Virus record (IMG/VR): IMGVR_UViG_2842363717_000002
Span: 14 to 64,013 of that record
Length of the DNA stretch: 64,000 nucleotides
From: a virus
Direction: 5' to 3' (one strand)
Part shown: positions 1-64,000 of the stretch, piece by piece
How positions within the stretch are numbered: position 1 is the first letter of the stretch
Layout: each line of letters opens with the position of its first letter
Program-made: the position numbers and the translations under genes
The notes under the pieces: model-generated
Told to the model about the DNA's origin: nothing
Databases searched by the model: none
The model's input: only the letters and a program-made list of their open reading frames with translations

Positions 1-325
1 GTGGCTTTTTGCGGAATCGTCTCAGCCGCTGGTCGCTCAGACGGATCGGCGGGATGGCCATAAATTGTGTAGGCGGCGCCGGCCAGAATGCCCAGGACGA
101 GAAGAGCGATCACGTATAGCATCATTCCGCGAATTGCTGTTTTTGGGGTCTTGTCCATTGCGATCTCCAAGATCGAGCGCTTCTGGTTCCGAGACTGGAG
201 GTCTGTCGATGATCGCTATTCCCACAGCCGGGGTGCACTTCATCCATCCAGGCCGCAGAGCGGCGGGCGGCACAGATAAGCCGCCGGCCAGATGCCGACG
301 GCTGAGATAGGTGATGTTTGTCTGA

Positions 326-529
326 TTACCAGGGCTGGCGGCCGTACCAGTCGTCGATGTCTTTCTTCGTACGGTCTTTTTCGTAGCCGTAGCGCTCCTG
401 GATCTTGCCTTCGAGCTGATCACGCTTGCCAGCGATGACGTCAAGGTCATCGTCAGTGAGCTTGCCCCACTGCTCCTTTACCTTGCCCTTCATCTGCTTC
501 CAGTTACCTTCAACACGGTTCCAATCCAT
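326..529 (-). CDS. csbD: CsbD/YjbJ family stress protein (host)
   Basis: MDWNRVEGNWKQMKGKVKEQWGKLTDDDL...GKRDQLEGKIQERYG is the typical CsbD/YjbJ sequence. Confidence 0.9.
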   Translation of the reverse strand: MDWNRVEGNWKQMKGKVKEQWGKLTDDDLDVIAGKRDQLEGKIQERYGYEKDRTKKDIDDWYGRQPW

Positions 530-680
530 GGGTATTTCCTCCTATCGTTGGAATGGAGAAACGGAGACGAAGGTTAAGTGTTCCGATCCATAAATGGGCA
601 ACCCGAAAGATGCAGTCACCCGGGAACAATCAGATCCGGATCCGGTTTAACGTGCACCCTTGTCCCTAGCGGAGGCGACG

Positions 681-908
681 ATGTGGGCAATCCTGCTCGG
701 TGCGGCTCTCATAATTGGAGGGCTTCTTTTCCTCTTTCGGTCAGCCCTCGGTCGAAAGCCGAGTGACCTGCACCAGATGCCGCAAGGCGGCAGCACGCTG
801 GAACCACGGCGCCAGGGCCTCAGGTTCCTCGGAGTATCGCAAAATTGGCCAGCCTTGGCTGTTATCGCTGTTGGCGTGCTTCTATTGGCTTTTGGCGGAT
901 ATTCATGA
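681..908 (+). CDS. small membrane protein (host side)
   Basis: GGAGG at 671-675 before ATG 681; two hydrophobic segments. Confidence 0.5.
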   Translation: MWAILLGAALIIGGLLFLFRSALGRKPSDLHQMPQGGSTLEPRRQGLRFLGVSQNWPALAVIAVGVLLLAFGGYS

Positions 909-1048
909 CAACCGGCTGCTTGTGTCCGGGCCCGCCCGGTTGAACCAGGCGACAAGCAGAGCCATGAATCGGTCGAACAATCAAACCGGCCGTGCGACTT
1001 TCGGTCGTCGCAAAAGCCGCACGCAATACCACTATCTAATTGATTTTA

Positions 1049-1097
1049 TGGTGAGAGCGTCGGGGTTCGAACCCGAGACCTACTGATTAAAAGTCAG
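1049..1097 (-). repeat. att site: duplicated 3' half of tRNA-Lys(UUU)
   Basis: Reverse complement CTGACTTTTAATCAG TAGGTC TCGGGTTCGAACCCCGA CGCTCTCACCA = anticodon arm (TTT), T arm, acceptor and CCA; D arm and 5' acceptor strand absent. Confidence 0.85.
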
Positions 1098-1291
1098 GCT
1101 TTTATGTAATGTTTTCGGAATACTTAAAAACAAACCGCGTCTAATTATGCATACCAAAAATCAATAGGTTGCAAGTCGTTTGCAAACCAATGGCCGTCGC
1201 CACCAAATTCAGTTTGATGTCAGTTTGGGTCAACTGCCAGTGGCATTAGTGACTCATTAGCAACATCTAACCATCCTCAAAAATCACGATG

Positions 1292-1319
1292 TTGCGGCCC
1301 GCATCAAATCACCTATAGT
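1292..1319 (+). promoter_or_regulatory. sigma70-like promoter
   Basis: TTGCGG-N16-TATAGT; predicted start near 1326 coincides with the 5' end of a long hairpin. Confidence 0.45.
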
Positions 1320-1325
1320 GATTAC

Positions 1326-1495
1326 GGGCTTGATAACCCTGACCGTTTATAGGCGCGCCGGAGTGCGTGCTGAAACTGCGCGCAGCTTAGCGGCTAGCGC
1401 TCGCCTTGGCCTTACCGGCCGGGAGCGTTGCGTTATGTCCAGGGCTCCGGCCTAAAGGCGCTGCGGCTCGTCTAAACGGCGTGTTATCAACTCCC
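1326..1495 (+). ncRNA. putative structured RNA or 5' leader (about 170 nt)
   Basis: Nested helices TTGATAAC(1330-37)/GTTATCAA(1483-90), CCGTTTA(1343-49)/TAAACGG(1473-79), GCCGGAG(1357-63)/CTCCGGC(1445-51). Confidence 0.5.
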
Positions 1496-1531
1496 GGCTC
1501 GGCGCCGTCAGCCGGACATGAGGCAAATGAC

Positions 1532-1807
1532 ATGCTGCTAGCGCACCAGGAAGCGCCGACACGAAGACGGCGAATTTATCATGCAACTTGGAAATTCAAG
1601 ATCGGCCAGGCCGTGCTGGCCGCGGATATGCCGGCGATTGTTCTCGGCCGATCGCGCTCCGCCGGAGGCAAGGAACTGTATCATTTATGGATGACTGGCT
1701 CATGCAGCGGCCGGCCCCATAGAACCTTTGCCGCTGAATTTCTAGTCGTGAAAAATCACCATTGCTCTACCTATAATGTATTAGTAAATTCTGTTTTAGC
1801 GACATGA
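1532..1807 (+). CDS. hypothetical moron protein, paralog of 1834-2082
   Basis: GAGG upstream of ATG 1532; shares WKxKIG...AIVLGRSRS.G.E.Y with the next ORF. Confidence 0.6.
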   Translation: MLLAHQEAPTRRRRIYHATWKFKIGQAVLAADMPAIVLGRSRSAGGKELYHLWMTGSCSGRPHRTFAAEFLVVKNHHCSTYNVLVNSVLAT

Positions 1808-1833
1808 TGTCGCGATTTTGGACATCGACGTAA

Positions 1834-2082
1834 ATGAGCAGATGGAAGCATAAAATAGGAGACTGCGTAGATCATATATCAGGAGCGATGACAGCAATTG
1901 TCCTGGGAAGGAGCCGGTCAATAGCGGGCATCGAACACTACCAAGTCAGGATAGTGGATCTCACTGAGGCACGTCGATATAGGGAAATTCGCGGAGACAA
2001 GACTAGGAAGGTGACTTTCTATTCCGCGAATTGTGAAGACTGTCGGTTCCGGCGATCCGACAGATGCTGCAAGACTGGATAA
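1834..2082 (+). CDS. hypothetical moron protein with Cys-rich C-terminus
   Basis: ORF track; paralogy with the previous ORF; followed by a terminator. Confidence 0.65.
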   Translation: MSRWKHKIGDCVDHISGAMTAIVLGRSRSIAGIEHYQVRIVDLTEARRYREIRGDKTRKVTFYSANCEDCRFRRSDRCCKTG

Positions 2083-2083
2083 T

Positions 2084-2120
2084 AAAAAAGGGCGGCACCA
2101 GACCGCCCGTTTTTGTTTTT
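2084..2120. terminator. bidirectional intrinsic terminator
   Basis: A-tract, GGGCGG/CCGCCC stem, T-tract between convergent genes. Confidence 0.75.
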
Positions 2121-2355
2121 AGGGGTTGAGGATTGCGTCGGCGCAGCGTGACGGCCAGTCATAATAGCCGTCGTTGCCACCATTTTTCCCTATCCTCCGA
2201 CAGACATCCGCGCAACGCTGACGCTCTGCGAGGATAGCGATTGCTATCGCATCGCGCCTTATGGCCCAGCCTTGCGAACCACCAAGTGATGCACACCAGG
2301 TTTTACCGAGAGCCTCAGTAGCAGCACGCAAGACATCTTCCGGGATCTCAACCAT
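2119..2355 (-). CDS. phage hypothetical protein
   Basis: MVEIPEDVLRAA start overlaps the end of the kinase gene. Confidence 0.6.
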   Translation of the reverse strand: MVEIPEDVLRAATEALGKTWCASLGGSQGWAIRRDAIAIAILAERQRCADVCRRIGKNGGNDGYYDWPSRCADAILNP

Positions 2356-3061
2356 ACCGCCGCAGCGCCTCCTCCACCCTGCCGAACAGCATCTCCGGCG
2401 TGTTGTCGTTGGCGATGACGAGATCCTGATCGCCGCACCCGCGCTCAGATGCGTGCTCGCCGGCAATGCCGCCCCTGCCTTCGATCTTGAAGATGTCGCC
2501 GCCGAGCCGGCGGATGGCTTGGGCTTCATTCGGGAAGCGGCAGTCGTCACAGACGACGCGGCCAGCATCCGCGAACACCTGCTCGACGCGAGCGCGCCAC
2601 AGCCTGATCCAAAAGTCGTCGCCGATAAGGTTTCGACCAAGTTCGGTCCCCAGCACCTGCATCAGGTAGCGGGGCGTCTTGCCGCAAAGCATGTCGCAAG
2701 GCTCTTCCTTCAGGTCGCCTTCGATATGGCGCTCGGAAAGACCCATGGCGCGACAGGCGTCCTTCAGCGGGCCGGCGAACTTCACCAGCGTGTAGCCGTG
2801 GCGCTCGACGAGGTAACGCGTGGCGGTGGACTTGCCGCTACCTGCGACGCCAGTGAACGCGACGACAGGCGGCAGGTTATCGTTGGCGGGCGCATACTTG
2901 TCGAGAGAGCCGAATGTGGTGGTCACGAGCTCGCCGCCTAAGTCCACCTTCCCGATCGCGGCGCCGAGCGCGCGCAGCTCCTGCGGCACGTTATCGTTGG
3001 CATGCGGGACTGCCGTTAGATCGCCGGATTGCGTCCAGATTGGTGCTTGGTTCTCGGTCAT
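2348..3061 (-). CDS. deoxynucleoside monophosphate kinase (T4 gp1-like)
   Basis: P-loop VAFTGVAGSGKST, FAGPLKD, TPRYLMQVLGTELGR, DDCRFPNE; GGAGG RBS. Confidence 0.85.
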   Translation of the reverse strand: MTENQAPIWTQSGDLTAVPHANDNVPQELRALGAAIGKVDLGGELVTTTFGSLDKYAPANDNLPPVVAFTGVAGSGKSTATRYLVERHGYTLVKFAGPLKDACRAMGLSERHIEGDLKEEPCDMLCGKTPRYLMQVLGTELGRNLIGDDFWIRLWRARVEQVFADAGRVVCDDCRFPNEAQAIRRLGGDIFKIEGRGGIAGEHASERGCGDQDLVIANDNTPEMLFGRVEEALRRYG

Positions 3062-3363
3062 GCTTCCTCCTTGAATAGAATTTCTAATCTCTGGATTAGG
3101 TCGCTGGCGGTCGGATTGTCCGGCCAGAAGTATGGGTGCGGCGGATTCCGGATCGAGTCCATGGCGGCCGAAATTACCGCTTCGATGGCGGCGCGAGCAT
3201 GCGCCTCTTGTGATCGCCATCCAAGTCGATATCGTTTCCCGCGGTTGTCTTCGTGGTCGAATTGCTCCTCACCACTGAAGACATTGAACTGATGCAAGCA
3301 CTCCGGATTGACGCCCCTAGAAACACACATCGCCCGAGCCACCCGCTCAATCATCGAACTCAT
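3058..3363 (-). CDS. phage hypothetical protein
   Basis: ATGA-coupled ORF in operon. Confidence 0.7.
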   Translation of the reverse strand: MSSMIERVARAMCVSRGVNPECLHQFNVFSGEEQFDHEDNRGKRYRLGWRSQEAHARAAIEAVISAAMDSIRNPPHPYFWPDNPTASDLIQRLEILFKEEA

Positions 3364-3722
3364 ACCTTCTCCTCTTCTTTCACTGGCGCCTTCCGGCGCG
3401 GTTCACCTATCGACGGCGCCAATGGCTGGCCAGGCACCAGCAGCGCCCTCAGCGAGCCAAGACGGTCAGCGACAAGCGGCCGGAACCGGGTGGCGCGGAA
3501 TGGCTGATCGACATAGCCCCAGACTTGGCAGATGCCGCGGTCGATACCCTCGAGCCGGAGCCCGATATATTCTCCGTCGAGATAGTGGACGAACGGCCCG
3601 ACCCACCGGATTTTGTAAATGATGCCTTCCGTCAATTCGGAGGGCAGCGTGGTGTTGGCCGGCTGCTTGGCGTCGATGCAACCGACCTCTTGGCCGACGT
3701 AGAATTGGTGGATGTAGGTCAT
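3360..3722 (-). CDS. phage hypothetical protein
   Basis: ATGA-coupled ORF. Confidence 0.7.
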   Translation of the reverse strand: MTYIHQFYVGQEVGCIDAKQPANTTLPSELTEGIIYKIRWVGPFVHYLDGEYIGLRLEGIDRGICQVWGYVDQPFRATRFRPLVADRLGSLRALLVPGQPLAPSIGEPRRKAPVKEEEKV

Positions 3723-3946
3723 GCGGCCTCCTTCAAAGCCGCACGGCCAGCATCGGTGATTGCGAAGAACTGCCTGCTACCCGACCCGCCACGCGTCGCT
3801 GAGACTAGGCCAAGCGGCACGAGTTTCCTGAGAAGCGCGGCGGTGTTTTCGCCGAGATGGGCGGTCGCGAAGTTGCGATGGCTTGGGTAGTCATCGTGCC
3901 GCCGCGCTAACACGGAAAGGGCGTCACGTTGTCTGTGGGTTATCAT
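3719..3946 (-). CDS. small winged-helix-like hypothetical protein
   Basis: ATGA-coupled; ends FAITDAGRAALKEAA, a wHTH-like pattern. Confidence 0.6.
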   Translation of the reverse strand: MITHRQRDALSVLARRHDDYPSHRNFATAHLGENTAALLRKLVPLGLVSATRGGSGSRQFFAITDAGRAALKEAA

Positions 3947-4827
3947 GCCGCCCTCCTGGATCTACCCGTCAGTGCATCGAAAGTAGCCAAGAATTCGATC
4001 TCAGCCTTCTCTGGCGACCAGCACCGGATGTTGACGCCGAGCGGGTCGTTGTGCTTTGCCTGCCACTCCATCGGCGCAAGATTGGCGGCAATCTCGTCCG
4101 CAAGAATGCGGTTGTCCGCTTCGTGCACCTCGGCGGGGATATCCAGCGGCAAGCCGAAGCGAGGCGCAACAGCCTTCCGCCAGATGCCGTCTTCCGTCTC
4201 ACCGATGGTTGGCGCCCTGCCCTTCACCGGCCGCCCGACGTCTCCGAATCCGGATAGCGCCTCTGGTGCATCATGCAGAAGCCCGGCCAGCGCCACCTCT
4301 GGAGCGTAGCGTGCGGCAAGGTATCGGGCGATCAACGTGCTGTGTTCTGCCACGCTGAAGTGCTTGTCGCAGGCGCCGGAGTAGCGGCAGATGTTCGACA
4401 AGCCGTGAGCGATGCTCTCGATGAACACGTCTTCCGGCCTTGGATCGAACGGGAAGAACTTGCGCGCAGGGTAGACCTGGATGAACGGACCGCGCAGCAT
4501 CTCCTTGACGGCTGGCTGAAGCTCCGGCGGGATGTCGAATCCGCCTTTGCTGCTGTCCGCGATAACTGAACGACGCAGGCCGATATACTGGCCGCGGGGC
4601 GCAAGGCCGCCACTGGCCATTTCATGGGGAGCGGCGTGGACGATCGTGGTGGGCGGCGCGCTGCGCAACGAGCTGATGAGGTCTCCGACGGTGAAGCCAT
4701 CATATCCCCGGAATTCCGGCTGCGGAATGTTATCGTTCGCCGGCACATACTTCGGCGCCGGCATGGGCTGCGCGCCCATACCGGGAACCATGACCGGCTC
4801 GTTATACTGTTTTTGCGGAAAGGTCAT
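3943..4827 (-). CDS. HD-domain phosphohydrolase (5'-deoxynucleotidase-like)
   Basis: IAHGLSNICRY, HFSVAEHS, LLHDAPEA, VHEAD motifs. Confidence 0.85.
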   Translation of the reverse strand: MTFPQKQYNEPVMVPGMGAQPMPAPKYVPANDNIPQPEFRGYDGFTVGDLISSLRSAPPTTIVHAAPHEMASGGLAPRGQYIGLRRSVIADSSKGGFDIPPELQPAVKEMLRGPFIQVYPARKFFPFDPRPEDVFIESIAHGLSNICRYSGACDKHFSVAEHSTLIARYLAARYAPEVALAGLLHDAPEALSGFGDVGRPVKGRAPTIGETEDGIWRKAVAPRFGLPLDIPAEVHEADNRILADEIAANLAPMEWQAKHNDPLGVNIRCWSPEKAEIEFLATFDALTGRSRRAA

Positions 4828-5543
4828 GCCGGTCTCCTCATGTCTTCGATGTGCGGTCCTTTGATCTCAATCGTCGAGACCGGTCCGCCAGGCACGTCGT
4901 CATCGAAAACGCCGACAACCAATCTGCCGGTGTACCAAGCCAGCGTGTCGAAGTTGCTGCGGCCAGCAAATAGCATCGGGCCTTCCTCGTGCTGGTGGTG
5001 GCCATGCACGACATGCAGATCAACCCCGCCAAACGCGTAGCCATCTTCCGCACCATCCGGATAGAGCATCCATGTGTTCTTCTGCTCATCCTGCTGGTCG
5101 AGCGGAACGCCAGCCTCAACGCCGGCATGGACGAACAGGCGCTTGCCGTCGTTGTGCATGACCGGCAGATCACGCATCCACTCAATATGCTCGAGCGGCA
5201 CGCGCGCTGTCGCGGCGACGGCATCTTCTCCGGCCTTGGCGCCGTAAGACATGAGCGTCGCGCCGCCGCCGTTCGGAAGCCACCAATGGAGCATGCCTAG
5301 GCAACCGGCCATCATGATTTCTTCGTGGTTGCCGCGCAGGCAGATCCATTTCCAGCCGGGTGTCTGCGGCCCGTCCATGAGGGTTTCTATGATTTGCCGA
5401 CTGGCTGGGCCGCGATCGACGTAGTCACCGGTGAAGACGACCGTGCCGGCCGAGTGGTTTCCTTCTTCGATGCGGGCGATAGCCGCAACGAGCAGGTCGT
5501 GCCGGCCGTGCAGGTCGGCGATGCTGTAGGTTTTGGTCATCAA
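4824..5543 (-). CDS. metallophosphoesterase (lambda NinI-like Ser/Thr phosphatase)
   Basis: DLHG, GDYVDRG, GNHE, FVHAG, VHGH. Confidence 0.9.
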   Translation of the reverse strand: MMTKTYSIADLHGRHDLLVAAIARIEEGNHSAGTVVFTGDYVDRGPASRQIIETLMDGPQTPGWKWICLRGNHEEIMMAGCLGMLHWWLPNGGGATLMSYGAKAGEDAVAATARVPLEHIEWMRDLPVMHNDGKRLFVHAGVEAGVPLDQQDEQKNTWMLYPDGAEDGYAFGGVDLHVVHGHHQHEEGPMLFAGRSNFDTLAWYTGRLVVGVFDDDVPGGPVSTIEIKGPHIEDMRRPA

Positions 5544-5944
5544 AACGCCTTCCCGCCAGCTGCGCGCCGGTTCTCAATGCGGTGATCTTCGCGGCTGGCG
5601 TTGTAGGCCATCTTTTCGACGATCGCGCCGCCCAGGTCGTAACCGCGGTAAGCCGCAAAGTCGCCGACGCGGATCATGATGTCGGCAAGCTCCACCTCGG
5701 CCATCGGGCGATGCGGCAGCTTGTCGTCCATCAGCACCTTGCCGCCGGTGGACTTGCGCTCACCTTCCATCGCTTCCGCAACCTCGGAGACAATCAGCAT
5801 CAGCATTTCGCCGAGGTTCCGCGCCTTCTCGCGGCCGGTGGCGAGATCCGTGTACCAGCCGGCTTTGCGGCTTGCTGCGTGGCAGTCGGCGGCGAACAGG
5901 TTGATGGCGGATGCGTGGGAGTAGTTGTCGTTTGCCGCGATCAT
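5540..5944 (-). CDS. MazG-like nucleotide pyrophosphohydrolase
   Basis: LIVSEVAEAMEG...EVELADIMIR...EKMAYN. Confidence 0.8.
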   Translation of the reverse strand: MIAANDNYSHASAINLFAADCHAASRKAGWYTDLATGREKARNLGEMLMLIVSEVAEAMEGERKSTGGKVLMDDKLPHRPMAEVELADIMIRVGDFAAYRGYDLGGAIVEKMAYNASREDHRIENRRAAGGKAF

Positions 5945-6321
5945 GCTCGCACCTCCAGAGCGGTCCGAAAAGGATTGGCGTTAACGAGGATATCGCCAAA
6001 CTTGGCTACCACCGCAGCATGGTCTTCCGCATCCATGACAAACAGAAATGTGCCGCCAAGGAAGTTGCCGCGGTCATCGCGCGGGCCGTTCAGGAAGTTC
6101 TTCTGAACAAGACCATACCGAACGCCGACTCGCTCATCCTGCGTTTGTTGGCCGACGCAGTTTTCGCCGACATGAGTCCACTTGCGCTGCTTGAGGGCGG
6201 CCTCAATCTCAGCCAGATCGGGCACTCGCGAAAGCTCAACGGCGTGCCTATAGTCCCTGCTCATGTTCTCGCAGGCACTTACCTCGTCACGGCTCAATAT
6301 GCCGTCGTATACCAATCTCAT
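5941..6321 (-). CDS. phage hypothetical protein
   Basis: Start MRLVYDG follows the CCACCAC-GAGGAG motif. Confidence 0.65.
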   Translation of the reverse strand: MRLVYDGILSRDEVSACENMSRDYRHAVELSRVPDLAEIEAALKQRKWTHVGENCVGQQTQDERVGVRYGLVQKNFLNGPRDDRGNFLGGTFLFVMDAEDHAAVVAKFGDILVNANPFRTALEVRA

Positions 6322-6379
6322 TCTCTTCTCCTCTTCGTGGTGGTTGCCACCGACTTGGTGGGCCGGCGGCAGGTTGTGG

Positions 6380-6634
6380 TTAGGCTGCCGCTTTAAGGTA
6401 TGGTCTGGTAAAGTCACGCTCGACTGTCACGGTGGTAAATCCTCTTGCAATCAAAATCCCCTGGATGAAACCAAGCCATCTGTGCGCCTTGGTTTCATCC
6501 GAGAAAGTCTGCAACTCGCGCAACATCCACCGCAGGTGAGGAGGGCTTGTGCCTGGATCTGGCTGGCACTCGATATAGGCTGAGATGCGACGCAGCATTC
6601 CGTCGTATCGCGCGATAATGTCGTTGTGGATCAA
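6380..6634 (-). CDS. phage hypothetical protein
   Basis: Coupled ORF; KAHRWLGFIQG motif. Confidence 0.7.
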   Translation of the reverse strand: MIHNDIIARYDGMLRRISAYIECQPDPGTSPPHLRWMLRELQTFSDETKAHRWLGFIQGILIARGFTTVTVERDFTRPYLKAAA

Positions 6635-7884
6635 GCCACCCTCCTCTGCTCTGCCGGCGCGTTGTCGTTCGCAGCATCGAGCATGGCGACCCGCACGCGC
6701 GAGATCTCGCCATATGACCGGTGATAGGTGATCGTCTGCAACGAGCGGCCGGACAGGAAGCCTGACCCGAAATGCCAGGCATCTTGCGGGATCGGCGCCT
6801 GATGGGACTCCATGATCACGCCGCCGCCTTCGGTCGCGAATTTCGACTTGTGGTGGACGTGGAATCCGTGGGCATACCGGAACATCGACGCTCCCCAGTC
6901 CTCAGCCCTGCGGTGCGCCATGATTCCCGGCATGTCCTGCAGCTTCGCCTCGTGTCCGTGGGTGGCGGAAATCATCACCTTGCCGTAGCGGCGATGGAAG
7001 AACAAAGACTTGTCCAGATCGACGATAACGCGCGGCTCGTTGCGATACCAAGCGTGAAGGAACCAAGCGATTGCTGGAGCCGTCTCCTCGTCGTGGTTTC
7101 CTTTGAGATTGCGAACCTCCACTATGGCATTATTGCGAAGAGCCGCATCAATAGTCCGGACCAACAGGCGGCCGGCGGTCTCCGTGACCTTGGTGTGCCT
7201 GCCGTCGACGTCGAGAACGTTCTTGGATCTAGATGTCCGGTTCTCGTTGTTGTCGGCATGTGTCAGGTCGCCGCCGCCAAGCACGATTGCTACACCGCTA
7301 GCCGGGGAGCGCGCTATTGCTTCCTCGATACCACGACCGATAACGCGCTCCGCAATCTTCAGATCCCAATTCTCGTCGGTCTCTTGGCTCCATGCGAACA
7401 TCCCAACGTGCCAGTCATTGCAAGGTATGAGCGTGACTAGTTCGTCCTGAACGTTTTCGGGTGCTGGCGTTGGGATAGCGGCAGGCTCATAATCAGCGAA
7501 CGCAGCCTTGAGCGTTTCGGCAATGTCGATCGCCGACGGCTCAATCCGCGTCTTCACCCACTGCTGAATCGTCCGTCCATCGGCGTCGACCAACGCCGAA
7601 ACGCCCTTTATGGTGTGCCCGACAGGCATCTCCCATTCCGGCCCTCGCTCCGGCTTCTGCTGGATGAAATCGCCGTTCGGCGTGCTCGTCACCTGGCTGA
7701 TGCGGAACCCCGGCAGCACCGGCTTAGTGCCAAGCATGCCGCGCTCTGCGGCCGCTTTCAGCCTCGAGCAAAACGTGTTGCGCGGCAGGCGGAGCAATTC
7801 GGCCGCCTGCGACTTGTTGCCGAGCGCAATGAACGCGTCGGCGGCTTCCTTGGCGAGATCGTCTGGGAGTCTGGGCGTTGGCAT
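6631..7884 (-). CDS. N-terminal HTH plus calcineurin-like phosphoesterase
   Basis: NDWH, GGDLTHAD, GNHD, HGHE, HVHH; ends AANDNAPAEQRRVA. Confidence 0.75.
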   Translation of the reverse strand: MPTPRLPDDLAKEAADAFIALGNKSQAAELLRLPRNTFCSRLKAAAERGMLGTKPVLPGFRISQVTSTPNGDFIQQKPERGPEWEMPVGHTIKGVSALVDADGRTIQQWVKTRIEPSAIDIAETLKAAFADYEPAAIPTPAPENVQDELVTLIPCNDWHVGMFAWSQETDENWDLKIAERVIGRGIEEAIARSPASGVAIVLGGGDLTHADNNENRTSRSKNVLDVDGRHTKVTETAGRLLVRTIDAALRNNAIVEVRNLKGNHDEETAPAIAWFLHAWYRNEPRVIVDLDKSLFFHRRYGKVMISATHGHEAKLQDMPGIMAHRRAEDWGASMFRYAHGFHVHHKSKFATEGGGVIMESHQAPIPQDAWHFGSGFLSGRSLQTITYHRSYGEISRVRVAMLDAANDNAPAEQRRVA

Positions 7885-8004
7885 TAGGATTCCTTACGGT
7901 TGGACATGAAGAAGCTGGTGCGCTTGAATGCGGCCATGCCCATTTCGTTGATTGCTGCCGTTACGGCCTTTGCAAGGACGGCTCGCAGTGTTTCGTCGTC
8001 CATA

Positions 8005-8442
8005 TTAACCTCCAATTATCGCCTGCGGCTCAGCCCGCTTCGGCTCTTCCCGCCCGCCGGTGCCTTCTTCGGCAAATCCCGGGCTTCCGGTCTCGCCCTG
8101 CCGCATGCCGACAGATCCGCCGTTGCCTTCAGCGCCGTCCATGGCGTTCTGCAGGTTGTTGGCCGTGGCGGTGGTGTAAGGCAGCTTGTAGTAACGCGGC
8201 GCGCCGTTGCCGCCGTCGAGCAGCACATAGATCGCCTCGTTGACGTCGATGCGCGCGCCCAGCACGGTGTAGTGGCCAGCTGGCGGCGCGGTGATGGCCG
8301 GGTGGCCGAGTGGGAGGAGCGTGGCTGGCGCCAAGATGGCGGCGACGACCGTGAGGCACAGGGCCTGCCGCTTCGTGCCGAACCATGCGACGGCGCTGGC
8401 GGCCAGCACGAAGGCTAGCCATAGGGTGATGGCGGGGCTCAT
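8005..8442 (-). CDS. membrane-anchored protein of the MotA/TolQ-like module
   Basis: Two N-terminal TM segments then a soluble domain; ATGA-coupled to the upstream ORF. Confidence 0.65.
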   Translation of the reverse strand: MSPAITLWLAFVLAASAVAWFGTKRQALCLTVVAAILAPATLLPLGHPAITAPPAGHYTVLGARIDVNEAIYVLLDGGNGAPRYYKLPYTTATANNLQNAMDGAEGNGGSVGMRQGETGSPGFAEEGTGGREEPKRAEPQAIIGG

Positions 8443-8702
8443 GGGCGGCGCGCCTTGAACACAATGGTGCTTGTGTCGATGCCACATGCACGAAAAGCTT
8501 TCCGGTAAAGCCATCCGACAAAGATCAGGACTCCCACGATGAGGTTGAGCGGGCCGGCCAACGCCAAGAGCGAAAAGAAGCCGATGTCGCCGATATCAAC
8601 ATCAAGCGGCGAAGAGCCTCTCCTCCATAGAAATTCTACGGCCAGCATCGACCCCATAGCGCCACTAAAAATCCATGCAGTAACTGTAACGAATATTTCC
8701 AT
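8439..8702 (-). CDS. small 2-TM membrane protein
   Basis: Hydrophobic 87 aa ORF coupled to its neighbours. Confidence 0.65.
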   Translation of the reverse strand: MEIFVTVTAWIFSGAMGSMLAVEFLWRRGSSPLDVDIGDIGFFSLLALAGPLNLIVGVLIFVGWLYRKAFRACGIDTSTIVFKARRP

Positions 8703-9244
8703 TACCCCTCACCCCTCTTCATCTGTTTGAAAACCTGCGACGCCGAACCAGGTACAACCTGCCCGCCGGCCATGCGAAAACGAATTGCTGTTCTCTCGGA
8801 CTTATCCTTCAGCAGATCGACCGTGCCTTTCCAGATCACGCCGCCCTCGGCCAGCCGAACCTCGACGGACACTGGAACCGGCACCTTGGCGCAGCCGAAG
8901 CAGCGAACGTTGACGGCGTATTCGCCGTCCGGGAGGCCGCGCGTGAACGCGGACTCGAAGTTCAACGGCGTGTCATCGTTGGCCGTGCCGAGATCGTCTC
9001 GCAGCAGCGACCAAACGCGGCCGCTCTTGTTGCTGTAGCCGACGGCGAGATCGTCACCGGCCTGCACCCACAAATCGACGTCAGTGGATCCGGCCGGCCA
9101 CGCGATCGACGCGACGAGGTTGCCGGGCAGCTGGGCGGGGTCATCTTTTGCGGCCGGGTTGACCGATGGCAGAACAAGCATGACGATCGCGATAACCGCC
9201 ATAAGCATTGCCAGCAGCGTATCTTGGATGAGCGTCCTGATCAT
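8702..9244 (-). CDS. ExbD/TolR/MotB-like partner: single TM with Asp plus periplasmic beta domain
   Basis: MIRTLIQDTLLAMLMAVIAIVMLVL; DVDLWV, GEYAVNV beta-sandwich pattern. Confidence 0.55.
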   Translation of the reverse strand: MIRTLIQDTLLAMLMAVIAIVMLVLPSVNPAAKDDPAQLPGNLVASIAWPAGSTDVDLWVQAGDDLAVGYSNKSGRVWSLLRDDLGTANDDTPLNFESAFTRGLPDGEYAVNVRCFGCAKVPVPVSVEVRLAEGGVIWKGTVDLLKDKSERTAIRFRMAGGQVVPGSASQVFKQMKRGEG

Positions 9245-9711
9245 TCGCTCGCATCCATTCGCAGCACATATGCCACCGTCCCCATCCAAGTCGCTGCCAC
9301 GGCGCCGACGAGCGTCGAGCAGAAAGCAACGCTAAGGCCGTCAATCAGAGACATTGACATCTTGAGGAGGCCGGCCGCGCTGGACATGTCGCCGGCAGAT
9401 AGCCCGCTAGCCAACACCAGGAAGCCAACCAGATTTCCTATAAGCCCGATCATTACGGCCCAGACCTTCGCGTGCGGCAGGACGCGGGTGTGGCCAGCGA
9501 AGACGGAGACCAAGACGGAAACCAGCAGAGCGCTGATGATGTAAGACAGCCCGCTGATGTCATGCGTAAACACGAACTGCGTGTAGCCCTGCACAGATGC
9601 CCAGACGACGAGAGCGGCCCAGCAGGTGTTGAGGATGATGAGGCGGGCGGTCATTGCTCGCCGTGTGGCGGCTTCGTATCCAAGCCTGTCATTGTAGCGG
9701 TCGACCATCAC
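9241..9711 (-). CDS. MotA/TolQ/ExbB proton-channel-like membrane protein
   Basis: IGLIGNLVGF and GLSVAFCSTLVG match the last two channel helices of this family. Confidence 0.65.
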   Translation of the reverse strand: MMVDRYNDRLGYEAATRRAMTARLIILNTCWAALVVWASVQGYTQFVFTHDISGLSYIISALLVSVLVSVFAGHTRVLPHAKVWAVMIGLIGNLVGFLVLASGLSAGDMSSAAGLLKMSMSLIDGLSVAFCSTLVGAVAATWMGTVAYVLRMDASE

Positions 9712-10412
9712 GAAGCCCTCCGCGCCAACAGATCACACACAACCGAAGCCGGAACCACGAAGCCGAAGCCCGTCATGGTTGGGGTGTAGCTGTCGCCGCC
9801 ATACCAGTTCTTGCCCTTCAGCGGAGCGAGCGTAACGCCTACATTAATGCCGACCACGCGACCATCGTTCGCAAACACGCCGCCACCGCTTTGCCCCATT
9901 ACCGTTGTCATGTCGGTGACAATGACGCGCTTCCACGGTCCTGTCTGGCGGCCAGTGCCGGCGACGCGGCCGAAGGATGCAATGAATTCCATGCCAAGGG
10001 GATTGCCGATCGCTTGCAACTGCTCGCCGAAGCGCGGCTCGCGGCAATCGAGCTCGCTCGAGCCGGAGACGTTGCCGTCGGTGTGGATCAGCGCGACATC
10101 ATAGTCCTTGTTGACCCAAAGCACCGCCGCGTCGTCTTCCGTGCCGGCGAGCGTCTTGATCTTGACTGTCTTCTGGTCGCCGACGACATGGGCCGCGGTG
10201 AGAATGTTGCCGCCGCCGATATGAACGCCGGAGCCGAGGCCGTCGGCGACGGAAATCTTGACGGCCGAATCTTCCGAGGTCGTCGGCACTGCCTGGACGA
10301 TGGTGTTGGTGATGGTGGTTTGGACGGTATTGGGAACGGCGATGGCAACGCCACCAACGATCACGATGGCAAACGCCAGAATGGCAATGCTCATGAATCT
10401 GTAAAATCTCAT
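9708..10412 (-). CDS. secreted trypsin-like serine protease
   Basis: Signal-like N-terminus; GSGVHIG, LTAAHVV, DVAL, GQSGGGVF; AGGAGG RBS. Confidence 0.85.
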   Translation of the reverse strand: MRFYRFMSIAILAFAIVIVGGVAIAVPNTVQTTITNTIVQAVPTTSEDSAVKISVADGLGSGVHIGGGNILTAAHVVGDQKTVKIKTLAGTEDDAAVLWVNKDYDVALIHTDGNVSGSSELDCREPRFGEQLQAIGNPLGMEFIASFGRVAGTGRQTGPWKRVIVTDMTTVMGQSGGGVFANDGRVVGINVGVTLAPLKGKNWYGGDSYTPTMTGFGFVVPASVVCDLLARRAS

Positions 10413-10501
10413 AAACGCCTCCTCTATGTGGTGAATGAGGAGCGGCTTGGTGGGCCGCGCAAACTGCTTTGGTGGGCAGTGTTTGCAGAGTGGGGTCAAT
10501 T

Positions 10502-10515
10502 TACAAATTTGTCAA
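10502..10515 (-). promoter_or_regulatory. phage promoter/operator TTGACAAATTTGTA (copy 1 of 8)
   Basis: Contains palindrome ACAAATTTGT fused to a TTGACA -35 box; heads the accessory operon. Confidence 0.7.
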
Positions 10516-10557
10516 TGAGCACTTGCGCGGCGACATGTAGAACATTATAAGAACCTC

Positions 10558-10791
10558 ATGAGGTTTATCGAAATCAAAAACTGGACGCCTGGGTATCTGA
10601 ACGTCACGCCACAGCACGTCACGATCCTTGCCGCCTGCGTTGTCTGCGGGTCGGAACGGGAATTTGATAGATGCGCCGTGCCGGTTGATGCCAAGCACGC
10701 GCTGATCGTCGATATCGAGGCGCGCCTTCGTTGCGCAGCCTGCGGCGCCAGGGCCGGTCGTTTGCGTTTCGGCAGCTATGCAGAAGACTGA
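10558..10791 (+). CDS. small Zn-ribbon moron protein
   Basis: CVVC...CAAC; opposite orientation to the late genes. Confidence 0.6.
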   Translation: MRFIEIKNWTPGYLNVTPQHVTILAACVVCGSEREFDRCAVPVDAKHALIVDIEARLRCAACGARAGRLRFGSYAED

Positions 10792-10794
10792 AAC

Positions 10795-10830
10795 GAAAAA
10801 AGCGCCCTCCCCTTAACCGGGGAGGGCGCT
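10795..10830 (-). terminator. intrinsic terminator
   Basis: 12-bp stem AGCGCCCTCCCC/GGGGAGGGCGCT with a U-tract on the minus strand. Confidence 0.75.
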
Positions 10831-10868
10831 TCGGAAAGTTTATGCCACCCACTGAGGCGGTAATGGAT

Positions 10869-11057
10869 CTAGTAACGAGGGTCGGTTGCTATGCCATATG
10901 TAACTGGCTGCACATAAACAGCCTCTTCCTTGTTTTTAAGCAAGGGTTTTACGCGGGCTTTCTCCGCCTCTGCCAGTTCTTCGGTGTCCCAAGCTGACAA
11001 GATATCCTCTTGCGGACCCCAATCATAAACGTGGATCACCAACCATTTATCAGCCAT
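10869..11057 (-). CDS. small hypothetical protein
   Basis: GGAGG RBS; ORF track. Confidence 0.6.
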   Translation of the reverse strand: MADKWLVIHVYDWGPQEDILSAWDTEELAEAEKARVKPLLKNKEEAVYVQPVTYGIATDPRY

Positions 11058-11082
11058 GAATGCCCTCCATGTTAGGTAGCCG

Positions 11083-13641
11083 CTATGCTACCTGCGGCAA
11101 GATCGGATGGTTGACGTCGCGTGCCAGCAGCTTCGTCCGCAGCGTGGTATAGTCCACGTTCTGCACCTCAACGTTACCATCGATCGCCATGGAAGCCATG
11201 ACGCCAGCAGCCTCGCCTTTCAGGCCTCCGGTTGGCTCAAGGCGCCCCATGTACCAGCAGAGGATCGTCTGCGAAGACGCCCACGGCACGATAACGTTCG
11301 TCTTTGTCGCCACATCCGGAACGATTTCCTCGAGAGGAATCGGTGCTATCTTGTCGACACCAGCCACAAGGCCACCAGGAACAGAGCCCTGAGTATAGAG
11401 AAGGCCGCCTGATGCCACTTTCCAGGCTGGATGCTTGTCGCAGTCGTAGGATGTTACCGCCACAGTCTTGAGAGACCGCGGCGTAGATCCATCCGTCTTG
11501 CAGTAGTCCTGAGCCGTCGAGACGTAGCCGGTGTTCTTCAGGCGCCATATCGGATCACGCTGATACGGGCGGTTCGGCCAGAACAGAAGCCCACCCGGTC
11601 CAGGATTGAGGAACGTGCCAGCATCAAGGCCAAGAGCTTGGAACTGTGTGACGAGCGTTGATGGAATGCGGCTGTCGCCGGAGTTCGCGTGCCACCAGAA
11701 CCAGCCGAGCTGATAGTCTCTTAGATCGTCAATGACGGCCAGCTGGGCAGCCCTGTTTGCCGCCGTAGCGTATCGATAGCCACTGCCCGGCAAGTCCGTA
11801 GACAGGCCGCCGGAGCCATTGTTGACGTCCATCTTGTTTGTTGTGCCGCCAACGGCAAACTGCAGAATGGTCGTTGTAACGGCAGGGTTGCCGATCGTCA
11901 CGCCGGTATTGGTGACATACGCGCGCCCTGCAGTCTCGTAGCGCAGCGGGTTGTAGTTCCGATGCGGGTCTATGGTCGTGACCGGAACCAAGCGCGCCGG
12001 GTCCGTCGTCATCGCCAAGCGGTAGTTCATGCTCTGAATCGAAGGATCGGGGCCGTCCAAAGTCAGGCCTGGGAGCGGCATAGTGCCCTGAATATCCGGA
12101 AGCAGGCCGGATCCAGAATTGCCAGCCACGATATATGGATCGATATCAGAGCCATAGGGCTTGCTCAGAGCGGTGGAGCCCTTGTAGCCGTTGTTAGCTT
12201 CAGAACCAGATCCAGCCGCCTCACTTCCGGTGAAGGTGGGCATGCCTGGCGACTTGTGAATGTATTCGCCGTCGTAGTCCGCAGCAATGAACTGCCGAGC
12301 CGTGAACGTCCGGCCATCGTTCGTAACAAGGGACGTGTCTTTCTGTCCGGCAGAGGTGATATAGCCAATGCCCGTCGAGAAGTAGACCGGTATATCCTGC
12401 CCGAGGATGAGCGTTCCATTCTGCCGTGTCGGGTCGAGCATGCGACGAACACCACACACGAACTGCCAACTTTCAACGGAGTTGCCAGTCTGCGTGTTCG
12501 TATCGGCGCGGTTGATGATCGCGCTGTTTACCCATGACGTGAGGTCTCGATAAAGACCCTTGAGCGCCGTGAAGTTGTAGCAGTCCACATAGGCCAGACC
12601 GGACGCCGGCATCCCGCCGATATCCCAATCGGTCTTCGCCAGATCGTCGAGGACGATGGCAACCGTCTTGCCTTCCTGCTTGGCTGCGTAGGCAGCACAG
12701 ACCGCCGTCCAGCTGGCGCCGTAGACGAGAACATCATAGTCGGCCGTCGTCGGCGCCTTGCCGGCATGGTAATAGTTCACCGTGCCGAAGCGGATCTTGT
12801 AGTAATAATCCAGCAGAGCGGCGCTGATCTCTCGGCACTGCGCATCGGTCAACGTCACGTCGAAGATGGCGAACAGGCCGCAGTCGTGAGCCGATACCGC
12901 GCCACCGTTGATTCCGCCAAGGTGGATGGTCGGATTGGTGGCTGGCGCGACATAGGTTGGCGCCGGAGCCTCACGCGTGATGCCGAAGGTATCAAGGCTG
13001 TTTGGGCGGATGGAATGCATGCCCTGGCCGGGCGTGATCGTCGTCGAGGTCGATGCATAGTTCGCGGCCTGCAAGCGGGCATTGAACTTGTTGGACGCGT
13101 CCCTAACATTCGCTCCGATACCGTCGCCGCCGGCCGTCTGGGCGCCGAAGTCGCCGCCGGCGGCGCCTGTAGCCGTTCGCGAATAATAAAAGATCGTGAA
13201 CTGGCCTTGGGTGAAGCTCTGAAGTCCAATGCCGGTGTTGTATTTCGTGGTTGAGGACCAGCCGCCCCACCGGTCATTTGCCGTATAGGTTGGCACTCCG
13301 GCGCCGGTCAGTGTCAGATCGTTCGTGCCCGGGTGGAATTTGTTCAGGCGACTGTTGATCTCGGTCGGCGTGTCAGGGGTGTAGAGGCCCTTGGCATTCG
13401 ACATGCTCACGCCAGCGCCCTTGACGCGCGTGATAACTTCATCATACGCCAGCTTCTCCGAGCGGCGCATGGTGATCCCCTGCCCGGCCTTGGCCGTCTC
13501 CAGCGTCGTTGTTTCAGCTTGGAAAACGAAATCCGGCAGAGGGGTGCCGATTACGCCGCCAGGCAGCGCAATGGCACCTCCCAAGGCGATGATGGCGACG
13601 AGCGACGCCCCTCGCCTCAAACTCGATTTGAGCCCCGCCAT
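11083..13641 (-). CDS. large protein: beta-rich N-terminal domain plus FAD-dependent oxidoreductase-like domain
   Basis: YDVLVYGASWTAVCAAYAAKQEGKTVAIV, IGGM.ASGL, FIAADYDGE, RLEP. Confidence 0.6.
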   Translation of the reverse strand: MAGLKSSLRRGASLVAIIALGGAIALPGGVIGTPLPDFVFQAETTTLETAKAGQGITMRRSEKLAYDEVITRVKGAGVSMSNAKGLYTPDTPTEINSRLNKFHPGTNDLTLTGAGVPTYTANDRWGGWSSTTKYNTGIGLQSFTQGQFTIFYYSRTATGAAGGDFGAQTAGGDGIGANVRDASNKFNARLQAANYASTSTTITPGQGMHSIRPNSLDTFGITREAPAPTYVAPATNPTIHLGGINGGAVSAHDCGLFAIFDVTLTDAQCREISAALLDYYYKIRFGTVNYYHAGKAPTTADYDVLVYGASWTAVCAAYAAKQEGKTVAIVLDDLAKTDWDIGGMPASGLAYVDCYNFTALKGLYRDLTSWVNSAIINRADTNTQTGNSVESWQFVCGVRRMLDPTRQNGTLILGQDIPVYFSTGIGYITSAGQKDTSLVTNDGRTFTARQFIAADYDGEYIHKSPGMPTFTGSEAAGSGSEANNGYKGSTALSKPYGSDIDPYIVAGNSGSGLLPDIQGTMPLPGLTLDGPDPSIQSMNYRLAMTTDPARLVPVTTIDPHRNYNPLRYETAGRAYVTNTGVTIGNPAVTTTILQFAVGGTTNKMDVNNGSGGLSTDLPGSGYRYATAANRAAQLAVIDDLRDYQLGWFWWHANSGDSRIPSTLVTQFQALGLDAGTFLNPGPGGLLFWPNRPYQRDPIWRLKNTGYVSTAQDYCKTDGSTPRSLKTVAVTSYDCDKHPAWKVASGGLLYTQGSVPGGLVAGVDKIAPIPLEEIVPDVATKTNVIVPWASSQTILCWYMGRLEPTGGLKGEAAGVMASMAIDGNVEVQNVDYTTLRTKLLARDVNHPILPQVA

Positions 13642-13642
13642 G

Positions 13643-13957
13643 TTACGCGGCGATCCACTGGAACTTGTCGTTCGGCTCGGCGTAGACGTCGTAATCCGTG
13701 GCCGCCGGCACGAGAAAGCGCTTGCCGGTCGTTGCATCCGGCGTCGGACCTACCGACACCCACGAGTCCGCAGCGGCACGAATGCGAAACATCGCCTGGC
13801 CAGAGCCAGAGTTTTCGCCTGGTGCAGAATTGGTGGATGTGACTCCGGTGGCCGGCGCCTCGCTCCACGCGATCTTGCCGAGGATGGCCTGAGACTTGTC
13901 TCGAGCGAAAAGAGAGCCGGGATAACCGCAAACGACATGAAGGCCTGAGAAAGCCAT
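13643..13957 (-). CDS. phage hypothetical protein
   Basis: GGAGAC RBS with CCACCAC motif. Confidence 0.7.
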   Translation of the reverse strand: MAFSGLHVVCGYPGSLFARDKSQAILGKIAWSEAPATGVTSTNSAPGENSGSGQAMFRIRAAADSWVSVGPTPDATTGKRFLVPAATDYDVYAEPNDKFQWIAA

Positions 13958-14009
13958 GGTAGTCTCCTGAAATGTGGTGGTGTTGGTCGGCCATGGTGCG
14001 GCCAGTGGA

Positions 14010-14315
14010 TCAGCCGCGCGTGGTGCGCCGTGGCTGGTTTTCGTAGAGGCGGTCTAACCGGTCGTTGAGGCCGTCGATGCGATTGCCGACGCCCTCGATC
14101 GCTTTCATGATGGCTGATGTCTGCTCGTGCATCCCAGCCTTGGTTACGTATGTTTCTGCGGTGTGCAACTTGTGTTGAGCCAGGTCGGCCGTATTCTTGT
14201 CGGCCTTGTCCTCGGCGACCTTCACCTTGGCCTCGACGCGCGCCCAGACGCGCCAGCCGGCCCCGGCGAGCATTATAAAGAAGCCGACGACGGCCATGAT
14301 TTCGGGGCCGGTCAT
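14010..14315 (-). CDS. TM plus coiled-coil protein of the lysis cassette (holin-associated)
   Basis: N-terminal TM, coupled to the spanin gene. Confidence 0.55.
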   Translation of the reverse strand: MTGPEIMAVVGFFIMLAGAGWRVWARVEAKVKVAEDKADKNTADLAQHKLHTAETYVTKAGMHEQTSAIMKAIEGVGNRIDGLNDRLDRLYENQPRRTTRG

Positions 14316-14614
14316 TTGCCGCCCTCCAGCGCCGCGTCACGATCGGCATAGAAGTCGCGCAGTGCCAGATGGCGCCGAATGCACGTCAGCAGTCGTTCCC
14401 GGTCGGTGATCCAGAACTTTTCGACTTGCGCCTGGGTCAGCGGCTTGTCGCCGACATCCACCGGGCCGAGGCACTTTATCGTCAATGCGGTGTCCGGCCG
14501 CGCCAAGCGTGGTGGCGTCGGCGGAACAACAAGCCTATCGGACCGAGTTAATGCGCTGCACGCCGGTAGCGCCAACAGCAGGGCGGCCAGCGTCAGGATC
14601 TTGGCTAGCTTCAC
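14312..14614 (-). CDS. o-spanin (Rz1-like lipoprotein)
   Basis: GTG start; signal peptide with lipobox LPA-C; Pro-rich; overlaps the i-spanin gene. Confidence 0.7.
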   Translation of the reverse strand: MKLAKILTLAALLLALPACSALTRSDRLVVPPTPPRLARPDTALTIKCLGPVDVGDKPLTQAQVEKFWITDRERLLTCIRRHLALRDFYADRDAALEGGK

Positions 14615-14906
14615 GCTGCAGTTCCTCAATTCTAGAATGGAGATTATCGGCTTCGGCTTGCATGTCAGCGATGCGGGCAGCCTCGCGGGCCTTGGCGGCA
14701 TTGTTCGCGGCAGCCTGCCGCTCGGTCTCGGCGTTTGCGGCGTCCGACGCGGCCTGCTTGAGCTCGGCGATTTCGGCCTTGTATTTCAAGCTAGCCGCGT
14801 CATACCCGTTGTTGTAGATGGTCGAGACGCCCCACCAAACGGCGAGCGCGAGCAGGACCACGGCGATGCCGTAGCCAACCCATTTGTTTGCGAGCGCGCC
14901 AATCAT
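14535..14906 (-). CDS. i-spanin (Rz-like)
   Basis: N-terminal TM plus Ala-rich coiled coil directly after the endolysin. Confidence 0.7.
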   Translation of the reverse strand: MIGALANKWVGYGIAVVLLALAVWWGVSTIYNNGYDAASLKYKAEIAELKQAASDAANAETERQAAANNAAKAREAARIADMQAEADNLHSRIEELQREASQDPDAGRPAVGATGVQRINSVR

Positions 14907-15499
14907 TGCGACAGCCCCGACACGCAGATCTCAGCCTCGCCGGCGCGCTGGGCATCGCCCATCTCGCGCCGCTTTACGAGCCCTTGCACGATGTGGCCGC
15001 CAGCCTTGTTCCATGCCGTCTGCGCCTCGCAGGCCTCACGATAGCGACCCTGCACTGCCAACCGTGCCGCGGTCGAATTGACCATGCCGGAGACACCGAA
15101 GTTATAGGCGCCGGAAATCATCGCGGCCTGCACGCCGATCGGGAACCGGGTGAAGCCCTTGATCTGCTTCGTCAGCGGCTCGTAGTAGTCGCGCTTGACG
15201 CGGACCTCGAGGATGGCGTCGCATTCCGCCGGCGTCTTCGTGAGCCCGGGCGGAACGGGCTTGCCGTCGATCTGGGTCTCGCCATGGCAGATGTCATAGA
15301 TATTGGCGAAAGGATCCCAGTGCGACTTTAGCACGAGACCCTCCCACGGCTTGATGAGCGTGTCGGTCGCGAGAATGACGGCCGCCGGCCGCTCTGGCTC
15401 TTTGAAATACGAGCCGCCACCGGCAAGCACCGCCGCAAGAACAGCAGCGGCGATCGCCGACTTGCCGCGCTTGGTGGCGACAATCTTATTGATCGGCAA
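14903..15499 (-). CDS. endolysin, GH24 lysozyme (possibly SAR type)
   Basis: WEG...DICHGET catalytic pattern, AYNFG, CEAQTAWNKAGG..GLVKRR; TTG start after GGAGG; weakly hydrophobic N-terminus. Confidence 0.88.
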   Translation of the reverse strand: MPINKIVATKRGKSAIAAAVLAAVLAGGGSYFKEPERPAAVILATDTLIKPWEGLVLKSHWDPFANIYDICHGETQIDGKPVPPGLTKTPAECDAILEVRVKRDYYEPLTKQIKGFTRFPIGVQAAMISGAYNFGVSGMVNSTAARLAVQGRYREACEAQTAWNKAGGHIVQGLVKRREMGDAQRAGEAEICVSGLSQ

Positions 15500-15737
15500 C
15501 TGGTGCCTCCTTCTTTTGGGTGAGCAGCCGCGCGACGTACGCACCGCCTAGCAGCGCAAGCGTCAGCCACCACGGCAGGTAGTCGCCGATGACCGGCACG
15601 ACATTGAGGATGACGTCGGCAACCGCGGCGAGCTCGATGAGGCGGAGCGACCAGGCTTTTTTGTAGACTGCGGCCGCATCAGGGATCAGCACACGCGCGA
15701 CAGCGTCACGCGTGCTGGTTATCAGCATGCGAAGCAT
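15486..15737 (-). CDS. putative holin
   Basis: Small 2-TM protein immediately upstream of the endolysin. Confidence 0.55.
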   Translation of the reverse strand: MLRMLITSTRDAVARVLIPDAAAVYKKAWSLRLIELAAVADVILNVVPVIGDYLPWWLTLALLGGAYVARLLTQKKEAPVADQ

Positions 15738-15793
15738 GGTGGGGCTCCGTTAAGGTTGAAATAGTCGAGGTGACGCGTTAATGTCGCCGCATA

Positions 15794-16084
15794 TTGATGA
15801 CGCGAGGGCGCGATATGATCAAAGAACTATTTGGGCTTTACTGCTGGTGCTGGACCGGCCTGCCGCGCGCGCTCTTTCGCAAGATCTTCCCCGAGCAGAT
15901 ACGACCAGCCGATTACCATTGGTCCAAATACGATTCGGCTTTTGCGGCGGTCGTTCGCCTGACCAACGGTGAGTGGTCGTCGGGCAACGGCACCTTATGG
16001 CGCCGCCGCCGCTCGTCAGATGACCGATGGGAATATCAGCAAGACGAAGAAACACTAGAAGAGCAGATGGATCGCATCATTTAG
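15794..16084 (+). CDS. moron hypothetical protein
   Basis: Opposite-strand ORF filling the gap between tail fibre and lysis genes. Confidence 0.55.
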   Translation: MMTRGRDMIKELFGLYCWCWTGLPRALFRKIFPEQIRPADYHWSKYDSAFAAVVRLTNGEWSSGNGTLWRRRRSSDDRWEYQQDEETLEEQMDRII

Positions 16085-18501
16085 TTGTTGTAGGCCCAGA
16101 GAGCGCCAGTGGTGTTCGCGATATTGTTCTTTGCGAGGAACACTCCGCCACCCGCAACAGAAGGCGCATTTGTAAGGTCTGTTCTGATGTAGGCGTTCAA
16201 TAGGCCCATCTTCGAAGTTGCATCAAGGGAGATATCGGCGCCGATCTGGCCGCCGTTCCATATGATGCCGACCGAGTTGGTAAGCCTGATCGTGCCGTGG
16301 CCAGAGCCGGCCTGGTCGCCCAGAGCAATGCAGCCGGTGAAGACCTCGCCAAGAGTAATGCCCGTGGCGTCGACCGCATAGTTTGAGTGGTTCATCTGGC
16401 AGTTGATGAATTCGCCGTGCGCGTTATTCGATCCAGCCCCGAGGCTGACGCAGACGGAGTTGTAATTCATCTTACCGTCTGAGAACATGACGTTGCCGCT
16501 CTCCACCATGACCGCGAAGGCGCAATTCGAGATTGAGAAATCGCTCACATGGTCGTATTCCGCGACGTTGGTATAGCGGATGCCGTGATAGCAACTCGTG
16601 GCACGAATGCCTTTGATGATGCCATCATGCTGCCAGCTTCCAGCCGACAACTCCGCATAGAGGCCAGAGCCATTGATGTTAGCGAACTCGATCTTGCCGT
16701 CGATCAAATACCGATCGCAGTTCGACAGCTTAATGCCCTTCTGGCCGGCGTCAGTAAGCGAGCCAGGATAGCCAGTGTACGTCGTGGCATTGCCAACGAA
16801 GCGAATATGCCCGCGGATCGACCAGTTCACGCAGTTGGTCATATCCAGGATCGGAGCGTTTGTCGTCGTCGAGATCGTCACCGGTCCGCTGGTCGTGATC
16901 TCGATGTTCGAAACGCCGGTCAGGCCGGTAGTGGTGTAGCTGCCTGCCTCGATGACTAGGCGCTTGCCAGCCGCTGCTGTAATAGCGTCCTGCAGCGTGT
17001 TGTACTGCGAAGAACGAACCTCGCCACCGGCAGACGATATGCCGCTTGATGGCCCGCCCTTGAAGACGTTGGAGCCGCGGTCGTCAAACCAGCCATGGAC
17101 CGCGATGTACATGTTTCCAGAGGCGCCGCCGCGATGGCGCACTTGGCCAGAAGTGTTCGTCCTGACGCGCAGGCTTCCGGCCGTGTACTGATTGGTGACC
17201 TGAATATGTCCGACGTTGCTGCCGGCGTTGCCTGCGCCAGGGGCGGCATCATTGATGATAGGCGACGTAATCTCGGCGCCAGCAGAGACCGTGGCCGATG
17301 TATATGACACCTCAAACAGCGCATCAACTTCAATGCCGGTCGGGATCGCGCTGAGCGCCAGCAGCGCGGCGCTAGTCGTAACCGCGATGGGGTTGCCGGT
17401 CTGTGGCAGCGGATCCAGCATCATGTGGCGGTCGCCACGCTGCACTACGCGGCGCCATGCGCCGGAGATACGGACGCGCGAACCGAGCCGGCGGTATTTG
17501 GTGTAGCCAGACGGGTAGTTTGCTGCGCCAGTCGGGTTTAGACTCTGCGACATGCCGATGGCGACGAGCGTGCCGTTAGTGCAGGCAAAGATATGCCATG
17601 TGCCGTCGGCGATGGCGCTGTCGAAGCGGCCGCCGTTGCCGGTGCCGTAGGCAACATCAAGCTGGCGCGTGACCGCGCTCCAGACCATCATTCCGGGCGC
17701 AGCGTCATCCGTCGCCGCAACGCCGGCGGCGATGTCGAGATCGTTCGTCAGATCGGTGGCGTTGTTGCTGATCTCGCCGCCGAAGAGATAGCCGCGGGCG
17801 AGCGTCGCCTCGAGCGCCGTCTCGGCGTAGGCTTGCGCCTGATCACGATACCCAAGCGCCTGATCTCTGTAACCAGACGCGGATGCAGCTGCCGCTTCAG
17901 CGGCTGCAACGATCGCAGCATTTACCTGATCGGTGATGAGGCGGAAAGTGGATCCGATGACCCGGCCAAAGACCTGCAGTCCGGCCGTCAGACCGCCTGC
18001 CGCAATATCGTTCCCGCTGTTGGTCTTGATCGTGAGCGGCGAACTGCCATTGAACGAGACCGTTGCCGGTGAAGCAGTGTTTGCCTCAAAGACCGTGAAG
18101 ACGATCAAGGCCGATTCAGAAGCCGGCATGTCACTTGTCGCAATGATGGCGTTAGGTGTACCGGCGCCGGCGTCAGTCGCAACGATGAAAGAAAACGGCA
18201 GATCAGCGACACGAGCCCATGATCCAACGCCGGAAGCGCCAATCTTCTGATAGATCCCGTTGTAGTTAATCGTAGCGTCCTGCATAACCCACGCCATGGT
18301 GTCGGCGGCGTGCAACAGGTCTGCGTAAAGCAATGCGCGTGTCAGTTTGACCGTGCCAGCGTTGCTCCCTACTGCAGTTAGAAACCCTTCAAGGTTGGTT
18401 CCCCAATTGCGAATGTCGGGCTTGTAGGGCTTATACGGCCCAGATGAGGGAACGCCGTCCACGACATAATCGCGCCAGACCTGCCTTGCGGTTAGGGCCA
18501 T
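16081..18501 (-). CDS. tail fibre/tailspike with C-terminal beta-helix (putative depolymerase)
   Basis: YNTLQDAITAAAGKRLVIEAGSY followed by Asn/Gly-rich beta-helix-like repeats; position after the tail tip. Confidence 0.75.
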   Translation of the reverse strand: MALTARQVWRDYVVDGVPSSGPYKPYKPDIRNWGTNLEGFLTAVGSNAGTVKLTRALLYADLLHAADTMAWVMQDATINYNGIYQKIGASGVGSWARVADLPFSFIVATDAGAGTPNAIIATSDMPASESALIVFTVFEANTASPATVSFNGSSPLTIKTNSGNDIAAGGLTAGLQVFGRVIGSTFRLITDQVNAAIVAAAEAAAASASGYRDQALGYRDQAQAYAETALEATLARGYLFGGEISNNATDLTNDLDIAAGVAATDDAAPGMMVWSAVTRQLDVAYGTGNGGRFDSAIADGTWHIFACTNGTLVAIGMSQSLNPTGAANYPSGYTKYRRLGSRVRISGAWRRVVQRGDRHMMLDPLPQTGNPIAVTTSAALLALSAIPTGIEVDALFEVSYTSATVSAGAEITSPIINDAAPGAGNAGSNVGHIQVTNQYTAGSLRVRTNTSGQVRHRGGASGNMYIAVHGWFDDRGSNVFKGGPSSGISSAGGEVRSSQYNTLQDAITAAAGKRLVIEAGSYTTTGLTGVSNIEITTSGPVTISTTTNAPILDMTNCVNWSIRGHIRFVGNATTYTGYPGSLTDAGQKGIKLSNCDRYLIDGKIEFANINGSGLYAELSAGSWQHDGIIKGIRATSCYHGIRYTNVAEYDHVSDFSISNCAFAVMVESGNVMFSDGKMNYNSVCVSLGAGSNNAHGEFINCQMNHSNYAVDATGITLGEVFTGCIALGDQAGSGHGTIRLTNSVGIIWNGGQIGADISLDATSKMGLLNAYIRTDLTNAPSVAGGGVFLAKNNIANTTGALWAYNN

Positions 18502-18526
18502 TCGAATTCTCCAATATTTTCAAAGG

Positions 18527-20572
18527 TCATGTAACGACAAACGAACCCGTCGCGACGGCAGATGCGGCCACGCCTGAGCCGTTGATCGCAACGACGAAGC
18601 CATACTTCGTGCCAGCGGTCAGACCGGTGACTACGCGGCTATCGGCGGAGCTCGGCGAGCCGTACTCCGTGGCGACCAGCGTTGCGCCGGAAAAGGTGTT
18701 GGTGGTGTTGGTGTAAAGCCGCGCGCCAACGTAGTTGGCGCTGTTAGGCGCCGTCCAGTTGAATGTGCCTTGGCCGACACCGCCTGTGACAGAGGCGCCA
18801 GTCACAACACCGGGCGGCGTAGTGTCAGCAGTGGCGGTGAAGGTTTGGTAGGCGGTCCAATCCGAGCTTGATCCGCCACCCCATGCGCGAAGCCGAAACT
18901 TGTATTGGGTGCCATCTGCCAGGTAGCTTGACCGCACTTGGTCATTTGGCGCCGTCGAGACCACAGACTGCGGCCCGGTGGATCCTGACGTCTTTTCCCA
19001 CTCGAACTCGTAAGTCAGCGAATCCGAGATATGGTTCCAGCTTGCGAGAGCGTAGGCCGCAGTGGAGCCGCCCGAGACGACTTCCTGTTGGATGACAACA
19101 CTGAAACCTGTTGGGATCGGCGCACCGGCATGCGGGATGATCACGATCGACGATCCCGGCGCACCTTCTTCCGTCGCGGCGTTGAAGTCGTACAGATCAG
19201 CTGAAACGACTATGCCGCTGAAGGTCACCGTCATGTCTCGCAGAGAAATCGTCACCTTCGACGTGATCTCGACGATAGCATCGGACAGCTTCGGGCTATA
19301 CTGAATGCGGACAAACCGGTCATATGAGGGGTCGTTGTCCAGGTCGTAGTGAGCAGTGATCGAGACCCGCGGCGCGTTGCGACGGATATATGCAAGCTTC
19401 TGCATCCGCTGCATGTGGTTGTGCGACTGCACGGCCACATTATCTACGGTTGACGTCCGCTCTGTGTCCTCGCCGACATAAGGATTGCCATAGATTGCTG
19501 CGTCGTTGGTGTTGTAGAGGTCTGACGGATCGGTGAACCGGCCGCGGACGGCTAGTACGCTCGTCGACGGATCGACGTTCGCATTGAGGCCAAAGGAAAT
19601 GATGTTGCTGCGGTCGAAAAGCTTCGTCGGCGCAACATATTCACCGGCGTGCACTCCGATCTTGCCGTCGGCGCGCTCGTAGAGAACCAATTCCGCAGCC
19701 TGGTCAAGCGTGCGGCCAACCTCGACAGGATCACTGTTGGCCCGGAACCACATGCCGCCGTAATACCGGCGCTCCGTTCCACCACTCCTGTTCGTGACGA
19801 GCTGATCACCTACGTTGGCCGCGTTGACCCAGTCAGGCAGATACATGTCGGCCAGCGACAGCTTGCCGCCGTAGGGGCTAGTCATGTGCCAGAGGCGCAT
19901 TAGCGCGATATTTCGAGAATATGCGGTGGTCTCAGTGCGCGGGTCGTAAAGCAGCATCCCATCGATAACAGCGGAATGTTCCGGCATCTGGTTGGGATAG
20001 ACATCGAGGTATTTTTTGCTCTCCGCCGTGCCGCAATACATGCGCATCGACGCCAACCCGTCGCCACGATGATTCGTCGTCCAGATCGAAGGGAATTCAG
20101 AGATCACATCAGAATATGCGGTCTCGTGATTGAGGCCGAGGCGCGTGTCGATCCTGACATAAGGGCGGCTATCATCATTGAAATGAGCGGGCGATATCAC
20201 GACGCCAGAGCTATCGAGGTCGATCGCCTCGTCGTGCAGGTAATGCTGGACGAAGCCTTGAATGCGATGCCCCGCCGTCACGATTATGTGGTAGGCAGTT
20301 CCGCCAGACTCCTCGAGGAACACGTAGTCGCCGGCCTTCTTCACGCGGCCAAGTACAATCGGCAGTGACGGAACCGACTGCTTTAGATTGTACGTTCCGT
20401 CTTCCGGCTTGGGCACGGACGGCTTTGGCGTTAGGGCCTTGGACACGAACCCAAGCCCGGCTGCGATACCGCCGTAGAGGAGCGCCGCGGTGCCAAGATA
20501 CAGCGCGTTTGCCGCAGCAACCGTCGTTGCCGCTGACGATACGATCAGCGGGATGAGCTCAAGACCAGTCAT
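18527..20572 (-). CDS. central tail tip/host-specificity protein with Fn3-like domains
   Basis: LPIVLGRVK, FSDPS-like FTDPS, C-terminal Fn3-like repeats; synteny. Confidence 0.75.
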   Translation of the reverse strand: MTGLELIPLIVSSAATTVAAANALYLGTAALLYGGIAAGLGFVSKALTPKPSVPKPEDGTYNLKQSVPSLPIVLGRVKKAGDYVFLEESGGTAYHIIVTAGHRIQGFVQHYLHDEAIDLDSSGVVISPAHFNDDSRPYVRIDTRLGLNHETAYSDVISEFPSIWTTNHRGDGLASMRMYCGTAESKKYLDVYPNQMPEHSAVIDGMLLYDPRTETTAYSRNIALMRLWHMTSPYGGKLSLADMYLPDWVNAANVGDQLVTNRSGGTERRYYGGMWFRANSDPVEVGRTLDQAAELVLYERADGKIGVHAGEYVAPTKLFDRSNIISFGLNANVDPSTSVLAVRGRFTDPSDLYNTNDAAIYGNPYVGEDTERTSTVDNVAVQSHNHMQRMQKLAYIRRNAPRVSITAHYDLDNDPSYDRFVRIQYSPKLSDAIVEITSKVTISLRDMTVTFSGIVVSADLYDFNAATEEGAPGSSIVIIPHAGAPIPTGFSVVIQQEVVSGGSTAAYALASWNHISDSLTYEFEWEKTSGSTGPQSVVSTAPNDQVRSSYLADGTQYKFRLRAWGGGSSSDWTAYQTFTATADTTPPGVVTGASVTGGVGQGTFNWTAPNSANYVGARLYTNTTNTFSGATLVATEYGSPSSADSRVVTGLTAGTKYGFVVAINGSGVAASAVATGSFVVT

Positions 20573-20580
20573 GAAAATTC

Positions 20581-20979
20581 CTAAATGGACCAGATCGCCA
20601 GATGCCGGGCCGCCATGTTCCCGATGCGATTGGTGAAGCGCACGAGCCATCGGCGGCCGTCGAAGATGGCGCCGAACTGCCGTTCCGGATTATGGGGAGA
20701 ACCTATGACGCCGACCGCGCCGCAAACGGGCACCGCAAGCCGACGGACGTTGATGCGCAATGCTGCAGCTTCCATCAGCGGCACGCAGCCACCGGCCGCA
20801 CGGACGATGGCGAGATATTCCGCTTCGCTGCTGAAGCGGCCGCGCCAATCCTCGACGGGATCGCGGTGGCCAAGCCAGATCGCCCAGGCGGCCGGAAACA
20901 GCATGCAGTTCAGCGTTGCCGCATCCCATTCCTTCCGCTCTTGGGCGGCAAGAAAAGCGGCCAGCGTCTGCTCTATCAT
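20581..20979 (-). CDS. NlpC/P60-like tail assembly protein
   Basis: WDAATLNCMLFPAAW; synteny with lambda K-like genes. Confidence 0.65.
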   Translation of the reverse strand: MIEQTLAAFLAAQERKEWDAATLNCMLFPAAWAIWLGHRDPVEDWRGRFSSEAEYLAIVRAAGGCVPLMEAAALRINVRRLAVPVCGAVGVIGSPHNPERQFGAIFDGRRWLVRFTNRIGNMAARHLAIWSI

Positions 20980-20986
20980 CGGCGCG

Positions 20987-21565
20987 CTACCAGTTCGGCC
21001 ATCTAATCGTGCGATCCTTGAGACCGGGGATGCGCTCGCAAAAGCGATCGTCTGCCGCGGTCGGATTCAGGATCTTCCCGCGCGCGCGCTGGTCGACGTC
21101 CGACAGAACGGCGCCATTGGTTACAGAGCGAAGCGTGAAGCGGTTGGCGATATCCACCTGAATCGTGGAGTTGATGCCGGTGTCGCTGGCGCTATCCACG
21201 AAGTTGAGGTTGGAGATCGTGCCAGTGAATTTTATGATGGGCGCGCCGGTTGGCTGGTCGTAGTCATCGCACCGCTGCAACAGTATCCGGAATGTCGAGC
21301 CGACAATGGTGCCGGCCTGATAGTCGGCCCAGATCGAATTGCTTTCCGTCTCACGGATGCCAGAAAGCACCAGCGACAACGTGAACGCCTCGGCGTTGAT
21401 TGCCGCCTCGATCTGCGCCAGCGCATCCTCGGTGAGCACGCAGGCGCGATAGACTTCCCCGTCGGAGCCAATGAGCGGGCCGCCGGAGCCATCCCAAAAA
21501 CGAAGAGTGCCAGATGGTAGTTCCACCTGGCACAAAACCCTAAGACTGGCCAAAGCGGCCTCCAA
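20987..21565 (-). CDS. minor tail protein (hub-like)
   Basis: LRFWDGSG motif; synteny. Confidence 0.65.
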   Translation of the reverse strand: MEAALASLRVLCQVELPSGTLRFWDGSGGPLIGSDGEVYRACVLTEDALAQIEAAINAEAFTLSLVLSGIRETESNSIWADYQAGTIVGSTFRILLQRCDDYDQPTGAPIIKFTGTISNLNFVDSASDTGINSTIQVDIANRFTLRSVTNGAVLSDVDQRARGKILNPTAADDRFCERIPGLKDRTIRWPNW

Positions 21566-21584
21566 TCAATATTGCCGACCGCGG

Positions 21585-22295
21585 CTAAGCCAGAGAATTC
21601 CAGTAGTCAGTCGCCTCGACGAAGCTGACGTTTGGCTTTGTTCCCTTGGTGATGGCGTCCTGCGAGATATCCATGCCGCGGTCGTCAGCGAGATGGCACA
21701 AGCACGTCGGTCGATCGAAGTTCAGATCGGAGCCATCCGGAATGAGTTCGCGCACGCTTGGCGAAATCGGAACCGTCCAAGTGTCGCCGTCGATTTCGAT
21801 GGCTGGGCCGGTTTCATAGAGCGCGTGATTGAAGCTGAAGCGAACGCCGACGAGATCCGCCTCGGCATTGATGATGCGCAGCTTGATCGATGTTGCGGCA
21901 AGCGGCGTCACGCCGACCGTCACAACCGAAATTGCGCCCTGCAGGTATTCGGTGTCATCATCAAACGGCGTGTCATCGCTATGCGGCATTTCGGATGCCG
22001 GCTCAAAGTGGCCGGATGCATACGGCGCCGAAAGAGATGACGGAACGCGCACCGCAATCAGGCCCGATCTGCCGCCGAGTTTTTGGCGCATTGCCTGCCA
22101 GATCTTCCACTGGTTGCGGTATCGGTTTTGAACGACCACGCCAGCGTAATCGATGGCCCAATAGCCCAAATCCGTCCGGACGACAGGCTCGACGCCGCCA
22201 AGCGACCGGCCGCCGGACCTTGTGAAAGGCACAAGACCCGGCGAAACCTGCGACGGCGTGAGGGCGCAGAACGGCCATTCGATGATGTCGACCAT
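21585..22295 (-). CDS. distal tail protein
   Basis: Immediately downstream of the tape measure gene. Confidence 0.6.
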   Translation of the reverse strand: MVDIIEWPFCALTPSQVSPGLVPFTRSGGRSLGGVEPVVRTDLGYWAIDYAGVVVQNRYRNQWKIWQAMRQKLGGRSGLIAVRVPSSLSAPYASGHFEPASEMPHSDDTPFDDDTEYLQGAISVVTVGVTPLAATSIKLRIINAEADLVGVRFSFNHALYETGPAIEIDGDTWTVPISPSVRELIPDGSDLNFDRPTCLCHLADDRGMDISQDAITKGTKPNVSFVEATDYWNSLA

Positions 22296-22300
22296 ATGCC

Positions 22301-24883
22301 CTACCCGTTCCTATAATCGCCGCCGGCGCTGTCGTTTTGGTATTTCGCCATAGTTGGAACTACTTGCCGATTCGCAGCACTGACTATACGCGGGCTGGCC
22401 GCGGCCACAGTGTCATTGCTGACCGACTTCACGTAGGCCCGCAGGCCGCCAGTGTCATCGACCGACACACCGACTTGGATGTCGGTCTTGCCGCCACCGC
22501 CCATCTTCGTGCCGCGAGGTAAAACTACCTCGCCGCGCTGGAGAATGGCCGGAACCTCGCCGGGCACCAGGCCCGCAACGCCGCCTTTGTGGTAGCGCTT
22601 GGCACCCGCAAAAGCCTTTGGCGATACCGAACGCCCATGGCCGTAGCCATCGGCACCAGCCACACCGCCGCTATGCAGGATGCCGGGAATAATCATCCCG
22701 CCGAGAAGGCCGCCTTTGCCGCCACCGCCCAATAGTCCGCCGAGGCCACCACCGCTAAACACGGCATTGAGGCCAACGTCGATCAGCTTGTCGACGACCT
22801 TATTCAAGGCGTTAGCCAAAGCTTCGGCCGCGGACTTGCCGCTTCGTAGGTCGGAGATAAACCCGCCGACAGCATCGCGACCAAGATCACGGAACTCTTC
22901 GGCAGATTTCTTGATCCGCTCTTGCGATGCCTTCAATTGGTCGCCGGCAGACGATGCCTTCGCGTAGTTGGTCGACAACGCGTCAATGCTTGCGGCCAGT
23001 TCCGGAGTTACCGAAACGCCAGCCTTTTGGGCCTCAGACAGCAATTCCTGCTGGATCCTAGCCTTCTCGACGGCAAATCCGTAATCATTGACAAGTGGGT
23101 TTAGCTTGGCTTGCGCTGCATACTGAGCGTTCAGCATGTCGATGCGCTTCTGAACCTCGGCGACGTCGCCCTGGAACAGTTGATCCGGCGACTTCTTGTT
23201 GCCAAGGCCGGCGTCGTTCATCGAGATGCCGGTACCAGAAAGGTAGGTTTGCGCCTCTTCCTTGCGTCTGCCAGGGTTCGACGTCAGCGCGGCTATAGCC
23301 TTCGCCACCTTCTCCGGCCCGCCGCCTTCTTTGATCGCATTCACGATCGCATCAGGCAGAGATCCGTAGTTGTAGGCGATAGACGTCAGCGCTGCTTGCT
23401 GGCCTTCGGAAAGGCTCTTCCACGTCTCAATGCCAATCGCATTCTGAATTCCGTTCTGGAATTCGATGATGCGCCTCGACAGGTCGCGCTGCGCATCATC
23501 GAGCGTGACGATGGTATCCTTGGTGACTTCTTCAATCTGACCGTTGGCACGAGTAGCTGTGTCAGATCCGAAGCCGACGCGAAAATGGTTCGTGTCCCAC
23601 TTGGCATTCGTGATGAAGCCTTCAAAGCCGCGGATGAGTTTTGCAGCGGCGGACTTGCCAACCTCATCGAGATTGGCGTCGTTGAAATCCTGGGCGTTGG
23701 CCTCTTCGCGATTGAGGAACTTGCCGCCGCCGGAATACAGCGGCGAAAGCGTGCCGAGGGGCGACTTGTTGATCTGCGTCTGCAGGTCATTCAGGTTTTT
23801 GGCGTACTGGCCAACCTGCGTCAGCGCCTGGCCCATAGCTGGGATTAGCTCTGTCTTGATTTTGCTGGCGATGTCGCTAATCGCGCCGCCGCCATTTAAC
23901 CCGAGGCCTATCGCCGAAGAAGTCAGTGCCGCAAATGCGTCCTTGGCCTGCTCGCCAGTGAGGTAAAGCGTGTTTAGCCGCTTCTGCGTACCCTCAAGCG
24001 CTTCTTGCAATGGGATGGATTCGTTCGCCGACAGCCTGAGTTGCTTGGCCAACTCCCTGATATTCTCGGGGATGCCCTTCATGCCCTCGATCTTCTCCAT
24101 CTCAAGCGAGAATTCGCGAAAATCAGGAACTTCCTTATTCAGGGAGCCAAGGGCGTGCTGGAAATCGATAACGGTCTGTGTGGCACCGCCAAACTCGCTG
24201 ACCGGCACACTCAGAACATCAGATTTGAGGCTCGATCCGGCGGCCTCGATTGCCTTTTGCAGACTGCCGAATTCGTCGCGCAGCTTCTGCAATTCGATCT
24301 TCTTGACCGAATCCGAATATCCTTCGACGCCTTTTTTGGCGATGCCCCATGCGTCATCGAACGATTTGATCAGCTCGGCGTGGGCCTTCAGCAGTTTTTC
24401 GGCGTCCGGAACGTCAGACTTCAACGTCGTGAGGTATTGAACCGCAGCTCCGGCCAGGCCGATCAAGGCGTATGACGCAAGAGAAACTGGATTCACGACC
24501 TGCGCGAAGGCCGCGCCCAGCGTTTTTACCGCGCCGACAATGCCGCCGCCAGTCCCGTTAAAGACCTGCGCGACCTGGCTGCCCTGCTGCACCATGATGG
24601 TGAACGGCGACGTGCCGCTTGCCAGGCCCATTGCTATGTCGTTCAACTGGAACGACAGGTTCGCTACCGCAGCGCGCTGAGCGCCTAGCGAAGCTTCGAC
24701 CTTGCGGCCGGAATTCACAAAGCTGTTAGCAGCGTTGTCATTGGCGCGCTTGAACTTGTTTTCGATCCCGCCGGCTGTGTCGCCGGCAGCCTTTGCAATG
24801 CCGGCGAGTTGCTTTTCGAATTTCTTGGTCGTAGCCTCGATGGAGACTAGAAGGCGGGCGGTATCGTCTGCCGTCGCGGCCAT
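22301..24883 (-). CDS. tape measure protein with internal lysozyme-like domain
   Basis: NLSFQLNDIA..LASGTSPFTIMVQQGSQV (lambda H-like N-terminus); FEGF..WD..HFRVGFG...AALTSIAYNYG. Confidence 0.88.
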   Translation of the reverse strand: MAATADDTARLLVSIEATTKKFEKQLAGIAKAAGDTAGGIENKFKRANDNAANSFVNSGRKVEASLGAQRAAVANLSFQLNDIAMGLASGTSPFTIMVQQGSQVAQVFNGTGGGIVGAVKTLGAAFAQVVNPVSLASYALIGLAGAAVQYLTTLKSDVPDAEKLLKAHAELIKSFDDAWGIAKKGVEGYSDSVKKIELQKLRDEFGSLQKAIEAAGSSLKSDVLSVPVSEFGGATQTVIDFQHALGSLNKEVPDFREFSLEMEKIEGMKGIPENIRELAKQLRLSANESIPLQEALEGTQKRLNTLYLTGEQAKDAFAALTSSAIGLGLNGGGAISDIASKIKTELIPAMGQALTQVGQYAKNLNDLQTQINKSPLGTLSPLYSGGGKFLNREEANAQDFNDANLDEVGKSAAAKLIRGFEGFITNAKWDTNHFRVGFGSDTATRANGQIEEVTKDTIVTLDDAQRDLSRRIIEFQNGIQNAIGIETWKSLSEGQQAALTSIAYNYGSLPDAIVNAIKEGGGPEKVAKAIAALTSNPGRRKEEAQTYLSGTGISMNDAGLGNKKSPDQLFQGDVAEVQKRIDMLNAQYAAQAKLNPLVNDYGFAVEKARIQQELLSEAQKAGVSVTPELAASIDALSTNYAKASSAGDQLKASQERIKKSAEEFRDLGRDAVGGFISDLRSGKSAAEALANALNKVVDKLIDVGLNAVFSGGGLGGLLGGGGKGGLLGGMIIPGILHSGGVAGADGYGHGRSVSPKAFAGAKRYHKGGVAGLVPGEVPAILQRGEVVLPRGTKMGGGGKTDIQVGVSVDDTGGLRAYVKSVSNDTVAAASPRIVSAANRQVVPTMAKYQNDSAGGDYRNG

Positions 24884-24929
24884 AAACAGCCCCAATCTTA
24901 AATTAGCACTTCAACGAAAAGGGGAAGCG

Positions 24930-25109
24930 ATGGATGGATGGCTGAAAGCTCTGATTGCGGCGACATGCGCCCTAATCATTGCCGTCGGCGGCTACTTGGC
25001 GAGCATTGAATACAATTCAAAATACTCGACAAAGGCCACCAATGACGACCTCATCAAACGCAACGAGCAGACCATAAGGAGCTTTGACGCCGCCACTGGC
25101 CAGCGTTAG
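24930..25109 (+). CDS. single-TM moron protein (superinfection-exclusion candidate)
   Basis: GGGGAAG RBS; MDGWLKALIAATCALIIAVGGYL; antisense inside the tail operon. Confidence 0.6.
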   Translation: MDGWLKALIAATCALIIAVGGYLASIEYNSKYSTKATNDDLIKRNEQTIRSFDAATGQR

Positions 25110-25351
25110 AACCCCACAATTCCGAGATCTGCCAATTCATCATCGCCCATTGGTGGAGCTGGCGGCTCCTCGCTGGCGTGAGCTTTTCTGTAGCCCTCTG
25201 AGCAGCAGGCAAATTCCCAGAGTGTGCATTCATCTATATCGCGAGGCGAGTATCCGATGACCGCGCCAGCGGCGAGATAGCTTGACCAGCGTGTCTTGCC
25301 ATTCGGGAGCGGGTCTAGCTTTCCTTCGCCATCCCCGCCTGGGGCTCCCCC
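25106..25351 (-). CDS. tail assembly chaperone T segment (frameshift extension)
   Basis: -1 frame relative to G with no own RBS; GYSPRDIDECTLWEF. Confidence 0.6.
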   Translation of the reverse strand, partial: GGAPGGDGEGKLDPLPNGKTRWSSYLAAGAVIGYSPRDIDECTLWEFACCSEGYRKAHASEEPPAPPMGDDELADLGIVGF

Positions 25352-25665
25352 GGCTGATCGTCGGTCTCCCACATGATGAACTTGGTCAATATCGAAGCCG
25401 CAGGCACGGAAAGGCTATATGGACTAGAAACATCCATTGCGGCCTCAATTGCCTTTTGCGCATCGCGCTCAGCCATGCCGCCGCCCATCAGGCCAATGCG
25501 AAGCGTAGAGACGACGTCATCAATCTTCCATTGCTGCCCAAGCAGGCGCATTAAGATGACGGCAACGCCAGCGTCGCAGCGCTGTTCCAATGCCCTCAGC
25601 TCCCCGATCCCCAGCCTGAACGGATGCTCTCCGCCAGGCCATATAATGTACTCACTGCCCCTCAT
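25315..25665 (-). CDS. tail assembly chaperone G
   Basis: FRLGIGELRALEQRCDAG...IGLMGGGM; between tail tube and TMP. Confidence 0.75.
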   Translation of the reverse strand: MRGSEYIIWPGGEHPFRLGIGELRALEQRCDAGVAVILMRLLGQQWKIDDVVSTLRIGLMGGGMAERDAQKAIEAAMDVSSPYSLSVPAASILTKFIMWETDDQPGEPQAGMAKES

Positions 25666-26432
25666 GCTGCGTCCTCTTGTGTAAAATCTTCTGGAAAGTT
25701 GAGATAGCAGTTGCCGACGCCCCACGCCGCCACGGCAGCGTTGTCATAGGCAAGCGCCGCATTGCGCGGGTCCGCGAATAGCCCGATGTGGCCGTAGTCT
25801 CCATTTATGCGAAGCCTAGCGGCCCATTTACCGGTTGACTTGTGAAACGACACGCCCTTGTAGGTATTGCGAGGAAGGGCGAAGCGAACAGCCGTAACCA
25901 GTTTTACTAGTTCGTCCTCTGTGCGTCGCCGCCCTGGCTTACCCTTCTTTGACTCGCTCATCTTTAGGCGAGTCTCCTCTGTGTGGGTCTTGCCCGTGCT
26001 GGCGATGCGAAGCTTTTCTCGCTGCTCTGCGCCAATAATCTGGCCCTTGCGAGCCAAGCTCATTTTTGCCCGTGCCTCGTCACTCATTGGGCCGCGAACT
26101 ATGCCTTTCATTGACGCACTCTTTTTCGCGCGCGTTTCTTCGCTTTGGATCTGCCCAGACGCGCCGTCTCCGCCGTCCGTCTTGTTGATCAGCAGGCCGC
26201 CCATCTCGCGGCGACCGTACTTTTCGATCAGTTCGACTTCATAGGCGTGCGCCTGAGACTCATGGATAAACCAGTCGACAATTTCGACTGAACATCCGCC
26301 CTCATCATAGATTTCTCGGAATTCTTTTGATCGACGCGCTAGACTTACTTCGTAAGCCCTGCGGTCCCTGCCCTTCCCAACGTAGAAAGGGGTGCCAGAC
26401 GCATCGCGCCAAATATACGTGTAGAATTCCAT
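25662..26432 (-). CDS. GIY-YIG homing endonuclease with NUMOD3 repeats and AP2-like domain
   Basis: FYTY...FYVGKG; HTEETRLKMSESKKG; YKGVSFHK..GKWAARL. Confidence 0.8.
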   Translation of the reverse strand: MEFYTYIWRDASGTPFYVGKGRDRRAYEVSLARRSKEFREIYDEGGCSVEIVDWFIHESQAHAYEVELIEKYGRREMGGLLINKTDGGDGASGQIQSEETRAKKSASMKGIVRGPMSDEARAKMSLARKGQIIGAEQREKLRIASTGKTHTEETRLKMSESKKGKPGRRRTEDELVKLVTAVRFALPRNTYKGVSFHKSTGKWAARLRINGDYGHIGLFADPRNAALAYDNAAVAAWGVGNCYLNFPEDFTQEDAA

Positions 26433-26556
26433 CGCGAGTATCCCTCTCACTATCCAATGTAGGCGCTTGGCAGGCGGTTGGATGACCGCTTTTCGGGAGC
26501 TACCCTAGCCAAGCAACTGGTATATAGTCGGCTGACCGCCTATAATCAACTCTGAG

Positions 26557-27006
26557 TTAGGAGATCCTGGCAGTACGCGTCGGGATGCCGTCGAACTGAA
26601 TATCGAGCTCGGCAGTGACCTTCGTGCCGCGTTCGGCGGCGTTATTGATCGAGGCGAGGTAGGCGGCGCCAGATTCGTATTCGGTGTCACCGATCGCCGC
26701 ATTGACGTGGTGAATACGGATGTTCTTCGGCTGTCCGGCACCCCACCAATCAAGCAGAAGCTCGTGCGACTGCGAAGCCCATACGCCAGAGGCGGAAACC
26801 GTCACTTCAGACGACTGAACGGCGCGCTCTACCTGCGCAGGCAAAGACTCGTCGTCACACGACGGAACCTCGGAAGTCTGCATGTTGTGCTGGCGATTAA
26901 CGCCTCTGGAAGTCAGGCCGCAGATCTTGCTGTAAACGCCGCTACCTGCGGTCACCTCGACCTCAAGTACCATCTGATGAAAATTAGCTGTACCCGCATA
27001 TGCCAT
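26557..27006 (-). CDS. major tail tube protein
   Basis: ICGLTSR, SEVTVSASGVW; synteny. Confidence 0.75.
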   Translation of the reverse strand: MAYAGTANFHQMVLEVEVTAGSGVYSKICGLTSRGVNRQHNMQTSEVPSCDDESLPAQVERAVQSSEVTVSASGVWASQSHELLLDWWGAGQPKNIRIHHVNAAIGDTEYESGAAYLASINNAAERGTKVTAELDIQFDGIPTRTARIS

Positions 27007-27027
27007 TTGGTTTTCCTTTCACGGCAA

Positions 27028-27060
27028 AGAAAAACCGCCGGGTGGTTGCGGCGGTTCGCT
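27028..27060 (-). terminator. intrinsic terminator
   Basis: AACCGCCG/CGGCGGTT stem with a U-tract on the minus strand. Confidence 0.6.
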
Positions 27061-27083
27061 AATGCACTTGTTGTTTGTGTGTG

Positions 27084-27899
27084 TTAGGCTGCCATTTGAT
27101 ATTTGGCGCCCTTGCTCATGTTATCGGAGCCCCATAATGGCTGCAGGTTGTCTAAGCACCATGCCATCTTGAATTGCTCGCATTCTGGAGTTTCGTATTG
27201 GAATGAAGCTAGCGGCCGCTCATGATCGATGTGCCACTCGCCATAATTATCCCAAGACATTCCGTCGACAAACTTGCGCTCGAGATGAGTTTTCAGTTCA
27301 TCAATCGAGTAGCCGAGGATCTCGAAAGTCCTCTTTCCTGCTTTTTCGCTTCCGCCTATAGCTCGGCGAACCGCTGTCCGCATTGTCCACTCAAGATGTC
27401 CCTGCGGAGTTGACCTCTTGATATCGTTGTATCGTTTGGCGGACGCGCGCACCTTGTCGCGATTGTCGTCCGCCCATTTCCTTGAGCGCTCAGCGCTGAC
27501 TGTCTTGGAACATGGCTTGCACACAATCTGCTTTGCGTGTTTGCGCTCAAATCCGTCTCCGCACCTGTCGCATGAGACTGTAAAACCAATAATCACTGGC
27601 TGGCGGCGCACAGAGTCATATGCGCGCTCACGTTCACGCCTGACTTCAACGCTGCAATCATCGCAGTATTTATGCGTCGCACCACCGTTGCAGGCGGCGA
27701 CAACGCCACAGCGTTCACAAGTGTAATTACGAGTTGGCTTCCGATTTTTGGAGCGATATTCAGCATTAGTCACCTCCTTGCGACGACACTTGCAGGAGTC
27801 GCAATAGAGACGCTTTCGGCTTTTGGTGGAAATCGTTTCTCCGCAATCGGCACAGCCGATCACGATTTCGCTCATCGGAGCCCTTGTTTTCTTGCTCAT
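27084..27899 (-). CDS. HNH endonuclease with multiple Zn ribbons
   Basis: Repeated CxxC; WDNYGEWHIDHERP...NLQPLW..DNMSKG. Confidence 0.85.
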   Translation of the reverse strand: MSKKTRAPMSEIVIGCADCGETISTKSRKRLYCDSCKCRRKEVTNAEYRSKNRKPTRNYTCERCGVVAACNGGATHKYCDDCSVEVRRERERAYDSVRRQPVIIGFTVSCDRCGDGFERKHAKQIVCKPCSKTVSAERSRKWADDNRDKVRASAKRYNDIKRSTPQGHLEWTMRTAVRRAIGGSEKAGKRTFEILGYSIDELKTHLERKFVDGMSWDNYGEWHIDHERPLASFQYETPECEQFKMAWCLDNLQPLWGSDNMSKGAKYQMAA

Positions 27900-27936
27900 A
27901 AAACCTCCAGATATGTGAGTATACCTAGTGTCGTTT

Positions 27937-27950
27937 TACAAATTTGTCAA
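27937..27950 (-). promoter_or_regulatory. TTGACAAATTTGTA motif (copy 2)
   Basis: Directly upstream of the HNH gene. Confidence 0.65.
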
Positions 27951-28127
27951 GTTTTCGTGCTGGTGGCTTTGTTAGCGTCGCCCGCCCTGTAGAAACCGCG
28001 TATTCGACGAAATCTCGAGGCCACGATTGCGGCTCCGCTTTCGGCTTAGCGTTGAAGCTAAACTTTGATCGAGGCCGGCTCCAATTCACCTCTTGATGAA
28101 CCATCATCCACGCCATGCGTTCACCCG

Positions 28128-28541
28128 TCATTCTGGCTCTTCGATGCTGGCCGTTACGCTCGCCACGCCATGCGTTGTGAGCCCGTCGGAGTCGGTAAAG
28201 ACGCGTCGAAAATCCACGCGGATTTCTGCCAAGGCGTTGGCGGTGAGCGTCAACTCAGCTTCGTGAAGCGCGCGATAGATCAGATCGACGATGTTCTTCG
28301 CCTCGACCTGCCCGACAGCTTTGCTCCACACGTCCAACTGGAACGAGTGGGTGCCGCTGACAGAGCAATCGGCACCGTCATCAACCACATCAGTAGGTCC
28401 GAAGCTGATGTAGGCAGTCTTGTCTTTGTAAGGGTCGGCAGGCACGCGATCGTAAACCCCGCCAGCCAAAGCCATGATAGCGGTCGACGCGCGCAGCGTG
28501 TCGTATAGGAGCTTTTGCAGCTCAGCCTGTGCGCCCATCAA
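28128..28541 (-). CDS. tail terminator/completion protein (DUF3168-like)
   Basis: GGVYDRVP..AYISFG..QLDVWS. Confidence 0.8.
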   Translation of the reverse strand: MMGAQAELQKLLYDTLRASTAIMALAGGVYDRVPADPYKDKTAYISFGPTDVVDDGADCSVSGTHSFQLDVWSKAVGQVEAKNIVDLIYRALHEAELTLTANALAEIRVDFRRVFTDSDGLTTHGVASVTASIEEPE

Positions 28542-29029
28542 TCAGCCTCACCTTGCGTCACCGGCCCAACGAATTTGATCGCCTTTTTCATCTCGCGCTT
28601 GATGCGAGACTGAATGCGTTTCTTGAGGGCGCGATATGATGGAAAGAAAAACGGATGCGCTCTGGTGCCAGGATGGCCGTGGGCGACGCCCTTGAAACTC
28701 TTGTTGCCGCCGCCGGTCGCTACATTGTGTGGAGCGGTACCGAACTCGACAAAAGCCGCGTAATAGGCTTTGGCGTTGCCAGCATAAACGGTTATGCGGA
28801 TGCCTCGCTCATTGGGATCGCTTTGAGCGATAACTGCAGAGCCTGCCGGTGCGGCTCCCCATGTCCAGCCAATGCTGTCACGAAGGTCTCCGTCATCGAC
28901 CGGTGCCAAGCGCTTCATCATTTTGACGAGCTCTTCGGCGCCGGCTTCCATTGCGGGCCTAGCGGCCGCTTCGACGCGCTTGGGCAGCGCGGCGACAGCC
29001 TTCTTTAGTTCGGAAACGCCTTGAACCAT
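28538..29029 (-). CDS. HK97 gp10-like tail component
   Basis: APVDDGDLRDSI, YAAFVEFGT, HPFFFPS. Confidence 0.85.
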   Translation of the reverse strand: MVQGVSELKKAVAALPKRVEAAARPAMEAGAEELVKMMKRLAPVDDGDLRDSIGWTWGAAPAGSAVIAQSDPNERGIRITVYAGNAKAYYAAFVEFGTAPHNVATGGGNKSFKGVAHGHPGTRAHPFFFPSYRALKKRIQSRIKREMKKAIKFVGPVTQGEAD

Positions 29030-29052
29030 CTACCGGCCGCCTTACGCTCGCC

Positions 29053-29391
29053 CTACGGAACAACCCCGCGCTCGCAGAGGAGATCAATCCACTTATTATC
29101 GGTGGATGCCGTGACGTCTCTGATCGCGTATTCGACATTGGTGCGGGTATCCGTTACCCGCCAATCTGCCGTAATGCGCCTCGTTGCAGTGTGCGATCGA
29201 ACGCGGATGACTTGCAGATGGCGATTTTCGAGCCTGGCCGCGATTACAGCCTCGCCGCCGCGCAGATTGATGTATTCCGCAGCGTCTTGAAACTGCTCGA
29301 TCCACCCGGCGACAGTGTTGCCGTATCCGTCATCCTGCTCGTTCCGTACAGCAAAGGAGACGCGTTCTTTTAGCGCGCCCGCAGTCATCAC
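29053..29391 (-). CDS. head-closure/head-tail adaptor
   Basis: GALKERVSF...D.YG; synteny. Confidence 0.8.
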   Translation of the reverse strand: MMTAGALKERVSFAVRNEQDDGYGNTVAGWIEQFQDAAEYINLRGGEAVIAARLENRHLQVIRVRSHTATRRITADWRVTDTRTNVEYAIRDVTASTDNKWIDLLCERGVVP

Positions 29392-29816
29392 GGGCTAGCC
29401 ACGCCGGAGTACTGAACATCAAGGTTCAGAACGGTTGTCGACGCGGCCAGACCCATGAGTGTGAAGTAGTCGCCGCCGGTGATGTCGGCAACAGGGCAAA
29501 GTTTGCCGGGTGTGTCCGAAAGATAATAGGCGGTCCCGGCTGTGAGCACGGCGCCAACAGTTACCTGCGTACCGGGCATGGCGACCACGACGGGCTGATT
29601 GAGGGCAGCGCTGTTGAGCGCCATGCCAATATTGCCAGTCAGGCCACGCGCCTCAGCGGCTGCAGCATCGCTGTCGGCGAGTTGCCATTTGCCGGTCGTG
29701 GTGGAGTCGAGATAGACGATGTCGCCGGCTGCGATAGTTGCACCAGCGATGCCTGTTTTTGTTTGCGCGCTTGCGCCAGCGACCACATTGGCCGCCGTGA
29801 TTACGATGTCTGCCAT
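29388..29816 (-). CDS. structural protein (capsid cement/decoration-like)
   Basis: Gly/Ala-rich AGATIAAGDIVY; position in the head-tail region. Confidence 0.5.
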   Translation of the reverse strand: MADIVITAANVVAGASAQTKTGIAGATIAAGDIVYLDSTTTGKWQLADSDAAAAEARGLTGNIGMALNSAALNQPVVVAMPGTQVTVGAVLTAGTAYYLSDTPGKLCPVADITGGDYFTLMGLAASTTVLNLDVQYSGVASP

Positions 29817-29834
29817 GGAAAATTCTCCTGCGGC

Positions 29835-30374
29835 TTAGCCGCGTCTGTGGTTGCAAAGCAGCGCGTCAAACGCAGTCCAGCCCGGCGGCGCGTCGTTCTC
29901 GCGCTTCTCGTAGGCTTCGGCGATCCAAAGCAGCATTGCGTGTTTGATGGATGGAGGCAGCGCGGTATATCCAACAACGGCAGTCAAAGTGATGCGCGAT
30001 CCATTGCGAGGGACCGGCCACTGCTTGCCATAAGCGGGTTTTATTGATGCCTCTAGGCCGTCAAATCGCCCCTCAAAATCGCCTGGAGCAACGGTAGCAT
30101 CCGTGCCATCGGTGGCGACGTACGCGATTGAGGTGACCGACTGCACCGGCGCCATAGGAAGCCGGCCAAAATCGCAGAAGGCGTCGCATTTCACTTCGAC
30201 TGTCTGCGTTGCCAGTGGCGTGTTGCAGTATCGCTCGACATAATCTCGTGCCGCAGCGATTAGCGCCTGAAAAAGTGCGTCGTCATCATTATGAAGGACG
30301 ACACACTGACGCTTCGCCTCCTCGACGGAAACGGGATCAGTCGGCGCCTGCGTCACCTTCTGCGGATACCACAT
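29835..30374 (-). CDS. head-tail connector (gp6-like)
   Basis: PVSVEEAK, IAAARDYVERYC, LPPSIKHAMLL. Confidence 0.85.
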   Translation of the reverse strand: MWYPQKVTQAPTDPVSVEEAKRQCVVLHNDDDALFQALIAAARDYVERYCNTPLATQTVEVKCDAFCDFGRLPMAPVQSVTSIAYVATDGTDATVAPGDFEGRFDGLEASIKPAYGKQWPVPRNGSRITLTAVVGYTALPPSIKHAMLLWIAEAYEKRENDAPPGWTAFDALLCNHRRG

Positions 30375-30549
30375 TCGCCTTGCCCTTCTTGCGAGCCGGC
30401 GCTGCGACCGGAGCATCATCAGCGTCTGCCTTAACGGCGAAGCCTGCATCAACGATGCGTTCGGCCTCGGCGTCATCAAATTCGTGCTCGTCGCCAGGCG
30501 CCAAGTTGAATTCTGGGCCGGAAAGACCGGCAGTCATTTTCAAAAGCAT
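30337..30549 (-). CDS. small head-region protein
   Basis: ORF after the capsid gene; AERIVDAGFA. Confidence 0.6.
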   Translation of the reverse strand: MLLKMTAGLSGPEFNLAPGDEHEFDDAEAERIVDAGFAVKADADDAPVAAPARKKGKANVVSAEGDAGAD

Positions 30550-30600
30550 GTCGCCTCCTGAAAAGAGAGGCGGGCCAGCCTAAGCCAGCCCGCCGTTCGA

Positions 30601-31875
30601 TTAAGCCTGAATCAGATACTTAACGGACGCCGTGTCGAGCAACTCTCCGTCGAAGCGGATGAGACCGGCGATGCCGAGATCCGGCCAGAAACGCTCGCGC
30701 AGGACGCCGATAACCGGAGAGCCAACCTTGCGGACCCAGTACTTGCCGAGATCGCCGAAGAGGATGGTCTTGTTGCCGGTCGCAATGTTCGCCATCGCCT
30801 GGTTGATGACGTAGCGATAGCCAAGCAGAGTGCCGGGAGCGCCTTCCTTGACGTTGCCCATCTGCCAGAGGTAGTTGCCCTGACCGTCCTTCAGCTTGCG
30901 GATGGCCGCCAGCGTCAAGTCGTTGAACATGAAGCTGACCTTCGGCGAGATGCGGTATGCCGGGTCAACAGCGTGCGACAGGTCGATGATTTCGTCAGCG
31001 GCAATTGCCGTGGCCGAGACAGCTGTCTTGCCGAGGGTGGAGGCGGTCACGATGCCGTTCGGAGCGCTCGAGCCCGTGCCGGTCGTCAGCTGTGCGTTGG
31101 CGAGACGGCCGAGACGTTCGCCGAGCAGGTCAGCAAGCAGCGATTCCATGTTGAAGATGGAGTCCTGCGCGAGCTGCCAAGAGAACTTCACGAACTTCGT
31201 GTTGAAGTCGTAGGCCTCGAGCTGCTTCTGGCCGAAGACCGCGTCGGCAGAACCGTCGTCAGTCAGCGCCGTGCCTTCCGTGCCCTGGACGCCAGTCTTG
31301 CTGGTGTCGTCGGTCGTCGGGATCGGCAGTGCGTTGCCAGAAGTCGTGTTGAGTTCGCTGACGATGCTGCCATCGTACATCGGACCCCATGCCTTCATGG
31401 AGCGAACGAGCATATTCTGCAGTTCGACCGGGACAGTGTAACCGCCAGCGGCGTTCGTGCCACCGGTCTGGATACGCTGTTCGATGTTCTCTGTGCCTGC
31501 GCGCAGAACCTTGCGCTCTTCGCCATCCAGGGCGTCAAGCGAGGCGCCGTTGGCGAGGAACTTGAAGAATACTTCGCGATATTCGGCCTTTTCGCCGGTC
31601 TCGGAACCAGCGGCTCGGTCTTCGCCAGCGGCGCCGGGACGCTTCTTGGCGCGCTCTTCATCCTGCCGAGCAGCGAAGCGTGCTTCGAGTGCGGCCTGGT
31701 CTTCTTCGCGCTTGATGTTGCGCTCGACGCGGTCGAACTCTGCCATGATAGTGTCGTGGCGCTGTTCGAGCTCGACGGAACGGGCTTCGTCGGTGTTCTT
31801 TTTGATTTCGTCCAGGGCGGCGCGGGCTTCCGTTACGAGACGGCCGCGCTTTTCCTGCAGCTCAGTGAGAGTCAT
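30601..31875 (-). CDS. HK97-fold major capsid protein
   Basis: N-terminal coiled-coil delta domain; GGYTVP; LTTGTG..P.GI; GDLGKY. Confidence 0.95.
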   Translation of the reverse strand: MTLTELQEKRGRLVTEARAALDEIKKNTDEARSVELEQRHDTIMAEFDRVERNIKREEDQAALEARFAARQDEERAKKRPGAAGEDRAAGSETGEKAEYREVFFKFLANGASLDALDGEERKVLRAGTENIEQRIQTGGTNAAGGYTVPVELQNMLVRSMKAWGPMYDGSIVSELNTTSGNALPIPTTDDTSKTGVQGTEGTALTDDGSADAVFGQKQLEAYDFNTKFVKFSWQLAQDSIFNMESLLADLLGERLGRLANAQLTTGTGSSAPNGIVTASTLGKTAVSATAIAADEIIDLSHAVDPAYRISPKVSFMFNDLTLAAIRKLKDGQGNYLWQMGNVKEGAPGTLLGYRYVINQAMANIATGNKTILFGDLGKYWVRKVGSPVIGVLRERFWPDLGIAGLIRFDGELLDTASVKYLIQA

Positions 31876-31951
31876 GCAAGTCTCCAAATGTGGTGTGGGT
31901 TGGTGCTATTGGCAGGACGTCTGTCCGGCCCTCCGGCTGGCGACCGGGTGA

Positions 31952-32590
31952 CTACGCGACGTCCTGCCGGATGCCGCGAATCTTTTGTTCCATAGCCGCC
32001 CGCTTCTCAGCGATCCGGCGCGCAGCCGCGGCTGCGTTTTCAGCCTTGCGGCGCTCCGCATCTTCGCGCTCGCCGCCCTCTGCCCTCGCCGCCTCTAGCG
32101 AGCGCAGGCCTATGCTTGTTCCGCTGTAGGCCGGCGTGGTGACGATGGAAACATCGCGGAGCGACACCTTCTTCAAAGTGCGTGTCGGCGGCTCCTGCGT
32201 ATCGTCCCACTCCTGTACGTCCGCGCGGAAGGCAAACGACATCTTGCTCAGGTCGCCTCGCTTCATCTTGCCGACGATTGCCTTGACGTCCGGATCTTCT
32301 GCATCGAGCATGGTCTCCATGTAGAGGCCGCGCTCATCCTCGCGCAGCGTCAGAGTCCCCGAGCTCGTCCTGGCGAGCGGAAGGCCATCGTGATTGACAA
32401 GGAAGACAACATCGTCGCGGCCGATCGCATCGCGAAACGCTCCGCGCTCGATAACTTCTCTAAAGAAGTTGCCTATATCCGTCGTCTCTCCGAATACGGC
32501 GGCATAACCGCTTACCTTGATGCCGCTTTCGTCTGCGCGGATCTCAGCCGGAACGCCGCCGCGCGTCTCAATTTCGCTAGTGCTTGTCAT
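31952..32590 (-). CDS. HK97 prohead protease
   Basis: GYAAVF, FLVNHD..LAR, MSFAF, DVSIVTTPAY. Confidence 0.93.
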   Translation of the reverse strand: MTSTSEIETRGGVPAEIRADESGIKVSGYAAVFGETTDIGNFFREVIERGAFRDAIGRDDVVFLVNHDGLPLARTSSGTLTLREDERGLYMETMLDAEDPDVKAIVGKMKRGDLSKMSFAFRADVQEWDDTQEPPTRTLKKVSLRDVSIVTTPAYSGTSIGLRSLEAARAEGGEREDAERRKAENAAAAARRIAEKRAAMEQKIRGIRQDVA

Positions 32591-33420
32591 GCTGCTATAG
32601 CCTTGTGTTCGGCGTTGTCGTTTGCGGCTACCGGCAGATTGACAAAGCAATCTGGCCCATAGGCAGAGATCGCGGCAGCATCCCTAGCCCTGGCGGCGTC
32701 CTCTGGCGTAGGAAAGCGGCCAAGATTATTTCTTTTGCCATTTATGTTTATGTACGCGTGCCACATGCCGCGAGGCGCATCGAGGGAGACGCCACGGTAC
32801 CCAGAGGTGTTATCAGCCCTCTGTGAAGATTTTTTCTTCGCAGATGTCATCCTATCGTACTCTTCGTCCGACAGTTTGTAGCCCTTGCATGCCTCGGATA
32901 TCTTGGCTCGGGTCTCAGCCGAAACAACCTTACCCCGTTGCGCGTCGCCCATCCTTTTGCGAACCTCTGGCGTCATGGCCGCCCTGATGCCAGCAATTTT
33001 GCGCTCGATAACCTCCGGTCGACGAAGGGCCTCCTGAAGCCTTGCGACGACATCAGGAGTTGCTGCAGCCTTGGCTTTTTCGGAAATCTTTGCACGCACC
33101 TCCGGCGTCTTCCCCACCACGCCATCTCCACCGGATGTGCTATTCGTCAGGCGAGCACCACCTTCTAGATATTGAGCGATAATCTCAACCTCCTTGGTGG
33201 TGGCCTCCTCCCGAGAAAGTCCATCAAGCAGAGTGGTCATCAGGATTTCGCCGCCGCCATCAAGGACAGCCCTAATCCAGTTCGACTTATGTGTGCCAGT
33301 GAATATACGCTTGTGGTCGCGCAGCCTTCTTGATGGACGGCACGTTATCCCGACATACCTAACGACATCAGGTGACCGAGAGTCGGCCAACGCATAAACC
33401 ATCCACGTATTTTTGGTCAT
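32587..33420 (-). CDS. GIY-YIG homing endonuclease with NUMOD3/AP2 domains
   Basis: VYAL..VRYVGIT; NTSGYRGVS..WHAYI; ends AANDNAEHKAIAA. Confidence 0.8.
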   Translation of the reverse strand: MTKNTWMVYALADSRSPDVVRYVGITCRPSRRLRDHKRIFTGTHKSNWIRAVLDGGGEILMTTLLDGLSREEATTKEVEIIAQYLEGGARLTNSTSGGDGVVGKTPEVRAKISEKAKAAATPDVVARLQEALRRPEVIERKIAGIRAAMTPEVRKRMGDAQRGKVVSAETRAKISEACKGYKLSDEEYDRMTSAKKKSSQRADNTSGYRGVSLDAPRGMWHAYININGKRNNLGRFPTPEDAARARDAAAISAYGPDCFVNLPVAANDNAEHKAIAA

Positions 33421-34694
33421 GCGGCCTCGGCCTCACTGTCGTTGTTGTCATTGGCCGGCGGATTGGTCGGATTGGTTGCCGACTGCGACTGCTGTGATCC
33501 AAGCGGCACGGTTGCCCCTTGGATGTGAAGCTTGTCCGCCTCTGCGCCCTTGGCCGGCAGGTTTTCGAGCTTACGAACCTCGTCAGGAGTGCGGATGGCG
33601 TTCTGGATCGCGATGCCATAGCCTTCCATCCGGGTCTTGAAGTCGCCGCGGAGAAGTCCGTCGAGATTGTGCTCGATGTAGCGACTGCCCGCCGCCCGCC
33701 CGAAGAACTTCAGGTTGATCTCGTCCTCTAGCGCCTTGGCCCACTGGCCAATCAGGTGCTTTGTGAGGTGCAGATCCTGCTGCTCTACGTTGCTGAAGGT
33801 TGCCCTCGTCAGATCCTGCAGAAAGACCGGAGGCAGCTGGTAGGTCCGAGCGATTTCCTCGACCTGAAAGCGGCGCGCCTCGATCATCTGCCCTTTGGCC
33901 GGGTCAAGACCGACTGGAGACAGATCATATCCTGGCGGAATCGGGAAAACAGATTCCCCAGCACCCTTCGCAGCGTCGACCGAGCGCTTGATGTCAGCCT
34001 GGGCGCGCTTAAGCGCATCGCCATTCGCCGGCAGCGGCCCCTTCAAGGCTAATGGCGGAACGCCACCACCCGCAAAGAAGTTGGAGCCGTAGTCATTCAT
34101 GGCAATCGCGAGTTGGATTGCCTTGGACGCCTGCGCGATCGGGCCGTAGTGCCTCAAACCACAGCTGCGCCGCATAAACGGCACATCAATGACGTCGGCC
34201 GCATCATACGTAATGCCACCATAGCCATAGGTAACCTTTAGGCCGACGCGTTTGATGGTCGTTTTCGTCGGATCCATCGGCCAAAGCGAATCCACGCCCT
34301 GCGGCGTACGCTCGATGTAGGCCAGACCGCGGCCGTGCGTGAAAACCTGTTGCCAGAACCACTGCCAGAACGCGAAAGAGCCAATGCCATCGTTAGGAGC
34401 GATGTTTACGACCGTTTCCAGCCGGCCGGTGATGCGCGTGGCGCCGGTTTTGGTCTCACGATAGGCGTGCCGCGGTAAGGCGGCCAGCGTGCGCGACATA
34501 AAGGCGACAGCCGCCCAAACAGCCGGCACCGTCAGCGCGCTGTCGACCGTGATGGCCGGGAGATTGGCCGAATTGATACCGAAGAACGCCAGAAAATTGT
34601 CGGCGCTCACCGGGATGGTTGGATTCTCGATTGTCGTGCGAGTTTCCGGCGATTGTTCCGCGTTTCGGCGGCTAAACCAGTCTTTTAAAGCCAT
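33417..34694 (-). CDS. HK97-family portal protein
   Basis: VPAVWAAV, EEIARTYQLPP, TFSNVEQQ; ends PANDNNDSEAEAA. Confidence 0.95.
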   Translation of the reverse strand: MALKDWFSRRNAEQSPETRTTIENPTIPVSADNFLAFFGINSANLPAITVDSALTVPAVWAAVAFMSRTLAALPRHAYRETKTGATRITGRLETVVNIAPNDGIGSFAFWQWFWQQVFTHGRGLAYIERTPQGVDSLWPMDPTKTTIKRVGLKVTYGYGGITYDAADVIDVPFMRRSCGLRHYGPIAQASKAIQLAIAMNDYGSNFFAGGGVPPLALKGPLPANGDALKRAQADIKRSVDAAKGAGESVFPIPPGYDLSPVGLDPAKGQMIEARRFQVEEIARTYQLPPVFLQDLTRATFSNVEQQDLHLTKHLIGQWAKALEDEINLKFFGRAAGSRYIEHNLDGLLRGDFKTRMEGYGIAIQNAIRTPDEVRKLENLPAKGAEADKLHIQGATVPLGSQQSQSATNPTNPPANDNNDSEAEAA

Positions 34695-36628
34695 TATGCC
34701 GCCTTTGTGAGTGAAAATTCCGGGTCATCCCAAGGAGAGGCCGCCGGCTTTATCTCGACGATTCCATCAACAGCCGCGCCAACCGCCATCGCCGAAGCTA
34801 CGGCCGGGTCAATGCGCACAGTGCTCTTCTTCTTTGAAAACCACTGATTGCCCATAAGCGGGTCGGTTTCGATCGCCACGCCCATCAGCGCACCCAGCAG
34901 GACCGGCGACTTTCTAAGCCGCACACGCTCCTCCAGGATCAGCGCCTCTAGCGCCGCGACGCTCCCTGGCATCCACAAGCCGAGCGGCGGTTCAAGGCCA
35001 GCGTCTTTTGCTGCTTGAACCTTGTCGTCGTCGGGCTTTGCGCGTTTCTTGCCGCCCTGTGGGTGGGCTACGGTCTTAATGCTGACGCCGTACTCGTCGA
35101 GCTCGGTTTCGAACTTGTCAAAAGCGTAACGGTCGAAAGCCAAAACGCCAATTCCGTGCTCGGTGTTAAGGCGAGCGAATAGAGCAGCAACATGATCATA
35201 TCGTACACGTGCGCCCTCCGGAGCGTTGATGTAGCCGTTGTCCATCCATAGCCGGTAGGGCACATGGTCGATCTTCGACCGCTCATCCATGGTGTCGCGC
35301 GGCGTCCACGCTTCGATCCAAAGATCGAAGGTTGGCAAATCGACTTCCGCGCCGTCCTCTCGCATGACGCGCTTGGTGCCCGTCTCGACGACGAAAGCGG
35401 CCGCGGTCAAATCCTTGGCGCCAGACAAGTCGAGGCCTGCGGCCGTGATCTGTTTGCCCTTGTGTTCGGTGTACGGGTCGAAATCGACCATAACCTTTTC
35501 AAGGATGGGGCGCGGAATCCAGGCTGTGTCGGCTTCCGTCCAGACGCAAAAGTGCAGTCGGAGAATGCCGTTCCGCTTGGATGGGATGTCTTTCGCCTGG
35601 TTGACGACGCCGGCAAGGTAATCGTGCTTGAGCGTAACGCCGAAGAGCGGGTTGGCCTTCTGCCAGCACGTTGGATCCGTGAAAGGATCGTCATCTTTGT
35701 CGAGCGCGCAAACATATGAGAACGTCGTGTCGTCGACCACTTCACCAACGTAGGTGAAGTCATCATCCGGCGTCTGTGTGCCGGCCGCAACCTTGACGGC
35801 GTGCTGGTGTTCATCCCAGCAAATGGAGTTCCGATCGCTGCCAGAGTTCGTAATCATGAACAACAGCGGCTGTCGGCGAAACTTGAAGCCGCGCTCGAGC
35901 ATTTCGATGACCTTGCCATCGGGATGCTCGTGGATCTCGTCGCACAAGGCGATGTAAGGACGTGGACCAGAGTGCGCGCCTTCGCGCGAGATGGGCCTGA
36001 AAAACGACCGCTTCTTGAGGTACGACAGATTCCAGATCGGGTTGCCGCCTGATGGCGTCAGCTTCGACTTAAGCGCCGGCGATTGCTCATACATCGCAAC
36101 CGCGTCGCGAAACAGAACGAACGCCTGATCCTTGTTGGCGGCCGCAGCGTAGATCTCGGCCGCCGCCTCGCCGTCCGATGTCAGGCAATAGTGCCCGATA
36201 CCCGCGGCCAGCGGCGACTTGCCGTTGCCTTTGCCTTCCTCGATGTAGGCGCGTCGAAAGCGTCGCAAGATTGCGCCGTCGGATTCAACTCGCTTCCATC
36301 CGAAGATGGAGCCTATCTTGAACTGCTGAGAAATGTGCGGGTGAAACGGCCGACCTTCGAACTGGCCGCCGTTCAGGCGGAGAACAGCCGGGAAAAACCG
36401 CAGCACGCGATCGGCAGCCTCAGGATCCCAGTGGATGCCGCGCGCCGGGCCATTTAGTCGGTCGTCTCGGTGCCGGCGGCACGCGTTGCGTACGTGCGGC
36501 CCAGCAATGATGGTGCCGTTGATCACGGCCTCTGCGTATTCGTCCACCGGGCCGGTCGGATATGGCGGATTGAAATGCGCTGGAACGCTAGTCGAAGAAC
36601 TCGTCGGCCGGGTCTTTGCTTTCGCCAT
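34694..36628 (-). CDS. terL: terminase large subunit
   Basis: EEGKGNGKS, LCDEIHEH, ITNSG, WQKANP, GLDLS, IDPAVA. Confidence 0.95.
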   Translation of the reverse strand: MAKAKTRPTSSSTSVPAHFNPPYPTGPVDEYAEAVINGTIIAGPHVRNACRRHRDDRLNGPARGIHWDPEAADRVLRFFPAVLRLNGGQFEGRPFHPHISQQFKIGSIFGWKRVESDGAILRRFRRAYIEEGKGNGKSPLAAGIGHYCLTSDGEAAAEIYAAAANKDQAFVLFRDAVAMYEQSPALKSKLTPSGGNPIWNLSYLKKRSFFRPISREGAHSGPRPYIALCDEIHEHPDGKVIEMLERGFKFRRQPLLFMITNSGSDRNSICWDEHQHAVKVAAGTQTPDDDFTYVGEVVDDTTFSYVCALDKDDDPFTDPTCWQKANPLFGVTLKHDYLAGVVNQAKDIPSKRNGILRLHFCVWTEADTAWIPRPILEKVMVDFDPYTEHKGKQITAAGLDLSGAKDLTAAAFVVETGTKRVMREDGAEVDLPTFDLWIEAWTPRDTMDERSKIDHVPYRLWMDNGYINAPEGARVRYDHVAALFARLNTEHGIGVLAFDRYAFDKFETELDEYGVSIKTVAHPQGGKKRAKPDDDKVQAAKDAGLEPPLGLWMPGSVAALEALILEERVRLRKSPVLLGALMGVAIETDPLMGNQWFSKKKSTVRIDPAVASAMAVGAAVDGIVEIKPAASPWDDPEFSLTKAA

Positions 36629-36983
36629 CAGGTTTTGCCCCAGCCTTCGAAGCGTCTGCAGGCGTCGCACCCATCTGGCCAAGGCATTGCCTAAGCAAAT
36701 TCATTGCCTGCACGCCGCAGTCCTGACCGGCGATCATGCGTCCCAAAATGTTGCTTGCCGTGGCCACCAAAATCCGGTGACTGCTGTTGAGCCAAGGGAT
36801 GTCGATGCGTAGCGTTTGCCACGCCTCCCTGGCCTTGTTCGTATCGGTGTCTTTAATCCAGTCGGGCGGATCGCCGAGATCGTCGGCCACAGTGGGCTCG
36901 TTGCGTTCTTCGAATTTCTTGCGTCTGACCGATGCCTGGCCAGTTACCTCGGCCTTAGCCTTTGGCGTCCTCGGCCTTGCCAT
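36588..36983 (-). CDS. terS: terminase small subunit (P27-like)
   Basis: MARPRTPK...GRKKF-like N-terminus, P.W.., GATPADASK; directly upstream of terL. Confidence 0.8.
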   Translation of the reverse strand: MARPRTPKAKAEVTGQASVRRKKFEERNEPTVADDLGDPPDWIKDTDTNKAREAWQTLRIDIPWLNSSHRILVATASNILGRMIAGQDCGVQAMNLLRQCLGQMGATPADASKAGAKPDGESKDPADEFFD

Positions 36984-36994
36984 AGCTATAATCC

Positions 36995-37007
36995 TTGACA
37001 AATTTGT
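36995..37007 (+). promoter_or_regulatory. TTGACAAATTTGT motif (copy 3), 12 bp upstream of the terS start
   Basis: Palindrome ACAAATTTGT at 36998-37007. Confidence 0.6.
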
Positions 37008-37084
37008 TGAGACGCGGTGACGTCTCTGAATCATTCAGGCGTAGAGTCCTTGCTCCGCCACAATCCCCAAAGACCCCATCATTT

Positions 37085-37165
37085 GAATTGGAAAAATGTG
37101 CACGAATGGCCCACGCCGGTCCCTAGGCCGCGCAGCCCCAGAGATCCGACCCGCCCCTCCCAGGG
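37085..37165. other. probable cos packaging region
   Basis: Non-coding gap between HNH and terS, the usual cos location in HK97-like phages; exact cut site not determinable. Confidence 0.35.
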
Positions 37166-37255
37166 CAACCTTTCATTATATCATTCATCGCCGCACCTGT
37201 CAACAACAAAATGCAATTAAATCACTTATTTATGTCGGTTTCTTCATTCATTTTG

Positions 37256-37615
37256 TTAGATCGGCCATCCATCCGGACCGTACCGAACTACCGTCTTGCC
37301 GTTGTCCTCTAGCTGGCCGCGAGAGGCGTGGCATGGCTTGCATGTGCTGAGGAATGGACCGAACCAAAAGATTTCTTCCGATCCGCGATGCGGAACAGCG
37401 TGGTGCACCTCCGTCGCCTCGGTCACCACGTCTTGCTCCATGCACCATTGGCACAGCGGATGGGTGGCTAGCTGGTGCATGCGAAGGCGCTGCCACCGTG
37501 CGGACTTGTAGAGCCGTCGATAGAGCGCAGCCTCTTCCGAGCGCGCATCGGACTTGGTTGCAGGGGTCGGACTTGAACCGACGGCCTTCAGGTTATGAGC
37601 CTGACGAGCTACCAT
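37256..37615 (-). CDS. terminase-associated HNH endonuclease (start uncertain)
   Basis: YKSARWQRLR..HPLCQWC..EVHH..CKPCH; only in-frame ATGs are 37615 (inside tRNA-fMet) and 37480. Confidence 0.8.
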   Translation of the reverse strand: MVARQAHNLKAVGSSPTPATKSDARSEEAALYRRLYKSARWQRLRMHQLATHPLCQWCMEQDVVTEATEVHHAVPHRGSEEIFWFGPFLSTCKPCHASRGQLEDNGKTVVRYGPDGWPI

Positions 37616-37631
37616 GCTGCTCTACCCTGCT
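37555..37631 (-). tRNA. tRNA-Met(CAU), initiator-like
   Basis: AGCAGGGTAGAGCAGCATGGTAGCTCGTCAGGCTCATAACCTGAAGGCCGTCGGTTCAAGTCCGACCCCTGCAACCA; 1:72 mismatch and GAGCAGC/GCTC D arm as in fMet. Confidence 0.9.
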
Positions 37632-37635
37632 TGAT

Positions 37636-37712
37636 TGGTCTGAATGGCAGGGTTCGAACCTGCGACCCCGTGAGCCCAAGTCACGTGCGCTACCAGTCTG
37701 CGCTACATTCAG
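37636..37712 (-). tRNA. tRNA-Pro(UGG)
   Basis: CTGAATG acceptor, CGTGA-CTTGGGC-TCACG anticodon arm, GGTTCGAACCC T arm, encoded CCA. Confidence 0.9.
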
Positions 37713-37714
37713 AT

Positions 37715-38125
37715 GAAACCGAAAGCGGCCGCTCAACCAATTAAGGGAGCAGCCGCAGGGATCGCCTGTCGCCGAGGAGGAAGCGCCAGGCAATGAATGC
37801 CGCCAAGGTCCGCAATGCGGCGCGTCAAGGCAGGCAATAGATGGGGATGGCAACGTGCACCACGTTGGGGCGTTAAGCGCTGCCGTTATCCATCCCCGAC
37901 GAACACTGGTTTACAACGCCAGCCTCGCAGATGAAGTTGATGTGGGCATATCGCCGATCGGCAGCGGTTCGCGCTACCGCTGCAACACATCAATAGTTAC
38001 CCAAAGCTCAGCGGCTGCAACGCAGTGCAGCATGGCGATGGGTCCGTCGCTAAGCGCACGGAGCGGTGTGGGGCGCCGCAACTACGTTGCGCTACCCCTT
38101 CGCTCTACTCTCCCCGAGAGTGGAG
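37715..38125 (-). ncRNA. putative structured leader/ncRNA upstream of the tRNAs
   Basis: Chain of nested hairpins with no credible ORF (see findings). Confidence 0.4.
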
Positions 38126-38129
38126 AAAG

Positions 38130-39110
38130 TCAGATTTCCATCGAACAATTTGCAGTCCTTGCCAAATAAAGTGCATCAGCAAGATTATCGTTGGCTGCAA
38201 CCAGCAAACGCTTGCCGGCTTCGATGGCGTACTGACCTTTGAAGCCTCTGGCCTCTCCGATCTGCTTTAGGCTGCTGGACTTAACCGCAAGCGTGAGGAT
38301 TTTGAAATGTTCGTCAGCCATCTTGCCGACGGCGCTAAGCCATTCCTGGCGCTCCTCGCGCTGGCTAACGATATCCTGCCACATAACAGAACCGCCGCCT
38401 GCACAGGTTGTCTTCTGCATGCCGAGGAAACTGTCAGCAATCTTAGCTGAGCCGCACGGCAGACCGTCTGGGCACTTGGTGAATGTGACCTTGCTCATGT
38501 CTGTGTTGGCGTATGCCTTTGCCAGTTCAGCCTTGGCCTCGTCGTGATTGATCTTGATGCGCTCGCCTTTATGGCGTCTACCTGTGATGTAGCGCGGCTT
38601 CCTGGTTCCAAGCATCACGGCGAAATATTCGTTACTGTCCGAGACCTCTTGTGGGTTCTCGTCGCCGCCCAATGCTACATCCACCTTGTCGCGGCAGCGA
38701 AGCATGGCCCCTGTTGGCATGCGGGCCGAATATCCCTCAAGCTTGCCGTCAATTGTGAAGCGAAACGCTTTTTCCGTCTGCGTGCCGTCGCTGAACCGGA
38801 TCCGTCCGATCCTGATGACCGGACCGTTGACGATGTGAGTTTTGTGCTCAATACCGTCATACGTCGACATTTCCGTCGTTGCTTCGCTGCGCTCGATTTC
38901 GCCAGTTTTTACGTTCTTCATGATCTCGGCGACCGATGGAGTGACCAAGCGCTTGCGATCATGCTTAAGGTCAGAGACCTCTTCGGGATCGTTGTCATTT
39001 GCGGCAACAACGGTCCAATTCGTTTTTATAGGCTCCGGATCGTGATCCTTTGCCAATACGTATGAACGAAGCGTATCAAGCTGCTCCGCCAGTGATCCGT
39101 GTCTTGCCAT
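38130..39110 (-). CDS. phage protein, candidate late transcription regulator
   Basis: Last early gene before the late region; C-terminal HTH-like SSLKQIGEARG; motif promoter upstream. Confidence 0.5.
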   Translation of the reverse strand: MARHGSLAEQLDTLRSYVLAKDHDPEPIKTNWTVVAANDNDPEEVSDLKHDRKRLVTPSVAEIMKNVKTGEIERSEATTEMSTYDGIEHKTHIVNGPVIRIGRIRFSDGTQTEKAFRFTIDGKLEGYSARMPTGAMLRCRDKVDVALGGDENPQEVSDSNEYFAVMLGTRKPRYITGRRHKGERIKINHDEAKAELAKAYANTDMSKVTFTKCPDGLPCGSAKIADSFLGMQKTTCAGGGSVMWQDIVSQREERQEWLSAVGKMADEHFKILTLAVKSSSLKQIGEARGFKGQYAIEAGKRLLVAANDNLADALYLARTANCSMEI

Positions 39111-39164
39111 AGTCGTCTCCCGCATGTGGTGGTAACTACAATATGGGGCCAACCTACAAAAATA

Positions 39165-39177
39165 ACAAATTTGTCAA
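39165..39177 (-). promoter_or_regulatory. TTGACAAATTTGT motif (copy 4)
   Basis: Upstream of 38130-39110. Confidence 0.65.
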
Positions 39178-39416
39178 ACGCCGCAGGCGCGCTTTGTGGC
39201 TTGCTGTGTCGTCCGCAAATAGACGCGCAGGCCGTTGATCGTCGGCTGCGAGACATTGGCGCGCTCTGCGTCGTCCAGCGCCTGCCATGCGTATGCCTCG
39301 ATGTAACGCGACAGCGTGCAGTCCTTGCTGACAACGGCCTGCGCATTGGCAGGCGTGGTAAGGGCGGCTACGGCAAAAGTCGCGGCGATGGCGGATGCAA
39401 GAGCAATTGATTTCAT
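39174..39416 (-). CDS. small secreted protein
   Basis: Signal peptide ending ANA-Q; GAGGAGAC RBS. Confidence 0.65.
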   Translation of the reverse strand: MKSIALASAIAATFAVAALTTPANAQAVVSKDCTLSRYIEAYAWQALDDAERANVSQPTINGLRVYLRTTQQATKRACGV

Positions 39417-39468
39417 GACTGTCTCCTCTTCGTGGTGATGGTTGCGATGGTGCTAATTTAACAAACTC

Positions 39469-39482
39469 TACAAATTTGTCAA
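39469..39482 (-). promoter_or_regulatory. TTGACAAATTTGTA motif (copy 5)
   Basis: TTGACA-N16-TAAATT upstream of 39416. Confidence 0.65.
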
Positions 39483-39503
39483 GAAGCCGATAAACAAAAA
39501 AAT

Positions 39504-39540
39504 ACGTATTACGTGCAAATATCCCTTGCACGTAATACGT
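39504..39540. promoter_or_regulatory. perfect 15-bp inverted repeat operator
   Basis: ACGTATTACGTGCAA-N7-TTGCACGTAATACGT. Confidence 0.7.
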
Positions 39541-39599
39541 GGTTATGCGACAACGATCTTACCGAAGCAATCCCGCTTCGGCAGGACTAGGAGGCCACC

Positions 39600-39668
39600 A
39601 TGAGCGTTAAGCTCACCTTCCAAGTCCGGTTCGGCAAGTGGAGACTGACAATCTCCATTAGCCGATAA
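39600..39668 (+). CDS. 22-aa peptide MSVKLTFQVRFGKWRLTISISR
   Basis: AGGAGG RBS; flanked by hairpins; not in the ORF track. Confidence 0.6.
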   Translation: MSVKLTFQVRFGKWRLTISISR

Positions 39669-39734
39669 CTGGGGGCCGGAGGGGTAGCAGCCTCTCCGGT
39701 TCCCAAGATATAGCAAAACAAGGGGCCGCTTTCA

Positions 39735-40160
39735 ATGTTCGATCTCAAGGCTCAAAGGCTGAGCCTCAACCTCACGCAGCAGGAAATGGCGCTGGCCATG
39801 GGAATGCCGCTGCGAAGCTATCAGGACATCGAGTCCGGCAAGAACCCCGTTCGGCCCGTTCATGAGGCGGCGGCCAACTATGCGGCCTACGTCATTCGCA
39901 CCAAGGCCCGAGTGAAGGGAACGAAGCCGCCGCATTTCTTCATCGTCCGGTTCAAGTCGCACGAAGGCGAATGGTCACATACTTGGTCAGTCTATGCCGA
40001 AGACTTCGCCGACGCCGTCGAGAGGTTTTACAATTTGGCTCGTGTTGACAGGACGGCAGAGATCCAAATCAAAGGCGCCTTGAATGGCTTCATACCAAAC
40101 CACTCGGTCAATCACGCCGAGGCGGTGCTAGAGCACCGCGATGTGCCTTGGCCGGACTGA
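39735..40160 (+). CDS. XRE-family HTH regulator (moron)
   Basis: LNLTQQEMALAMGMPLRSYQDIESG. Confidence 0.85.
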   Translation: MFDLKAQRLSLNLTQQEMALAMGMPLRSYQDIESGKNPVRPVHEAAANYAAYVIRTKARVKGTKPPHFFIVRFKSHEGEWSHTWSVYAEDFADAVERFYNLARVDRTAEIQIKGALNGFIPNHSVNHAEAVLEHRDVPWPD

Positions 40161-40660
40161 TTGTCGTTCTCGGCCAGCCAGCCGCGCACTAGCGCCACGG
40201 CTTGCCGTGCCGCGTCTCCTTCTGTCTCCGCCCTGATCACCGCCTGCCATGCGAAGCCCAAGGCAGCCAGCAGAGCATGCCGCTCACGCTGGTCTTTGCT
40301 GACGGGCGTCTTAGCGGCCTTGAACTCGATCAAGCCAAGGCGGCCGCCGGCTATATATAGCCGAAGGTCATGCTCGCCGGCAGCAAGCCCCGTAGCCTTC
40401 GCCTTGACCTGCTCACGCATCGATCTGCGTGCCGCATTGAAGTCTCCTGCCAGGGTGAACTTGCCGGCGGCGGCGTGTTCGACGTCGGCTGCATATTCCG
40501 GCACGCCACGAAGAGCGCGCACCGCTGCAGCCTGCAAGACCCACTCCTCGATCGCCGCAGGGGCAACCGTCACCTTGCCGCTAGCGGAGGTCTTGATGAC
40601 GACGCGGGCGCCGTTGATTCTGGTTGTTTGCTGGGTGGACTTGGATTTTTCGTTTTTCAC
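40112..40660 (-). CDS. VRR-NUC domain nuclease
   Basis: G..AGEHDL...LIEFKA.K..VSKDQ. Confidence 0.75.
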   Translation of the reverse strand: MKNEKSKSTQQTTRINGARVVIKTSASGKVTVAPAAIEEWVLQAAAVRALRGVPEYAADVEHAAAGKFTLAGDFNAARRSMREQVKAKATGLAAGEHDLRLYIAGGRLGLIEFKAAKTPVSKDQRERHALLAALGFAWQAVIRAETEGDAARQAVALVRGWLAENDNQSGQGTSRCSSTASA

Positions 40661-40680
40661 GTTTTTTTACCCTCGAAGCC

Positions 40681-40780
40681 CATACACACCATACATACTG
40701 TAGAAGTATGTATGTGTATGTATGGATGGAAGCTTGTTAAATTGTATGTCTTGTATGGCTGTATGTATGGCTTGTATGGA
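40681..40780. repeat. GTATG/CATAC repeat cluster, candidate replication origin
   Basis: 9 GTATG and 3 CATAC copies in 100 bp right after the primase-helicase gene. Confidence 0.5.
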
Positions 40781-40787
40781 TATTAGA

Positions 40788-42929
40788 TTATTCTAATAAA
40801 TAGACCCACTCTCCGACTTCGGCTATTTTCCTCGTTTCCAGTAGGGTGTCCTTTGATCTCTTGAACTGCGCCTGCATCGTTCCCTGCTTGGTTCCTGATG
40901 GGCTTTTGGCATAGCAAGCCATCCGCCAGTCAGCTGTCTTCATGATCATGATATCTTCGGGATAGTATGGCGCACCTGGCGACTCGGTGCCGCTCGATGC
41001 CAGCAATTCTGAGAGGACGGCAAGCGCTGCATTTGCCTGTTTGGATATAGCTTTTTTCACCATGGCCGACCCATCTGGCTCACCATCCGCAGGCACCACT
41101 ACAGGCGCCGTAGTTGGCTCCCCGTCTTCGTCCTGCCCGATGTCAACGGATTGCATGGTGAAGGCTAACACGTCGCCCTCCTCGCCATCGTTGGTGCCAT
41201 CGCATACAAGTCGATGCTTGTTGCCATCCTTCTTCACCATGAACGAGGCGTCGACAGCGCCATCAAGGTCGATGGCGCCCTTCCCTCGCTCGCCGCTCCA
41301 TGCGCTGTGATGGATCGCCGTCACATGCGCCTTTGTTTCCGCCAGGATGTGATCGCAAGACTGCACAAACCTGGTCATGTCCTTGCTGGCGTTTTGGTCG
41401 CCGGCACCGAACACACGAGTAAGGGTATCGATGATAACCCAGACGCAAGGCATGCCTGTGATGGTTTCGGCCTCGCGGATCGCCGCTATCAGGTCGTTGG
41501 CGTCCTTCAAGTCCTTGGTGAAGTCCAGCCGTCCACCGACCACGAGAAGCGGCACATTCTGCACTTCATGATGCTTGCGGAACGCCATCATGCGCCGCTC
41601 CGTCAACTTTTTGCGCTCGGCGGCAACATAGATCACCAGCCCTTGCTTCACCTTCTTTCCATGCCAATCCATGCCCGCCGCGATGTGGCAAGCAAGATCA
41701 GTCGTCACCACGCTCTTGCCTGTGCCAGGCAGGCCTGAGATTGTCGTGAACTCACCAACACCAAGCCATCCCTTCAGGATGGTCTCCTTCGGCTTGCCTT
41801 CTTCGATTTCGTCGAACCATGTCAGTTCGAATCGCTCTTTCTTGCGTGGAGCTGCCGGCGCCCGTTCGGCGGTCGGTGGCTCGCTGATGGCGTCCATTGC
41901 CGCGGCGGCCTTGGCCAGCTTGTTCGCCACCATGCGCTCTGTGTCGATGGATGGCGTATTGTCATTATCGAATTCGCGGTCAGGTATCTGGCGAGGCGAA
42001 TTTGCCGTCTTGTCGAGTCCGCGCTTGATTTTATCCATGCACTTTCGCTCGCCGTCCGTGCCGACGAGGCCATTGGCTCGAGCAGCATCGATCAGACCGG
42101 CTTCGGCGTCTGCGCGGGATATGTGGCCGCCCGCTACCAATTCACCAATGGAGCACGCACTGGAAAACAGTTGCTGGCCGCGTTGCCCCTTGGGTGAACT
42201 GGACAGTTTGTCGAGCTCCATCTCCATGGCGCGCGAGGCGTACCTAACCGCCCCTGTGTTTGTTTCTGGCTGATAGGTGTATTCGCGCGGCTGAGTTGGG
42301 GCAGGTGCCGTGGTCTTTGGCAGCACAAGGTCTAGAAGCCATGCGGGAGCATCTGCGAATTCAGGCATATCCTGGCTGTGGTGGTCAATCCACTCGTAGC
42401 GCCGGCCGTCTGCCATGACGCTGCCGGGTCCGACGATGTATCCAGCTTCCCCTCGAGTGTCCACGCCTGGCGCTATAGCGGCTCTGTTTCTCACGCCATC
42501 AACATGCTTGAAGAAGATGTGCGTGCCGCCGTTGGCCGTCATGGCGCGGGCAGTATGTGGCAATGGGCCGTGGATCGCCTCCATTTCTGCCAGCCACGTG
42601 TGCCCGTCGCGGTCGCCGTGCCTGTCCAGGTCGAGCACCCAGCCGCCTAATTTTTCACCCGTCGGGATGCCAATGACGGCGTTAGGATGACGATCGCCAA
42701 ACCAGATATCAATGATGCGTCGTGACGTGGTCGCATCTTTCAGGCCATACGTCGTGTACGGCGCCTTCTCGGCGAATTCGATGAGCTCGCCAGTGGAGTA
42801 ATCAACGCCTTCGCTGACTTGCTCCCTGCACGGAAAAACGGCAATGCCCGCTGCAATATATGAGCGGGCGATATCAACTGGCGCCCTGTCTGTCGAGGTG
42901 GGCGGGACTTTGAAGTCTAGTTTGGCCAT
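40788..42929 (-). CDS. bifunctional primase-polymerase fused to AAA_25 helicase
   Basis: IAVFPC, VLDLD, TANGGTHIFF, DTRG..GYIV; GLPGTGKS, IIDTL, IHHS. Confidence 0.9.
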   Translation of the reverse strand: MAKLDFKVPPTSTDRAPVDIARSYIAAGIAVFPCREQVSEGVDYSTGELIEFAEKAPYTTYGLKDATTSRRIIDIWFGDRHPNAVIGIPTGEKLGGWVLDLDRHGDRDGHTWLAEMEAIHGPLPHTARAMTANGGTHIFFKHVDGVRNRAAIAPGVDTRGEAGYIVGPGSVMADGRRYEWIDHHSQDMPEFADAPAWLLDLVLPKTTAPAPTQPREYTYQPETNTGAVRYASRAMEMELDKLSSSPKGQRGQQLFSSACSIGELVAGGHISRADAEAGLIDAARANGLVGTDGERKCMDKIKRGLDKTANSPRQIPDREFDNDNTPSIDTERMVANKLAKAAAAMDAISEPPTAERAPAAPRKKERFELTWFDEIEEGKPKETILKGWLGVGEFTTISGLPGTGKSVVTTDLACHIAAGMDWHGKKVKQGLVIYVAAERKKLTERRMMAFRKHHEVQNVPLLVVGGRLDFTKDLKDANDLIAAIREAETITGMPCVWVIIDTLTRVFGAGDQNASKDMTRFVQSCDHILAETKAHVTAIHHSAWSGERGKGAIDLDGAVDASFMVKKDGNKHRLVCDGTNDGEEGDVLAFTMQSVDIGQDEDGEPTTAPVVVPADGEPDGSAMVKKAISKQANAALAVLSELLASSGTESPGAPYYPEDIMIMKTADWRMACYAKSPSGTKQGTMQAQFKRSKDTLLETRKIAEVGEWVYLLE

Positions 42930-43492
42930 TAGGCGCTCCTTATGGCTGAAGAAATATAGTCGATTGCGTCAGTTGGCAGGATGGAGAACCATTCCCCGTT
43001 CAGTCGCCTGGATGCAAAATGCTCGTGCGCTTGCCGTTCGACTGATATTGCTGCGTTGGTTTGGATGGCCGCGTCCAAAGTCAGCTTATGCGGGCTCGAC
43101 GTCGATAATTGAGCAAGACGCTTTTGCGGAGAATTCGCTATCCCGATCTTGCATAGCGGGCTGGACGAATCCAAACACGAAATGACGTAGACGTATCGCA
43201 AAGACAACCGGATCGGCTTCAAAGTGGAAATGTGAGCAATTCTATCCCATGCCCACCTCGCTATCCGCTTGCCGCTGCTGGTGTGGATTTCAGAACGATC
43301 TAAAGCGCCTAATTCGCCAAGCAGATAAGATATCGCGCACCGGCCCTCCTCGCTGTCGTTCAGTACCAGTTGAAGCGTCTGTCCTCCGTCGACTGCCCGA
43401 ATCGTCAAGGCGCCATCACTTTCGGACGCTCCAGTGATGCATGCCTGCAAGACAGGCTCGCTGGGTTTCTTTGTGGGCATTTTTCTCCTCAA
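42929..43492 (-). CDS. GIY-YIG (T5orf172-like) domain protein
   Basis: YVYVI..CKIGIANSPQKRLAQL..SSP..ERQAH..RLNGEWF. Confidence 0.8.
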   Translation of the reverse strand: MRRKMPTKKPSEPVLQACITGASESDGALTIRAVDGGQTLQLVLNDSEEGRCAISYLLGELGALDRSEIHTSSGKRIARWAWDRIAHISTLKPIRLSLRYVYVISCLDSSSPLCKIGIANSPQKRLAQLSTSSPHKLTLDAAIQTNAAISVERQAHEHFASRRLNGEWFSILPTDAIDYISSAIRSA

Positions 43493-43582
43493 TGTGGTTC
43501 GTGGCCTTGCGCTGGTGAAGCGCCCCGCCTATCTTCGGAATTGCAGATGCCGAATCGATAGCCGCCCAGGAGGCGGAGAACT

Positions 43583-43666
43583 ATGATTTTGACGTATCTG
43601 CAAACTGCCAACGAGATCGCTGGCATCCTCTCCTTCTTCATCCTCATCTACACGCTGGTGCGCTAG
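43583..43666 (+). CDS. 27-aa hydrophobic peptide, type I toxin-like
   Basis: MILTYLQTANEIAGILSFFILIYTLVR; AGGAGG RBS inside a hairpin; not in the ORF track. Confidence 0.55.
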   Translation: MILTYLQTANEIAGILSFFILIYTLVR

Positions 43667-44031
43667 AACGGCGCATCCTTTAGCGCCTCACGCAACCGCG
43701 CCGCCGCGCCAGACCACGCCGCCTTCACGAGCATGCGTCTGTCGAGCTCGTCATAATCATCAAGCGCAACTCCCCATAGTCCGCGCTCCTCAATCCACTC
43801 GCCGACCGCCTCAACGCCACCATCCAGGGCGGCAAGCTCGTAGTCGTCGAGCCGGCGGATTTTCTTGTAGTCGTCGATCGCCACGATGCACCTCCGGCAA
43901 AGATATTGGGTGTCTCCCTTGGTGTGGTTGATGCCCAGCGCTACGGCGCGCATGCCGCAGCAAAAACACGTGGTGGGATCCCCGGCGGCGTCAACCGTCG
44001 GGGTGAAGGCGGTTTTGGGTATGGTGCTCAT
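43663..44031 (-). CDS. phage hypothetical protein
   Basis: CFCC..YLCRRC; coupled ORF. Confidence 0.7.
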   Translation of the reverse strand: MSTIPKTAFTPTVDAAGDPTTCFCCGMRAVALGINHTKGDTQYLCRRCIVAIDDYKKIRRLDDYELAALDGGVEAVGEWIEERGLWGVALDDYDELDRRMLVKAAWSGAAARLREALKDAPF

Positions 44032-45083
44032 GCCGCTACCGTTGCCGGCACGTTGTCGTTTGCCGCCGCGAACAGGTCTGCCACCGGCTGATCTTTCGTG
44101 CCGAGTGCAGCAATGTTCTTCACAGCCTGGCGGAAATAGGACGGCTTAAGCTCGAAGCCGATGCCCTTGCGGCCCATCTCGACAGCCGAATAGACCTCAC
44201 TGCCGATGCCCAAGAATGGCGTCAGCACTGTTTCGCCCGGCAGGCTCCACAGATCGATGCATCGCTCGATGACGTCGAGTTGCAGCGGCGAGATGTGTTG
44301 TTCATCTTGCTCGTCTCGGCCGCCGCGGTATTGCAGCGTGCGCGTTTGGCGAATGTCGCTCCACACCGGCGAGGCGTAGCGCTGCCAGACGAACACGGAT
44401 CTCCATTGCTCAAAGCTCCACGGCGTGCGGCCATCGGCAATCGTCTCCGCCGCGTGCCGATCGTACGCCTCGCGGCTGACGTCGAGACCGCCATCCTCTC
44501 CGGCCTGCGAGCCGACGAATGCGTCAAACATGCCGTCGACAGGCTCCATATTATCGCCCGGCTTGCGGAACGAAACGATATAATCGGCGAGCCCCTGCCC
44601 ACTGATGCAGCTATCTTTCGTGACCTGCTTATGCAGCAGGCGGATCGATTTAGTGCGCTGTTGCGCGACGACCGGATCTTTCCAGATGCAAACTTCCGAA
44701 TGGAAGATCCACCCGGCATCTTCATATGCGCGGATGATCTCGCCGCGGAAGTCACGCATGCCGATGAAGCCGTTGCGTCTCTTGCTGGTCGGCAGTTGCA
44801 TGCAATGCACGCTGTGAATTCGGCCGGGCTTGGTGACGCGCAGCAGTTCCTGGATCAGGAAAGCATAATGCTCCCAGAACGCGCCGCCCTCATTGTTGCT
44901 GATGTCGCGATCAAAGCTCGAGAACTTATAGAGACCTTCGAATGGCGGCGAGTGAATGCCGAAGTGGACGCTATCGCCCGGCACGGCGCGGATCAGCTCG
45001 CACGAGTCGCCCTCGTAGATAGCGTAGTTGTCGGTGATTACCTGGTTTACGGCATTGACGCCGGCGGTCACGGAATTGGTCAT
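44028..45083 (-). CDS. DNA methyltransferase (N4-C/N6-A, beta class)
   Basis: HSPPF, H..PLQLDVIERCI, VLTPFLGIGS; ends AANDNVPATVAA. Confidence 0.88.
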   Translation of the reverse strand: MTNSVTAGVNAVNQVITDNYAIYEGDSCELIRAVPGDSVHFGIHSPPFEGLYKFSSFDRDISNNEGGAFWEHYAFLIQELLRVTKPGRIHSVHCMQLPTSKRRNGFIGMRDFRGEIIRAYEDAGWIFHSEVCIWKDPVVAQQRTKSIRLLHKQVTKDSCISGQGLADYIVSFRKPGDNMEPVDGMFDAFVGSQAGEDGGLDVSREAYDRHAAETIADGRTPWSFEQWRSVFVWQRYASPVWSDIRQTRTLQYRGGRDEQDEQHISPLQLDVIERCIDLWSLPGETVLTPFLGIGSEVYSAVEMGRKGIGFELKPSYFRQAVKNIAALGTKDQPVADLFAAANDNVPATVAA

Positions 45084-46492
45084 TATGCGGCACCTCCTAG
45101 CCATGTCGGGATCTGCATCGGGATTTTCGGATCGTAGTTAGCCTTATCGCGCGCCTGCGCATTGATGGCTGCTTTGGTGATGTTGGCTGTGTGCAAGACC
45201 ATGGCCGCGGCCATGCGGTCGGCGTCAGCCTCCTTGCGTTTGAGGTTCGCTACAACGGCGCCCTCGGTCTCGGCGGCGATGAAATGCGCCGTGACTTCGT
45301 TCTGCTGACCGAACCGCCAGAAGCGGCGCACCGCCTGATAGACCTGCTCGAAGCTGTCATTGAGGCCGACAAATCCGGTATCGGCGCAATGCTGCCAGTT
45401 CATGCCAAAACCAGCGATCGACGGCTTTGTGACGAGAACGCGGATTCGACCTTCGCTGAAGTCGATCAACTTCCGCTCTTTGACGTCTTCCTTGTCGGAT
45501 CCTCGCACTTCGACAGCGCCTGGAATGGCGGCTGTCAGTGCTTCGCTCTCGGCGTTGAGATTGCACCACCAGACGAACGGCCGATCGGTAGGCGTTAGGC
45601 TTGCCGCGTGCGCGACACGGTCGCCGACGCTATCTCGGCGCGCCTTGATGCGCTCCTGCAAGGTCGACGCGCGACCGCCGACCAGATCGACGTTGTCAGC
45701 AGACATTGTCACCGTATGGTGAACTTGGTGGAGTGCCGGCAATTGGTAGGGGCCATCGCCGTATCCTAGGTCTGATGGCTTCCGGAGCATGACAGCCCAC
45801 GACGCCATCCATCGCCAGAAGTCGTTTTCGGCATGGCCCTTCAGTCGCCACTTCTGCGTCTCGCCGCCATCGTGCGTGAAGAAGGTGGCGAGCATATCCG
45901 AATAGGACATGATGCCGAGGAATTCAGCGTGGTTGCCGAGTTCCATGAAGTCGTTCGGCGCAGGCGTTGCGGTAGCTGCCAGTCGGAATGGAATGCCGTG
46001 GCAAGCATCCACCAGTTCATTGCGGTAGTGGCCCGACTCGGACTTGAGAATGCTGCTCTCGTCGAGGATCACGCCGGCAAACCGATCGAGATTGAAATGC
46101 TCGATCTTCTGATAGTTGGTGATGTTGATGCCCGGGCCGCATTCGTCTTGGGATTTGACGTGGCGCGCCGGAATTCCGAACTTCTCAGCCTCCCGAACCA
46201 TCTGCGCAGCGACGGCCAACGGCGCAAAATGCAGAATATCGCCCTGCGTTGCGTCGCCGACGGCCTGACCCCATGACAATTCCATGAGGCTCTTGCCGAG
46301 ACCAGTCCCGGCGAACAGCGCAGCCCGGCCGCGCTTGAGCGCCCATGTGACGATGTCGCGCTGGAATGGGAACAGGACAGCAGGCAGTTCTGGAATCTCG
46401 GTCAGGCCAGTCGGCGGATCCAAGATCGCCTTTCTGGCTAGAAACTCAGCATAGGCGTCAGCCTGCGCCGATGGCGCAATGTTCATATTCAT
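45083..46492 (-). CDS. SNF2-like helicase
   Basis: LFPFQ, GTGLGKS, LDES, TATP, GMNWQ, QAVRR. Confidence 0.85.
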   Translation of the reverse strand: MNMNIAPSAQADAYAEFLARKAILDPPTGLTEIPELPAVLFPFQRDIVTWALKRGRAALFAGTGLGKSLMELSWGQAVGDATQGDILHFAPLAVAAQMVREAEKFGIPARHVKSQDECGPGINITNYQKIEHFNLDRFAGVILDESSILKSESGHYRNELVDACHGIPFRLAATATPAPNDFMELGNHAEFLGIMSYSDMLATFFTHDGGETQKWRLKGHAENDFWRWMASWAVMLRKPSDLGYGDGPYQLPALHQVHHTVTMSADNVDLVGGRASTLQERIKARRDSVGDRVAHAASLTPTDRPFVWWCNLNAESEALTAAIPGAVEVRGSDKEDVKERKLIDFSEGRIRVLVTKPSIAGFGMNWQHCADTGFVGLNDSFEQVYQAVRRFWRFGQQNEVTAHFIAAETEGAVVANLKRKEADADRMAAAMVLHTANITKAAINAQARDKANYDPKIPMQIPTWLGGAA

Positions 46493-46586
46493 CTTGTCTC
46501 CTCAGACTGTGGTGGATCATCCCGCGCGTTGGTGGCGCGCGGAGTGGTGTATGTTATGGTAGCTTGCACTCAACGAAAGGCTGGCG

Positions 46587-46883
46587 ATGACACCGTTTCA
46601 ATCGAAGAAGCTAAAAAAATCATTCGCGTCGCGGCATGCATTTGTCGAAAAGCCGGAGCCGTTCAACGTCAAGGTTATGTCATGGCCGGCGCCATGGAAG
46701 GGATCGGACGAGTACATCAATTTCGCGTTCGATATCGGCAGGAAGATGAACGAAGAAATCATTCACCTTCGAATTCACAAGTCCGATTACTCTGAGATCA
46801 TGAAAACCATGCTGGATATCGATCGCGAGGCCACGATCAAAGCGTTCGCCGAAGCGATACTTGCGGCGCCTGACCAGCCGTAG
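46587..46883 (+). CDS. moron hypothetical protein
   Basis: Opposite-strand ORF filling the gap. Confidence 0.6.
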   Translation: MTPFQSKKLKKSFASRHAFVEKPEPFNVKVMSWPAPWKGSDEYINFAFDIGRKMNEEIIHLRIHKSDYSEIMKTMLDIDREATIKAFAEAILAAPDQP

Positions 46884-46887
46884 GCCA

Positions 46888-47616
46888 TCAAGCCGCAACC
46901 TTCCGCTCGACAACGGCGAACCCCGGCACATTCCGAACTCCCGCGCGCACGACTTCCTCGGCGTTCTTCTGCGCCACGGCCAGCACTTCCGCCTTCGCGC
47001 GTGCCCATAGCCAATCCATGGCCGCCTCCTCATCCACCAGCGTCACGTCCCACACCGTGCGCAGCCCGGTGCCTACGGTCGCCGCCTTGTCGGCACGCTT
47101 CGCAGTCTTTTCCAGCTTCTTAGCGTCGGCCAGCAGTTCCTCCGCCTCTTCCCGCGCCGCGAGGTTGCCCGAGGACGCGCGAATGGCCTCATCTGCGGCA
47201 AGCTTAGCGGCTGCTGCTGCTGCGGCCACACGGGCAGCTTCCTCCGCCGCTGCGATGGCCTTGGCGGTGCGCCACGGCGTCAGCAGGGTGTCGAGCGTCG
47301 ACTTGGCCATGTCCACCTTGCCTTTTTTAGGGGCAATATAGACGTTGTAACGGTCCTGGATCTCCTTGACCTTAACGTCGAGCGGCTTCTTCTCCTCGAC
47401 GCGCAGCGCATCGGCGCGTTTGCCCGCCTCGTGGATTCCGTCTCTCAGTCGCTCGATCTGGTCGTGCATTTCCTGGCTGGTGATCGGCTCACCGTCGGCC
47501 CAATTCTTGGCTTCATCGAAGAGGTCTTCGATTTCCTGCTTGATGGCGTCGAATGGTGACTGGTTGTGGGTCTTGGGCGGGGTGGCGATTGCGGTGGGGT
47601 CGAAGGTGTTAGTCAT
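46888..47616 (-). CDS. phage coiled-coil protein
   Basis: Ala-rich helical ORF, coupled. Confidence 0.7.
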   Translation of the reverse strand: MTNTFDPTAIATPPKTHNQSPFDAIKQEIEDLFDEAKNWADGEPITSQEMHDQIERLRDGIHEAGKRADALRVEEKKPLDVKVKEIQDRYNVYIAPKKGKVDMAKSTLDTLLTPWRTAKAIAAAEEAARVAAAAAAAKLAADEAIRASSGNLAAREEAEELLADAKKLEKTAKRADKAATVGTGLRTVWDVTLVDEEAAMDWLWARAKAEVLAVAQKNAEEVVRAGVRNVPGFAVVERKVAA

Positions 47617-47960
47617 TCTGCGGCTCCCACCAGCGAACGAAGGCGAGCGATGGACGGCTCGACATGCCCATTCCAGTCGCGGATCAGGTCGTCAGTTTCG
47701 TCGTCTAGGTTGATCTCGTCGAGGCGAGCAAGCAGGAACTGCGCCTCGCCAGTGATAGATCCGAGCCTCTCCCGAAGTGCGGCTACCTCATAAGCCAGCG
47801 CAATATGCAGGTTGTCTGGTCCGCTATCGCGGAATGCCGGCCATTCATCGCCATAGCGAAGCGCCTCCCAATTGCCGGCATTCTTCTGTTGAATCGTGTA
47901 CTTGCCATCGTTCACGGTCACTGAAATCAGTCCGTCCTCGGCTCTTCTCTCGGTCATCAT
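47613..47960 (-). CDS. phage hypothetical protein
   Basis: GAGGAGAC RBS with CCAC motif. Confidence 0.65.
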   Translation of the reverse strand: MMTERRAEDGLISVTVNDGKYTIQQKNAGNWEALRYGDEWPAFRDSGPDNLHIALAYEVAALRERLGSITGEAQFLLARLDEINLDDETDDLIRDWNGHVEPSIARLRSLVGAAE

Positions 47961-48000
47961 CGTCTCCTCACGTGGTGTGGTTGTCGCGCTGGTTGGGCGC

Positions 48001-48501
48001 CTATGATTTCGCCCAAAGGGCAACGTCATCAAAATGCACTGGCGTAAAACCGATGCTTTCTACTGACATGTCGCGGTGGAACCCCTCGAGCCCCTCAAGG
48101 TTGCCGTGGACATGCCCATGCAAATTCTTGGTGCCGTGCCGCAACTGGTCCAATCGCATCGGAATGTGAGATGCAGTGAAACCTTCGTCACGGAATTGCC
48201 GCCACAGCGCGATGCGTTGAAAGATCCCCGCTGCTGCAAGAGACGGAATGTCATCGTGATTGCCGACAATTAGGCGGATAGCGCCGTTGAGCTTCGGACG
48301 TACGCGCTTTGCATCTTCTGTCTTCCAAGCGAAATCGCCTAGGTGATAGACGAGATCCTGTGGTTTTACCGCCGCGTTCCAGTTATCGATAATCGCTTCT
48401 TCCATTTCGCTCAGCGACGAAAACTGTGGCCTGCAATAGGTGATGATATTGTTGTGACCGAAGTGGGTATCACTGATGAACCATACATTTCTTGCCGTCA
48501 C
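48001..48501 (-). CDS. calcineurin-like metallophosphoesterase
   Basis: SDTHFGH, LGDF, GNHD, SHIP, HGHVH. Confidence 0.88.
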   Translation of the reverse strand: MTARNVWFISDTHFGHNNIITYCRPQFSSLSEMEEAIIDNWNAAVKPQDLVYHLGDFAWKTEDAKRVRPKLNGAIRLIVGNHDDIPSLAAAGIFQRIALWRQFRDEGFTASHIPMRLDQLRHGTKNLHGHVHGNLEGLEGFHRDMSVESIGFTPVHFDDVALWAKS

Positions 48502-48551
48502 TGGCGTCTCCTCACGTGGTGTAATTTGGTAGCTTCACCGTGGCGTCAATT

Positions 48552-48565
48552 TACAAATTTGTCAA
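48552..48565 (-). promoter_or_regulatory. TTGACAAATTTGTA motif (copy 6)
   Basis: 22 bp identical to copy 1 (ATTGACAAATTTGTAAATTGAC). Confidence 0.7.
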
Positions 48566-48567
48566 TC

Positions 48568-50313
48568 TCAGAACGGGATATCGTCGTCCAATTCCCACCG
48601 CTCCGCATAGCTGCGATTGTCGTTCGCAGGTGCCGGGACGTTGTCGTTGGCGGCGGTACGCGGCCCAACACGATGCGCCATGACATCGGGATATTTGGGA
48701 TTGCGCGCGTAATCGAGTTGGACTTCTACCGTGTCGTCGAGCTCGCCCTGTCGCTCGAGCCATTGCAACACAGTGGAAGGGAACGGACGGCTGCCACCAT
48801 GAGCCAACCAGTAGCGGTCAGCCTTGGTTTTTGGGTATCCCTTGTGCTCGCAGCACAGCCATTCATTTATCGATTTCATGCCCACGAGATAGGTGCACTT
48901 GACGGAGTCGACTTTTCCATCTTTCCCTGGGTGATGGCGGAAAGACCTCGATGACACTTCATACCAAGGCTTTTCCGTCGAAAGCACTGGTGTCTTGTCT
49001 GCGTGCGCCGTGATCTTCTCTTCCTCATTTGGCGGGAAGACGTAGCCGCAGCACTGGCATGTCATAATCGAGATCGGGATGAGCTCGCCGCAACCGCAAT
49101 TGCCATTCACGTCTGCGGTATCCTGTGGGCACTGCTTTTTCGGTTGTTCGCCAAGGCCCTTGCCAGGCTCACGCGGGCGAATCTGATCGATTGGCCCGTG
49201 ATAGGCTAGGTTGCGGCCGTGATCGGCAATGAGGCAATCGGTCTTGCCGGCGCAGTTGCGCGTTCCCCTTCCCAAAATCTGCACAAGCTTGCCAGGCGAC
49301 TTAGTCGACAAGATCAGGCTGATGAAATCGACGAACGGGAAGTTTGTGCCAGTCGTGATCATTGAGACCGACGAAATCGCCCAATATTTGCCAGAGCGGA
49401 AGCCTTCGAAAATCTCCTTGGTTTGGTGGGAGTTGTCGCTGGTCAGTACGGCACACGTCCTGCCGTGCCGGCGGATGGCATCTGCGACGTGGTTGGCGTT
49501 CTCCTTACTGGTGCTGAAGAATAGCCCCGCCCGCCGTCCTTCAGACAGTACCATGTCTTCTGCGACAGCCTCTTCGATGATTCGTTCGGCTGCTTCGGAA
49601 ATCTGGCCCGGGATATACTCGCCGCCGCGTGTGCCAACACCTTTGAGGTCGATCTTGCTGGTGGTTTTCTGGCTGGTGAGAGTCGTCAGGTAACCTTGCT
49701 CGATAAGCTCGCCGATGCCGATTTCATAGACGACATCATCGAAAAGCTTGAATTTGGCAGGTGCGCCGGCGGCAATAAGTTCGGGAGGCGTCTCATCATC
49801 ATCCAGGTCATCGGTCAGCCGACCGGAATCCATGCGATAGTCGGTCGCCGTGGTGCCGCAGGTTCGGCTGTCCGGATTGCGGGCGCGAACATCCTTGAAG
49901 AACTTGCCGTACTGCGTGTTGGCGTTGCGTGAAATGGCGTGCGCCTCATCGACGATGACGAGGTCGATATCGCCCAGCAGTTCAACCTTATTCCACACGG
50001 ACTGGATGCCGCAGAACAACACCTGTGCGTGCGCGTCGCGCCGCTTTAGGCCGGCGGAATAGATTCCCGCCGGCGCAAACGGTGACAGACCAATGAACTC
50101 CTTGAAGTTCTGCTCCACCAGTGGCGCCGAGTGCGTAACGTTGAGGATCCGCATGTCCGGATAATCGGCCAGCAACTCTTCTATCAGCTTGGCGATCACA
50201 AGTGCTTTTCCGGCGCCGGTCGGCAGAACGATCAAGCCGTTTCCGCCATCGTTGGCCCAATAGGCGTACAAGGCGTCTAGGCTGGCGCGTTGGTAGTCGC
50301 GGAGTTCAAGCAT
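48568..50313 (-). CDS. SF2 DEAH helicase (RadD/UvsW-like) with Zn ribbon
   Basis: LRDYQ, PTGAGK, VDEAH, TAT, QILGRGTR, KQCP..C.CCG. Confidence 0.9.
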   Translation of the reverse strand: MLELRDYQRASLDALYAYWANDGGNGLIVLPTGAGKALVIAKLIEELLADYPDMRILNVTHSAPLVEQNFKEFIGLSPFAPAGIYSAGLKRRDAHAQVLFCGIQSVWNKVELLGDIDLVIVDEAHAISRNANTQYGKFFKDVRARNPDSRTCGTTATDYRMDSGRLTDDLDDDETPPELIAAGAPAKFKLFDDVVYEIGIGELIEQGYLTTLTSQKTTSKIDLKGVGTRGGEYIPGQISEAAERIIEEAVAEDMVLSEGRRAGLFFSTSKENANHVADAIRRHGRTCAVLTSDNSHQTKEIFEGFRSGKYWAISSVSMITTGTNFPFVDFISLILSTKSPGKLVQILGRGTRNCAGKTDCLIADHGRNLAYHGPIDQIRPREPGKGLGEQPKKQCPQDTADVNGNCGCGELIPISIMTCQCCGYVFPPNEEEKITAHADKTPVLSTEKPWYEVSSRSFRHHPGKDGKVDSVKCTYLVGMKSINEWLCCEHKGYPKTKADRYWLAHGGSRPFPSTVLQWLERQGELDDTVEVQLDYARNPKYPDVMAHRVGPRTAANDNVPAPANDNRSYAERWELDDDIPF

Positions 50314-50675
50314 CAGGCGACATCCTTCTGTTTGGACGCCCATGCAGCCTTCCAGTCCAAGCTCCACCGAGTGCGGGCCTCGCGCACCGCCGTAACGCGA
50401 GCCTTGGCTGCGGCCGCCTCGGCCTCGCCCCGATCAGTCAGGAAATAGATCACGGCGCCCTTGCCGAATCCGATGCCGCTTGATTTGACCCATCCAGCGC
50501 GCACGCATTTCTTCCATGGCGCGCGCAACCACCGATCGCCCGGCTCCATCCGGCCGCAGAAGGTGCCGTCGGTGCGAACGAAGCCCGCCATAATCTGGTC
50601 AATATACGGGCTGTCTTTCGGAAGCGGCCGGCCCACCAGCTCCTCTGACCACGTCAGTTTTTTCTTCGCCATCAT
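50313..50675 (-). CDS. phage hypothetical protein
   Basis: Coupled ORF. Confidence 0.65.
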   Translation of the reverse strand: MMAKKKLTWSEELVGRPLPKDSPYIDQIMAGFVRTDGTFCGRMEPGDRWLRAPWKKCVRAGWVKSSGIGFGKGAVIYFLTDRGEAEAAAAKARVTAVREARTRWSLDWKAAWASKQKDVA

Positions 50676-51199
50676 GCCGCCTCCCGCTTCGTCTTCCGCC
50701 GCAGCGCCGTCAGTTCCTTCTCCTCAATCTGGCGAACGCGTTCTGCGGTAACGCCCAGGTCGGCGGCGATCACCGGCAAGGTCTCGCCCATGGCGCGACG
50801 AATGACCACGTCACCACCGCGCTCGCTCATGGCGGCCAGTGTTTGAGTGAGCTCGACATGATCCATCTGTGTCGGCAATGTGCCGCGCATCGCCATCAGC
50901 CTGCCTTCCGGATCATCGACAATCGCCAGGCGCCGCCGGGTCGCATCGCGCCGCAGGCTCAAGACGCCGCGCATGCTCCAATACATCCAGTTGTAAAAAC
51001 CACCATCCTCGCGGTAGCCGCGCCAGTTGCGCAGGCAATAGATGATCGTGTCGGTGACCAGATCCTCTCGCTCCTCGGCGTTACGCGTCAACTTGCGCGC
51101 CAGAGCCTCGAGGCCACGCTTATATTGCATGATGCGCGCGTCGAACTCCGGCGGCCGGCCCTCGGGGTTGTCATTCGCTGCTGTGTACTGATTGCTCAT
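50672..51199 (-). CDS. ECF-sigma-like protein 1
   Basis: LARKLTRNAEEREDLVTDT..F.NW; C-terminal GETLPVIAADLGVTAERVRQIE. Confidence 0.7.
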   Translation of the reverse strand: MSNQYTAANDNPEGRPPEFDARIMQYKRGLEALARKLTRNAEEREDLVTDTIIYCLRNWRGYREDGGFYNWMYWSMRGVLSLRRDATRRRLAIVDDPEGRLMAMRGTLPTQMDHVELTQTLAAMSERGGDVVIRRAMGETLPVIAADLGVTAERVRQIEEKELTALRRKTKREAA

Positions 51200-51672
51200 G
51201 CTGCCACCTGCATCAGACGGCCGCGTGCCAATTCCCGGCGCTGGCGCATTGCCTCTCGAGAGATGCCGCGTTCTCGCCCCATGTCTGTTAGCGTGTCGCC
51301 CATGGCCTCGCGAATGACCGCCTCGCCGTCGGGGATGGTGGAAAGCAGCGACAACACCCGGGACAACGTCGCTGCGTCATCCTGGTTCTGGATGGCACCA
51401 ACGCGGTAAGCCGCAGTCTCAGGCACGGTGACGCCGCAGCGCATGGCCTGCCGAGATTTGCGGATGTGGTTGCTGGCCGCTCTGCGGAGGATGATCTGCG
51501 CCCAGGTGCGGAACGTGCCCATGCGGCAACGATCGGCAAGGTGGAGCATGTCTGTCAGTGCATCCTGCAGAAGGTCTTCTGCGCGTGGGCCGGCCATATA
51601 TTTGGCCTGGCGCTTGAGGGAGGGAAGATATGCGGTAAGGGCGGCGTCGAAGCCGGGTGGCCGATCGGTCAT
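51196..51672 (-). CDS. ECF-sigma-like protein 2
   Basis: YLPSLKRQAKY..AEDLLQD..FRTW; GDTLTDMGRERGISREAMRQ. Confidence 0.7.
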   Translation of the reverse strand: MTDRPPGFDAALTAYLPSLKRQAKYMAGPRAEDLLQDALTDMLHLADRCRMGTFRTWAQIILRRAASNHIRKSRQAMRCGVTVPETAAYRVGAIQNQDDAATLSRVLSLLSTIPDGEAVIREAMGDTLTDMGRERGISREAMRQRRELARGRLMQVAA

Positions 51673-51715
51673 GGTTGTCTCCTCTTGTGGTGGTGATTGG
51701 CTGGTGAGGCCCGTA

Positions 51716-52261
51716 TTAGTTGTCGTTTGCGGCGATCATATTTTTAGCACTGTCTCGTCGGTTGCGGCGTTGCTCCTGCCCAGTAGCCCACCTGCAGTTG
51801 CTTGGCTCGTAATTTCCATCGTTATTGATGCGATCCAGCGTTAATCCGTGCGGCCGCTCACCCATGTCCTCTAGAAAATTGTCGAACAGGAACCATCTCT
51901 CGCAAACGCGTATGCCCCTGCCACCATATCGCTCGTAGTGAAGTTGATTTGAGTTTGTGCATCTCTCAATCATTCCTCGCCACGAGTTATAGGTCTTTGA
52001 TGGCCCACCCTGTCTGCTCGCGTTCCCGTGCGTTGCATTAGCTGCCGTTGGTCCTGCCAGCATACATCCACAAGACTGAACGCCTCCATATCGAAGGTCG
52101 CTGGTGCTTCCGACGGTGGATCGTCCACATTCACAAATGCACAGCCATGTCTTTCGAGTGCCTTTCTTTCCTGCGTATTCAATAACAGTGAGGCGTCCGA
52201 AGACGTCCCCAACTAGGTTTGGGTATTCTCTAGCCATTGCTTGGGATCTCATCTTTTCCAT
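51716..52261 (-). CDS. HNH-type homing endonuclease
   Basis: GDVFGRLTVI, WLCICECG, TYNSW..MIERC, TLDRINND.NYEPSNCRWAT. Confidence 0.85.
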   Translation of the reverse strand: MEKMRSQAMAREYPNLVGDVFGRLTVIEYAGKKGTRKTWLCICECGRSTVGSTSDLRYGGVQSCGCMLAGPTAANATHGNASRQGGPSKTYNSWRGMIERCTNSNQLHYERYGGRGIRVCERWFLFDNFLEDMGERPHGLTLDRINNDGNYEPSNCRWATGQEQRRNRRDSAKNMIAANDN

Positions 52262-53171
52262 CGACCCACGAACTACCGTCGTTGAGTACGTAGGTCACGG
52301 TTTCGTCTTCTTCGCTCGCGTCTACCTGAGTGCCGGGGACCAAAGATGGAATAAACAACTGAGCTGGACACCCTTCATCTTGCTCTGCCAGCGATAAAGG
52401 CTTGTTGTGCCTTGAGCAGTCCCATCCCGCATTGCCGTCCATGATAGGGGTGGAAAATAAGCATGTTCTGCAGTGGACTCTTGGCCATGCCTCCCCCCAG
52501 CATACCTCTGCCTGGCGGCAAAAAAGCCCACGAAAGTCATCGCGCTTGCTGCAAAGCCGACCGGGCGGCTCCGGCATGTTGATAATACGTTCGATCCTGG
52601 CGACTGCTCGCATAGCGTATTCCATGTCGAGCTCGACGCGTTCGAAATGCATGTCCTCGTCGTTTTTATTGGACATCATGTAGTAAACGCGATCGATGCC
52701 GAGACCGTACATGTAAAACTGGAATGTGGCGTAGTGCTTAGGCATCCCGATCTTGACGCCGTTCTTTTTCACCGGCTTGAAATACTCGTCTTTCGCTGAC
52801 TTGCACTCGACGACATGGATAGCTTTCGGAGCCTCCAAAATGCCAAGCGCCTGCCCGTCGATCTTGCCGCGGAGATGACCGCCGACGGCTCGCACTCGAT
52901 CCTGCTGGCCCCAGACTTCCACGCCGATCAGGCGCAACAGATCCAGAAGCCGTTCCTCCTCAATGTTGCCTCGTTCGAAGATGCGGCGCTTTTTCCATGT
53001 GATTACCTCTGGAATGGAAGCGCGGCGAAAAGCCAGCCAGATGGCGCGATCGCACTCCACGCCGATATCGCCCGCAGGCACGCCGACGGATTCCCAGTCG
53101 TCGCCTTGGGTTTCCAGCGAGTCCTGGATGGCGCGCTGGGTTGATGATGTTGGCTTGGGGATGGGTGCCAT
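52230..53171 (-). CDS. PD-(D/E)xK exonuclease (phage recombination, Cas4/YqaJ-like)
   Basis: C.RAIW..FR; GKIDG..VECKS; QFYM; C..C/CRTC. Confidence 0.75.
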   Translation of the reverse strand: MAPIPKPTSSTQRAIQDSLETQGDDWESVGVPAGDIGVECDRAIWLAFRRASIPEVITWKKRRIFERGNIEEERLLDLLRLIGVEVWGQQDRVRAVGGHLRGKIDGQALGILEAPKAIHVVECKSAKDEYFKPVKKNGVKIGMPKHYATFQFYMYGLGIDRVYYMMSNKNDEDMHFERVELDMEYAMRAVARIERIINMPEPPGRLCSKRDDFRGLFCRQAEVCWGEAWPRVHCRTCLFSTPIMDGNAGWDCSRHNKPLSLAEQDEGCPAQLFIPSLVPGTQVDASEEDETVTYVLNDGSSWVDGKDEIPSNG

Positions 53172-53462
53172 CTATGCAACGGCCACAGCAAACAACGGCG
53201 ACGTCGAGAGCGCCGACTGGTGGCCGCGAACGTCATCCTTGCGGATGTATGTGGTCCACAATTCCCTCCCATCGCGGGTTATTGGGTGCATCTCCTGGAT
53301 GTCAAACCTGACATCATCGATCTCATCTGCATCGATCTCAAAGTCATCTTTGTTGACCTCAGCCTCTATCTTCGCCTTCGCTGCATCAAGCGATTCGGCT
53401 TCGATTGTGCAACTGCTCCGACCTTGGAACGTGTAATCGACCATGAACTTTGCCATCGTCAA
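53172..53462 (-). CDS. phage hypothetical protein
   Basis: Coupled ORF. Confidence 0.6.
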   Translation of the reverse strand: MTMAKFMVDYTFQGRSSCTIEAESLDAAKAKIEAEVNKDDFEIDADEIDDVRFDIQEMHPITRDGRELWTTYIRKDDVRGHQSALSTSPLFAVAVA

Positions 53463-54517
53463 ATCCTGACCGGCATAAGGACGGCCAACAGCCCCTCAGC
53501 CTTATCAGACGTGAAGACCGCCGGCGAGCCGCTATCAGCCAGCGCCAACCTGATATCGCCAGCCGGGAAGATGCCAACGAGTTCGGTGAGGTACGCCGCA
53601 TTGAATCCGATATCGATCTTGTCTCCGTTATACGAGACGACGATTTCGTCAGATGCGCTGCCGCGCTCTGGGTTGCTGACATCCAACTTCCCTACGCCAT
53701 CCGCTAAGGACAGGCGTACGGCTTTGCCGCGCTCGGAAGACACGGCAGCAACTCGGCCAGCAGCCTGGCGCATGTCATCGCTGCCAAACGTCACGATCTT
53801 GTCGTTGGCGGTCGGAATGACGCGCTGATAGTCCGGGAACGTGCCGTCGATCAGTTTCGATGTGAGGATGAAGTCGCCGGCCGAGATGCGGATCTTGGAT
53901 TCGGAGACCGATACAGACACAACGCCCTTGGGAAGCAGGCCAACCGCCTTGCGGGGCACGATGACGCCGGTAAAGGCTGGAACGGCAGGGCCGGTGTGGC
54001 GAGATAGGCGGTGGCCGTCAGTCGACACGGCGACAACGGCGCCGTCATGAACGTGTAGGAACACGCCATTGAGGTAATAGCGCGTCTCTTCCGTGGACAT
54101 CGCAAACGCAACCGGCGCAAACAGCGAGGCGAGGTCGATCTCGAATGATGCATCATATGCTTTATCGCCGAACGTGGGAAAGTCCGCCGCATCGAGTGTG
54201 GACAGCTTAAACACGCTACGCCCTGATTTTATCTGGAGGCGATCACCCTCAAGGCTGATGGAAATATCGCCACCGGCCTTCTTGGCGATATCGGCGAGCA
54301 ACTTGGCGTCGACACAGACCGTGCCCGGCGTGGTAACGTCGGCCGGCGCAACATCGGTGGCGACGATATCAAGGTCGGTGCCGGTGACGTGCAGGCGGCC
54401 CTCTGCGGCGGAAAGCAGTACGTTGCCAAGGATGGGGATGGTGTTGCGGCTTTCGACGACGCGGCCGACGTTGGTCAGCACGCGCGCGAGGTCGGCCCGC
54501 TGGATGGTGAGTTTCAT
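53459..54517 (-). CDS. dnaN: DNA polymerase III beta sliding clamp homolog
   Basis: RNTIPILGNVL, TGTDL, ETRYYLNGV, STDGHRL, SKLIDGTFPDY, IGFNA.YL, VLMPVRI. Confidence 0.92.
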   Translation of the reverse strand: MKLTIQRADLARVLTNVGRVVESRNTIPILGNVLLSAAEGRLHVTGTDLDIVATDVAPADVTTPGTVCVDAKLLADIAKKAGGDISISLEGDRLQIKSGRSVFKLSTLDAADFPTFGDKAYDASFEIDLASLFAPVAFAMSTEETRYYLNGVFLHVHDGAVVAVSTDGHRLSRHTGPAVPAFTGVIVPRKAVGLLPKGVVSVSVSESKIRISAGDFILTSKLIDGTFPDYQRVIPTANDKIVTFGSDDMRQAAGRVAAVSSERGKAVRLSLADGVGKLDVSNPERGSASDEIVVSYNGDKIDIGFNAAYLTELVGIFPAGDIRLALADSGSPAVFTSDKAEGLLAVLMPVRI

Positions 54518-54575
54518 GGTGGTCTCCTCTTGGTGGTGGTGTGCCGCACGGTTGGTTGCCGTGCGGCGGTGGTGG

Positions 54576-54980
54576 TTAGGCTACAAAGCCTGCCGGCGTG
54601 ATGTACTCGCCGTTGCGCATTTCATGAAAACTCCACGTCTTGCCAGGATGAGCAGCGACCCAGTCTGATACTGCCTGCTCAATGGCATTTCCCAGAGACC
54701 GGTGCGGCTTATCGTATTCTGCCCAGGGATCGTCTGGACCGTCCTCGCCAAAGCATTCTTCGTTGCGTTCGGTGAGATCTTCCATGATGCGCTCGGCGTA
54801 TGCTTCACCGTCAACGTAGGCGGACATCACAGTCTTGTCGGCTTCGACGATGTAGAATGGCGCTCGGTCGTAATCGCCTGTGCCGACATGAATAGCCTCT
54901 TCTCTGCTATCGTATGGCCCGCTGAATATCTCCGCATCTTCGGAGTCCGACACCCACCATTTGAAATTCTTGTCGCTCAT
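54576..54980 (-). CDS. phage hypothetical protein
   Basis: GAGGAG RBS with CCACCAC. Confidence 0.7.
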   Translation of the reverse strand: MSDKNFKWWVSDSEDAEIFSGPYDSREEAIHVGTGDYDRAPFYIVEADKTVMSAYVDGEAYAERIMEDLTERNEECFGEDGPDDPWAEYDKPHRSLGNAIEQAVSDWVAAHPGKTWSFHEMRNGEYITPAGFVA

Positions 54981-55039
54981 TGTCTCTCCTCTAGTGGTGG
55001 AATGGCGGGCCGCTGGTGACGACCCGCCTTGTTATGCTG

Positions 55040-55666
55040 TTACTTCCGAGCGCCCCAAGGTTTCGACCCAGCCGGCTTTGCTGCCGCTGCGGCCGACGAT
55101 GCCTGGCGATTGTCATTTGCCGCGGGTGCGCGGTTGTCGTTGGCAGCAGCTGGCTCGTTGCGCTTCTTGCCCTGCGTGCCGTCGCCGATCACGCCGAGTT
55201 CCGGAACGGGCTCCTTGGCGCCTTCATGGGTGAAGAAGAACCGCTCAATCTGGTTCTTGTCCTTGTAGAAGGTGCCGTCCGGCTTTTTGTTGCCGATCTG
55301 GATGCCGATCTCGGCCGTGAACGACTTGAACAGCAGGTCATCCGTGTCGGTGTCGGCAGTGATTTCCTCGCCGACCGCATAGCCAAATCTGTCGAACATG
55401 GGCTTACCGTACTTGTAGGCACCGTGCTGGAAGCCGTCGGAGTGGACGATCGTCCAATAGGCCCAGAACTTGCGCTTGGCGAATTCGACGGGCTCGATCA
55501 CCTCGAAAGTGATTTCAGCCTGCCAGCCCTTCTTGTCCTGCGTTTCGGTGAGGTTGATCGCCTCGGCCTGGAGCTGCGCATACATGTGCGGCAGGATGCC
55601 ACCGCCGCCGCCCTGCTTCTCGGTGTTCTCGTAATCTGCTGCGTAGTTGTTGCCAATCTTGGCCAT
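55040..55666 (-). CDS. putative single-stranded DNA-binding protein (DUF669-like)
   Basis: Follows Sak4; OB-like core with tail ending KPWG; two ANDN copies. Confidence 0.65.
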   Translation of the reverse strand: MAKIGNNYAADYENTEKQGGGGGILPHMYAQLQAEAINLTETQDKKGWQAEITFEVIEPVEFAKRKFWAYWTIVHSDGFQHGAYKYGKPMFDRFGYAVGEEITADTDTDDLLFKSFTAEIGIQIGNKKPDGTFYKDKNQIERFFFTHEGAKEPVPELGVIGDGTQGKKRNEPAAANDNRAPAANDNRQASSAAAAAKPAGSKPWGARK

Positions 55667-55830
55667 GCTAGTCTCCTTCTGTGGTGGTTAGTTGGTGGCG
55701 GCGTAGTAGCGCCAAGGCGTGGTTGCCTTTGGCGTTACCGATCGTTCGCGGATGACGGTCTGCAGCCAGACCGTGCCGCTGTTGCGTGTTGTGACGGGGA
55801 ACCACGCGAACCAGCGTTCAGAGTGGAACA

Positions 55831-56640
55831 TTAGGCGTCATCATCCTCTACCGAAGCCTCAACCGGCAAGGCGTTGCGCTGGAAATAGAAGTCCAGCACC
55901 TTGAACCCCTCGCCGCGCTTGAACGGCAGGGTGGCTTTCTCGATTCCGTAGCGATTCCCGGCGATGAATCCCGGCCGTTCCTGAACGGCAATCATCATCT
56001 CGCCGCTGCCCTCGCCTCGGTTGTTGGTCTTCTTGAAGCCGGCGTCTTCCTTCTTGATCGATGTGCGCTGATGCAAGAAGCCGATGAGGTCTGCAGCGTC
56101 CACGATGACGCCGACAGCATCGTCGCGAAGGTTCGGCATATAACGCGGGTAGCTGTCTGTCGTGACGCCCGGCACGGTCTTGGACTTCACATGCGAAATG
56201 ATCACGACGTAGAAGCCGGCCTCCTTGAGGTCGAGCATCTTGCCGATGAACTCATGCCAGATGTCGAGCTCTGCAGCATAGCCTTTGCCGTAGCCTGGCT
56301 CTTCGATGTTCTTCCAGTTGTTGTCGGCGCAGACCTTCGCCCTGATCAGCTGCTCAAGGCCGTCGGCAGAGTCCAAGACATAGGTCTTACGGTCGTGCTC
56401 GTTGTCCGGATCGAGCAGCCAGTCAGCCTGATCCATGACGTCGGCGTAGCTTTCCGATACGCCGAATGACTTCATCACAACGCCAGCCGGCGCACGCTCA
56501 CCCTTGCCGGTTCTGACGTACAGCGGGCCAGGAAATTCGCTGGCTAGCGTTGTCTTGCCGGATTTTGCGCCGGCGTAGATGACGACGAAGGCCGGGTCGG
56601 TCTCAATCGTGTCTAGGGGAGCTTCCCAATTCAGTGCCAT
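55831..56640 (-). CDS. AAA_24/Sak4-like ATPase recombinase
   Basis: YAGAKSGKTTLAS, LDSAD, GYGKGY, AGNRYG. Confidence 0.85.
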   Translation of the reverse strand: MALNWEAPLDTIETDPAFVVIYAGAKSGKTTLASEFPGPLYVRTGKGERAPAGVVMKSFGVSESYADVMDQADWLLDPDNEHDRKTYVLDSADGLEQLIRAKVCADNNWKNIEEPGYGKGYAAELDIWHEFIGKMLDLKEAGFYVVIISHVKSKTVPGVTTDSYPRYMPNLRDDAVGVIVDAADLIGFLHQRTSIKKEDAGFKKTNNRGEGSGEMMIAVQERPGFIAGNRYGIEKATLPFKRGEGFKVLDFYFQRNALPVEASVEDDDA

Positions 56641-56736
56641 TCACGTCTCTCCTAAATATAGCAAACTGCGATGATGAGCAGGACGGCCAGGATGACTGGC
56701 CACCAGCTGAACGGATCGGGCGGCCACATGCCGGCG

Positions 56737-57012
56737 TCATTGCCCATGTGTGTCGATCGCCTCGATGAGTTTGTTCGTGCCCCACACGCAAAGGGAGACG
56801 AATGCGATGCCAATAGCGGAAAGCGCGACAACTGGCGCGAAGACGCCAACGCCTACCGCAACGGCCGCTACTACGCCGGCGATAGCGGCCCGACGAAGCG
56901 TTGGCGCCTTGAAGACCGTTGGCTTTCCGGGCTTGCTGACGGGCGCGTCGATCGGCACGTAGTCCAGCGGCGTGCGGGTGAGCGGCGGGTCGTTCCAGGG
57001 TGATCTGGGCAT
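56737..57012 (-). CDS. small 2-TM protein
   Basis: Hydrophobic C-terminal half; coupled. Confidence 0.55.
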   Translation of the reverse strand: MPRSPWNDPPLTRTPLDYVPIDAPVSKPGKPTVFKAPTLRRAAIAGVVAAVAVGVGVFAPVVALSAIGIAFVSLCVWGTNKLIEAIDTHGQ

Positions 57013-57200
57013 CAGAACACACCGAGCCAGACGCCGAAGCCGTGGACGACTCCAACCGGTGCGACGACACAACCGAAGGCGAGCAGCACCCATGCGCTTG
57101 CCTTGATGCAGACAATGACGTGCGTGATCCAAGCCGCCATTGCGGCGAGTAAGGCACCGGCGGCGAGAAAGAATGCCAAAATTCCAGCTGCTATTTTCAT
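57012..57200 (-). CDS. small hydrophobic membrane protein
   Basis: GAGGAGAC RBS; 2 TM segments. Confidence 0.65.
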   Translation of the reverse strand: MKIAAGILAFFLAAGALLAAMAAWITHVIVCIKASAWVLLAFGCVVAPVGVVHGFGVWLGVF

Positions 57201-57264
57201 AAAGTCTCCTCTTGCCGTGCGGTTGGTCGCCGCACGGCTTGCTGTGGTGGTGGCGTTGGTGGTG

Positions 57265-58416
57265 TTAGGCGGCGGCGCCGTACGGATATTCGACGAAGTG
57301 CTCGACGACATCCTTCGACTGCTTGAGCGGCATGCCAGTTACGGCACGCAGTTCCTTGATGGCATCGATTTTCTTGCCCTTGGCGGCAAGTCGCTGCCAT
57401 TCGTGCTTGTAGGTCGGCGCCGCTTCCTGGCTGGTGGTGGTCAGGACATAGACGCCGAACTGCTGGCCCTTATGCTTACCGGCGAGGCGGCTGGCCTCTG
57501 CTTTGGCGGCCGATTCGGTGGCGTGCACAAACGGCCGGCTGGATGGCTTCGGCTGGCCGTCTTCGATGAGGGCGACGATGGCGGTGGGAGTCGGTGCGGC
57601 CGGCGCGGGAACGGCTTCCGAATGGTAGAAATAAAGCAGCCCAACAGGCGATTTCAATTCGAACCCATCGTCATCTGATTTTTCGACGCGATGGACCCCG
57701 CCGACCGGTAATTCATCTTCGTAATCGGTGTGAATGATTTTTACCCAGTCACCAGCCCTGAACTTGGCCGGCGCCGCGTTGTCGTTGCTTGCCGTGGTGG
57801 TTGGCTCGTCGATCCATTCGGCGACGATGTCGTTCGCAAGTTCCGTCGTTGTGTCATCCCGCGTGGACTGACGGCCTGTGTCTGTCCACACCGCAGACGA
57901 CCAATTTCCTTTCTCGCCGAACGTAGTAGTTGACCCAGTCACGAACGCCGGCCCGACCTTGCGGCCGTCGCGCGTCTTGTAGAACTTGCCGGCCTCGAGT
58001 GCGAAGACGGGAAGCGGTTCGAAGCAGTCGATCGTGGCGCGCGTAAGGTTGCGCGGCGAGGCCATCGTTTCGTAATTGACCGGCGGATCGATATTTAGGA
58101 GGTACTCGCCGTTGTCGACCAACTTCCCGGACCAGGAGCTGATTGTGGCCGTCTTGCCGATCGCGCCGGTGGTGGATCTTGCGTCTTTGACGAGCCGTAC
58201 GCGATCGCCGACCTTCGGCTGCCACGGCTGCCACGGCTGCTCGACGAGCTCGAATCGGTAGGCGCTCATGCCACCTTGGCTGCCGTAATCCATATCAACC
58301 GTGATGAACTCGCCATCGTACTGCCTCACGACATACTCATTGCCGGCAGTAACGCATTTGGTGTTGTCGTCGTTAACGCACTTAACCCGATCCCCAACCT
58401 TAAACTTTCCCATCAT
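57265..58416 (-). CDS. modular protein with SH3-like repeats and C-terminal ribosomal L7/L12-CTD-like domain
   Basis: KFKVGDRV x3-like repeats; GKKIDAIKELRAVTGMPLKQSKDVVE. Confidence 0.65.
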   Translation of the reverse strand: MMGKFKVGDRVKCVNDDNTKCVTAGNEYVVRQYDGEFITVDMDYGSQGGMSAYRFELVEQPWQPWQPKVGDRVRLVKDARSTTGAIGKTATISSWSGKLVDNGEYLLNIDPPVNYETMASPRNLTRATIDCFEPLPVFALEAGKFYKTRDGRKVGPAFVTGSTTTFGEKGNWSSAVWTDTGRQSTRDDTTTELANDIVAEWIDEPTTTASNDNAAPAKFRAGDWVKIIHTDYEDELPVGGVHRVEKSDDDGFELKSPVGLLYFYHSEAVPAPAAPTPTAIVALIEDGQPKPSSRPFVHATESAAKAEASRLAGKHKGQQFGVYVLTTTSQEAAPTYKHEWQRLAAKGKKIDAIKELRAVTGMPLKQSKDVVEHFVEYPYGAAA

Positions 58417-58703
58417 GCTGCTCCTCTCGTGGTGGTGGTTTTGCGGAGCTTGCGCTCCTTGGTGAAGTCGATGACGTTGTCGTCTTCGGCGCCCGAAATG
58501 GCTGCGGCGTCCGGCGGGGGGATTTCGTCGTCATCGACCGCCTGCAGTTCCCATTCGTGGAACTGCAGAACATCCAGCGTCGGGCTGACGCGAATAATAA
58601 CGATGCTCCCCATGAACCCGATGACGATACCGAAAACGTTGGTGTTCATCCTGTGCTCGACGACGTCGCCGATCTCAATGCAGTCGCAATCAGGGCAACT
58701 CAT
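58413..58703 (-). CDS. phage hypothetical protein
   Basis: Coupled ORF. Confidence 0.65.
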   Translation of the reverse strand: MSCPDCDCIEIGDVVEHRMNTNVFGIVIGFMGSIVIIRVSPTLDVLQFHEWELQAVDDDEIPPPDAAAISGAEDDNVIDFTKERKLRKTTTTRGAA

Positions 58704-59050
58704 GCCGCCACCTGCAGATCTGCCAGGCCGGCGATCAGAAGCTCGCGCTCGGACGGCGCGACTTCGGCGATGTCGAGCGTTGGAATGCGCTGCACCGATA
58801 CTGGCATGATGCCGCTCGTCGTCGAGCAGCCGCCGTTGGACGGCACCATCCTGGTGACGGCGCGCGGGTTGTTGTCGTTCGCCGCGGCGATCGGAGAGTT
58901 CTGGTAATGTCCGAGGCCGTACTCGCGCCGCAGGCGCTGGTAACAGGTCATCGGCTTGATGTTGTATCTGGCTGCTATGGCGGCAACGGTCTCGCCGTTA
59001 AGTCTGCGCGCATGCATATCGGCCAGCATAGCGCTGGTAATCATGGTCAT
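58700..59050 (-). CDS. HTH protein, first gene of the early leftward operon
   Basis: GETVAAIAARYNIKPMTCYQRL; AANDN. Confidence 0.65.
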   Translation of the reverse strand: MTMITSAMLADMHARRLNGETVAAIAARYNIKPMTCYQRLRREYGLGHYQNSPIAAANDNNPRAVTRMVPSNGGCSTTSGIMPVSVQRIPTLDIAEVAPSERELLIAGLADLQVAA

Positions 59051-59118
59051 GTCGTCTCCTCTGTGGTGGGATTGGCAGGCGGTGAACTTGCCAATTGATG
59101 GTCATAATGTTATCGATT

Positions 59119-59132
59119 TACAAATTTGTCAA
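59119..59132 (-). promoter_or_regulatory. TTGACAAATTTGTA motif (copy 7), main early promoter
   Basis: TTGACA-N17-CATTAT; between the early operon and the divergent repressor. Confidence 0.72.
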
Positions 59133-59147
59133 AGTATGGCGGCTATT

Positions 59148-59783
59148 ATGTCTTCACGCGGCACCCCCTCCAGAACGCGCTTCGCGCAGATGCTTGCGGC
59201 CGAGCAAATCAAGCGCGGCCAGACAGATCGCGAGGTGGCGGAAAACCATGGCTGGCTGCAGCAGACGTTCAGCCGGTGGAAGCTCGGAAGCCTGCCGCGG
59301 CAGCATATGTTCGCGTCGATCGCCAGCTTCCTGGAAACAGATGAGAACGCTGTGCGGGAGATGGTCGAGGAAGCGCAGGAAAGCGCCGCATCGACGAAGC
59401 TGCCAAACGTGGCCGCATTCAACGCTGCCCGGGTCTATGGTCGCGTGACCGACCGCAAGGACGGGAAGTATGTCTTTGACGCGTTCAACAAAGGCCGCAA
59501 GCGCATTCCTGACGGACGCTACGCCATCTTGATCGACACGAAAATCATGGAGCCGGCGCTGCCGGTCGGCACCAGGGCGTGGCTGGATCCGGCAATCTGG
59601 CCGTCGCCAGGCAATGAAGTGCTGGCCCACGCCAAGGGCGGAGCCGCGTGGATCGGCCGGCTCGTTGGTGTGTCCGGCACGTCCGCCGAGATCGAGCGCG
59701 GCGGATCGACGATGACGGTGCGTGATGTTGAAGGCGTGCATGTCATCGTCCTTTCCGAGCGCGTTGCGCGAATTAATGCTTGA
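59148..59783 (+). CDS. XRE/CI-like repressor with S24-like C-terminal domain
   Basis: QTDREVAENHGWLQQTFSRWKLG HTH; MEPAL..G..AWLDP. Confidence 0.75.
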   Translation: MSSRGTPSRTRFAQMLAAEQIKRGQTDREVAENHGWLQQTFSRWKLGSLPRQHMFASIASFLETDENAVREMVEEAQESAASTKLPNVAAFNAARVYGRVTDRKDGKYVFDAFNKGRKRIPDGRYAILIDTKIMEPALPVGTRAWLDPAIWPSPGNEVLAHAKGGAAWIGRLVGVSGTSAEIERGGSTMTVRDVEGVHVIVLSERVARINA

Positions 59784-59809
59784 CAAATTTGTAGAGTGTT
59801 TGGTAGACA
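59780..59809 (+). promoter_or_regulatory. TTGACAAATTTGTA motif (copy 8), promoter of predicted sRNA
   Basis: TTGACA-N18-TAGACA; overlaps the repressor stop codon. Confidence 0.65.
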
Positions 59810-59814
59810 CAATA

Positions 59815-59995
59815 CGCTGCTGTGGTGGCAGTAAGGAAATCCGGGTTCTGACGAGCGTCAGCTAGTCTCCTCCCCGAGATAGTACGAACCTTCATCCCTG
59901 AGCCGCTAAGCGGGTGGTGCCGGCCTTCGGGTCGGCTCAGAGGATGGGGTTAAGCAAAAAAGCGCCAGCCGGCGGTTAGCCAGCGGCGCTTTTCT
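59815..59995 (+). ncRNA. predicted phage sRNA with anti-RBS elements
   Basis: Promoter upstream, two multibranch domains, own terminator, no ORF. Confidence 0.6.
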
Positions 59996-59998
59996 TAT
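59954..59998. terminator. bidirectional intrinsic terminator
   Basis: AAAAGCGCC...GGCGCTTTT. Confidence 0.65.
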
Positions 59999-60163
59999 GT
60001 CGGCTTTTCATTGATGCTTCTCATGGCGTGATCCCCTCGAATTGGTGCTCCTATAAAAAGGAAAAGCCGCCTCGGTGGGCGGCTCATCTTCTTCTGGGCG
60101 GGTCGCGGCCTTTCGCCGCTACTCTTCTTCTGTCGTGGTCTTTCTTAAGTGGCCGCATTGTCG

Positions 60164-60349
60164 TCATTCTCCAAATGGGGGTTGTCGAGAATAATGTTTT
60201 GTCCGTTGGCGCTTTTGCCCTGCCTCCGGTTGTACTTTGCTTTTTAACTCGCCTACAATCTTCTGCCTTCGATCACTGCCAGCATCGAAACCTCCTTTGC
60301 TGACCCTGTCTGCGGCGCCCTGTTTCGTTTGCGTGATTATGAATGCCAT
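60164..60349 (-). CDS. small basic protein divergent from CI
   Basis: ORF with downstream terminator near 60056-60088; no HTH visible. Confidence 0.4.
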   Translation of the reverse strand: MAFIITQTKQGAADRVSKGGFDAGSDRRQKIVGELKSKVQPEAGQKRQRTKHYSRQPPFGE

Positions 60350-60430
60350 GACTCAATTGATTGTGCAAGTGCTTTCTATTGCATAAATCGGTCAATTGTG
60401 CTAAGCGGTTGATAATTCGGAGATTTTTTT

Positions 60431-61174
60431 ATGACGAAATTAACTGAGAAACTTCATAAGCAATCCAAGGCCGTGGGCGTTACCCAGGCGACGATCGCTC
60501 GCGAGCTGAATATCACACAACAGGCGGTCAACAACCTATTCAACGGGCGCGCGGCGTCCTCGATGTATTGGCGCGAGATCGCCGGCATGCTGCAGATCCC
60601 CGAAGACGAGATGCGCGAGCTGATGATAGACGCCGGCCGCGACCCAGAGAAGAACACCAAGCTGCCGACCGCGCCGCCGCATCGAACCGTTGATGCGGCG
60701 GCCGCCTTTCCTGAGGATGAACCAGTGTTAGCTAATGCCAAAGTCATTGATTTAGTTCCGGTAACGAGGCCCGGCAAGATGATTCCAGTGCTCGGTGAGG
60801 TCGTCGGCGGCGACGATGGCGAATACATCTTCAACGGCCAGGTCCAGGATTATGTCGCCTGCCCGCCATCACTGGTGAACGTTCCGAACGCCTATAGTGT
60901 CTATGTCGATGGCGAGTCGATGGCGCCACGGTATCGGCCTGGCGAAGTAGTATATGTGCACCCCGGCCGCCCTCCTCGGCGCGGTGATGATGTCATCGTG
61001 CAAATCCACGGCAAGGACGACAGCCAGCCGCCGCGCGGCTTCATCAAGGAATTCGTGGGCTGGGCCGGTGAGAAGCTTGTGTTGCAACAATACAATCCTC
61101 AGAAGCGAATCGAATTCAGCCGACAAGCAGTTGTGAGCATTCACCCGATCGTTTTGTCCGGAAAATACATTTGA
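60431..61174 (+). CDS. cI: CI-like repressor (HTH plus S24 autopeptidase)
   Basis: VTQATIARELNITQQAVNNLFNG; VGG cleavage-type site; GESMAPRY; FIKEF. Confidence 0.9.
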   Translation: MTKLTEKLHKQSKAVGVTQATIARELNITQQAVNNLFNGRAASSMYWREIAGMLQIPEDEMRELMIDAGRDPEKNTKLPTAPPHRTVDAAAAFPEDEPVLANAKVIDLVPVTRPGKMIPVLGEVVGGDDGEYIFNGQVQDYVACPPSLVNVPNAYSVYVDGESMAPRYRPGEVVYVHPGRPPRRGDDVIVQIHGKDDSQPPRGFIKEFVGWAGEKLVLQQYNPQKRIEFSRQAVVSIHPIVLSGKYI

Positions 61175-61268
61175 GCCACAACCATAGTTGACTTGCTTAT
61201 AATAATCGCTTATACAACTCCTCACCGCCGCATTTTACCGGGCGGGCACCACGTTGAGGAGACTTGCG

Positions 61269-61472
61269 ATGTTGAACAGAAGAGTTCTTGAGACCGACGA
61301 CGACTATTCCCCGGCAGGCTGCGCCGCCGGTAGCGCGGAGCCGATCCGCAAAGCAGACCATCGTGCCAAGAAGCATCCCCGCCCCGCGCCGCGCAACTTA
61401 GTTTGCCGCGGCCGCCTTGCGTCGCGCCACCAGAAGCCTGGTCGCGTGTTCGCCGAGATGGAGGTGGAGTGA
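61269..61472 (+). CDS. phage hypothetical protein
   Basis: CACCAC-GAGGAGAC RBS. Confidence 0.55.
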   Translation: MLNRRVLETDDDYSPAGCAAGSAEPIRKADHRAKKHPRPAPRNLVCRGRLASRHQKPGRVFAEMEVE

Positions 61473-61591
61473 TGGACAACTCTGGCTTTTCCATTCGCGA
61501 TTTCATCAAAGACCTGATCGGCGCCCTTTCGGCCGTCTCGTTCGTCGCAGCCGTTTCGATCTGGCTGCCGTATGTCGTGCAGCACCACTAA
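61472..61591 (+). CDS. small membrane peptide
   Basis: Coupled to the previous ORF; hydrophobic. Confidence 0.5.
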   Translation: MDNSGFSIRDFIKDLIGALSAVSFVAAVSIWLPYVVQHH

Positions 61592-61625
61592 CCCACACCA
61601 CATCACGCTAGAGGAGACTGAAACA

Positions 61626-62309
61626 ATGAAATTCGACATTTTGAACAGATTCAGCGGAGAAGTGCAGGTCTCTGCCGAGATCGATTGCGACGCAAATGCC
61701 CTTCCGTCCGTGAAGCTTGGCCTCGCGGTCAAATGGGCGATCAAGGAAAAGGCCGACCTGTACGGCGCCGACCTGCGCAGCGCCGACCTGTACGGCGCCG
61801 ACCTGCGCAGCGCCGACCTGCGCAGCGCCGACCTGTACGGCGCCAACCTGCGCAGCGCCAACCTGTACGGCGCCGACCTGTACGGCGCCGACCTGCGCAG
61901 CGCCGACCTGTACGGCGCCGACCTGTACGGCGCCAACCTGCGCAGCGCCAACCTGTACGGCGCCGACCTGGGCGAGGCGAAAAACGCTGAGCTACCGATC
62001 GCGCAAACTCGCATCTTGCCGGAAGGCAGCATCATCGGATGGAAGAAGTGCCAGAAAGGCGTCATCGTCAAGTTGCGTATTCCCGAGGAAGCAAAACGGT
62101 CCCATGCATTCGGCCGCAAGTGCCGCGCTGAATTCGCCGATGTGATCGAAGTAATCGGCGGCAATGTCGGCATCAGCATGCACGATTACAGCACCGAGTA
62201 CCGCGCCGGCCAGCGCGTGCTGCCTGACAAATTTGACGAGAACTGGATGGAGGAATGCGCCGCAGGCATTCATTTCTTCATCACCCGCATAGAAGCCGAG
62301 AACTACTAA
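61626..62309 (+). CDS. pentapeptide-repeat protein with conserved C-terminal domain (DUF5758-like)
   Basis: 14 A[DN]L(YG/RS) repeats; GRKCRAE..CAAGIHFF. Confidence 0.88.
   Translation: MKFDILNRFSGEVQVSAEIDCDANALPSVKLGLAVKWAIKEKADLYGADLRSADLYGADLRSADLRSADLYGANLRSANLYGADLYGADLRSADLYGADLYGANLRSANLYGADLGEAKNAELPIAQTRILPEGSIIGWKKCQKGVIVKLRIPEEAKRSHAFGRKCRAEFADVIEVIGGNVGISMHDYSTEYRAGQRVLPDKFDENWMEECAAGIHFFITRIEAENY
61752..61970 (+). repeat. 15-bp tandem repeat array (14.6 units)
   Basis: GCC[GA]ACCTG followed by TACGGC or CGCAGC. Confidence 0.9.
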
Positions 62310-62416
62310 TTCAAATTGCCCGACGGGCAATGGGCGCGGTCGGTGATGATGGCTGCAACTTTCGTTTCCGTACCGCGCCCCAACCAATTCACCAACCACC
62401 ACAAAGGAGACCAAGC

Positions 62417-62689
62417 ATGACCACCAAGAGAAGACAGGCACCAGCCAACAGCAACCGCCTGCAGCCGACACGGCCAAGCAATTACGAGTTCATGCCTTAC
62501 ACCGGAACCGGCACTGAGGTCGTCGACGATCTCACCATTGGCGCGGCGCCCAGTTGGCGCCTGCTGCAAATCGCGCGCTGGCATGATGCAAAGCACGCCG
62601 GCCGCAACGGGCGGATAGCCAATACGCTGCGCCACGTGGCTGGGCGGCAGGATGATGCGAGGGCTGCGGCGCAGGCGGTGGCGGCATAA
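62417..62689 (+). CDS. phage hypothetical protein
   Basis: CCACCAC-AAAGGAGAC RBS. Confidence 0.6.
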   Translation: MTTKRRQAPANSNRLQPTRPSNYEFMPYTGTGTEVVDDLTIGAAPSWRLLQIARWHDAKHAGRNGRIANTLRHVAGRQDDARAAAQAVAA

Positions 62690-62907
62690 TGGCAAACACG
62701 GCATGGCGAAACGAAAAGCGAAGGCTGCGGGAGGCGGAGCGAGAAGCTGCCGAAGTGGCTGCCGCTGAGGAACGCAGCGACCGTCGCGAACATCTATGGA
62801 ACGTGCCCGAGCGCGCTCGGGACGCCTACATAGACATGGAAGACAGCTTCGGCCCTGAAACGGTGCTGGAATTCATGAAGGCAATGTATCCGGAGGCCGA
62901 GGCATGA
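62689..62907 (+). CDS. phage hypothetical protein
   Basis: Coupled ORF. Confidence 0.6.
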   Translation: MANTAWRNEKRRLREAEREAAEVAAAEERSDRREHLWNVPERARDAYIDMEDSFGPETVLEFMKAMYPEAEA

Positions 62908-63152
62908 CCCGCCAGCCAGCGAACGACAACCAGCCCCGCCTGATGGGAAGAAAGGATGCCGCAGCTTACTGCGGCATCGCCGAATCGACCTTCTCGCTTT
63001 GGGTGGCGACCCATAAGATGCCGCCGTGCATCCCTGGCACCCGCAAGTGGGACCGTCGGGCGATAGACGCTAAGCTTGACGAGATCAGCGGCCTCGGCGT
63101 CAATGACAACGAAGACCCTTATGAGAAGTGGATGCGTGAAAATGCGGGTTAA
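62904..63152 (+). CDS. xis: excisionase-like wHTH
   Basis: RLMGRKDAAAYCGIAESTF..WDRRAID; overlaps the integrase start. Confidence 0.75.
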   Translation: MTRQPANDNQPRLMGRKDAAAYCGIAESTFSLWVATHKMPPCIPGTRKWDRRAIDAKLDEISGLGVNDNEDPYEKWMRENAG

Positions 63153-64000
63153 GCTGAAGGGGCTCGCCAAGGTCAAGAAGGCCCTGGCCGACGGCAGGAC
63201 GGTCTATTACTGCTATGCCTGGCGCGGCGGGCCGCTCCTGAAGCACAAAGACGGCTCGCCGATCCAGCCTGGCGACCCGCTTCTCGTTAAGGCATTCACC
63301 GATGCTACGAAGGATCGACACGTCGATCCGACGGAGACGCTGAACGCAATCATTACCGAATACCGCGCGTCAACCGACTTCATGTCGCTCGCCGACAAGA
63401 CGCGCAAGGAATACGATCGCTACATCGACAAGATCCGCGACAAGTTCGGCAAAACACCCTTTTTCATGCTCGAGGATCCTCGATACCGAGGAGAGCTCAA
63501 AAAATGGCGCGACACCATGGCCGACAAGCCACGCACCGCCGATTACGCATGGACGACGCTTGCCAGGCTGCTTTCGTTCGGCAGGGACCGCGGGAAGCTG
63601 AAAATAAATATCGCCGAAAAAGGCGGCAGGCTCTACGAATCGGATCGCGCCGAGAAAATCTGGACCGACGAACTCCTGGAGAGGATTTTGGCAGTCCTTG
63701 ACCAACGGATGCGCGCTGCCGTGACCATGGCCCTGTGGACCGGCCAGCGGAAGGCTGACATTCTGAAGGCACCGCTGACAGACTACGACGGCCAACACAT
63801 CAAGGTGAAGCAGAACAAGCGCGGCGCCCGCGTGAAGATCCGCGCCGGCAAGCCGCTCAAAGACGCGCTCGACGAACTGCTGCGCGATCGGCCAGCCGCG
63901 AAGGGCAACGTCAAGTCCGCCACCCTCCTCACCAGTTCGTATGGCACGCCGTGGACGTCTGACGGTTTCGACACCGCCTGGCAGCGCGGCATGAAGAAGG
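63142..64000 (+). CDS. int: tyrosine integrase (truncated by the window edge)
   Basis: Arm-binding N-terminus YYCYAWRGG; LWTGQRKADIL catalytic Arg; VKQNKRG Lys loop. Confidence 0.92.
   Translation, partial: MRVKLKGLAKVKKALADGRTVYYCYAWRGGPLLKHKDGSPIQPGDPLLVKAFTDATKDRHVDPTETLNAIITEYRASTDFMSLADKTRKEYDRYIDKIRDKFGKTPFFMLEDPRYRGELKKWRDTMADKPRTADYAWTTLARLLSFGRDRGKLKINIAEKGGRLYESDRAEKIWTDELLERILAVLDQRMRAAVTMALWTGQRKADILKAPLTDYDGQHIKVKQNKRGARVKIRAGKPLKDALDELLRDRPAAKGNVKSATLLTSSYGTPWTSDGFDTAWQRGMKK

What the first reader, a model, noticed from the sequence alone, without database searches (positions are those of the whole stretch)
2876..63110. ssrA-tag-like ANDN peptide dispersed through 15 unrelated prophage proteins
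Seen: exact ANDN at 2876, 2990, 4729, 5924, 6661, 24734, 32614, 33444, 38184, 38991, 44052, 48616, 48640, 51167, 51719, 55109, 55133, 58871 and 62919 (19 copies), plus variants ENDN 40160, SNDN 57778 and VNDN 63099. It is usually preceded by A or P and sits in disordered termini or linkers. Codons vary freely (GCN, AAC/AAT, GAC/GAT), so selection is at the peptide level, not on a DNA repeat. A rough estimate with typical residue frequencies gives well under 1 chance occurrence in this proteome. Known: the Caulobacter tmRNA tag is AANDNFAEEFAVAA; its N-terminal part binds the adaptor SspB and the terminal AA binds ClpX. Inferred: the phage systematically wires its proteins, including recently acquired endonucleases, into the host SspB-ClpXP pathway, for timed turnover, clearance of leaky lytic proteins in the lysogen, or adaptor titration.
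Basis: partly seen in the sequence, partly recalled or inferred. Interest (0 to 1): 0.9.

Follow-up and report, generated by a model that had tools for sequence, protein, structure and literature searches.

The report
Phage proteins copy host degradation tag
A temperate Rhizobium phage related to phage 16-3 has written both ends of its host's tmRNA "destroy-me" tag (A-N-D-N at the start, Ala-Ala at the very end) into the floppy ends of about a third of its proteins. This probably hands their stability to the host SspB-ClpXP protease, but that has not been tested.

Summary
There are 20 in-frame ANDN (the 19 claimed plus 2402-2413) in 15 unrelated proteins, against 0.18 expected (Poisson P about 5e-34). 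No copy lies out of frame and codon use is neutral, so this is a peptide-level motif.

The window is a complete provirus of the phage 16-3 lineage.
- A host carrying a near-identical prophage has the tmRNA tag (A)ANDNYAEARLAA, an alpha-type sspB next to ssrA, and clpX.
- In that 6-Mb host the DNA pattern occurs 34 times: 19 in the prophage, 1 in ssrA, and 14 elsewhere, which is chance level.
- The other half of the tag is enriched too: 19% of phage proteins end in Ala-Ala, against 4% in the host.
- C-terminal ANDN sits 11-13 residues from the end, which is the native tag length.
- ANDN is kept in orthologues of only 29-47% identity while the flanks drift.
- The Cro-like, excisionase-like, sigma, replication, methylase and homing-endonuclease proteins carry tag elements. 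The repressors and integrase do not.

Fourteen unrelated phages lack both features. These include virulent phages of Rhizobium and Brucella, plus lambda, Mu and D3. The motif is therefore lineage-specific, and no ANDEN-type counterpart was seen.

Tag mimicry is well supported. SspB binding and degradation remain inferred, because the complex predictor was unavailable. The scan has noted this motif before on other DNA. I found no published description.

The parts
2348..3220 (-). dNMP kinase with three ANDN. 2990-3001 and 2876-2887 are in the N-terminal extension; 2402-2413 is inside the kinase domain.
   Evidence: Pfam DNMK and PHROG 139, domain 114-287. Sites.
3943..4827 (-). dNMP phosphatase. 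ANDN at 4729-4740 in the N-terminal extension (...YVPANDNIPQ...). The protein ends ...RRAA.
   Evidence: PHROG 318, domain 101-292. The motif is kept in the 47%-identical orthologue of RHph_TM3_3_14B.
5540..5944 (-). MazG-like pyrophosphatase starting MIAANDNY. ANDN at 5924-5935, residues 4-7.
   Evidence: PHROG 5658, domain 6-134.
6631..7884 (-). DNA repair exonuclease-like protein with the C-terminal tail AANDNAPAEQRRVA*. ANDN at 6661-6672.
   Evidence: PHROG 704, domain 27-400. The same tail is present in orthologues of 46% identity and in 16-3.
22301..24895 (-). Tape measure protein. ANDN at 24734-24745 (FKRANDNAAN). It lacks the A/P...x-P context and may not be a functional copy.
   Evidence: Pfam TMP_2. 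Conserved in NV1.1.1 and 16-3.
32587..33420 (-). GIY-YIG/NUMOD3/AP2 homing endonuclease inserted between the portal and prohead protease genes. It ends AANDNAEHKAIAA*, a full-length tag mimic. ANDN at 32614-32625.
   Evidence: Pfam. Portal and protease are adjacent, with no insert, in RHph_TM3_3_14B..
33417..34694 (-). Portal protein ending PANDNNDSEAEAA*, a full-length tag mimic. ANDN at 33444-33455.
   Evidence: Pfam Phage_portal 57-378. The tail P-ANDN-x6-20-AA* is conserved in prophages of at least 8 Rhizobiales genera. Residues 401-425 have pLDDT 34-38 and no secondary structure.
38130..39152 (-). Unknown protein (PHROG 36072) with two conserved ANDN, at 38991-39002 and 38184-38195. The second sits in a conserved, probably helical stretch.
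   Evidence: Both sites are conserved in three phages.
44028..45104 (-). N6/N4 DNA methyltransferase ending ...ADLFAAANDNVPATVAA*, a tag mimic one residue short. ANDN at 44052-44063.
   Evidence: Pfam N6_N4_Mtase 47-329.
48568..50367 (-). SF2 helicase with tandem ANDN in its tail (48640-48651 and 48616-48627), followed by an SSB-like tip ...DDDIPF*.
   Evidence: Pfam ResIII and Helicase_C. The tandem motif is kept in orthologues of 39-47% identity.
50672..51199 (-). Sigma-70-like factor starting MSNQYTAANDNPE (ANDN at 51167-51178) and ending ...KREAA.
   Evidence: Pfam Sigma70_r2 from residue 23 and r4. There is a single possible start codon.
51716..52261 (-). HNH endonuclease ending ...MIAANDN*. 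ANDN at 51719-51730.
   Evidence: PHROG 374, domain 11-174. Its last 23 nt match the start of the MazG-like gene at 22 of 23 positions.
55040..55666 (-). PHROG 2300 protein, orthologue of the 'DUF669' gene of relatives, with tandem ANDN at 55133-55144 and 55109-55120 in an Ala/Pro-rich tail.
   Evidence: One ANDN is kept in orthologues of 29-30% identity.
58700..59050 (-). Cro-like HTH protein, divergent from the repressor gene. ANDN at 58871-58882. Ends ...LQVAA.
   Evidence: HTH. The orthologue is annotated cro-like in RHph_TM3_3_14B. ANDN and the VAA end are kept at 35-45% identity.
62904..63152 (+). Excisionase-like HTH protein starting MTRQPANDNQP (ANDN at 62919-62930). It also carries the variant VNDN at 63099-63110.
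   Evidence: Pfam HTH_17 and PHROG 66.
40160..40171 (-). Variant ENDN near the C-terminus of the protein at 40112-40660.
57778..57789 (-). Variant SNDN in the protein at 57265-58416, which ends AAA.
25662..26450 (-). Seg-like homing endonuclease ending ...EDAA. An Ala-Ala end without ANDN.
34694..36682 (-). Large terminase ending ...TKAA. An Ala-Ala end without ANDN.
   Evidence: The KAA end is also in RHph_TM3_3_14B.
45083..46492 (-). Unknown 469-aa protein ending ...GGAA.
46888..47616 (-). Unknown 242-aa protein ending ...KVAA. The VAA end is conserved in RHph_TM3_3_14B.
51196..51672 (-). 158-aa protein ending ...QVAA.
58413..58703 (-). 96-aa protein ending ...RGAA. The GAA end is conserved in orthologues of 36-39% identity.
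58956..59783 (+). Contrast: S24/LexA-type repressor with no ANDN and no Ala-Ala end.
60431..61174 (+). Contrast: repressor C homologue with no ANDN and no Ala-Ala end.
63076..64000 (+). Contrast: tyrosine integrase, 380 aa on the full contig, ending ...QESKK. No ANDN and no Ala-Ala end.

Best explanation
ANDN is a short linear peptide motif, with consensus [A/P]-A-N-D-N-x-P, that copies the N-terminal head of the host's tmRNA (ssrA) tag. Phages of the 16-3 lineage have placed it in flexible N- and C-terminal tails of many lytic-programme proteins: Cro-like, excisionase-like, sigma factor, nucleotide-metabolism and replication enzymes, methylase, homing endonucleases, and the portal. The same phages are also enriched for the other half of the tag, a C-terminal Ala-Ala, which is the ClpX-recognition element. 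In several proteins the two halves lie at the native spacing and form complete tag look-alikes.

The most likely mechanism is that the head docks on the host adaptor SspB (alpha type) and the Ala-Ala end is engaged by ClpX. These proteins would then become ClpXP substrates whose lifetime depends on host SspB-ClpXP capacity. That would clear lytic proteins when lysogeny is established and in lysogens, and would time turnover during lytic growth.

Shown here: the motif, its selection, its identity to the host tag, the spacing, the Ala-Ala enrichment, the host and phage controls, and tail flexibility. Inferred: SspB binding, degradation, and the biological purpose.
For: - 20 in-frame copies against 0.18 expected. 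It is the top tetrapeptide, with no out-of-frame copy and neutral codon use.
- The host tag is ANDNYAEARLAA or ANDNNAKEYALAA. The host has an SspB homologous to PDB 2NYS and Caulobacter 2QAS/2QAZ, encoded next to ssrA, and it has ClpX.
- In a 6-Mb host, 19 of 34 pattern hits are in the prophage and 1 is in ssrA. Twelve other genomes of the family show only 9-28 scattered hits each. Sampled host proteins have 0 ANDN in 105k aa.
- Ala-Ala ends: phage 19%, relatives 20-32%, host 4.0% (Fisher P = 6e-5), and 0-3% in the nine virulent control phages.
- ANDN carriers are enriched for AA ends (OR 2.9, P = 2e-4). C-terminal ANDN peaks 11-13 residues from the end, which is the native tag length, and 16 of 19 such tails end in Ala.
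- ANDN is retained in orthologues of 29-47% identity (motif identity 82% against 46% for flanks), and there are lineage-specific gains.
- The portal tail is conserved across at least 8 genera and is modelled as disordered.
- Lytic regulators are marked while repressors and integrase are not.
- In Caulobacter, a C-terminal Ala-Ala is a typical ClpXP substrate signature and SspB speeds degradation of ssrA-tagged proteins (PMC4470285, PMC9393093).
- Genome-encoded ssrA-like tags on phage Int and Rep are an established precedent (PMC9635641).
Against: - There is no binding or degradation evidence of any kind.
- The phage consensus after ANDN (x-Pro) differs from the native tags (Y-A or N-A), and I could not retrieve the papers that define which tag residues alpha-type SspB reads.
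- Many copies are N-terminal or more than 16 residues from the C-terminus, where a simple ssrA-like mechanism does not apply without a separate ClpX signal.
- A degron on the portal, tape measure and terminase is counter-intuitive.
- Part of the Ala-end excess goes with GC-ATG-A start/stop overlaps.
- All ANDN-rich phages I examined belong to one mosaic lineage, so the link with a temperate life style is confounded with ancestry. PBC5 and the virulent phages of the same hosts do without the motif.
Confidence: 0.55

Rival explanations
1. Decoy or titration. The motif does mimic the tag and does bind SspB (and the Ala-Ala ends bind ClpX), but the selected effect is to saturate or occupy the host adaptor and protease during infection. 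That would stabilise particular phage or host proteins, or jam clearance of tmRNA-tagged products, rather than destabilise the carriers.
For: There are many carriers, tandem copies in two abundant replication proteins (helicase and PHROG 2300), and N-terminal or internal copies with no C-terminal ClpX signal. The motif also sits on stable virion proteins, the portal and tape measure.
Against: The co-enrichment of C-terminal Ala-Ala at the native spacing is what a true substrate needs, not what a pure adaptor decoy needs. Key short-lived-type regulators (Cro-like, excisionase-like, sigma) are marked while the repressors are not.
Confidence: 0.15
2. A docking motif for another partner. ANDN-x-P would bind a phage-encoded or host hub protein unrelated to proteolysis, for example in replication-factory assembly or localisation, and the identity with the tag head would be coincidental.
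For: The tails that carry ANDN also carry other docking-type peptides: an SSB-like ...DDDIPF tip on the helicase and clamp-binding-like ...DLF or QLSLF next to ANDN on the methylases. The x-Pro preference is not a feature of the native tags.
Against: - Exact identity with the first 4-5 residues of the host tag, the native 11-13-residue distance to the C-terminus, and the independent enrichment of Ala-Ala ends would all have to be coincidences.
- The carriers include proteins with no common process, such as the portal, excisionase, sigma factor and homing endonucleases.
- The phage has no SspB-like gene.
Confidence: 0.12
3. Capsid targeting. The peptide would direct proteins into the procapsid for packaging and injection, as the T4 capsid-targeting sequences do.
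For: The portal and tape measure carry the motif, and many carriers are early-acting proteins that could be useful if injected.
Against: - There is no protease-site context.
- The motif occurs at either terminus and in tandem.
- The structural module is depleted of it: 3 copies in 8030 aa against 17 in 9224 aa.
- This reading does not explain the Ala-Ala ends or the identity with the tag.
Confidence: 0.03
4. A DNA- or RNA-level signal, a compositional artefact, or a relic of shared ancestry or duplication.
For: AAC-GAC-AAC is the commonest form. The HNH 3' end and the MazG-like 5' end share a 23-nt stretch, so one copy did arise by duplication.
Against: All 20 copies are in frame and none is in the other five frames. 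Codons are varied at genome-like frequencies, the carriers are unrelated, flanks diverge while the motif stays, and shuffles never exceed 4.
Confidence: 0.02

Closest known systems
Native tmRNA (ssrA) tag with the SspB adaptor and ClpXP, alphaproteobacterial version
   Same: The same first residues ((A)ANDN), the same C-terminal Ala-Ala, and the same overall length (12-13 residues) in the complete look-alikes. The host has the tag, an alpha-type SspB (homologous to PDB 2NYS, 2QAS, 2QAZ) and ClpX.
   Different: Here the tag is encoded in the gene, not added by trans-translation. The head is often used alone, at N-termini, in linkers or in tandem. The middle of the tag is not conserved, and position +2 prefers Pro.
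Integration-dependent immunity of mycobacteriophages (BPs, Brujita and cluster P types): genome-encoded C-terminal ssrA-like tags on Int and the viral form of Rep (PMC9635641, PMC4557955)
   Same: A temperate phage encodes ssrA-like degradation tags on its own proteins, so that host ClpXP-type proteolysis influences the lysis-lysogeny outcome.
   Different: That system tags two proteins (Int and Rep), with attP inside the repressor gene. Here Int and the repressors are untagged, and some 15-22 lytic-programme proteins carry tag elements, including a separate adaptor-binding head.
C-terminal Ala-Ala ClpXP degrons of Caulobacter cell-cycle proteins such as CtrA and NstA (PMC4470285)
   Same: A terminal Ala-Ala on native proteins of an alphaproteobacterial system, where mutation to Asp-Asp stabilises.
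   Different: Those are single host regulators that use other adaptors. The proteome-wide enrichment and the ANDN head are specific to the phage.
Classical protease-labile phage proteins (lambda O with ClpXP; lambda Xis and CII with Lon/FtsH; MuA and Mu repressor with ClpX). From general knowledge, not checked here.
   Same: Host AAA+ proteases set the lifetime of phage regulators and replication proteins.
   Different: Each of those uses its own idiosyncratic signal. They do not share one motif copied from the host's tag.

Membership tests
ssrA-tag-like bipartite ClpXP degron (SspB-binding head plus ClpX-binding C-terminus) | Head identical to the N-terminal residues of the host's own tmRNA tag | tested here: met
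   Host tags are ANDNYAEARLAA and ANDNNAKEYALAA. The phage has [A/P]ANDN 20 times.
ssrA-tag-like bipartite ClpXP degron (SspB-binding head plus ClpX-binding C-terminus) | C-terminal Ala-Ala carboxylate | tested here: met
   13 of 68 proteins end in AA, against 4% in the host and 0-3% in nine virulent control phages. 6 of the 15 ANDN carriers end in AA. This is partly confounded by ATGA overlaps but is still 2-3 times the controls in both classes.
ssrA-tag-like bipartite ClpXP degron (SspB-binding head plus ClpX-binding C-terminus) | Native spacing between the head and the C-terminus | tested here: met
   15 of 35 C-terminal instances in five phages lie 11-13 residues from the end, against 12-13 in the native tags. 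This is not met for the N-terminal, internal and more distant copies.
ssrA-tag-like bipartite ClpXP degron (SspB-binding head plus ClpX-binding C-terminus) | Located in an exposed, flexible segment | tested here: met
   The portal tail 401-425 has pLDDT 34-38 and is coil. Most motifs lie outside domain boundaries. Three or four copies look embedded.
ssrA-tag-like bipartite ClpXP degron (SspB-binding head plus ClpX-binding C-terminus) | Host encodes SspB and ClpX | tested here: met
   PF04386 hits in 3 of 3 host genomes, next to ssrA. ClpX scores 667 bits.
ssrA-tag-like bipartite ClpXP degron (SspB-binding head plus ClpX-binding C-terminus) | Physical binding of the head to SspB | not testable with these tools
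No experiment was possible.
ssrA-tag-like bipartite ClpXP degron (SspB-binding head plus ClpX-binding C-terminus) | SspB- and ClpXP-dependent degradation | not testable with these tools
   Needs half-life measurements.
tmRNA-added tag (product of trans-translation) | Tag added co-translationally from tmRNA, not encoded in the gene | tested here: not met
   The motif is encoded in frame in the phage ORFs, ahead of ordinary stop codons. No tmRNA gene is present in the window.
Integration-dependent immunity (mycobacteriophage type) | ssrA-like tags on Int and on the virally encoded repressor, removed from the repressor by integration | tested here: not met
   The integrase ends ...QESKK, and both repressors lack ANDN and AA ends.
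Phage-encoded SspB-like adaptor | An SspB (PF04386) homologue in the phage | tested here: not met
   No match at E <= 0.1 in the complete provirus.

The most novel reading that the evidence does not exclude
16-3-like temperate phages use a proteome-wide split degron code: an adaptor-binding head (ANDN) placed anywhere flexible, plus a C-terminal Ala-Ala. This code would tie their whole lytic programme (Cro, excisionase, late sigma factor, replication and nucleotide enzymes, methylases, selfish endonucleases, unassembled portal) to the host's SspB-ClpXP capacity. The load on the host's ribosome-rescue and proteolysis system would then help set the lysis-lysogeny decision and erase lytic proteins once repression is established. 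At high expression the same tags would compete with genuine tmRNA-tagged proteins.
Probability: 0.3. Interest if true: 0.9.

Novelty: new variant of a known kind. Interest (0 to 1): 0.75.

Why it matters
Host-protease control of single phage regulators is classical, and ssrA-like tags on two mycobacteriophage proteins are known. A single host-derived degron written into a third of a phage proteome, with the adaptor-binding and protease-binding halves used separately, would be a new scale and logic of host-phage coupling.

It would make a concrete question testable: does host proteolytic capacity gate the whole lytic programme of a temperate phage? It would also give alphaproteobacterial biology a natural set of SspB and ClpXP substrates and portable degrons.

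The signature is present in phage 16-3 itself, a long-standing genetic model of Sinorhizobium meliloti, so the experiments are straightforward. Dense in-frame ANDN is also a cheap marker for this class of prophage in Rhizobiales genomes: 19 of the 34 hits in a 6-Mb genome fell in one prophage.

Tried and rejected
There is no verdict, and I attempted no work-around.
- The primary papers on alpha-type SspB specificity (Chien 2007, Lessner 2007, Chowdhury 2010, and reviews) are not held. The residues SspB-alpha reads could therefore not be compared with the phage consensus.
- A DNA-level repeat was rejected because of frame-locking and varied codons.
- ATGA start/stop overlap as the cause of the Ala ends was examined. 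It explains the GCA codon bias and part of the excess. In the 16-3-like phages, Ala ends are 58% in overlap-type ends and 27% in other ends, against 20% and 13% in controls.
- 'Phages track their host's tag' was tested and not supported. There is no ANDE or ANDD enrichment in phages of E. coli, Pseudomonas, Vibrio, Burkholderia or Xanthomonas.
- 'All phages of alphaproteobacteria have it' was rejected.
- Small hit clusters in another Rhizobiaceae genome turned out to be PAS-domain repeats and a tape-measure-like gene, not another ANDN island.
- The other enriched tetrapeptides in the window (LYGA, ADLY) come from one pentapeptide-repeat protein at 61572-62309.
- The alternative portal tail motif NGGPPLD is not proteome-wide in the loci I hold.

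Full report
**1. Observation**

A six-frame search finds ANDN 20 times: the 19 claimed sites plus 2402-2413. The degenerate DNA pattern GCN-AAY-GAY-AAY also occurs exactly 20 times (19 on the - strand, 1 on the + strand), so every DNA match is read as ANDN in frame and none falls in another frame. All copies lie in 15 plausible genes.

With the window's own amino-acid composition, 0.18 copies are expected (Poisson P = 4.7e-34). In 5000 within-protein shuffles the mean was 0.18 and the maximum 4. ANDN is the most over-represented tetrapeptide by more than 20 orders of magnitude, and 20 of 24 NDN are preceded by Ala. Codon choice inside the motif resembles genome-wide usage.

**2. What the window is**

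The record is a 64,231-bp, 100%-complete provirus. It has an integrase, an excisionase-like gene, two repressors, a Cro-like gene, tRNA-Met and tRNA-Pro. Forty-one of 75 proteins of the classical S. meliloti temperate phage 16-3 have homologues here, at a median 57% identity. A prophage whose portal is 95% identical sits in Rhizobium esperanzae SEMIA 4089.

The 15 carriers are functionally unrelated:
- dNMP kinase, dNMP phosphatase and a MazG-like pyrophosphatase
- a repair exonuclease-like protein
- the tape measure and the portal
- a GIY-YIG and an HNH homing endonuclease
- a DNA methylase and an SF2 helicase
- a sigma factor
- a PHROG 2300 protein and a PHROG 36072 protein
- a Cro-like HTH protein and an excisionase-like protein

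**3. Anatomy of the motif**

Fourteen of 20 copies are within 30 residues of a terminus (P = 1.5e-5). The structural module holds 3 copies in 8030 aa, and the rest of the genome holds 17 in 9224 aa. Most copies lie outside the recognised domains. Over 51 instances in three phages the consensus is [A/P]-A-N-D-N-x-P. Position -1 is A or P in 84%, and position +2 is Pro in 41% against a 4.9% background.

Three proteins end in complete tag look-alikes of native or near-native length:
- GIY-YIG endonuclease: AANDNAEHKAIAA*
- portal: PANDNNDSEAEAA*
- methylase: AANDNVPATVAA*

Others start with the motif: MIAANDNY, MSNQYTAANDNPE and MTRQPANDNQP. An AlphaFold2 model of the portal, built on a 40-sequence alignment, has a confident core, but residues 401-425 have pLDDT 34-38 and no secondary structure.

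**4. The host side**

In genomes carrying related prophages, ARAGORN reads the tmRNA tags as ANDNYAEARLAA (Rhizobium, Ensifer) and ANDNNAKEYALAA (Agrobacterium). An alpha-type sspB lies directly beside ssrA. It is homologous to the Agrobacterium structure 2NYS and to Caulobacter SspB-alpha 2QAS/2QAZ. ClpX is present. The phage has no SspB-like gene.

In the 6.0-Mb R. esperanzae genome the DNA pattern occurs 34 times. Nineteen hits are within the roughly 61-kb prophage, one is in the tag-coding part of ssrA, and 14 are elsewhere. Those 14 resolve to about ten in-frame, mid-protein ANDN without the A/P...x-P context, which matches the compositional expectation of about 9.6. In 380 kb of host chromosome analysed with the same crude gene caller, ANDN occurs 0 times in 104,936 aa. 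Twelve further genomes of the host's family have 9-28 scattered hits each. Density in the phage is about 130 times that of the host.

**5. The second half of the tag**

Thirteen of 68 phage proteins (19%) end in Ala-Ala and 40% end in Ala. The host figures are 4.0% and 15.5% (Fisher P = 6e-5 and 2e-5). The relatives have 20-32% Ala-Ala ends.

Pooling five 16-3-like phages gives three results:
- ANDN carriers are enriched for Ala-Ala ends (OR 2.9, P = 2e-4).
- The distance from the A of ANDN to the C-terminus peaks at 11-13 residues (15 of 35 C-terminal instances), which is the native tag length.
- 16 of the 19 instances within 16 residues of the end finish in Ala.

There is a confound. Many Ala ends use GCA within GC-ATG-A start/stop overlaps. 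However, overlap-type ends are Ala in 58% of 16-3-like genes against 20% in controls, and other ends in 27% against 13%. The overlap therefore explains the codon choice and part of the excess, but not the effect.

In Caulobacter, a C-terminal Ala-Ala is described as a typical ClpXP substrate signature, and Asp-Asp substitution stabilises (PMC4470285). Deleting sspB slows degradation of an ssrA-tagged protein (PMC9393093).

**6. Selection**

In orthologues sharing only 29-47% identity, ANDN is kept at the equivalent place while the flanks drift. This holds for the helicase tail, the PHROG 2300 tail, the exonuclease tail, the methylase tail, the Cro-like protein and the dNMP phosphatase. Over 22 site comparisons, motif identity is 82% against 46% for the +/-12-residue flanks. 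The mismatches are sites with no homologous counterpart.

There are also lineage-specific gains. The RecB-like exonuclease of NV1.1.1 has the motif although its window orthologue is 77% identical and lacks it. The clamp and the VRR-NUC nuclease of RHph_TM3_3_14B have also gained it.

The portal tail P-ANDN-x6-20-AA* is conserved in prophages of Rhizobium, Agrobacterium, Shinella, Mesorhizobium, Brucella/Ochrobactrum, Ensifer, Pseudohoeflea and Bradyrhizobium, with a freely varying spacer.

**7. Distribution**

Dense ANDN with many Ala-Ala ends is found in the window and in RHph_X2_25, RHph_TM3_3_14B, NV1.1.1 and 16-3.

Nine virulent phages share the helicase: PaMx25, BRET, KL1, Vibrio R31B, Xanthomonas DoCa8, Rhizobium RHEph04, Sphingomonas MMDA13, Rhodobacter RcSpartan and Brucella Tb. 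In these, ANDN is 0 in called proteins, AND is at chance level, and Ala-Ala ends are 0-3%.

The temperate phages lambda, Mu and D3 have no ANDN and no ANDE or ANDD. The unrelated S. meliloti phage PBC5 has no ANDN.

The feature is therefore not a general property of phages of alphaproteobacteria, and I found no counterpart in phages of other hosts. Because all positive phages belong to one mosaic lineage, the apparent link with a temperate life style is confounded with ancestry.

**8. Which regulators are marked**

The Cro-like protein has both ANDN and a VAA end, conserved in four phages. The excisionase-like protein has ANDN at residues 6-9. The sigma factor has ANDN at residues 8-11 and ends EAA. 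The two repressors and the integrase (...QESKK) have neither element. This pattern is what one would expect if lytic-programme proteins are meant to be short-lived and lysogeny-maintenance proteins stable. That reading is an inference.

**9. Interpretation**

Mimicry of the host tag rests on four independent coincidences that chance or another function would have to explain:
- identity of the head with the host tag
- enrichment of the Ala-Ala end
- native spacing between the two
- absence of the motif from host proteins

I put tag mimicry at about 0.85. I put the specific mechanism, SspB docking with ClpXP degradation of the carriers, at about 0.55. The rivals are titration of the adaptor or protease (0.15), an unrelated docking partner (0.12), capsid targeting (0.03) and a nucleic-acid-level signal or artefact (0.02).

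Several weaknesses remain:
- There are no binding data.
- The x-Pro preference is not a feature of the native tags.
- Many copies are far from a C-terminus.
- The portal, terminase and tape measure carry tag elements. For the portal, a C-terminal tail that becomes buried on assembly could mark only unassembled subunits, but that is speculation.

**10. Novelty**

Searches of the held literature found no description of ANDN in phages. The nearest precedent is integration-dependent immunity in mycobacteriophages, where Int and the viral repressor carry encoded ssrA-like tags (PMC9635641, PMC4557955). That system's defining features are not met here.

Earlier notes of this scan report the same motif in at least seven other genomes. 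They are unchecked AI notes and I did not use them as evidence. My own results on this window and on four relatives agree with them. My control phages do not support the wider claim that the motif occurs in many unrelated phages.

Noticed in passing
L004, L028, L034, L050, L051, L054, L056, L062: portal C-termini (for example L004:7144 onwards): In Rhizobiales prophages whose portals lack ANDN, the same C-terminal position carries another conserved peptide, IG[HD]NGGPPLD, followed by an acidic stretch and often a terminal Ala-Ala. This looks like an alternative short motif swapped into the same tail. There is only one copy per roughly 21-kb locus.
   Followed up: partly
window 48568-48590 (-), the helicase C-terminus: The SF2 helicase ends ...ELDDDIPF, resembling the acidic C-terminal tip of bacterial SSB. 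Orthologues end ...DDEVPF or ...EDDVPF, so the tip is conserved just downstream of the tandem ANDN.
   Followed up: partly
window 44052-44090 (-); L001 about 36794-36841 and 35964-36002: The methylase tails carry sliding-clamp-binding-like peptides next to ANDN: ...ADLFAAANDN... in the window, and ...ANDNSPQLSLFGDAA* and ...ASLFAANDN... in RHph_TM3_3_14B. These phages encode their own beta-clamp (window 53459-54517).
   Followed up: no
window 51719-51741 (-) and 5922-5944 (-): The last 23 nt of the HNH endonuclease ORF (ATGATCGCCGCAAACGACAACTA) match the first 23 nt of the MazG-like gene at 22 of 23 positions. The HNH gene's ...MIAANDN* end therefore looks like a captured copy of that gene's start, perhaps a homing scar.
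   Followed up: partly
window 32587-33420 (-): A GIY-YIG/NUMOD3/AP2 homing endonuclease sits between the portal and prohead protease genes. In RHph_TM3_3_14B those two genes are adjacent, so this is a recent insertion, and it already carries a full tag look-alike.
   Followed up: partly
L083 and L087 (G001:C2:379585-380549); L082 and L085 (G003:C10): In the host genomes, sspB lies immediately next to the tmRNA gene ssrA on the same strand.
   Followed up: no
Records W01, W03, W04, W05 (PaMx25, KL1, Vibrio R31B, Xanthomonas DoCa8): The virulent phages that share the helicase have their own strongly over-represented Gln/Pro peptides instead: QQAP/APQQ, QQPQ/QPQQ and QQQQ, at 6-24 copies. I did not examine where they lie.
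   Followed up: no
window 61572-62309 (+): A pentapeptide-repeat protein (ADLYG/ADLRS repeats) in the lysogeny-side module accounts for the other enriched tetrapeptides (LYGA, ADLY, DLYG).
   Followed up: yes
Record W15 (Sinorhizobium phage PBC5): PBC5 has no ANDN, but 16% of its called proteins end in Ala-Ala. The C-terminal half of the signature may therefore occur without the head in other rhizobiophages.
   Followed up: no

What the first reader, a model, noticed from the sequence alone, without database searches (positions are those of the whole stretch)
6301..62411. Extended ribosome-binding motif CCACCAC-N(1-8)-GAGGAGAC before about 19 phage genes
Seen on the coding strand before genes starting at 6321, 10412, 13957, 31875, 39110, 39416, 43492, 46492, 47960, 48501, 51672, 54517, 54980, 55666, 58416, 59050 (minus strand) and 61269, 61626, 62417 (plus strand). 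The best example is CCACCACAAGAGGAGAC at 51677-51693. It occurs mainly at genes that initiate independently, not at ATGA-coupled ones. The CCACCAC half is not explained by Shine-Dalgarno pairing. Inferred: a shared target for a translational regulator (RNA or protein) or a ribosome standby element.
Basis: partly seen in the sequence, partly recalled or inferred. Interest (0 to 1): 0.65.

Follow-up and report, generated by a model that had tools for sequence, protein, structure and literature searches.

The report
Phage gene-start tag matching a small RNA
About twenty genes of this 16-3-like rhizobial phage begin with the same private ribosome-binding signature (CACCAC, then GAGGAGAC), and the phage's immunity region encodes a conserved small RNA whose exposed segments are the exact complement of both halves, so one RNA probably controls translation of most independently started phage genes, though no experiment has tested this.

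Summary
CACCAC-N0-9-GGAG occurs 18 times in the window against 1.1 expected, and 17 of those sit about 20 nt before gene starts. It occurs almost only at genes with an intergenic gap (17/48 versus 1/42 coupled genes). It is phage-specific: 24% of SD-starts in the window, 0.2% in 1.48 Mb of Rhizobiales DNA. In three lysogen genomes it clusters inside the prophage, and the unrelated S. meliloti phage PBC5 lacks it. 16S rRNA explains neither CACCAC nor the "AC" after GGAG.

Following a lead from an earlier unchecked note, I examined a plus-strand RNA gene of about 180 nt at 59812-59996, between two repressor genes. It has 15 relatives, including one in phage 16-3. Of 28 base pairs, 18 covary. Its invariant unpaired blocks are UGUGGUG, GUCUCCU and UGGUG, the complements of both motif halves. 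A prophage that lacks this family carries a different candidate RNA with the same elements.

Best reading (0.58): the motif is a private address tag for sRNA-mediated translational control. A sRNA-independent enhancer role remains possible, because unrelated high-GC phages also show CACCAC-SD. There are no expression data. The scan has noted similar motif-plus-sRNA arrangements on other DNA (unchecked AI notes).

The parts
6328..6342 (-). Motif copy (CACCAC-GAA-GAGGAG) before gene 5941-6321; upstream hairpin 6345-6371 with loop CCACCAA
10419..10433 (-). Motif copy before protease-like gene 9708-10412; two upstream hairpins (10442-10458, 10463-10480) with CCACCAA(A) loops
13964..13982 (-). Motif copy before gene 13643-13957; hairpin 13988-14004 with loop GCACCAT
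31882..31895 (-). Motif copy before the major head protein gene 30601-31875
39117..39131 (-). Motif copy before gene 38130-39110, downstream of a TTGACAAATTTG promoter box
39423..39437 (-). Motif copy before gene 39174-39416, downstream of a TTGACAAATTTG promoter box
43478..43505 (-). Degenerate copy (CCACGAACCACA-TT-GAGGAGAA-AA-ATG); probable true start is the ATG at 43480
46498..46514 (-). Exact motif copy before helicase gene 45083-46492; hairpin 46521-46543 with loop CCACCAA
47964..47977 (-). Motif copy before gene 47613-47960
48508..48521 (-). Motif copy before phosphoesterase gene 48001-48501 (GTG start)
51679..51695 (-). Exact motif copy before sigma-factor-like gene 51196-51672
54524..54541 (-). 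Exact motif copy before sliding-clamp-like gene 53459-54517; hairpin 54543-54567 with loop CAACCAA
54986..54999 (-). Motif copy before gene 54576-54980; hairpin 55004-55028 with loop UCACCAG, conserved in nine relatives with a sense-strand G.U pair
55673..55686 (-). Motif copy before gene 55040-55666
57204..57253 (-). Variant copy before gene 57012-57200: CCACCACCAC (57244-57253), hairpin 57214-57238 with loop CGACCAA, then GAGGAGAC (57204-57211)
58421..58437 (-). Motif copy before gene 57265-58416
59056..59068 (-). Exact motif copy before the first early gene 58700-59050, in the 5' UTR of the promoter at 59132-59104
61247..61261 (+). Motif copy before gene 61269-61472; its SD can also pair with an upstream CUCCUCA
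61596..61618 (+). Motif copy with a 9-nt spacer before gene 61626-62309
62397..62409 (+). Motif copy before gene 62417-62689
59780..59809 (+). Predicted promoter of the sRNA gene: TTGACA with the overlapping ACAAATTTGT palindrome, and a TAGACA -10-like hexamer; conserved in homologues including 16-3 and RHph_X2_25
59812..59996 (+). Candidate trans-acting sRNA (about 180 nt, no ORF, not in Rfam); family model R1 with 15 homologues
59821..59827 (+). sRNA element E1: UGUGGUG in the loop of hairpin 1 (stem 59816-59820 / 59828-59832, covarying); complement of CACCACA
59865..59872 (+). sRNA element E2: GUCUCCUC in an internal loop; exact complement of GAGGAGAC
59913..59919 (+). sRNA element E3: GGUGGUG inside helix 3 (local pairing uncertain); complement of CACCACC
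59962..59996 (+). Intrinsic terminator of the sRNA (GC hairpin plus UUUUCUU)

Best explanation
The CACCAC box together with the extended SD GAGGAGAC is a private, RNA-level address tag on the translation-initiation regions of about 20 independently initiated cistrons of a 16-3-like temperate rhizobiophage. Its partner is a phage sRNA of about 180 nt, encoded between the S24/XRE-type repressor gene and the C-type repressor gene. The sRNA presents three invariant, largely unpaired segments. GUCUCCUC pairs with GAGGAGAC and so covers the SD. UGUGGUG (a hairpin loop) and GGUGGUG pair with the CACCAC box, and possibly by loop-loop contact with the xxACCAx loops of the upstream mRNA hairpins. What is shown: the motif is enriched and lineage-specific; the sRNA gene is conserved and structured; and the two are complementary. 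What is inferred: two-site pairing occludes the ribosome-binding site and represses translation, perhaps with Hfq and RNase E. The CACCAC half would give specificity, so that host mRNAs, which share only GGAG, are spared. The location in the lysogeny module, and the absence of the tag from both repressor genes, suggest a role in immunity or in keeping lytic genes silent. Timing and direction of regulation are not established.
For: Enrichment and position of the motif.

Phage-specificity:
- CACCAC lies 5' of the SD at 17/70 SD-starts in the window, 12/54 and 27/88 in relatives, and 4/1734 in host DNA.
- GAGGAGAC occurs at 22.6% of GGAG-starts in the phages against 0.4% in host DNA.
- In lysogen genomes G001, G002 and G404, 12-14 of 20-25 matches fall inside one prophage, while four sRNA-negative genomes show only scattered hits near control level.
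- The unrelated S. meliloti phage PBC5 has 1 copy.

Sequence specificity: CACCAC is 22% of all CA-only hexamers 5' of the SD, and about 66% with its phase shifts.

16S rRNA: it has no GUCUCC or CUCCUC, and its only GUGGUG is internal.

sRNA gene:
- It has a promoter, a terminator and no ORF; fold z = -2.85.
- There are 15 homologues, including phage 16-3 (70 bits), RHph_X2_25 (80 bits, found where synteny predicted it), RHph_TM3_3_14B (unannotated there) and G404.
- 97.5% of cells are paired, 18/28 pairs change on both sides, 0/500 shuffles reach this, and slid controls give 36-53% paired.
- The invariant unpaired blocks across 13 aligned sequences are UGUGGUG, GUCUCCU and UGGUG.
- The triple signature arises in 2 of 1000 randomised genomes and is the only such non-antisense locus in the window.

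Second RNA: the G002 prophage lacks the R1 family but has, in its own immunity region, a promoter-to-terminator unit with GGUCUCCUC and two GUGGU(G) hairpin loops.

Energetics: structure-aware cofold gives a mean of -8.5 kcal/mol for motif TIRs, against -5.9 for other phage TIRs (p = 9e-4) and -5.5 for host TIRs (p = 5e-5).

Tag distribution: neither repressor gene (starts 59190 and 60431) carries the tag.
Against: The thermodynamic discrimination is modest, and several non-motif and host TIRs score as well as motif TIRs. The motif and the anti-motif are both invariant across the family, so sRNA-target co-variation cannot be tested. The second sRNA type is a single sequence with no relatives found. 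Element E3 may be partly paired within the sRNA; helix 4 is weakly supported. E1 lies 5' of E2, so simultaneous E1 and E2 pairing is not colinear. Dense CACCAC-SD sites also occur in unrelated high-GC viral contigs L031 and L061, where a crude search found no complementary RNA; the box may therefore have an sRNA-independent function. The sRNA promoter carries the same operator-like box as the lytic promoters, so the RNA might not be made in lysogens.
Confidence: 0.58

Rival explanations
1. The motif is an intrinsic, sRNA-independent translation-initiation cassette. A G-free, non-self-pairing (CCA)n tract just 5' of a strong SD keeps the site single-stranded in GC-rich mRNA and serves as a ribosome standby or S1 landing platform. 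The sRNA complementarity would then be secondary or irrelevant.
For: The motif is found at independently initiated genes only. It lies at -17 to -22, just 5' of the SD duplex, where mRNA leaves the 30S platform (established ribosome geometry). Dense CACCAC-SD sites occur in viral contigs that share no proteins with this phage, L031 and L061, and no complementary RNA was seen in L031. From my own knowledge, not checked here: CA-rich unstructured tracts can act as standby sites or translational enhancers in E. coli.
Against: The box is strongly sequence-specific, not just CA-rich. It is essentially absent from 1,734 host SD-starts and from phage PBC5 on the same host species. This reading does not explain the conserved AC after GGAG, which does not pair with 16S rRNA. 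It also does not explain why the most conserved unpaired blocks of a covarying sRNA are the complements of both halves.
Confidence: 0.25
2. The CACCAC box and the xxACCAx hairpin loops are binding sites for a phage- or host-encoded RNA-binding protein, acting as a translational repressor or activator in the manner of T4 RegA or Mu Com.
For: Loop sequences are conserved on variable stems, and ACCA loops are enriched upstream of motif sites: 21/64 against 16/171. Many early genes have no assigned function.
Against: No RNA-binding protein family was recognised among the motif-associated genes scanned against PHROGs, although not all 90 genes were scanned. A complementary sRNA already accounts for both halves.
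Confidence: 0.07
3. The repeats are DNA-level elements: either promoters for the phage sigma factor, or short linker homologies that mediate module exchange between mosaic phages.
For: The phage encodes a small sigma-70-family factor, gene 51196-51672. The cassettes sit at gene-block boundaries, and the lineage is described as mosaic (PMC10460002).
Against: The motif is strictly on the coding strand at a fixed distance from start codons. The distance between the ACCA loop and CACCAC varies from 0 to 14 nt, which does not fit -35/-10 geometry. CACCAC ends 1-5 nt from the SD, so a transcription start downstream of it would truncate the SD. Several copies lie inside 5' UTRs of sigma-70-like promoters. 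The orthologous hairpin keeps a sense-strand G.U pair.
Confidence: 0.05

Closest known systems
Start-associated sequences (SAS/ESAS) of Cluster K mycobacteriophages (Pope et al. 2011, PMC3203893)
   Same: Both are phage-lineage-specific asymmetric repeats that overlap the SD. Both occur in roughly 11-19 copies per genome, a few bases upstream of start codons, in one orientation, with positions conserved that cannot pair with 16S rRNA, and both are virtually absent from the host genome. In both, about half or a third of copies have an extra upstream inverted-repeat element.
   Different: The sequences differ (GGGATAGGAGCCC there). SAS are confined to the non-structural half of the genome, whereas this motif also precedes the capsid and protease genes. 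The authors judged ESAS inverted repeats unlikely to be RNA hairpins; here the hairpins have conserved loops and a sense-strand G.U pair. No partner is known for SAS, whereas here a complementary conserved sRNA is identified.
c4 antisense RNA of phages P1/P7 and CI RNA of P4 (RNA immunity factors; from my own knowledge)
   Same: A small phage RNA from the immunity region uses two short exposed segments to pair with bipartite target sites, one of which covers a ribosome-binding site, and so blocks expression of lytic functions.
   Different: c4 and CI act on one or two sites within their own operon and are processed from it. Here the RNA would act in trans on about 20 sites spread over the whole genome. 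There is no sequence or Rfam relationship.
Anti-SD sRNAs of Alphaproteobacteria with CCUCCUCCC loops (cuckoo/RcsR1 family; RcsR1 paper PMC4962803 seen, not read)
   Same: These are structured sRNAs that present C/U-rich anti-SD sequences for pairing with the SD regions of several mRNAs. The window sRNA contains CUCCUCCCC.
   Different: No Rfam RcsR1 match overlaps the sRNA; the only RcsR1 hit, at 12.4 bits against a 60-bit threshold, lies at 60060-60100 on the minus strand, outside the sRNA. The phage RNA adds two GUGGUG elements that match a phage-only box. The anti-SD extends to GUC, matching the phage-specific GAC.
Ribosome standby sites and CA-rich translational enhancers (from my own knowledge)
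   Same: An unstructured, G-poor tract immediately 5' of the SD at independently initiated cistrons.
   Different: This is a specific hexamer rather than a composition. It is absent from host genes and matched by a dedicated RNA.

Membership tests
Start-associated sequences (SAS) as defined for Cluster K mycobacteriophages | Asymmetric conserved repeat containing the SD core, within a few bases of start codons, in one orientation, many copies per genome | tested here: met
   18 relaxed copies, 17 of them before gene starts, all on the coding strand, with CACCAC at -17 to -22
Start-associated sequences (SAS) as defined for Cluster K mycobacteriophages | Conserved positions that cannot pair with the 16S rRNA 3' end | tested here: met
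   The 16S 3' end is GGAUCACCUCCUUUCU and contains no GUCUCC or CUCCUC. CACCAC lies beyond the reach of the 3' tail
Start-associated sequences (SAS) as defined for Cluster K mycobacteriophages | Virtually absent from the host genome and from unrelated phages of the same host | tested here: met
Start-associated sequences (SAS) as defined for Cluster K mycobacteriophages | Sequence homology to the 13-bp GGGATAGGAGCCC consensus, and Cluster K phage ancestry | tested here: not met
   The sequence and the host phylum are different. This is an analogue, not a member
P1/P7 c4-type antisense RNA (Rfam C4) | Match to the family covariance model | tested here: not met
   No Rfam hit at gathering threshold over the window. 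No C4 hit at E up to 10 on 59700-60100
P1/P7 c4-type antisense RNA (Rfam C4) | Two exposed short segments complementary to a bipartite target that includes an RBS | tested here: met
   E2 (GUCUCCUC) matches GAGGAGAC, and E1/E3 (GUGGUG) match CACCAC; E1 is in a loop and E2 in an internal loop of the consensus fold
P1/P7 c4-type antisense RNA (Rfam C4) | Demonstrated repression of target translation or transcription | not testable with these tools
   Needs reporter fusions or toeprinting
Extended Shine-Dalgarno (longer pairing with the 16S 3' end) | Conserved flanks complementary to the 16S rRNA 3' tail | tested here: not met
   GAGGAG can pair, with one G.U, but the AC and the CACCAC cannot. 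The host prefers GGAGG, not GGAGAC
Ribosome standby site / CA-rich enhancer | Unstructured tract next to the RBS whose effect depends on composition, not exact sequence | tested here: inconclusive
   The tract is G-free and upstream of the SD, but one hexamer family makes up about 66% of CA-only hexamers.
Bona fide structured sRNA gene | Promoter, terminator, no conserved ORF, and covariation-supported structure across homologues | tested here: met
Bona fide structured sRNA gene | Detected transcript | not testable with these tools

The most novel reading that the evidence does not exclude
Private RBS tags paired with a dedicated phage sRNA form a general, so far unrecognised layer of phage gene control. 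In 16-3-like phages the sRNA would be an RNA arm of immunity. It would silence every independently translated lytic cistron of the resident prophage, and of any superinfecting relative that carries the same tag, whatever its repressor specificity. The same logic would explain the unsolved SAS motifs of Cluster K mycobacteriophages; the SAS paper notes that four of these genomes (Anaya, Adephagia, Angelica, CrimD) each have one unexplained reverse-orientation copy.
Probability: 0.25. Interest if true: 0.88.

Novelty: new variant of a known kind. Interest (0 to 1): 0.74.

Why it matters
Phage 16-3 has been a genetic model for lysogeny in rhizobia since the 1960s. Neither this gene-start signature nor the RNA gene next to its repressor genes appears in the literature I could search, and the RNA gene is unannotated in the 16-3, RHph_TM3_3_14B and RHph_X2_25 records. 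If the pairing is functional, one small RNA would set the translation of most phage operons through a tag that host mRNAs lack. That would be a compact way to separate phage from host translation and to add a post-transcriptional layer to immunity. It would also give a concrete, testable partner for start-associated sequences, whose function has been open since 2011. Finally, it would provide an orthogonal RBS-plus-sRNA pair for synthetic control in rhizobia.

Tried and rejected
1. RNAduplex on the full-length sRNA against TIRs allowed giant loops and did not discriminate. I replaced it with element-wise duplexes and cofold ddG.
2. The G.U strand-asymmetry test on all upstream hairpins is confounded, because the sense strand is C/A-rich and the antisense strand G/T-rich. 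Only the orthologous 55004-55028 hairpin gave a clean conserved G.U pair, and it shows little covariation.
4. 16S rRNA was not found in draft genomes G001 and G002, so I used R. leguminosarum G004.
5. The covariance-model search of 151 family genomes scored only 21 candidates per genome and is insensitive. I replaced it with an exact pattern over 401 genomes.
6. Searches for relatives of the second sRNA type (G002) found none in the phage collection or in viral contigs.
7. An anti-motif RNA in the L031 provirus was not found with a crude pattern. The partial loci L061, L006, L064, L028, L051 and L100 showed only antisense images of cassettes.
8. The promoter reading and the extended-SD reading were rejected on spacing, strand and 16S grounds.
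9. Co-variation between the base 5' of GUCUCC in the sRNA and the base after GAGGAGAC in the targets showed only a weak, non-significant trend by eye, and I do not rely on it.

Full report
**What the window is.** The window is all but 231 bases of a 64,231-bp virus record. Its nearest published relatives are Rhizobium and Sinorhizobium phages. It shares 41 of my 90 called proteins with phage 16-3 and 28 with RHph_X2_25, counting tblastn hits to the first 50 kb of each record. Nearly all genes run on the minus strand from about 59 kb down to 2.3 kb. A short plus-strand arm from 59.2 kb onward holds an S24/XRE-type repressor gene (59190-59783), a C-type repressor gene (60431-61174) and further genes. 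Because the genome holds no host genes, host controls came from elsewhere.

**Checking the observation.**
- The strict pattern has 4 exact copies against none in shuffles.
- CCACCAC occurs 33 times against 6.6 expected.
- CACCAC-N0-9-GGAG occurs 18 times against 1.1 +/- 1.1 expected, and 17 of these copies precede called gene starts.
- Eighteen of the 19 listed starts carry a recognisable copy. Site 43492 is a degenerate copy whose real start is probably the ATG at 43480.
- A further variant precedes the gene starting at 57200.
- The box starts 17-22 nt before the start codon and ends 1-5 nt before the SD core.
- It marks genes with an upstream gap: 17 of 48, against 1 of 42 coupled genes, p = 5e-5.
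- The tagged genes are diverse. They include the major head protein, a protease, a helicase, a clamp-like protein, a sigma factor and a phosphoesterase.

Upstream of many boxes lies a GC-rich hairpin whose loop of about 7 nt reads CCACCAA, CAACCAA, UCACCAG or CGACCAA. Across 12 related phages, ACCA loops occur in 21 of 64 hairpins upstream of motif sites, against 16 of 171 at other starts. The hairpin before the 54980-type gene is conserved in nine relatives and keeps a G.U pair on the sense strand. The box is sequence-specific, not merely CA-rich. CACCAC is 22% of all CA-only hexamers 5' of the SD, and about 66% when its phase shifts are included.

**Phage versus host.**
- In 1.48 Mb of Rhizobiales chromosome (the dnaN neighbourhoods fetched), CACCAC lies 5' of the SD at 4 of 1,734 SD-start ORFs. 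The figure is 17 of 70 in the window and 22-31% in relatives.
- GAGGAGAC occurs at 0.4% of host GGAG-starts against 22.6% in the phages. The host prefers GGAGG.
- Within three lysogen genomes of 6.5-7.7 Mb, 12-14 of the 20-25 matches to CACCAC-N0-9-GGAGAC fall inside one prophage. Four other genomes show only scattered hits near the reversed-pattern control.
- Phage PBC5 infects S. meliloti, has similar GC and shares no proteins with the window. It has a single copy.
- A rhizobial 16S rRNA ends in GGAUCACCUCCUUUCU, lacks GUCUCC and CUCCUC, and has GUGGUG only at internal position 1182.

**A complementary small RNA.** An earlier unchecked note of this scan (e1-5323430) pointed to 59780-59998, and I tested it.
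- On the plus strand there is a TTGACAAATTTG promoter box at 59780, no ORF, and a strong intrinsic terminator at 59962-59996.
- The RNA of about 180 nt folds better than shuffles, z = -2.85.
- It contains UGUGGUG (59821-27), GUCUCCUC (59865-72, the exact complement of GAGGAGAC) and GGUGGUG (59913-19).
- On the minus strand these elements are in the wrong order and spacing to be a cassette, and no gene start follows them.
- This is the only locus in the window with an anti-SD and two GTGGTG that is not simply antisense to a gene start.
- The same triple signature arises in 2 of 1,000 randomised genomes.

**The RNA is a conserved, structured gene.**
- BLAST, pattern and covariance-model searches found 15 homologues: nine close ones, plus 16-3 (L206:36885-37023, 70 bits), L057, the Ensifer MPMI2T prophage, RHph_X2_25 and G404.
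- In RHph_X2_25 I predicted its position from synteny, just downstream of the XRE-type repressor gene, and found it there at 80 bits.
- It is unannotated in the 16-3, RHph_TM3_3_14B and RHph_X2_25 records, and it matches no Rfam family.
- On 13 sequences, 97.5% of cells are paired and 18 of 28 pairs change on both sides. No shuffle out of 500 reaches this, and slid controls give 36-53% paired. That alignment was fitted to the model, but the independent MAFFT/RNAalifold run on ten sequences already gave 12 compensated pairs.
- Helices 1-3 are solid. Helix 4, inside element E3, is weak.
- The invariant unpaired blocks across all 13 are UGUGGUG (the loop of hairpin 1), GUCUCCU and UGGUG, plus UA.GAA and UAGUA. 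In the diverged 16-3 and L057 copies these blocks persist while the sequence between them has drifted.

**Co-occurrence.** Every relative for which I held the immunity region has both the motif and an R1 RNA. The apparent exception is the prophage of Rhizobium sp. NFR07 (G002). It has at least 12 motif sites, a different immunity region and no R1 hit. In that region, however, it carries a different promoter-to-terminator unit (L211:10782-10935) with GGUCUCCUC and two GUGGU(G) hairpin loops, fold z = -2.9. This is a single sequence with no relatives found, so it remains a candidate. Even so, it turns a counter-example into an independent instance of the same design.

**Energetics.** Element-wise duplex energies average -29.0 kcal/mol for tagged TIRs, against -20.4 for other phage TIRs and -21.7 for host TIRs. 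This comparison is partly circular. Cofold ddG, which charges for opening both RNAs, gives -8.5 against -5.9 (p = 9e-4) and -5.5 (p = 5e-5). The separation is real but modest, and cofold cannot model two-site or kissing interactions.

**Mechanism.**
- Shown: a phage-lineage-private, coding-strand, start-proximal bipartite motif; a conserved structured sRNA gene in the lysogeny module; and complementarity between the RNA's invariant exposed blocks and both motif halves, including the phage-only GAC and CACCAC.
- Inferred: E2 covers the SD, while E3 (colinear with E2) and/or the E1 loop bind the CACCAC box or the ACCA hairpin loops. This would block 30S binding, and the CACCAC half would give selectivity over host mRNAs.
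- The two repressor genes lack the tag, which fits a role in immunity or silencing.
- The sRNA promoter bears the same operator-like box as the lytic promoters, so the timing of its expression is open.

**Rivals.**
- An intrinsic standby or enhancer role for the (CCA)n tract is the main rival and may coexist with the sRNA reading. Dense CACCAC-SD sites also occur in viral contigs L031 and L061, which share no proteins with this phage. A crude search of the L031 provirus found no matching RNA.
- Against this rival as the sole explanation stand the hexamer specificity, the absence from host genes and from PBC5, the AC extension, and the sRNA itself.
- A protein partner cannot be excluded.
- DNA-level readings (sigma-factor promoter, recombination linker) fit poorly with the strand, the spacing and the UTR location.

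**Comparison with known systems.**
- The closest published analogue of the motif is the SAS/ESAS system of Cluster K mycobacteriophages. It shares copy number, position, orientation, non-rRNA-pairing conserved positions and absence from the host, and its partner is unknown. The relation is analogy, not homology.
- The closest analogue of the proposed mechanism is the c4 RNA of P1/P7 and the CI RNA of P4 (from my own knowledge). These act on one or two sites within their own operon rather than on a genome-wide tag.
- The searchable papers on 16-3 and AP-16-3 mention neither the motif nor the RNA.
- Earlier AI notes of this scan describe similar 'private RBS motif plus complementary phage sRNA' pairs in other genomes. 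They are unchecked and I give them no weight, but they suggest the arrangement may recur.

**Verdict.** The regulator-target reading is supported by strong comparative evidence, but function is unproven. I class it as a new variant of a known kind.

Noticed in passing
window 10504-10515, 27939-27950, 39166-39177, 39471-39482, 48554-48565, 59121-59132 (minus strand); 36995-37006, 59780-59791 (plus strand): There are eight exact copies of TTGACAAATTTG, a -35 hexamer fused to the palindrome ACAAATTTGT. With one mismatch allowed there are 13 copies against 0.29 expected. The box heads lytic operons and also the sRNA gene, and it is conserved before the sRNA in 16-3, RHph_X2_25 and the Ensifer prophage. 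It is probably a repressor operator that overlaps the promoters.
   Followed up: partly
window 61225-61268 (plus strand); also L050, L075, L057: In the leader of gene 61269-61472 an upstream CUCCUCA can pair with UGAGGAG. This sequesters the SD and leaves the CACCAC box in the internal loop. The layout is conserved in three relatives and may be a cis riboregulatory switch on this one gene.
   Followed up: no
window 37555-37631 and 37636-37712 (minus strand): The phage encodes tRNA-Met(CAU) and tRNA-Pro(UGG). The tRNA-Pro reads CCA, the repeat unit of the box, but no link to the motif was shown.
   Followed up: no
window 26448-26515 (minus strand): Rfam int-alpA RNA match (44.9 bits, above the gathering score) between genes 25662-26432 and 26557-27006.
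   Followed up: no
window 40706-40779: Short GTATG/CATACA-type tandem repeats lie in the 127-nt gap upstream of gene 40112-40660, beside the primase-like gene. They look iteron-like and may mark an origin of replication.
   Followed up: no
L031 (IMG/VR provirus, 68 kb) and L061 (72% GC contig): These viral contigs share no proteins with the window, yet both have dense CACCAC-SD-ATG sites (13 in 13.8 kb and 8 in 8.3 kb). No complementary RNA was found in L031 with a crude pattern search.
   Followed up: partly
L211:10782-10935 (= G002:C30, about 128,781-128,935), plus strand: A second, non-homologous candidate sRNA lies in the immunity region of the Rhizobium sp. NFR07 prophage. It has GGUCUCCUC and two GUGGU(G) hairpin loops. 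No relatives were found.
   Followed up: partly
Literature: PMC3203893, section on SAS: Four Cluster K genomes (Anaya, Adephagia, Angelica, CrimD) are each reported to carry a single reverse-orientation SAS copy that is not tied to a gene start. It would be worth checking whether this copy lies in an antisense small RNA.
   Followed up: no
window leaders of the genes starting at 6321, 54517, 27006 and 57200: The upstream genes end in ...GCCTAA (Ala-stop), followed directly by a CA-rich tract (CCTAACCACAACC, CCTAACCACCACC, CCTAACACACAC, CCTAACACCACC).
   Followed up: no
L064, about 4265 and 6774 (minus-strand read): There are two copies of a box of about 45 nt (GTAGTTTACTCCTACCCCTCCCCCCTG..AAGCCCTAATGAG) next to GTGGTG-rich antisense images of gene starts, in an unrelated viral contig.
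   Followed up: no

What the first reader, a model, noticed from the sequence alone, without database searches (positions are those of the whole stretch)
8005..10412. Phage-encoded MotA/TolQ-like channel, Asp-TM partner, two membrane proteins and a secreted serine protease as one coupled unit
Seen: five translationally coupled genes directly behind promoter copy 1: a trypsin-like protease with signal peptide; a protein with GLIGNLVG and GLSVAFCSTLVG helices; a single-TM partner with Asp in the TM (QDTLLAM) and a periplasmic beta domain; a 2-TM protein; and a TM-anchored protein. Known: MotAB, ExbBD, TolQR and the anti-phage ZorAB share this 5:2 ion-motor architecture with an essential TM Asp. 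Inferred: an uncharacterised phage ion-driven motor or channel, perhaps for superinfection exclusion, Tol-Pal/TonB interference or envelope remodelling with the protease. The usual channel Thr is Asn here.
Basis: partly seen in the sequence, partly recalled or inferred. Interest (0 to 1): 0.72.

Follow-up and report, generated by a model that had tools for sequence, protein, structure and literature searches.

The report
Phage miniature MotA-like three-protein membrane motor
A Rhizobium prophage carries a stripped-down, undescribed relative of the proton-driven Mot/Tol/Ton/Zorya membrane motors, built from three conserved membrane proteins; the same trio recurs in many phages and alphaproteobacteria, and its job is unknown.

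Summary
Five overlapping minus-strand genes (10412-8005) follow a 21-nt element that occurs four times in the window.

- **Gene 1** is a trypsin-like periplasmic protease.
- **Gene 2 (A, 155 aa)** is a divergent four-helix MotA/ExbB/ZorA-type protein with no cytoplasmic domain. Support comes from Pfam hits in all 28 relatives and from best fold matches to ZorA, ExbB and TolQ at Z 10-11.
- **Gene 3 (B, 180 aa)** has an N-terminal helix with a near-invariant Asp, like ExbD/TolR. Its periplasmic domain is a TerD/DUF2135-like beta-sandwich, not an ExbD or OmpA fold.
- **Gene 5 (C)** is a two-helix protein of no known family.

The functional unit is the A-B-C trio, not all five genes. A sits beside B in 113 of 116 loci, and all three occur in 109 of 116. 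The protease is confined to 16-3-like rhizobiophages (40/116). The two-helix gene 4 is sporadic (5 loci).

The trio also occurs in virulent T4-like rhizobiophages and, with a roughly 50-aa cytoplasmic insert in A, in non-phage chromosomal settings.

Assembly, ion flow and biological role are inferred, not shown. I found no paper describing it. This scan has reported the same cassette before on other DNA.

The parts
10799..10832 (-). Intrinsic terminator-like hairpin (14-bp stem, 10 G-C pairs, T run). It closes the preceding late/lysis block upstream of the operon.
   Evidence: sequence
10544..10571 (-). Sigma-70-like promoter match, TCGATA-16-TATAAT (10 of 12). Its spacer holds a 14-bp perfect palindrome at 10552-10565.
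   Evidence: consensus match only, function untested
10495..10515 (-). 21-nt repeated promoter/operator-like element containing the palindrome ACAAATTTGT. This is copy 1 of 4 in the window, 83 nt upstream of the protease start.
   Evidence: 4 copies, none of 100 shuffles matched; each copy lies 40-85 nt upstream of a gene start
9708..10412 (-). Signal-anchored or secreted trypsin-like serine protease, 234 aa, with His75/Asp105/Ser175. A lineage-specific companion of the trio.
   Evidence: Trypsin_2 5e-23; phrog_9683 5e-52; HtrA/DegP-type core without PDZ; present in 40 of 116 loci
9241..9708 (-). A subunit: miniature four-helix MotA/ExbB/ZorA-type protein, 155 aa. The TM2-TM3 loop is only about 6 residues, so there is no cytoplasmic domain. 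Asn92 replaces the usual channel Thr; Ser131-Thr132 lie in TM4.
   Evidence: PF01618 in 28 of 28 relatives, best 9e-6; model pLDDT 87; ZorA Z 11.3, ExbB 10.4, TolQ 10.3
8702..9244 (-). B subunit, 180 aa: an N-terminal transmembrane helix with Asp8, a short linker, and a periplasmic TerD/DUF2135-like beta-sandwich with an invariant acidic cluster (D55, D57, D83, D84, D90, N95, E97).
   Evidence: TerD structures Z 11.2, 10.4, 10.0; DUF2135-named AFDB clusters, best E 2.8e-11; Asp8 in 118 of 120 aligned sequences; 1587 clusters
8439..8702 (-). Small two-helix membrane protein, 87 aa. A sporadic insert, not part of the conserved core.
   Evidence: homologues in only 5 loci; no family hit
8005..8442 (-). 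C subunit, 145 aa: two N-terminal hydrophobic helices, a small conserved alpha/beta domain and a flexible tail (Gly/Glu-rich here, Pro-rich in long forms). No known family.
   Evidence: found in 109 of 116 loci, usually overlapping B by 4 nt; no PDB, Pfam or Atlas name

Best explanation
**Proposed assembly.** The core is a three-protein inner-membrane machine of the stator (5:2) type. A ring of the four-helix A protein surrounds a dimer of B's N-terminal helices. Each B helix carries Asp8, which faces the polar positions of A (Asn92 in TM3, Ser131/Thr132 in TM4).

**Proposed mechanism.** Proton or cation passage through this interface turns A relative to B, as in MotAB, ExbBD, TolQR and ZorAB. 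The phage A protein has no cytoplasmic domain, so any output must be periplasmic. Two parts could deliver it:
- the TerD/DUF2135-like heads of B, which probably bind metal;
- C, which I read as a TolA/TonB-like rider on the ring, exposing a small domain and a tail to the periplasm.

**Protease.** In 16-3-like phages a co-translated periplasmic serine protease probably acts on the same envelope target, or on B or C.

**Role.** My best guess is an envelope-directed function during infection, such as exclusion of competing phages or envelope remodelling.

**What is shown and what is inferred.** Homology, architecture, conserved residues, gene order and distribution are shown. Stoichiometry, ion flow, rotation, topology of C, the protease link and the biological role are inferred.
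For: **A belongs to the MotA/ExbB superfamily.**
- All 28 relatives match PF01618, best 9e-6.
- Long-form relatives found with the A profile pass Pfam's own threshold: 36.6 and 33.6 bits against a cut-off of 22.9.
- A profile search of PDB sequences returns ZorA and MotA as seven of its eight weak hits, including the top six.
- In an unbiased fold search of 48,161 chains the six best hits are ZorA and MotA, Z 11.3 to 8.0. ExbB and TolQ score 10.4 and 10.3.
- The GxxGT and TM4 Thr motifs are kept across the family.

**B looks like the transpore partner.**
- Asp8 is present in 118 of 120 aligned sequences, in an ExbD/TolR-like 'RDV.xL.L' helix.
- B always lies directly downstream of A. A is present in 113 of 116 loci, and the three exceptions are cut by contig ends.

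**C is part of the unit.** It is present in 109 of 116 loci, usually with a 4-nt overlap.

**The trio persists across phage types.**
- 16-3-like siphoviruses.
- T4-like P10VF and RHph_N3_19.
- A prophage with a T7-type portal.
- It also survives homing-endonuclease insertions between its genes.

**A precedent exists.** Non-canonical Asp-helix partners of TolQ-like pentamers have been described (PMC12204202).
Against: - The window's own A protein is below Pfam's threshold (12.1 bits, E 0.16).
- For an all-helical protein, Z of about 11 lies in the range the tool warns can be a common arrangement.
- The canonical channel Thr is Asn here, which could mean an altered or closed ion path.
The 5:2 assembly is therefore an analogy.
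- B's linker is short (about 12 residues) and its domain has no known peptidoglycan-binding or TonB-binding fold.
- C lacks the SHLS/His motif of TolA and TonB.
- Nothing here bears on function.
Confidence: 0.6

Rival explanations
1. A gated ion leak rather than a motor. A and B form a channel that, when opened, dissipates membrane potential. This could time lysis, shut off the host or abort a competitor's infection, with no mechanical work done. B's beta-sandwich would be the plug or sensor.
For: - There is no cytoplasmic or long periplasmic output domain in the phage form.
- The Asn substitution lies in the ion path.
- The module sits next to lysis genes in some phages: after muramidase in L035, and after the endolysin block here.
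- Stator units are known to be plugged leak channels until activated (established knowledge of MotB/PomB plugs).
Against: - A strongly conserved third protein with a periplasmic domain (109 of 116 loci) is not needed for a simple leak.
- The same trio sits in ordinary chromosomal settings in many free-living Alphaproteobacteria, where a depolarising device would be costly.
- In the T4-like phages it lies among replication and other DNA-metabolism genes, not with lysis genes.
Confidence: 0.17
2. A decoy or poison of host motors. The phage proteins mix with or titrate the host's TolQR, ExbBD or MotAB, blocking Ton/Tol-dependent entry of other phages and bacteriocins, or blocking motility, without forming a working machine of their own.
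For: - A retains only the membrane core shared with host ExbB/TolQ/MotA.
- Phages and colicins are known to exploit Ton and Tol, so interference would pay (general knowledge; PMC10424213 appeared but was not read).
Against: - The trio keeps its own Asp partner and its own third subunit under strong conservation.
- The same three genes occur in cellular genomes outside prophages.
- Identity to solved host-type proteins is only 12-21% in the fold alignments, which is poor for subunit mixing.
Confidence: 0.1
3. An anti-phage or superinfection-exclusion system of the Zorya kind. An envelope-perturbation sensor built on a ZorAB-like motor, carried by phages and prophages to exclude rivals.
For: - The best fold and PDB-sequence hits are ZorA.
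- There are weak PADLOC ZorA hits, E 0.008.
- The cassette is carried by temperate and virulent phages and sits in varied chromosomal neighbourhoods.
Against: - There is no ZorA tail, no peptidoglycan-binding ZorB domain and no ZorC/D/E-like effector.
- B and C have no PADLOC match.
- The sampled chromosomal neighbours are mostly housekeeping genes, not defence islands.
- ZorA scores are tied with ExbB and TolQ within about 1 Z unit.
Confidence: 0.1

Closest known systems
TolQ-TolR-TolA and ExbB-ExbD-TonB (Tol and Ton inner-membrane motors)
   Same: - Three membrane proteins in the order A-B-C.
- A shares the fold of the ExbB/TolQ membrane core (Z 10.4 and 10.3).
- B has an N-terminal helix with an essential-type Asp in a 'D-V-x-L-x-L' context like ExbD/TolR.
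- The output faces the periplasm.
- The long-form C has a Pro-rich segment.
   Different: - A has four helices, and in phages no cytoplasmic domain.
- B's periplasmic domain is a TerD/DUF2135-like beta-sandwich, not the ExbD/TolR fold.
- C has two helices, no SHLS/His motif and no TonB_C/TolA_C domain.
- No Pal, TolB or TonB-dependent receptor partner is linked.
ZorA-ZorB of Zorya anti-phage systems (PDB 8vvn, 8vvi, 8qyd)
   Same: - The best structural and PDB-sequence matches of A.
- A link to phage biology.
   Different: - No long ZorA cytoplasmic tail.
- No peptidoglycan-binding ZorB domain.
- No ZorC, ZorD or ZorE.
- PADLOC scores are only marginal.
MotA-MotB / PomA-PomB flagellar stators
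   Same: Four-helix topology of A, the GxxGT-type TM3 motif and TM4 Thr, and an Asp-bearing B helix.
   Different: - The roughly 100-aa FliG-contacting cytoplasmic loop is absent.
- B lacks the plug plus OmpA-like domain.
- There are no flagellar neighbours.
TolQ-like pentamers with TPH-vWA partners (Mol Biol Evol 2025, PMC12204202)
   Same: The concept is the same: a non-canonical partner inserts an Asp-bearing transpore helix directly into a TolQ-like ring and carries an unrelated periplasmic domain.
   Different: The partner domain there is vWA. Here it is TerD/DUF2135-like, with an extra conserved third protein and a phage-borne miniature form.
TerD (tellurite-resistance) and DUF2135 beta-sandwich domains
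   Same: Fold of B residues about 39-177 (Z 11.2, 10.4 and 10.0 to 3ibz, 2qng and 2qz7; DUF2135-named clusters with best E 2.8e-11). B also has an invariant acidic cluster reminiscent of a Ca-binding site.
   Different: No sequence-level match to Pfam TerD or DUF2135. The domain here is membrane-anchored and predicted periplasmic, whereas TerD proteins are cytoplasmic. Metal binding was not tested.

Membership tests
MotA/TolQ/ExbB proton-channel superfamily (PF01618), for protein A | Sequence match to the family profile | tested here: met
   The window protein alone is sub-threshold (12.1 bits, E 0.16). All 28 close relatives do hit PF01618, best 9e-6. Long-form relatives found with the A profile at 1e-15 to 1e-23 pass the curated cut-off (36.6 and 33.6 bits against 22.9). 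Membership is therefore by transitive homology.
MotA/TolQ/ExbB proton-channel superfamily, for protein A | Fold of the membrane core (helical hairpin TM3-TM4 plus outer helices) | tested here: met
   Model pLDDT 87. ZorA Z 11.3 (111 residues aligned, 3.2 A), ExbB 10.4, TolQ 10.3. The top six of 48,161 chains are ZorA or MotA. Z values are in the range where helical proteins need the supporting sequence evidence above.
MotA/TolQ/ExbB proton-channel superfamily, for protein A | Conserved Thr in the GxxGT motif of the pore-lining helix, and Thr in the last helix | tested here: inconclusive
   The TM4 Ser131-Thr132 pair is kept. The TM3 position is Asn92 here and in 32 relatives, and Thr in 74. 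The motif is ancestral to the family but substituted in this lineage.
MotA/TolQ/ExbB proton-channel superfamily, for protein A | Pentameric ring around a B dimer | not testable with these tools
MotB/ExbD/TolR/ZorB partners, for protein B | Single N-terminal transmembrane helix with a conserved Asp, encoded directly after A | tested here: met
   Asp8 is present in 118 of 120 aligned sequences. B lies downstream of A in 113 of 116 loci, and the exceptions are cut by contig ends.
MotB/ExbD/TolR/ZorB partners, for protein B | Periplasmic ExbD/TolR-fold or OmpA-like peptidoglycan-binding domain | tested here: not met
   There are no Pfam, NCBIfam or PADLOC hits. The modelled domain matches TerD structures (Z 10-11.2) well above all else, and DUF2135-named clusters.
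TerD / DUF2135 domain, for B residues about 39-177 | Beta-sandwich fold | tested here: met
TerD / DUF2135 domain, for B residues about 39-177 | Sequence-profile match and Ca-binding motifs | tested here: inconclusive
   There is no TerD or DUF2135 Pfam hit at E up to 10 in 26 members. An invariant acidic cluster exists, but its equivalence to TerD's Ca ligands could not be mapped.
TolA/TonB force transducers, for protein C | Single helix with the SHLS/His motif, a Pro-rich or helical spacer, and a C-terminal TonB_C/TolA_C domain | tested here: not met
   C has two hydrophobic segments and no His in them. There is no Pfam or PDB-sequence hit. A Pro-rich tail occurs only in long forms, and at the C-terminus. 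The functional analogy is not excluded.
Zorya defence system | ZorA with a long cytoplasmic tail, ZorB with a peptidoglycan-binding domain, and ZorC/D or ZorE effectors | tested here: not met
   A ends 7 residues after TM4. B has a TerD-like domain. The neighbours are a protease, small membrane proteins and an exonuclease of phrog_704. PADLOC ZorA hits are only E 0.008-0.4.
Trypsin-like serine peptidase (PF13365), for gene 1 | Profile match and a His/Asp/Ser triad | tested here: met
   Trypsin_2 5e-23; His75, Asp105 and Ser175; HtrA-type core without a PDZ domain.

The most novel reading that the evidence does not exclude
The trio is a working ion-driven rotary machine encoded by viruses themselves. 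It would be a minimal A5B2 motor whose only output is periplasmic, through a metal-binding TerD-like head and a third rider protein. Phages would deploy it early in infection to alter the host envelope, for example to exclude rival phages. That would make it a new functional class of 5:2 motor and a new kind of phage weapon.
Probability: 0.3. Interest if true: 0.85.

Novelty: new variant of a known kind. Interest (0 to 1): 0.66.

Why it matters
**A new branch of a well-studied motor family.** The 5:2 ion-driven motors (Mot, Tol, Ton, Gld, Zorya) are among the best-studied prokaryotic machines. Each newly recognised branch has revealed a new use of the same rotary core. This branch has an undescribed partner domain and an undescribed third subunit. 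It is large: the B family spans 1587 clusters at 50% identity.

**A good structural and genetic target.** It exists in a naturally minimised phage form, with an A subunit of about 140-155 residues and no cytoplasmic domain. That makes it an attractive target for structural work on how little is needed for ion-coupled rotation. It is also a tractable genetic target in the model phage 16-3 (genes p038, p040 and p042).

**A gap in phage annotation.** If it acts on the envelope during infection, it would fill in a block of conserved 'hypothetical' genes in rhizobiophages, including the T4-like ones.

Tried and rejected
- **Expression.** The look-up of sequencing runs listed no RNA holder, so there is no expression evidence either way.
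- **Fold of C.** Profile searches of PDB sequences and Pfam gave nothing credible.
- **Genome scan with a wide alignment.** It had no stretch conserved enough, so a narrower alignment was used.
- **Literature.** Searches for phage-encoded MotA/ExbB/TerD modules found nothing specific.
- **Is the module always phage-borne?** No. The 48 largest neighbour genes of 24 distant loci are mostly housekeeping families.
- **Other conserved genes.** All-against-all clustering of flanking ORFs found none beyond a roughly 213-aa ORF family downstream of C in 13 loci. In L078, the ORF at that position carries a weak cytochrome c hit.
- **Co-variation.** I looked for co-variation between the Asn/Thr state of A and B's helix. 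It follows phylogeny and is not informative.
- **Apparent A-B fusion.** A 342-aa protein (P0219) was treated as a possible read-through of the ATGA junction, not as evidence.
Full report
**Anatomy**

The window is phage DNA. It is 75% identical over 64% of the region to Rhizobium phage RHph_TM3_3_14B and related to phage 16-3. It carries a tail-fibre gene and an endolysin gene upstream of the finding. The exact proteins are on record on a 481-kb contig, so it is most likely a prophage of a Rhizobium.

On the minus strand, the endolysin block and a large FAD-oxidoreductase-like gene end in a strong terminator-like hairpin at 10832-10799. Three features follow:
- a sigma-70-like match at 10571-10544;
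- a 21-nt element at 10515-10495, which occurs four times in the window against none of 100 shuffles, each time 40-85 nt ahead of a gene start;
- a GAGGAGG ribosome site.

Five genes follow with 1- or 4-nt overlaps. They are the protease (10412-9708), A (9708-9241), B (9244-8702), a two-helix protein (8702-8439) and C (8442-8005). The coupling continues into a small ORF of about 39 aa and a phrog_704 exonuclease, and then into nucleotide-metabolism genes. Overlap alone therefore does not define a functional unit.

**Protein A**

On its own the 155-aa protein gives only marginal hits:
- PF01618 at E 0.16;
- PADLOC ZorA at E 0.008.

Stronger evidence comes from its relatives:
- All 28 aligned relatives hit PF01618, the best at 9e-6.
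- Some are already auto-named 'MotA/TolQ/ExbB proton channel family protein'.
- A profile of the family finds ZorA and MotA as seven of its eight weak hits among PDB sequences, including the top six.

The AlphaFold model (pLDDT 87) has four transmembrane helices and a TM2-TM3 loop of about six residues. Re-alignment of Foldseek's candidates puts 22 ZorA, ExbB and TolQ chains on top: ZorA at Z 11.3 and 11.0, ExbB at 10.4 and TolQ at 10.3. A Foldseek-independent search of 48,161 chains gives ZorA and MotA as the six best. Z of about 11 is not decisive for a helical protein, but together with the sequence evidence I accept superfamily membership.

The pore motifs are recognisable. GLIGN at residues 88-92 stands for the canonical GxxGT, and Ser131-Thr132 lie in the last helix. 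Across 106 relatives that show the motif, the position is Thr in 74 and Asn in 32. The Asn forms belong to a Rhizobium-phage subclade that includes this window, while 16-3 itself has Thr.

**Protein B**

The first 27 residues form one helix with Asp8. Asp8 is invariant in close relatives and present in 118 of 120 sequences aligned from all loci. It sits in an 'RDV.xL.L' context that resembles the ExbD/TolR helix.

After a linker of about 12 residues comes a beta-sandwich (model pLDDT 86). Three TerD crystal structures match it at Z 11.2, 10.4 and 10.0 over 130-136 residues. Below a fourth row at Z 8.8, an integrative model rather than a crystal structure, no other fold exceeds Z 7.8. In AlphaFold DB the nearest clusters are named DUF2135, with best E 2.8e-11.

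There is no sequence-level match to any Pfam, NCBIfam, PADLOC or PDB family. An acidic cluster (D55, D57, D83, D84, D90, N95, E97) is invariant even in distant members. This suggests a metal site as in TerD, but I could not map it. B therefore meets the 'Asp-helix partner' definition and fails the 'ExbD/TolR or OmpA-like domain' definition. The family is large: 1587 clusters at 50% identity with E up to 1e-3.

**Protein C and the other two genes**

C has two N-terminal hydrophobic segments with a basic loop between them. A conserved domain of about 60 residues follows (V-L-G ... I-Y ... P-R-x-Y-x-L-P ... A-x-x-L). The tail is Gly/Glu-rich here and Pro-rich in long forms. By the positive-inside rule I infer that the domain is periplasmic. 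It has no Pfam, PDB-sequence or Atlas name.

The protease is a Trypsin_2/HtrA-type core without PDZ. It has a complete triad and an N-terminal anchor or signal.

**What travels together**

I examined 33 phage or viral loci found through A, and 83 further loci found through B: 80 from a scan of species genomes and 3 from exact-sequence look-ups of distant B homologues.
- A lies immediately upstream of B in 113 of 116 loci. The three exceptions are cut by contig ends.
- C is present in 109 of 116 loci, typically overlapping B by 4 nt.
- The protease is present in 40 of 116 loci. All but three are 16-3-like viral loci, Rhizobiaceae genomes or rhizobiales-type MAG bins.
- The two-helix gene is present in 5 loci.

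The trio stays intact when homing endonucleases are inserted: between A and B in RHph_TM3_3_14B, and between B and C in RHph_X2_25. It is also present in other phage types:
- the virulent T4-like rhizobiophage P10VF (genes 191-193) and RHph_N3_19 (065-067), among replication and other DNA-metabolism genes;
- beside a T7-type portal in a Denitrobaculum genome;
- after a muramidase in an unrelated 50-kb phage contig.

The trio is not exclusively viral. The largest neighbours of 24 distant loci are mostly housekeeping families such as SHMT, RsmB, LysR, CobT and TonB-dependent receptors. One Rhodospirillales chromosome shows the trio between an FMN reductase and a gene with a weak cytochrome c-like hit. 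No other gene is consistently linked.

In all 34 phage-type copies, A has no insert between TM2 and TM3. The genome-derived copies have a median insert of 50 residues. The phage form is thus a minimised version. Some genomes have a B-A-B arrangement with two B paralogues.

**Mechanism**

The most economical reading is a stator-type complex. A ring of A surrounds two B helices, with ions passing via Asp8 and the polar ring of A, as established for MotAB, ExbBD, TolQR and ZorAB.

Because the phage A has no cytoplasmic domain, any work must be delivered in the periplasm. It would go through B's beta-sandwich heads and through C, which occupies the gene position of TolA or TonB but is not homologous to them.

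A published precedent exists for non-canonical Asp-helix partners of TolQ-like rings (TPH-vWA; PMC12204202). A survey of MotAB homologues notes many uncharacterised 'generic ion transporters' but does not mention this partner (PMC12505986).

Stoichiometry, conduction, rotation and the target are all inferred. I could not obtain a complex model or expression data. The presence in virulent phages next to replication and other DNA-metabolism genes, and in non-phage chromosomal settings, argues against a purely lysogeny-specific role. It also argues against a simple decoy of host motors. It leaves open envelope remodelling, exclusion of rival phages, or a gated leak.

**Novelty and earlier notes**

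I found no paper on this trio. Automatic annotation already labels some A homologues as MotA/TolQ/ExbB family.

This scan has reported the same cassette several times on other DNA. I reached the trio, the miniature phage form and the protease association from my own searches before reading those notes, and they agree.

I class it as a new variant of a known kind: a known rotary core with an undescribed B domain, an undescribed third subunit and a phage-minimised form.

Noticed in passing
window 10495-10515, 27930-27950, 48545-48565, 59112-59132 (all minus strand): A 21-nt element containing the palindrome ACAAATTTGT occurs four times with 0-2 mismatches; none of 100 shuffles gave a match. Each copy lies 40-85 nt upstream of a gene start. 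It is probably a phage-specific promoter or operator shared by four transcription units.
   Followed up: partly
window 10552-10791 (plus strand) and 10799-10832: A 77-aa plus-strand ORF (10558-10791) with two CxxC pairs (zinc-ribbon-like) runs divergently from the protease operon. Its start lies inside a 14-bp perfect palindrome (10552-10565), which sits in the spacer of the promoter-like site. The ORF ends at the strong hairpin terminator. No PHROG match.
   Followed up: partly
window 7884-8003 (minus strand): A small ORF of about 39 aa with its own GGAGG site starts 2 nt after the stop of C and abuts the exonuclease gene. The translational coupling therefore runs past the reported unit.
   Followed up: no
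protein P0219 (metagenomic, 342 aa): An apparent single-chain fusion of an A-type protein (hhalign probability 98.5% to the A family) with a full B protein. It may be a read-through of the usual ATGA junction or a genuine fusion. A genuine fusion would be hard to reconcile with 5:2 stoichiometry.
   Followed up: partly
L001 4519-5277 and L003 3405-3947: Homing endonuclease genes sit inside the module. A Seg-like gene lies between A and B in RHph_TM3_3_14B, and an HNH gene lies between B and C in RHph_X2_25. The three genes are not disrupted.
   Followed up: no
L099, L103, L104, L105, L113 (alphaproteobacterial MAGs): These loci show a B-A-B arrangement with two B paralogues flanking or following A, reminiscent of ExbB-ExbD1-ExbD2 operons.
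   Followed up: no
13 loci (including L051); L078 5161-5811: A roughly 213-aa ORF family recurs just downstream of C in 13 of the distant loci and is the only extra gene with any recurrent linkage. In L078, the ORF at that position (5161-5811) carries a weak, cytochrome c-like Pfam hit with no single stretch passing; whether it belongs to the 13-locus family was not checked.
   Followed up: no
window 11083-13737 (minus strand): An 884-aa protein with a FAD_oxidored (PF12831) match at 1.5e-25 lies between the lysis block and the operon's terminator. It has no PHROG match.
   Followed up: no
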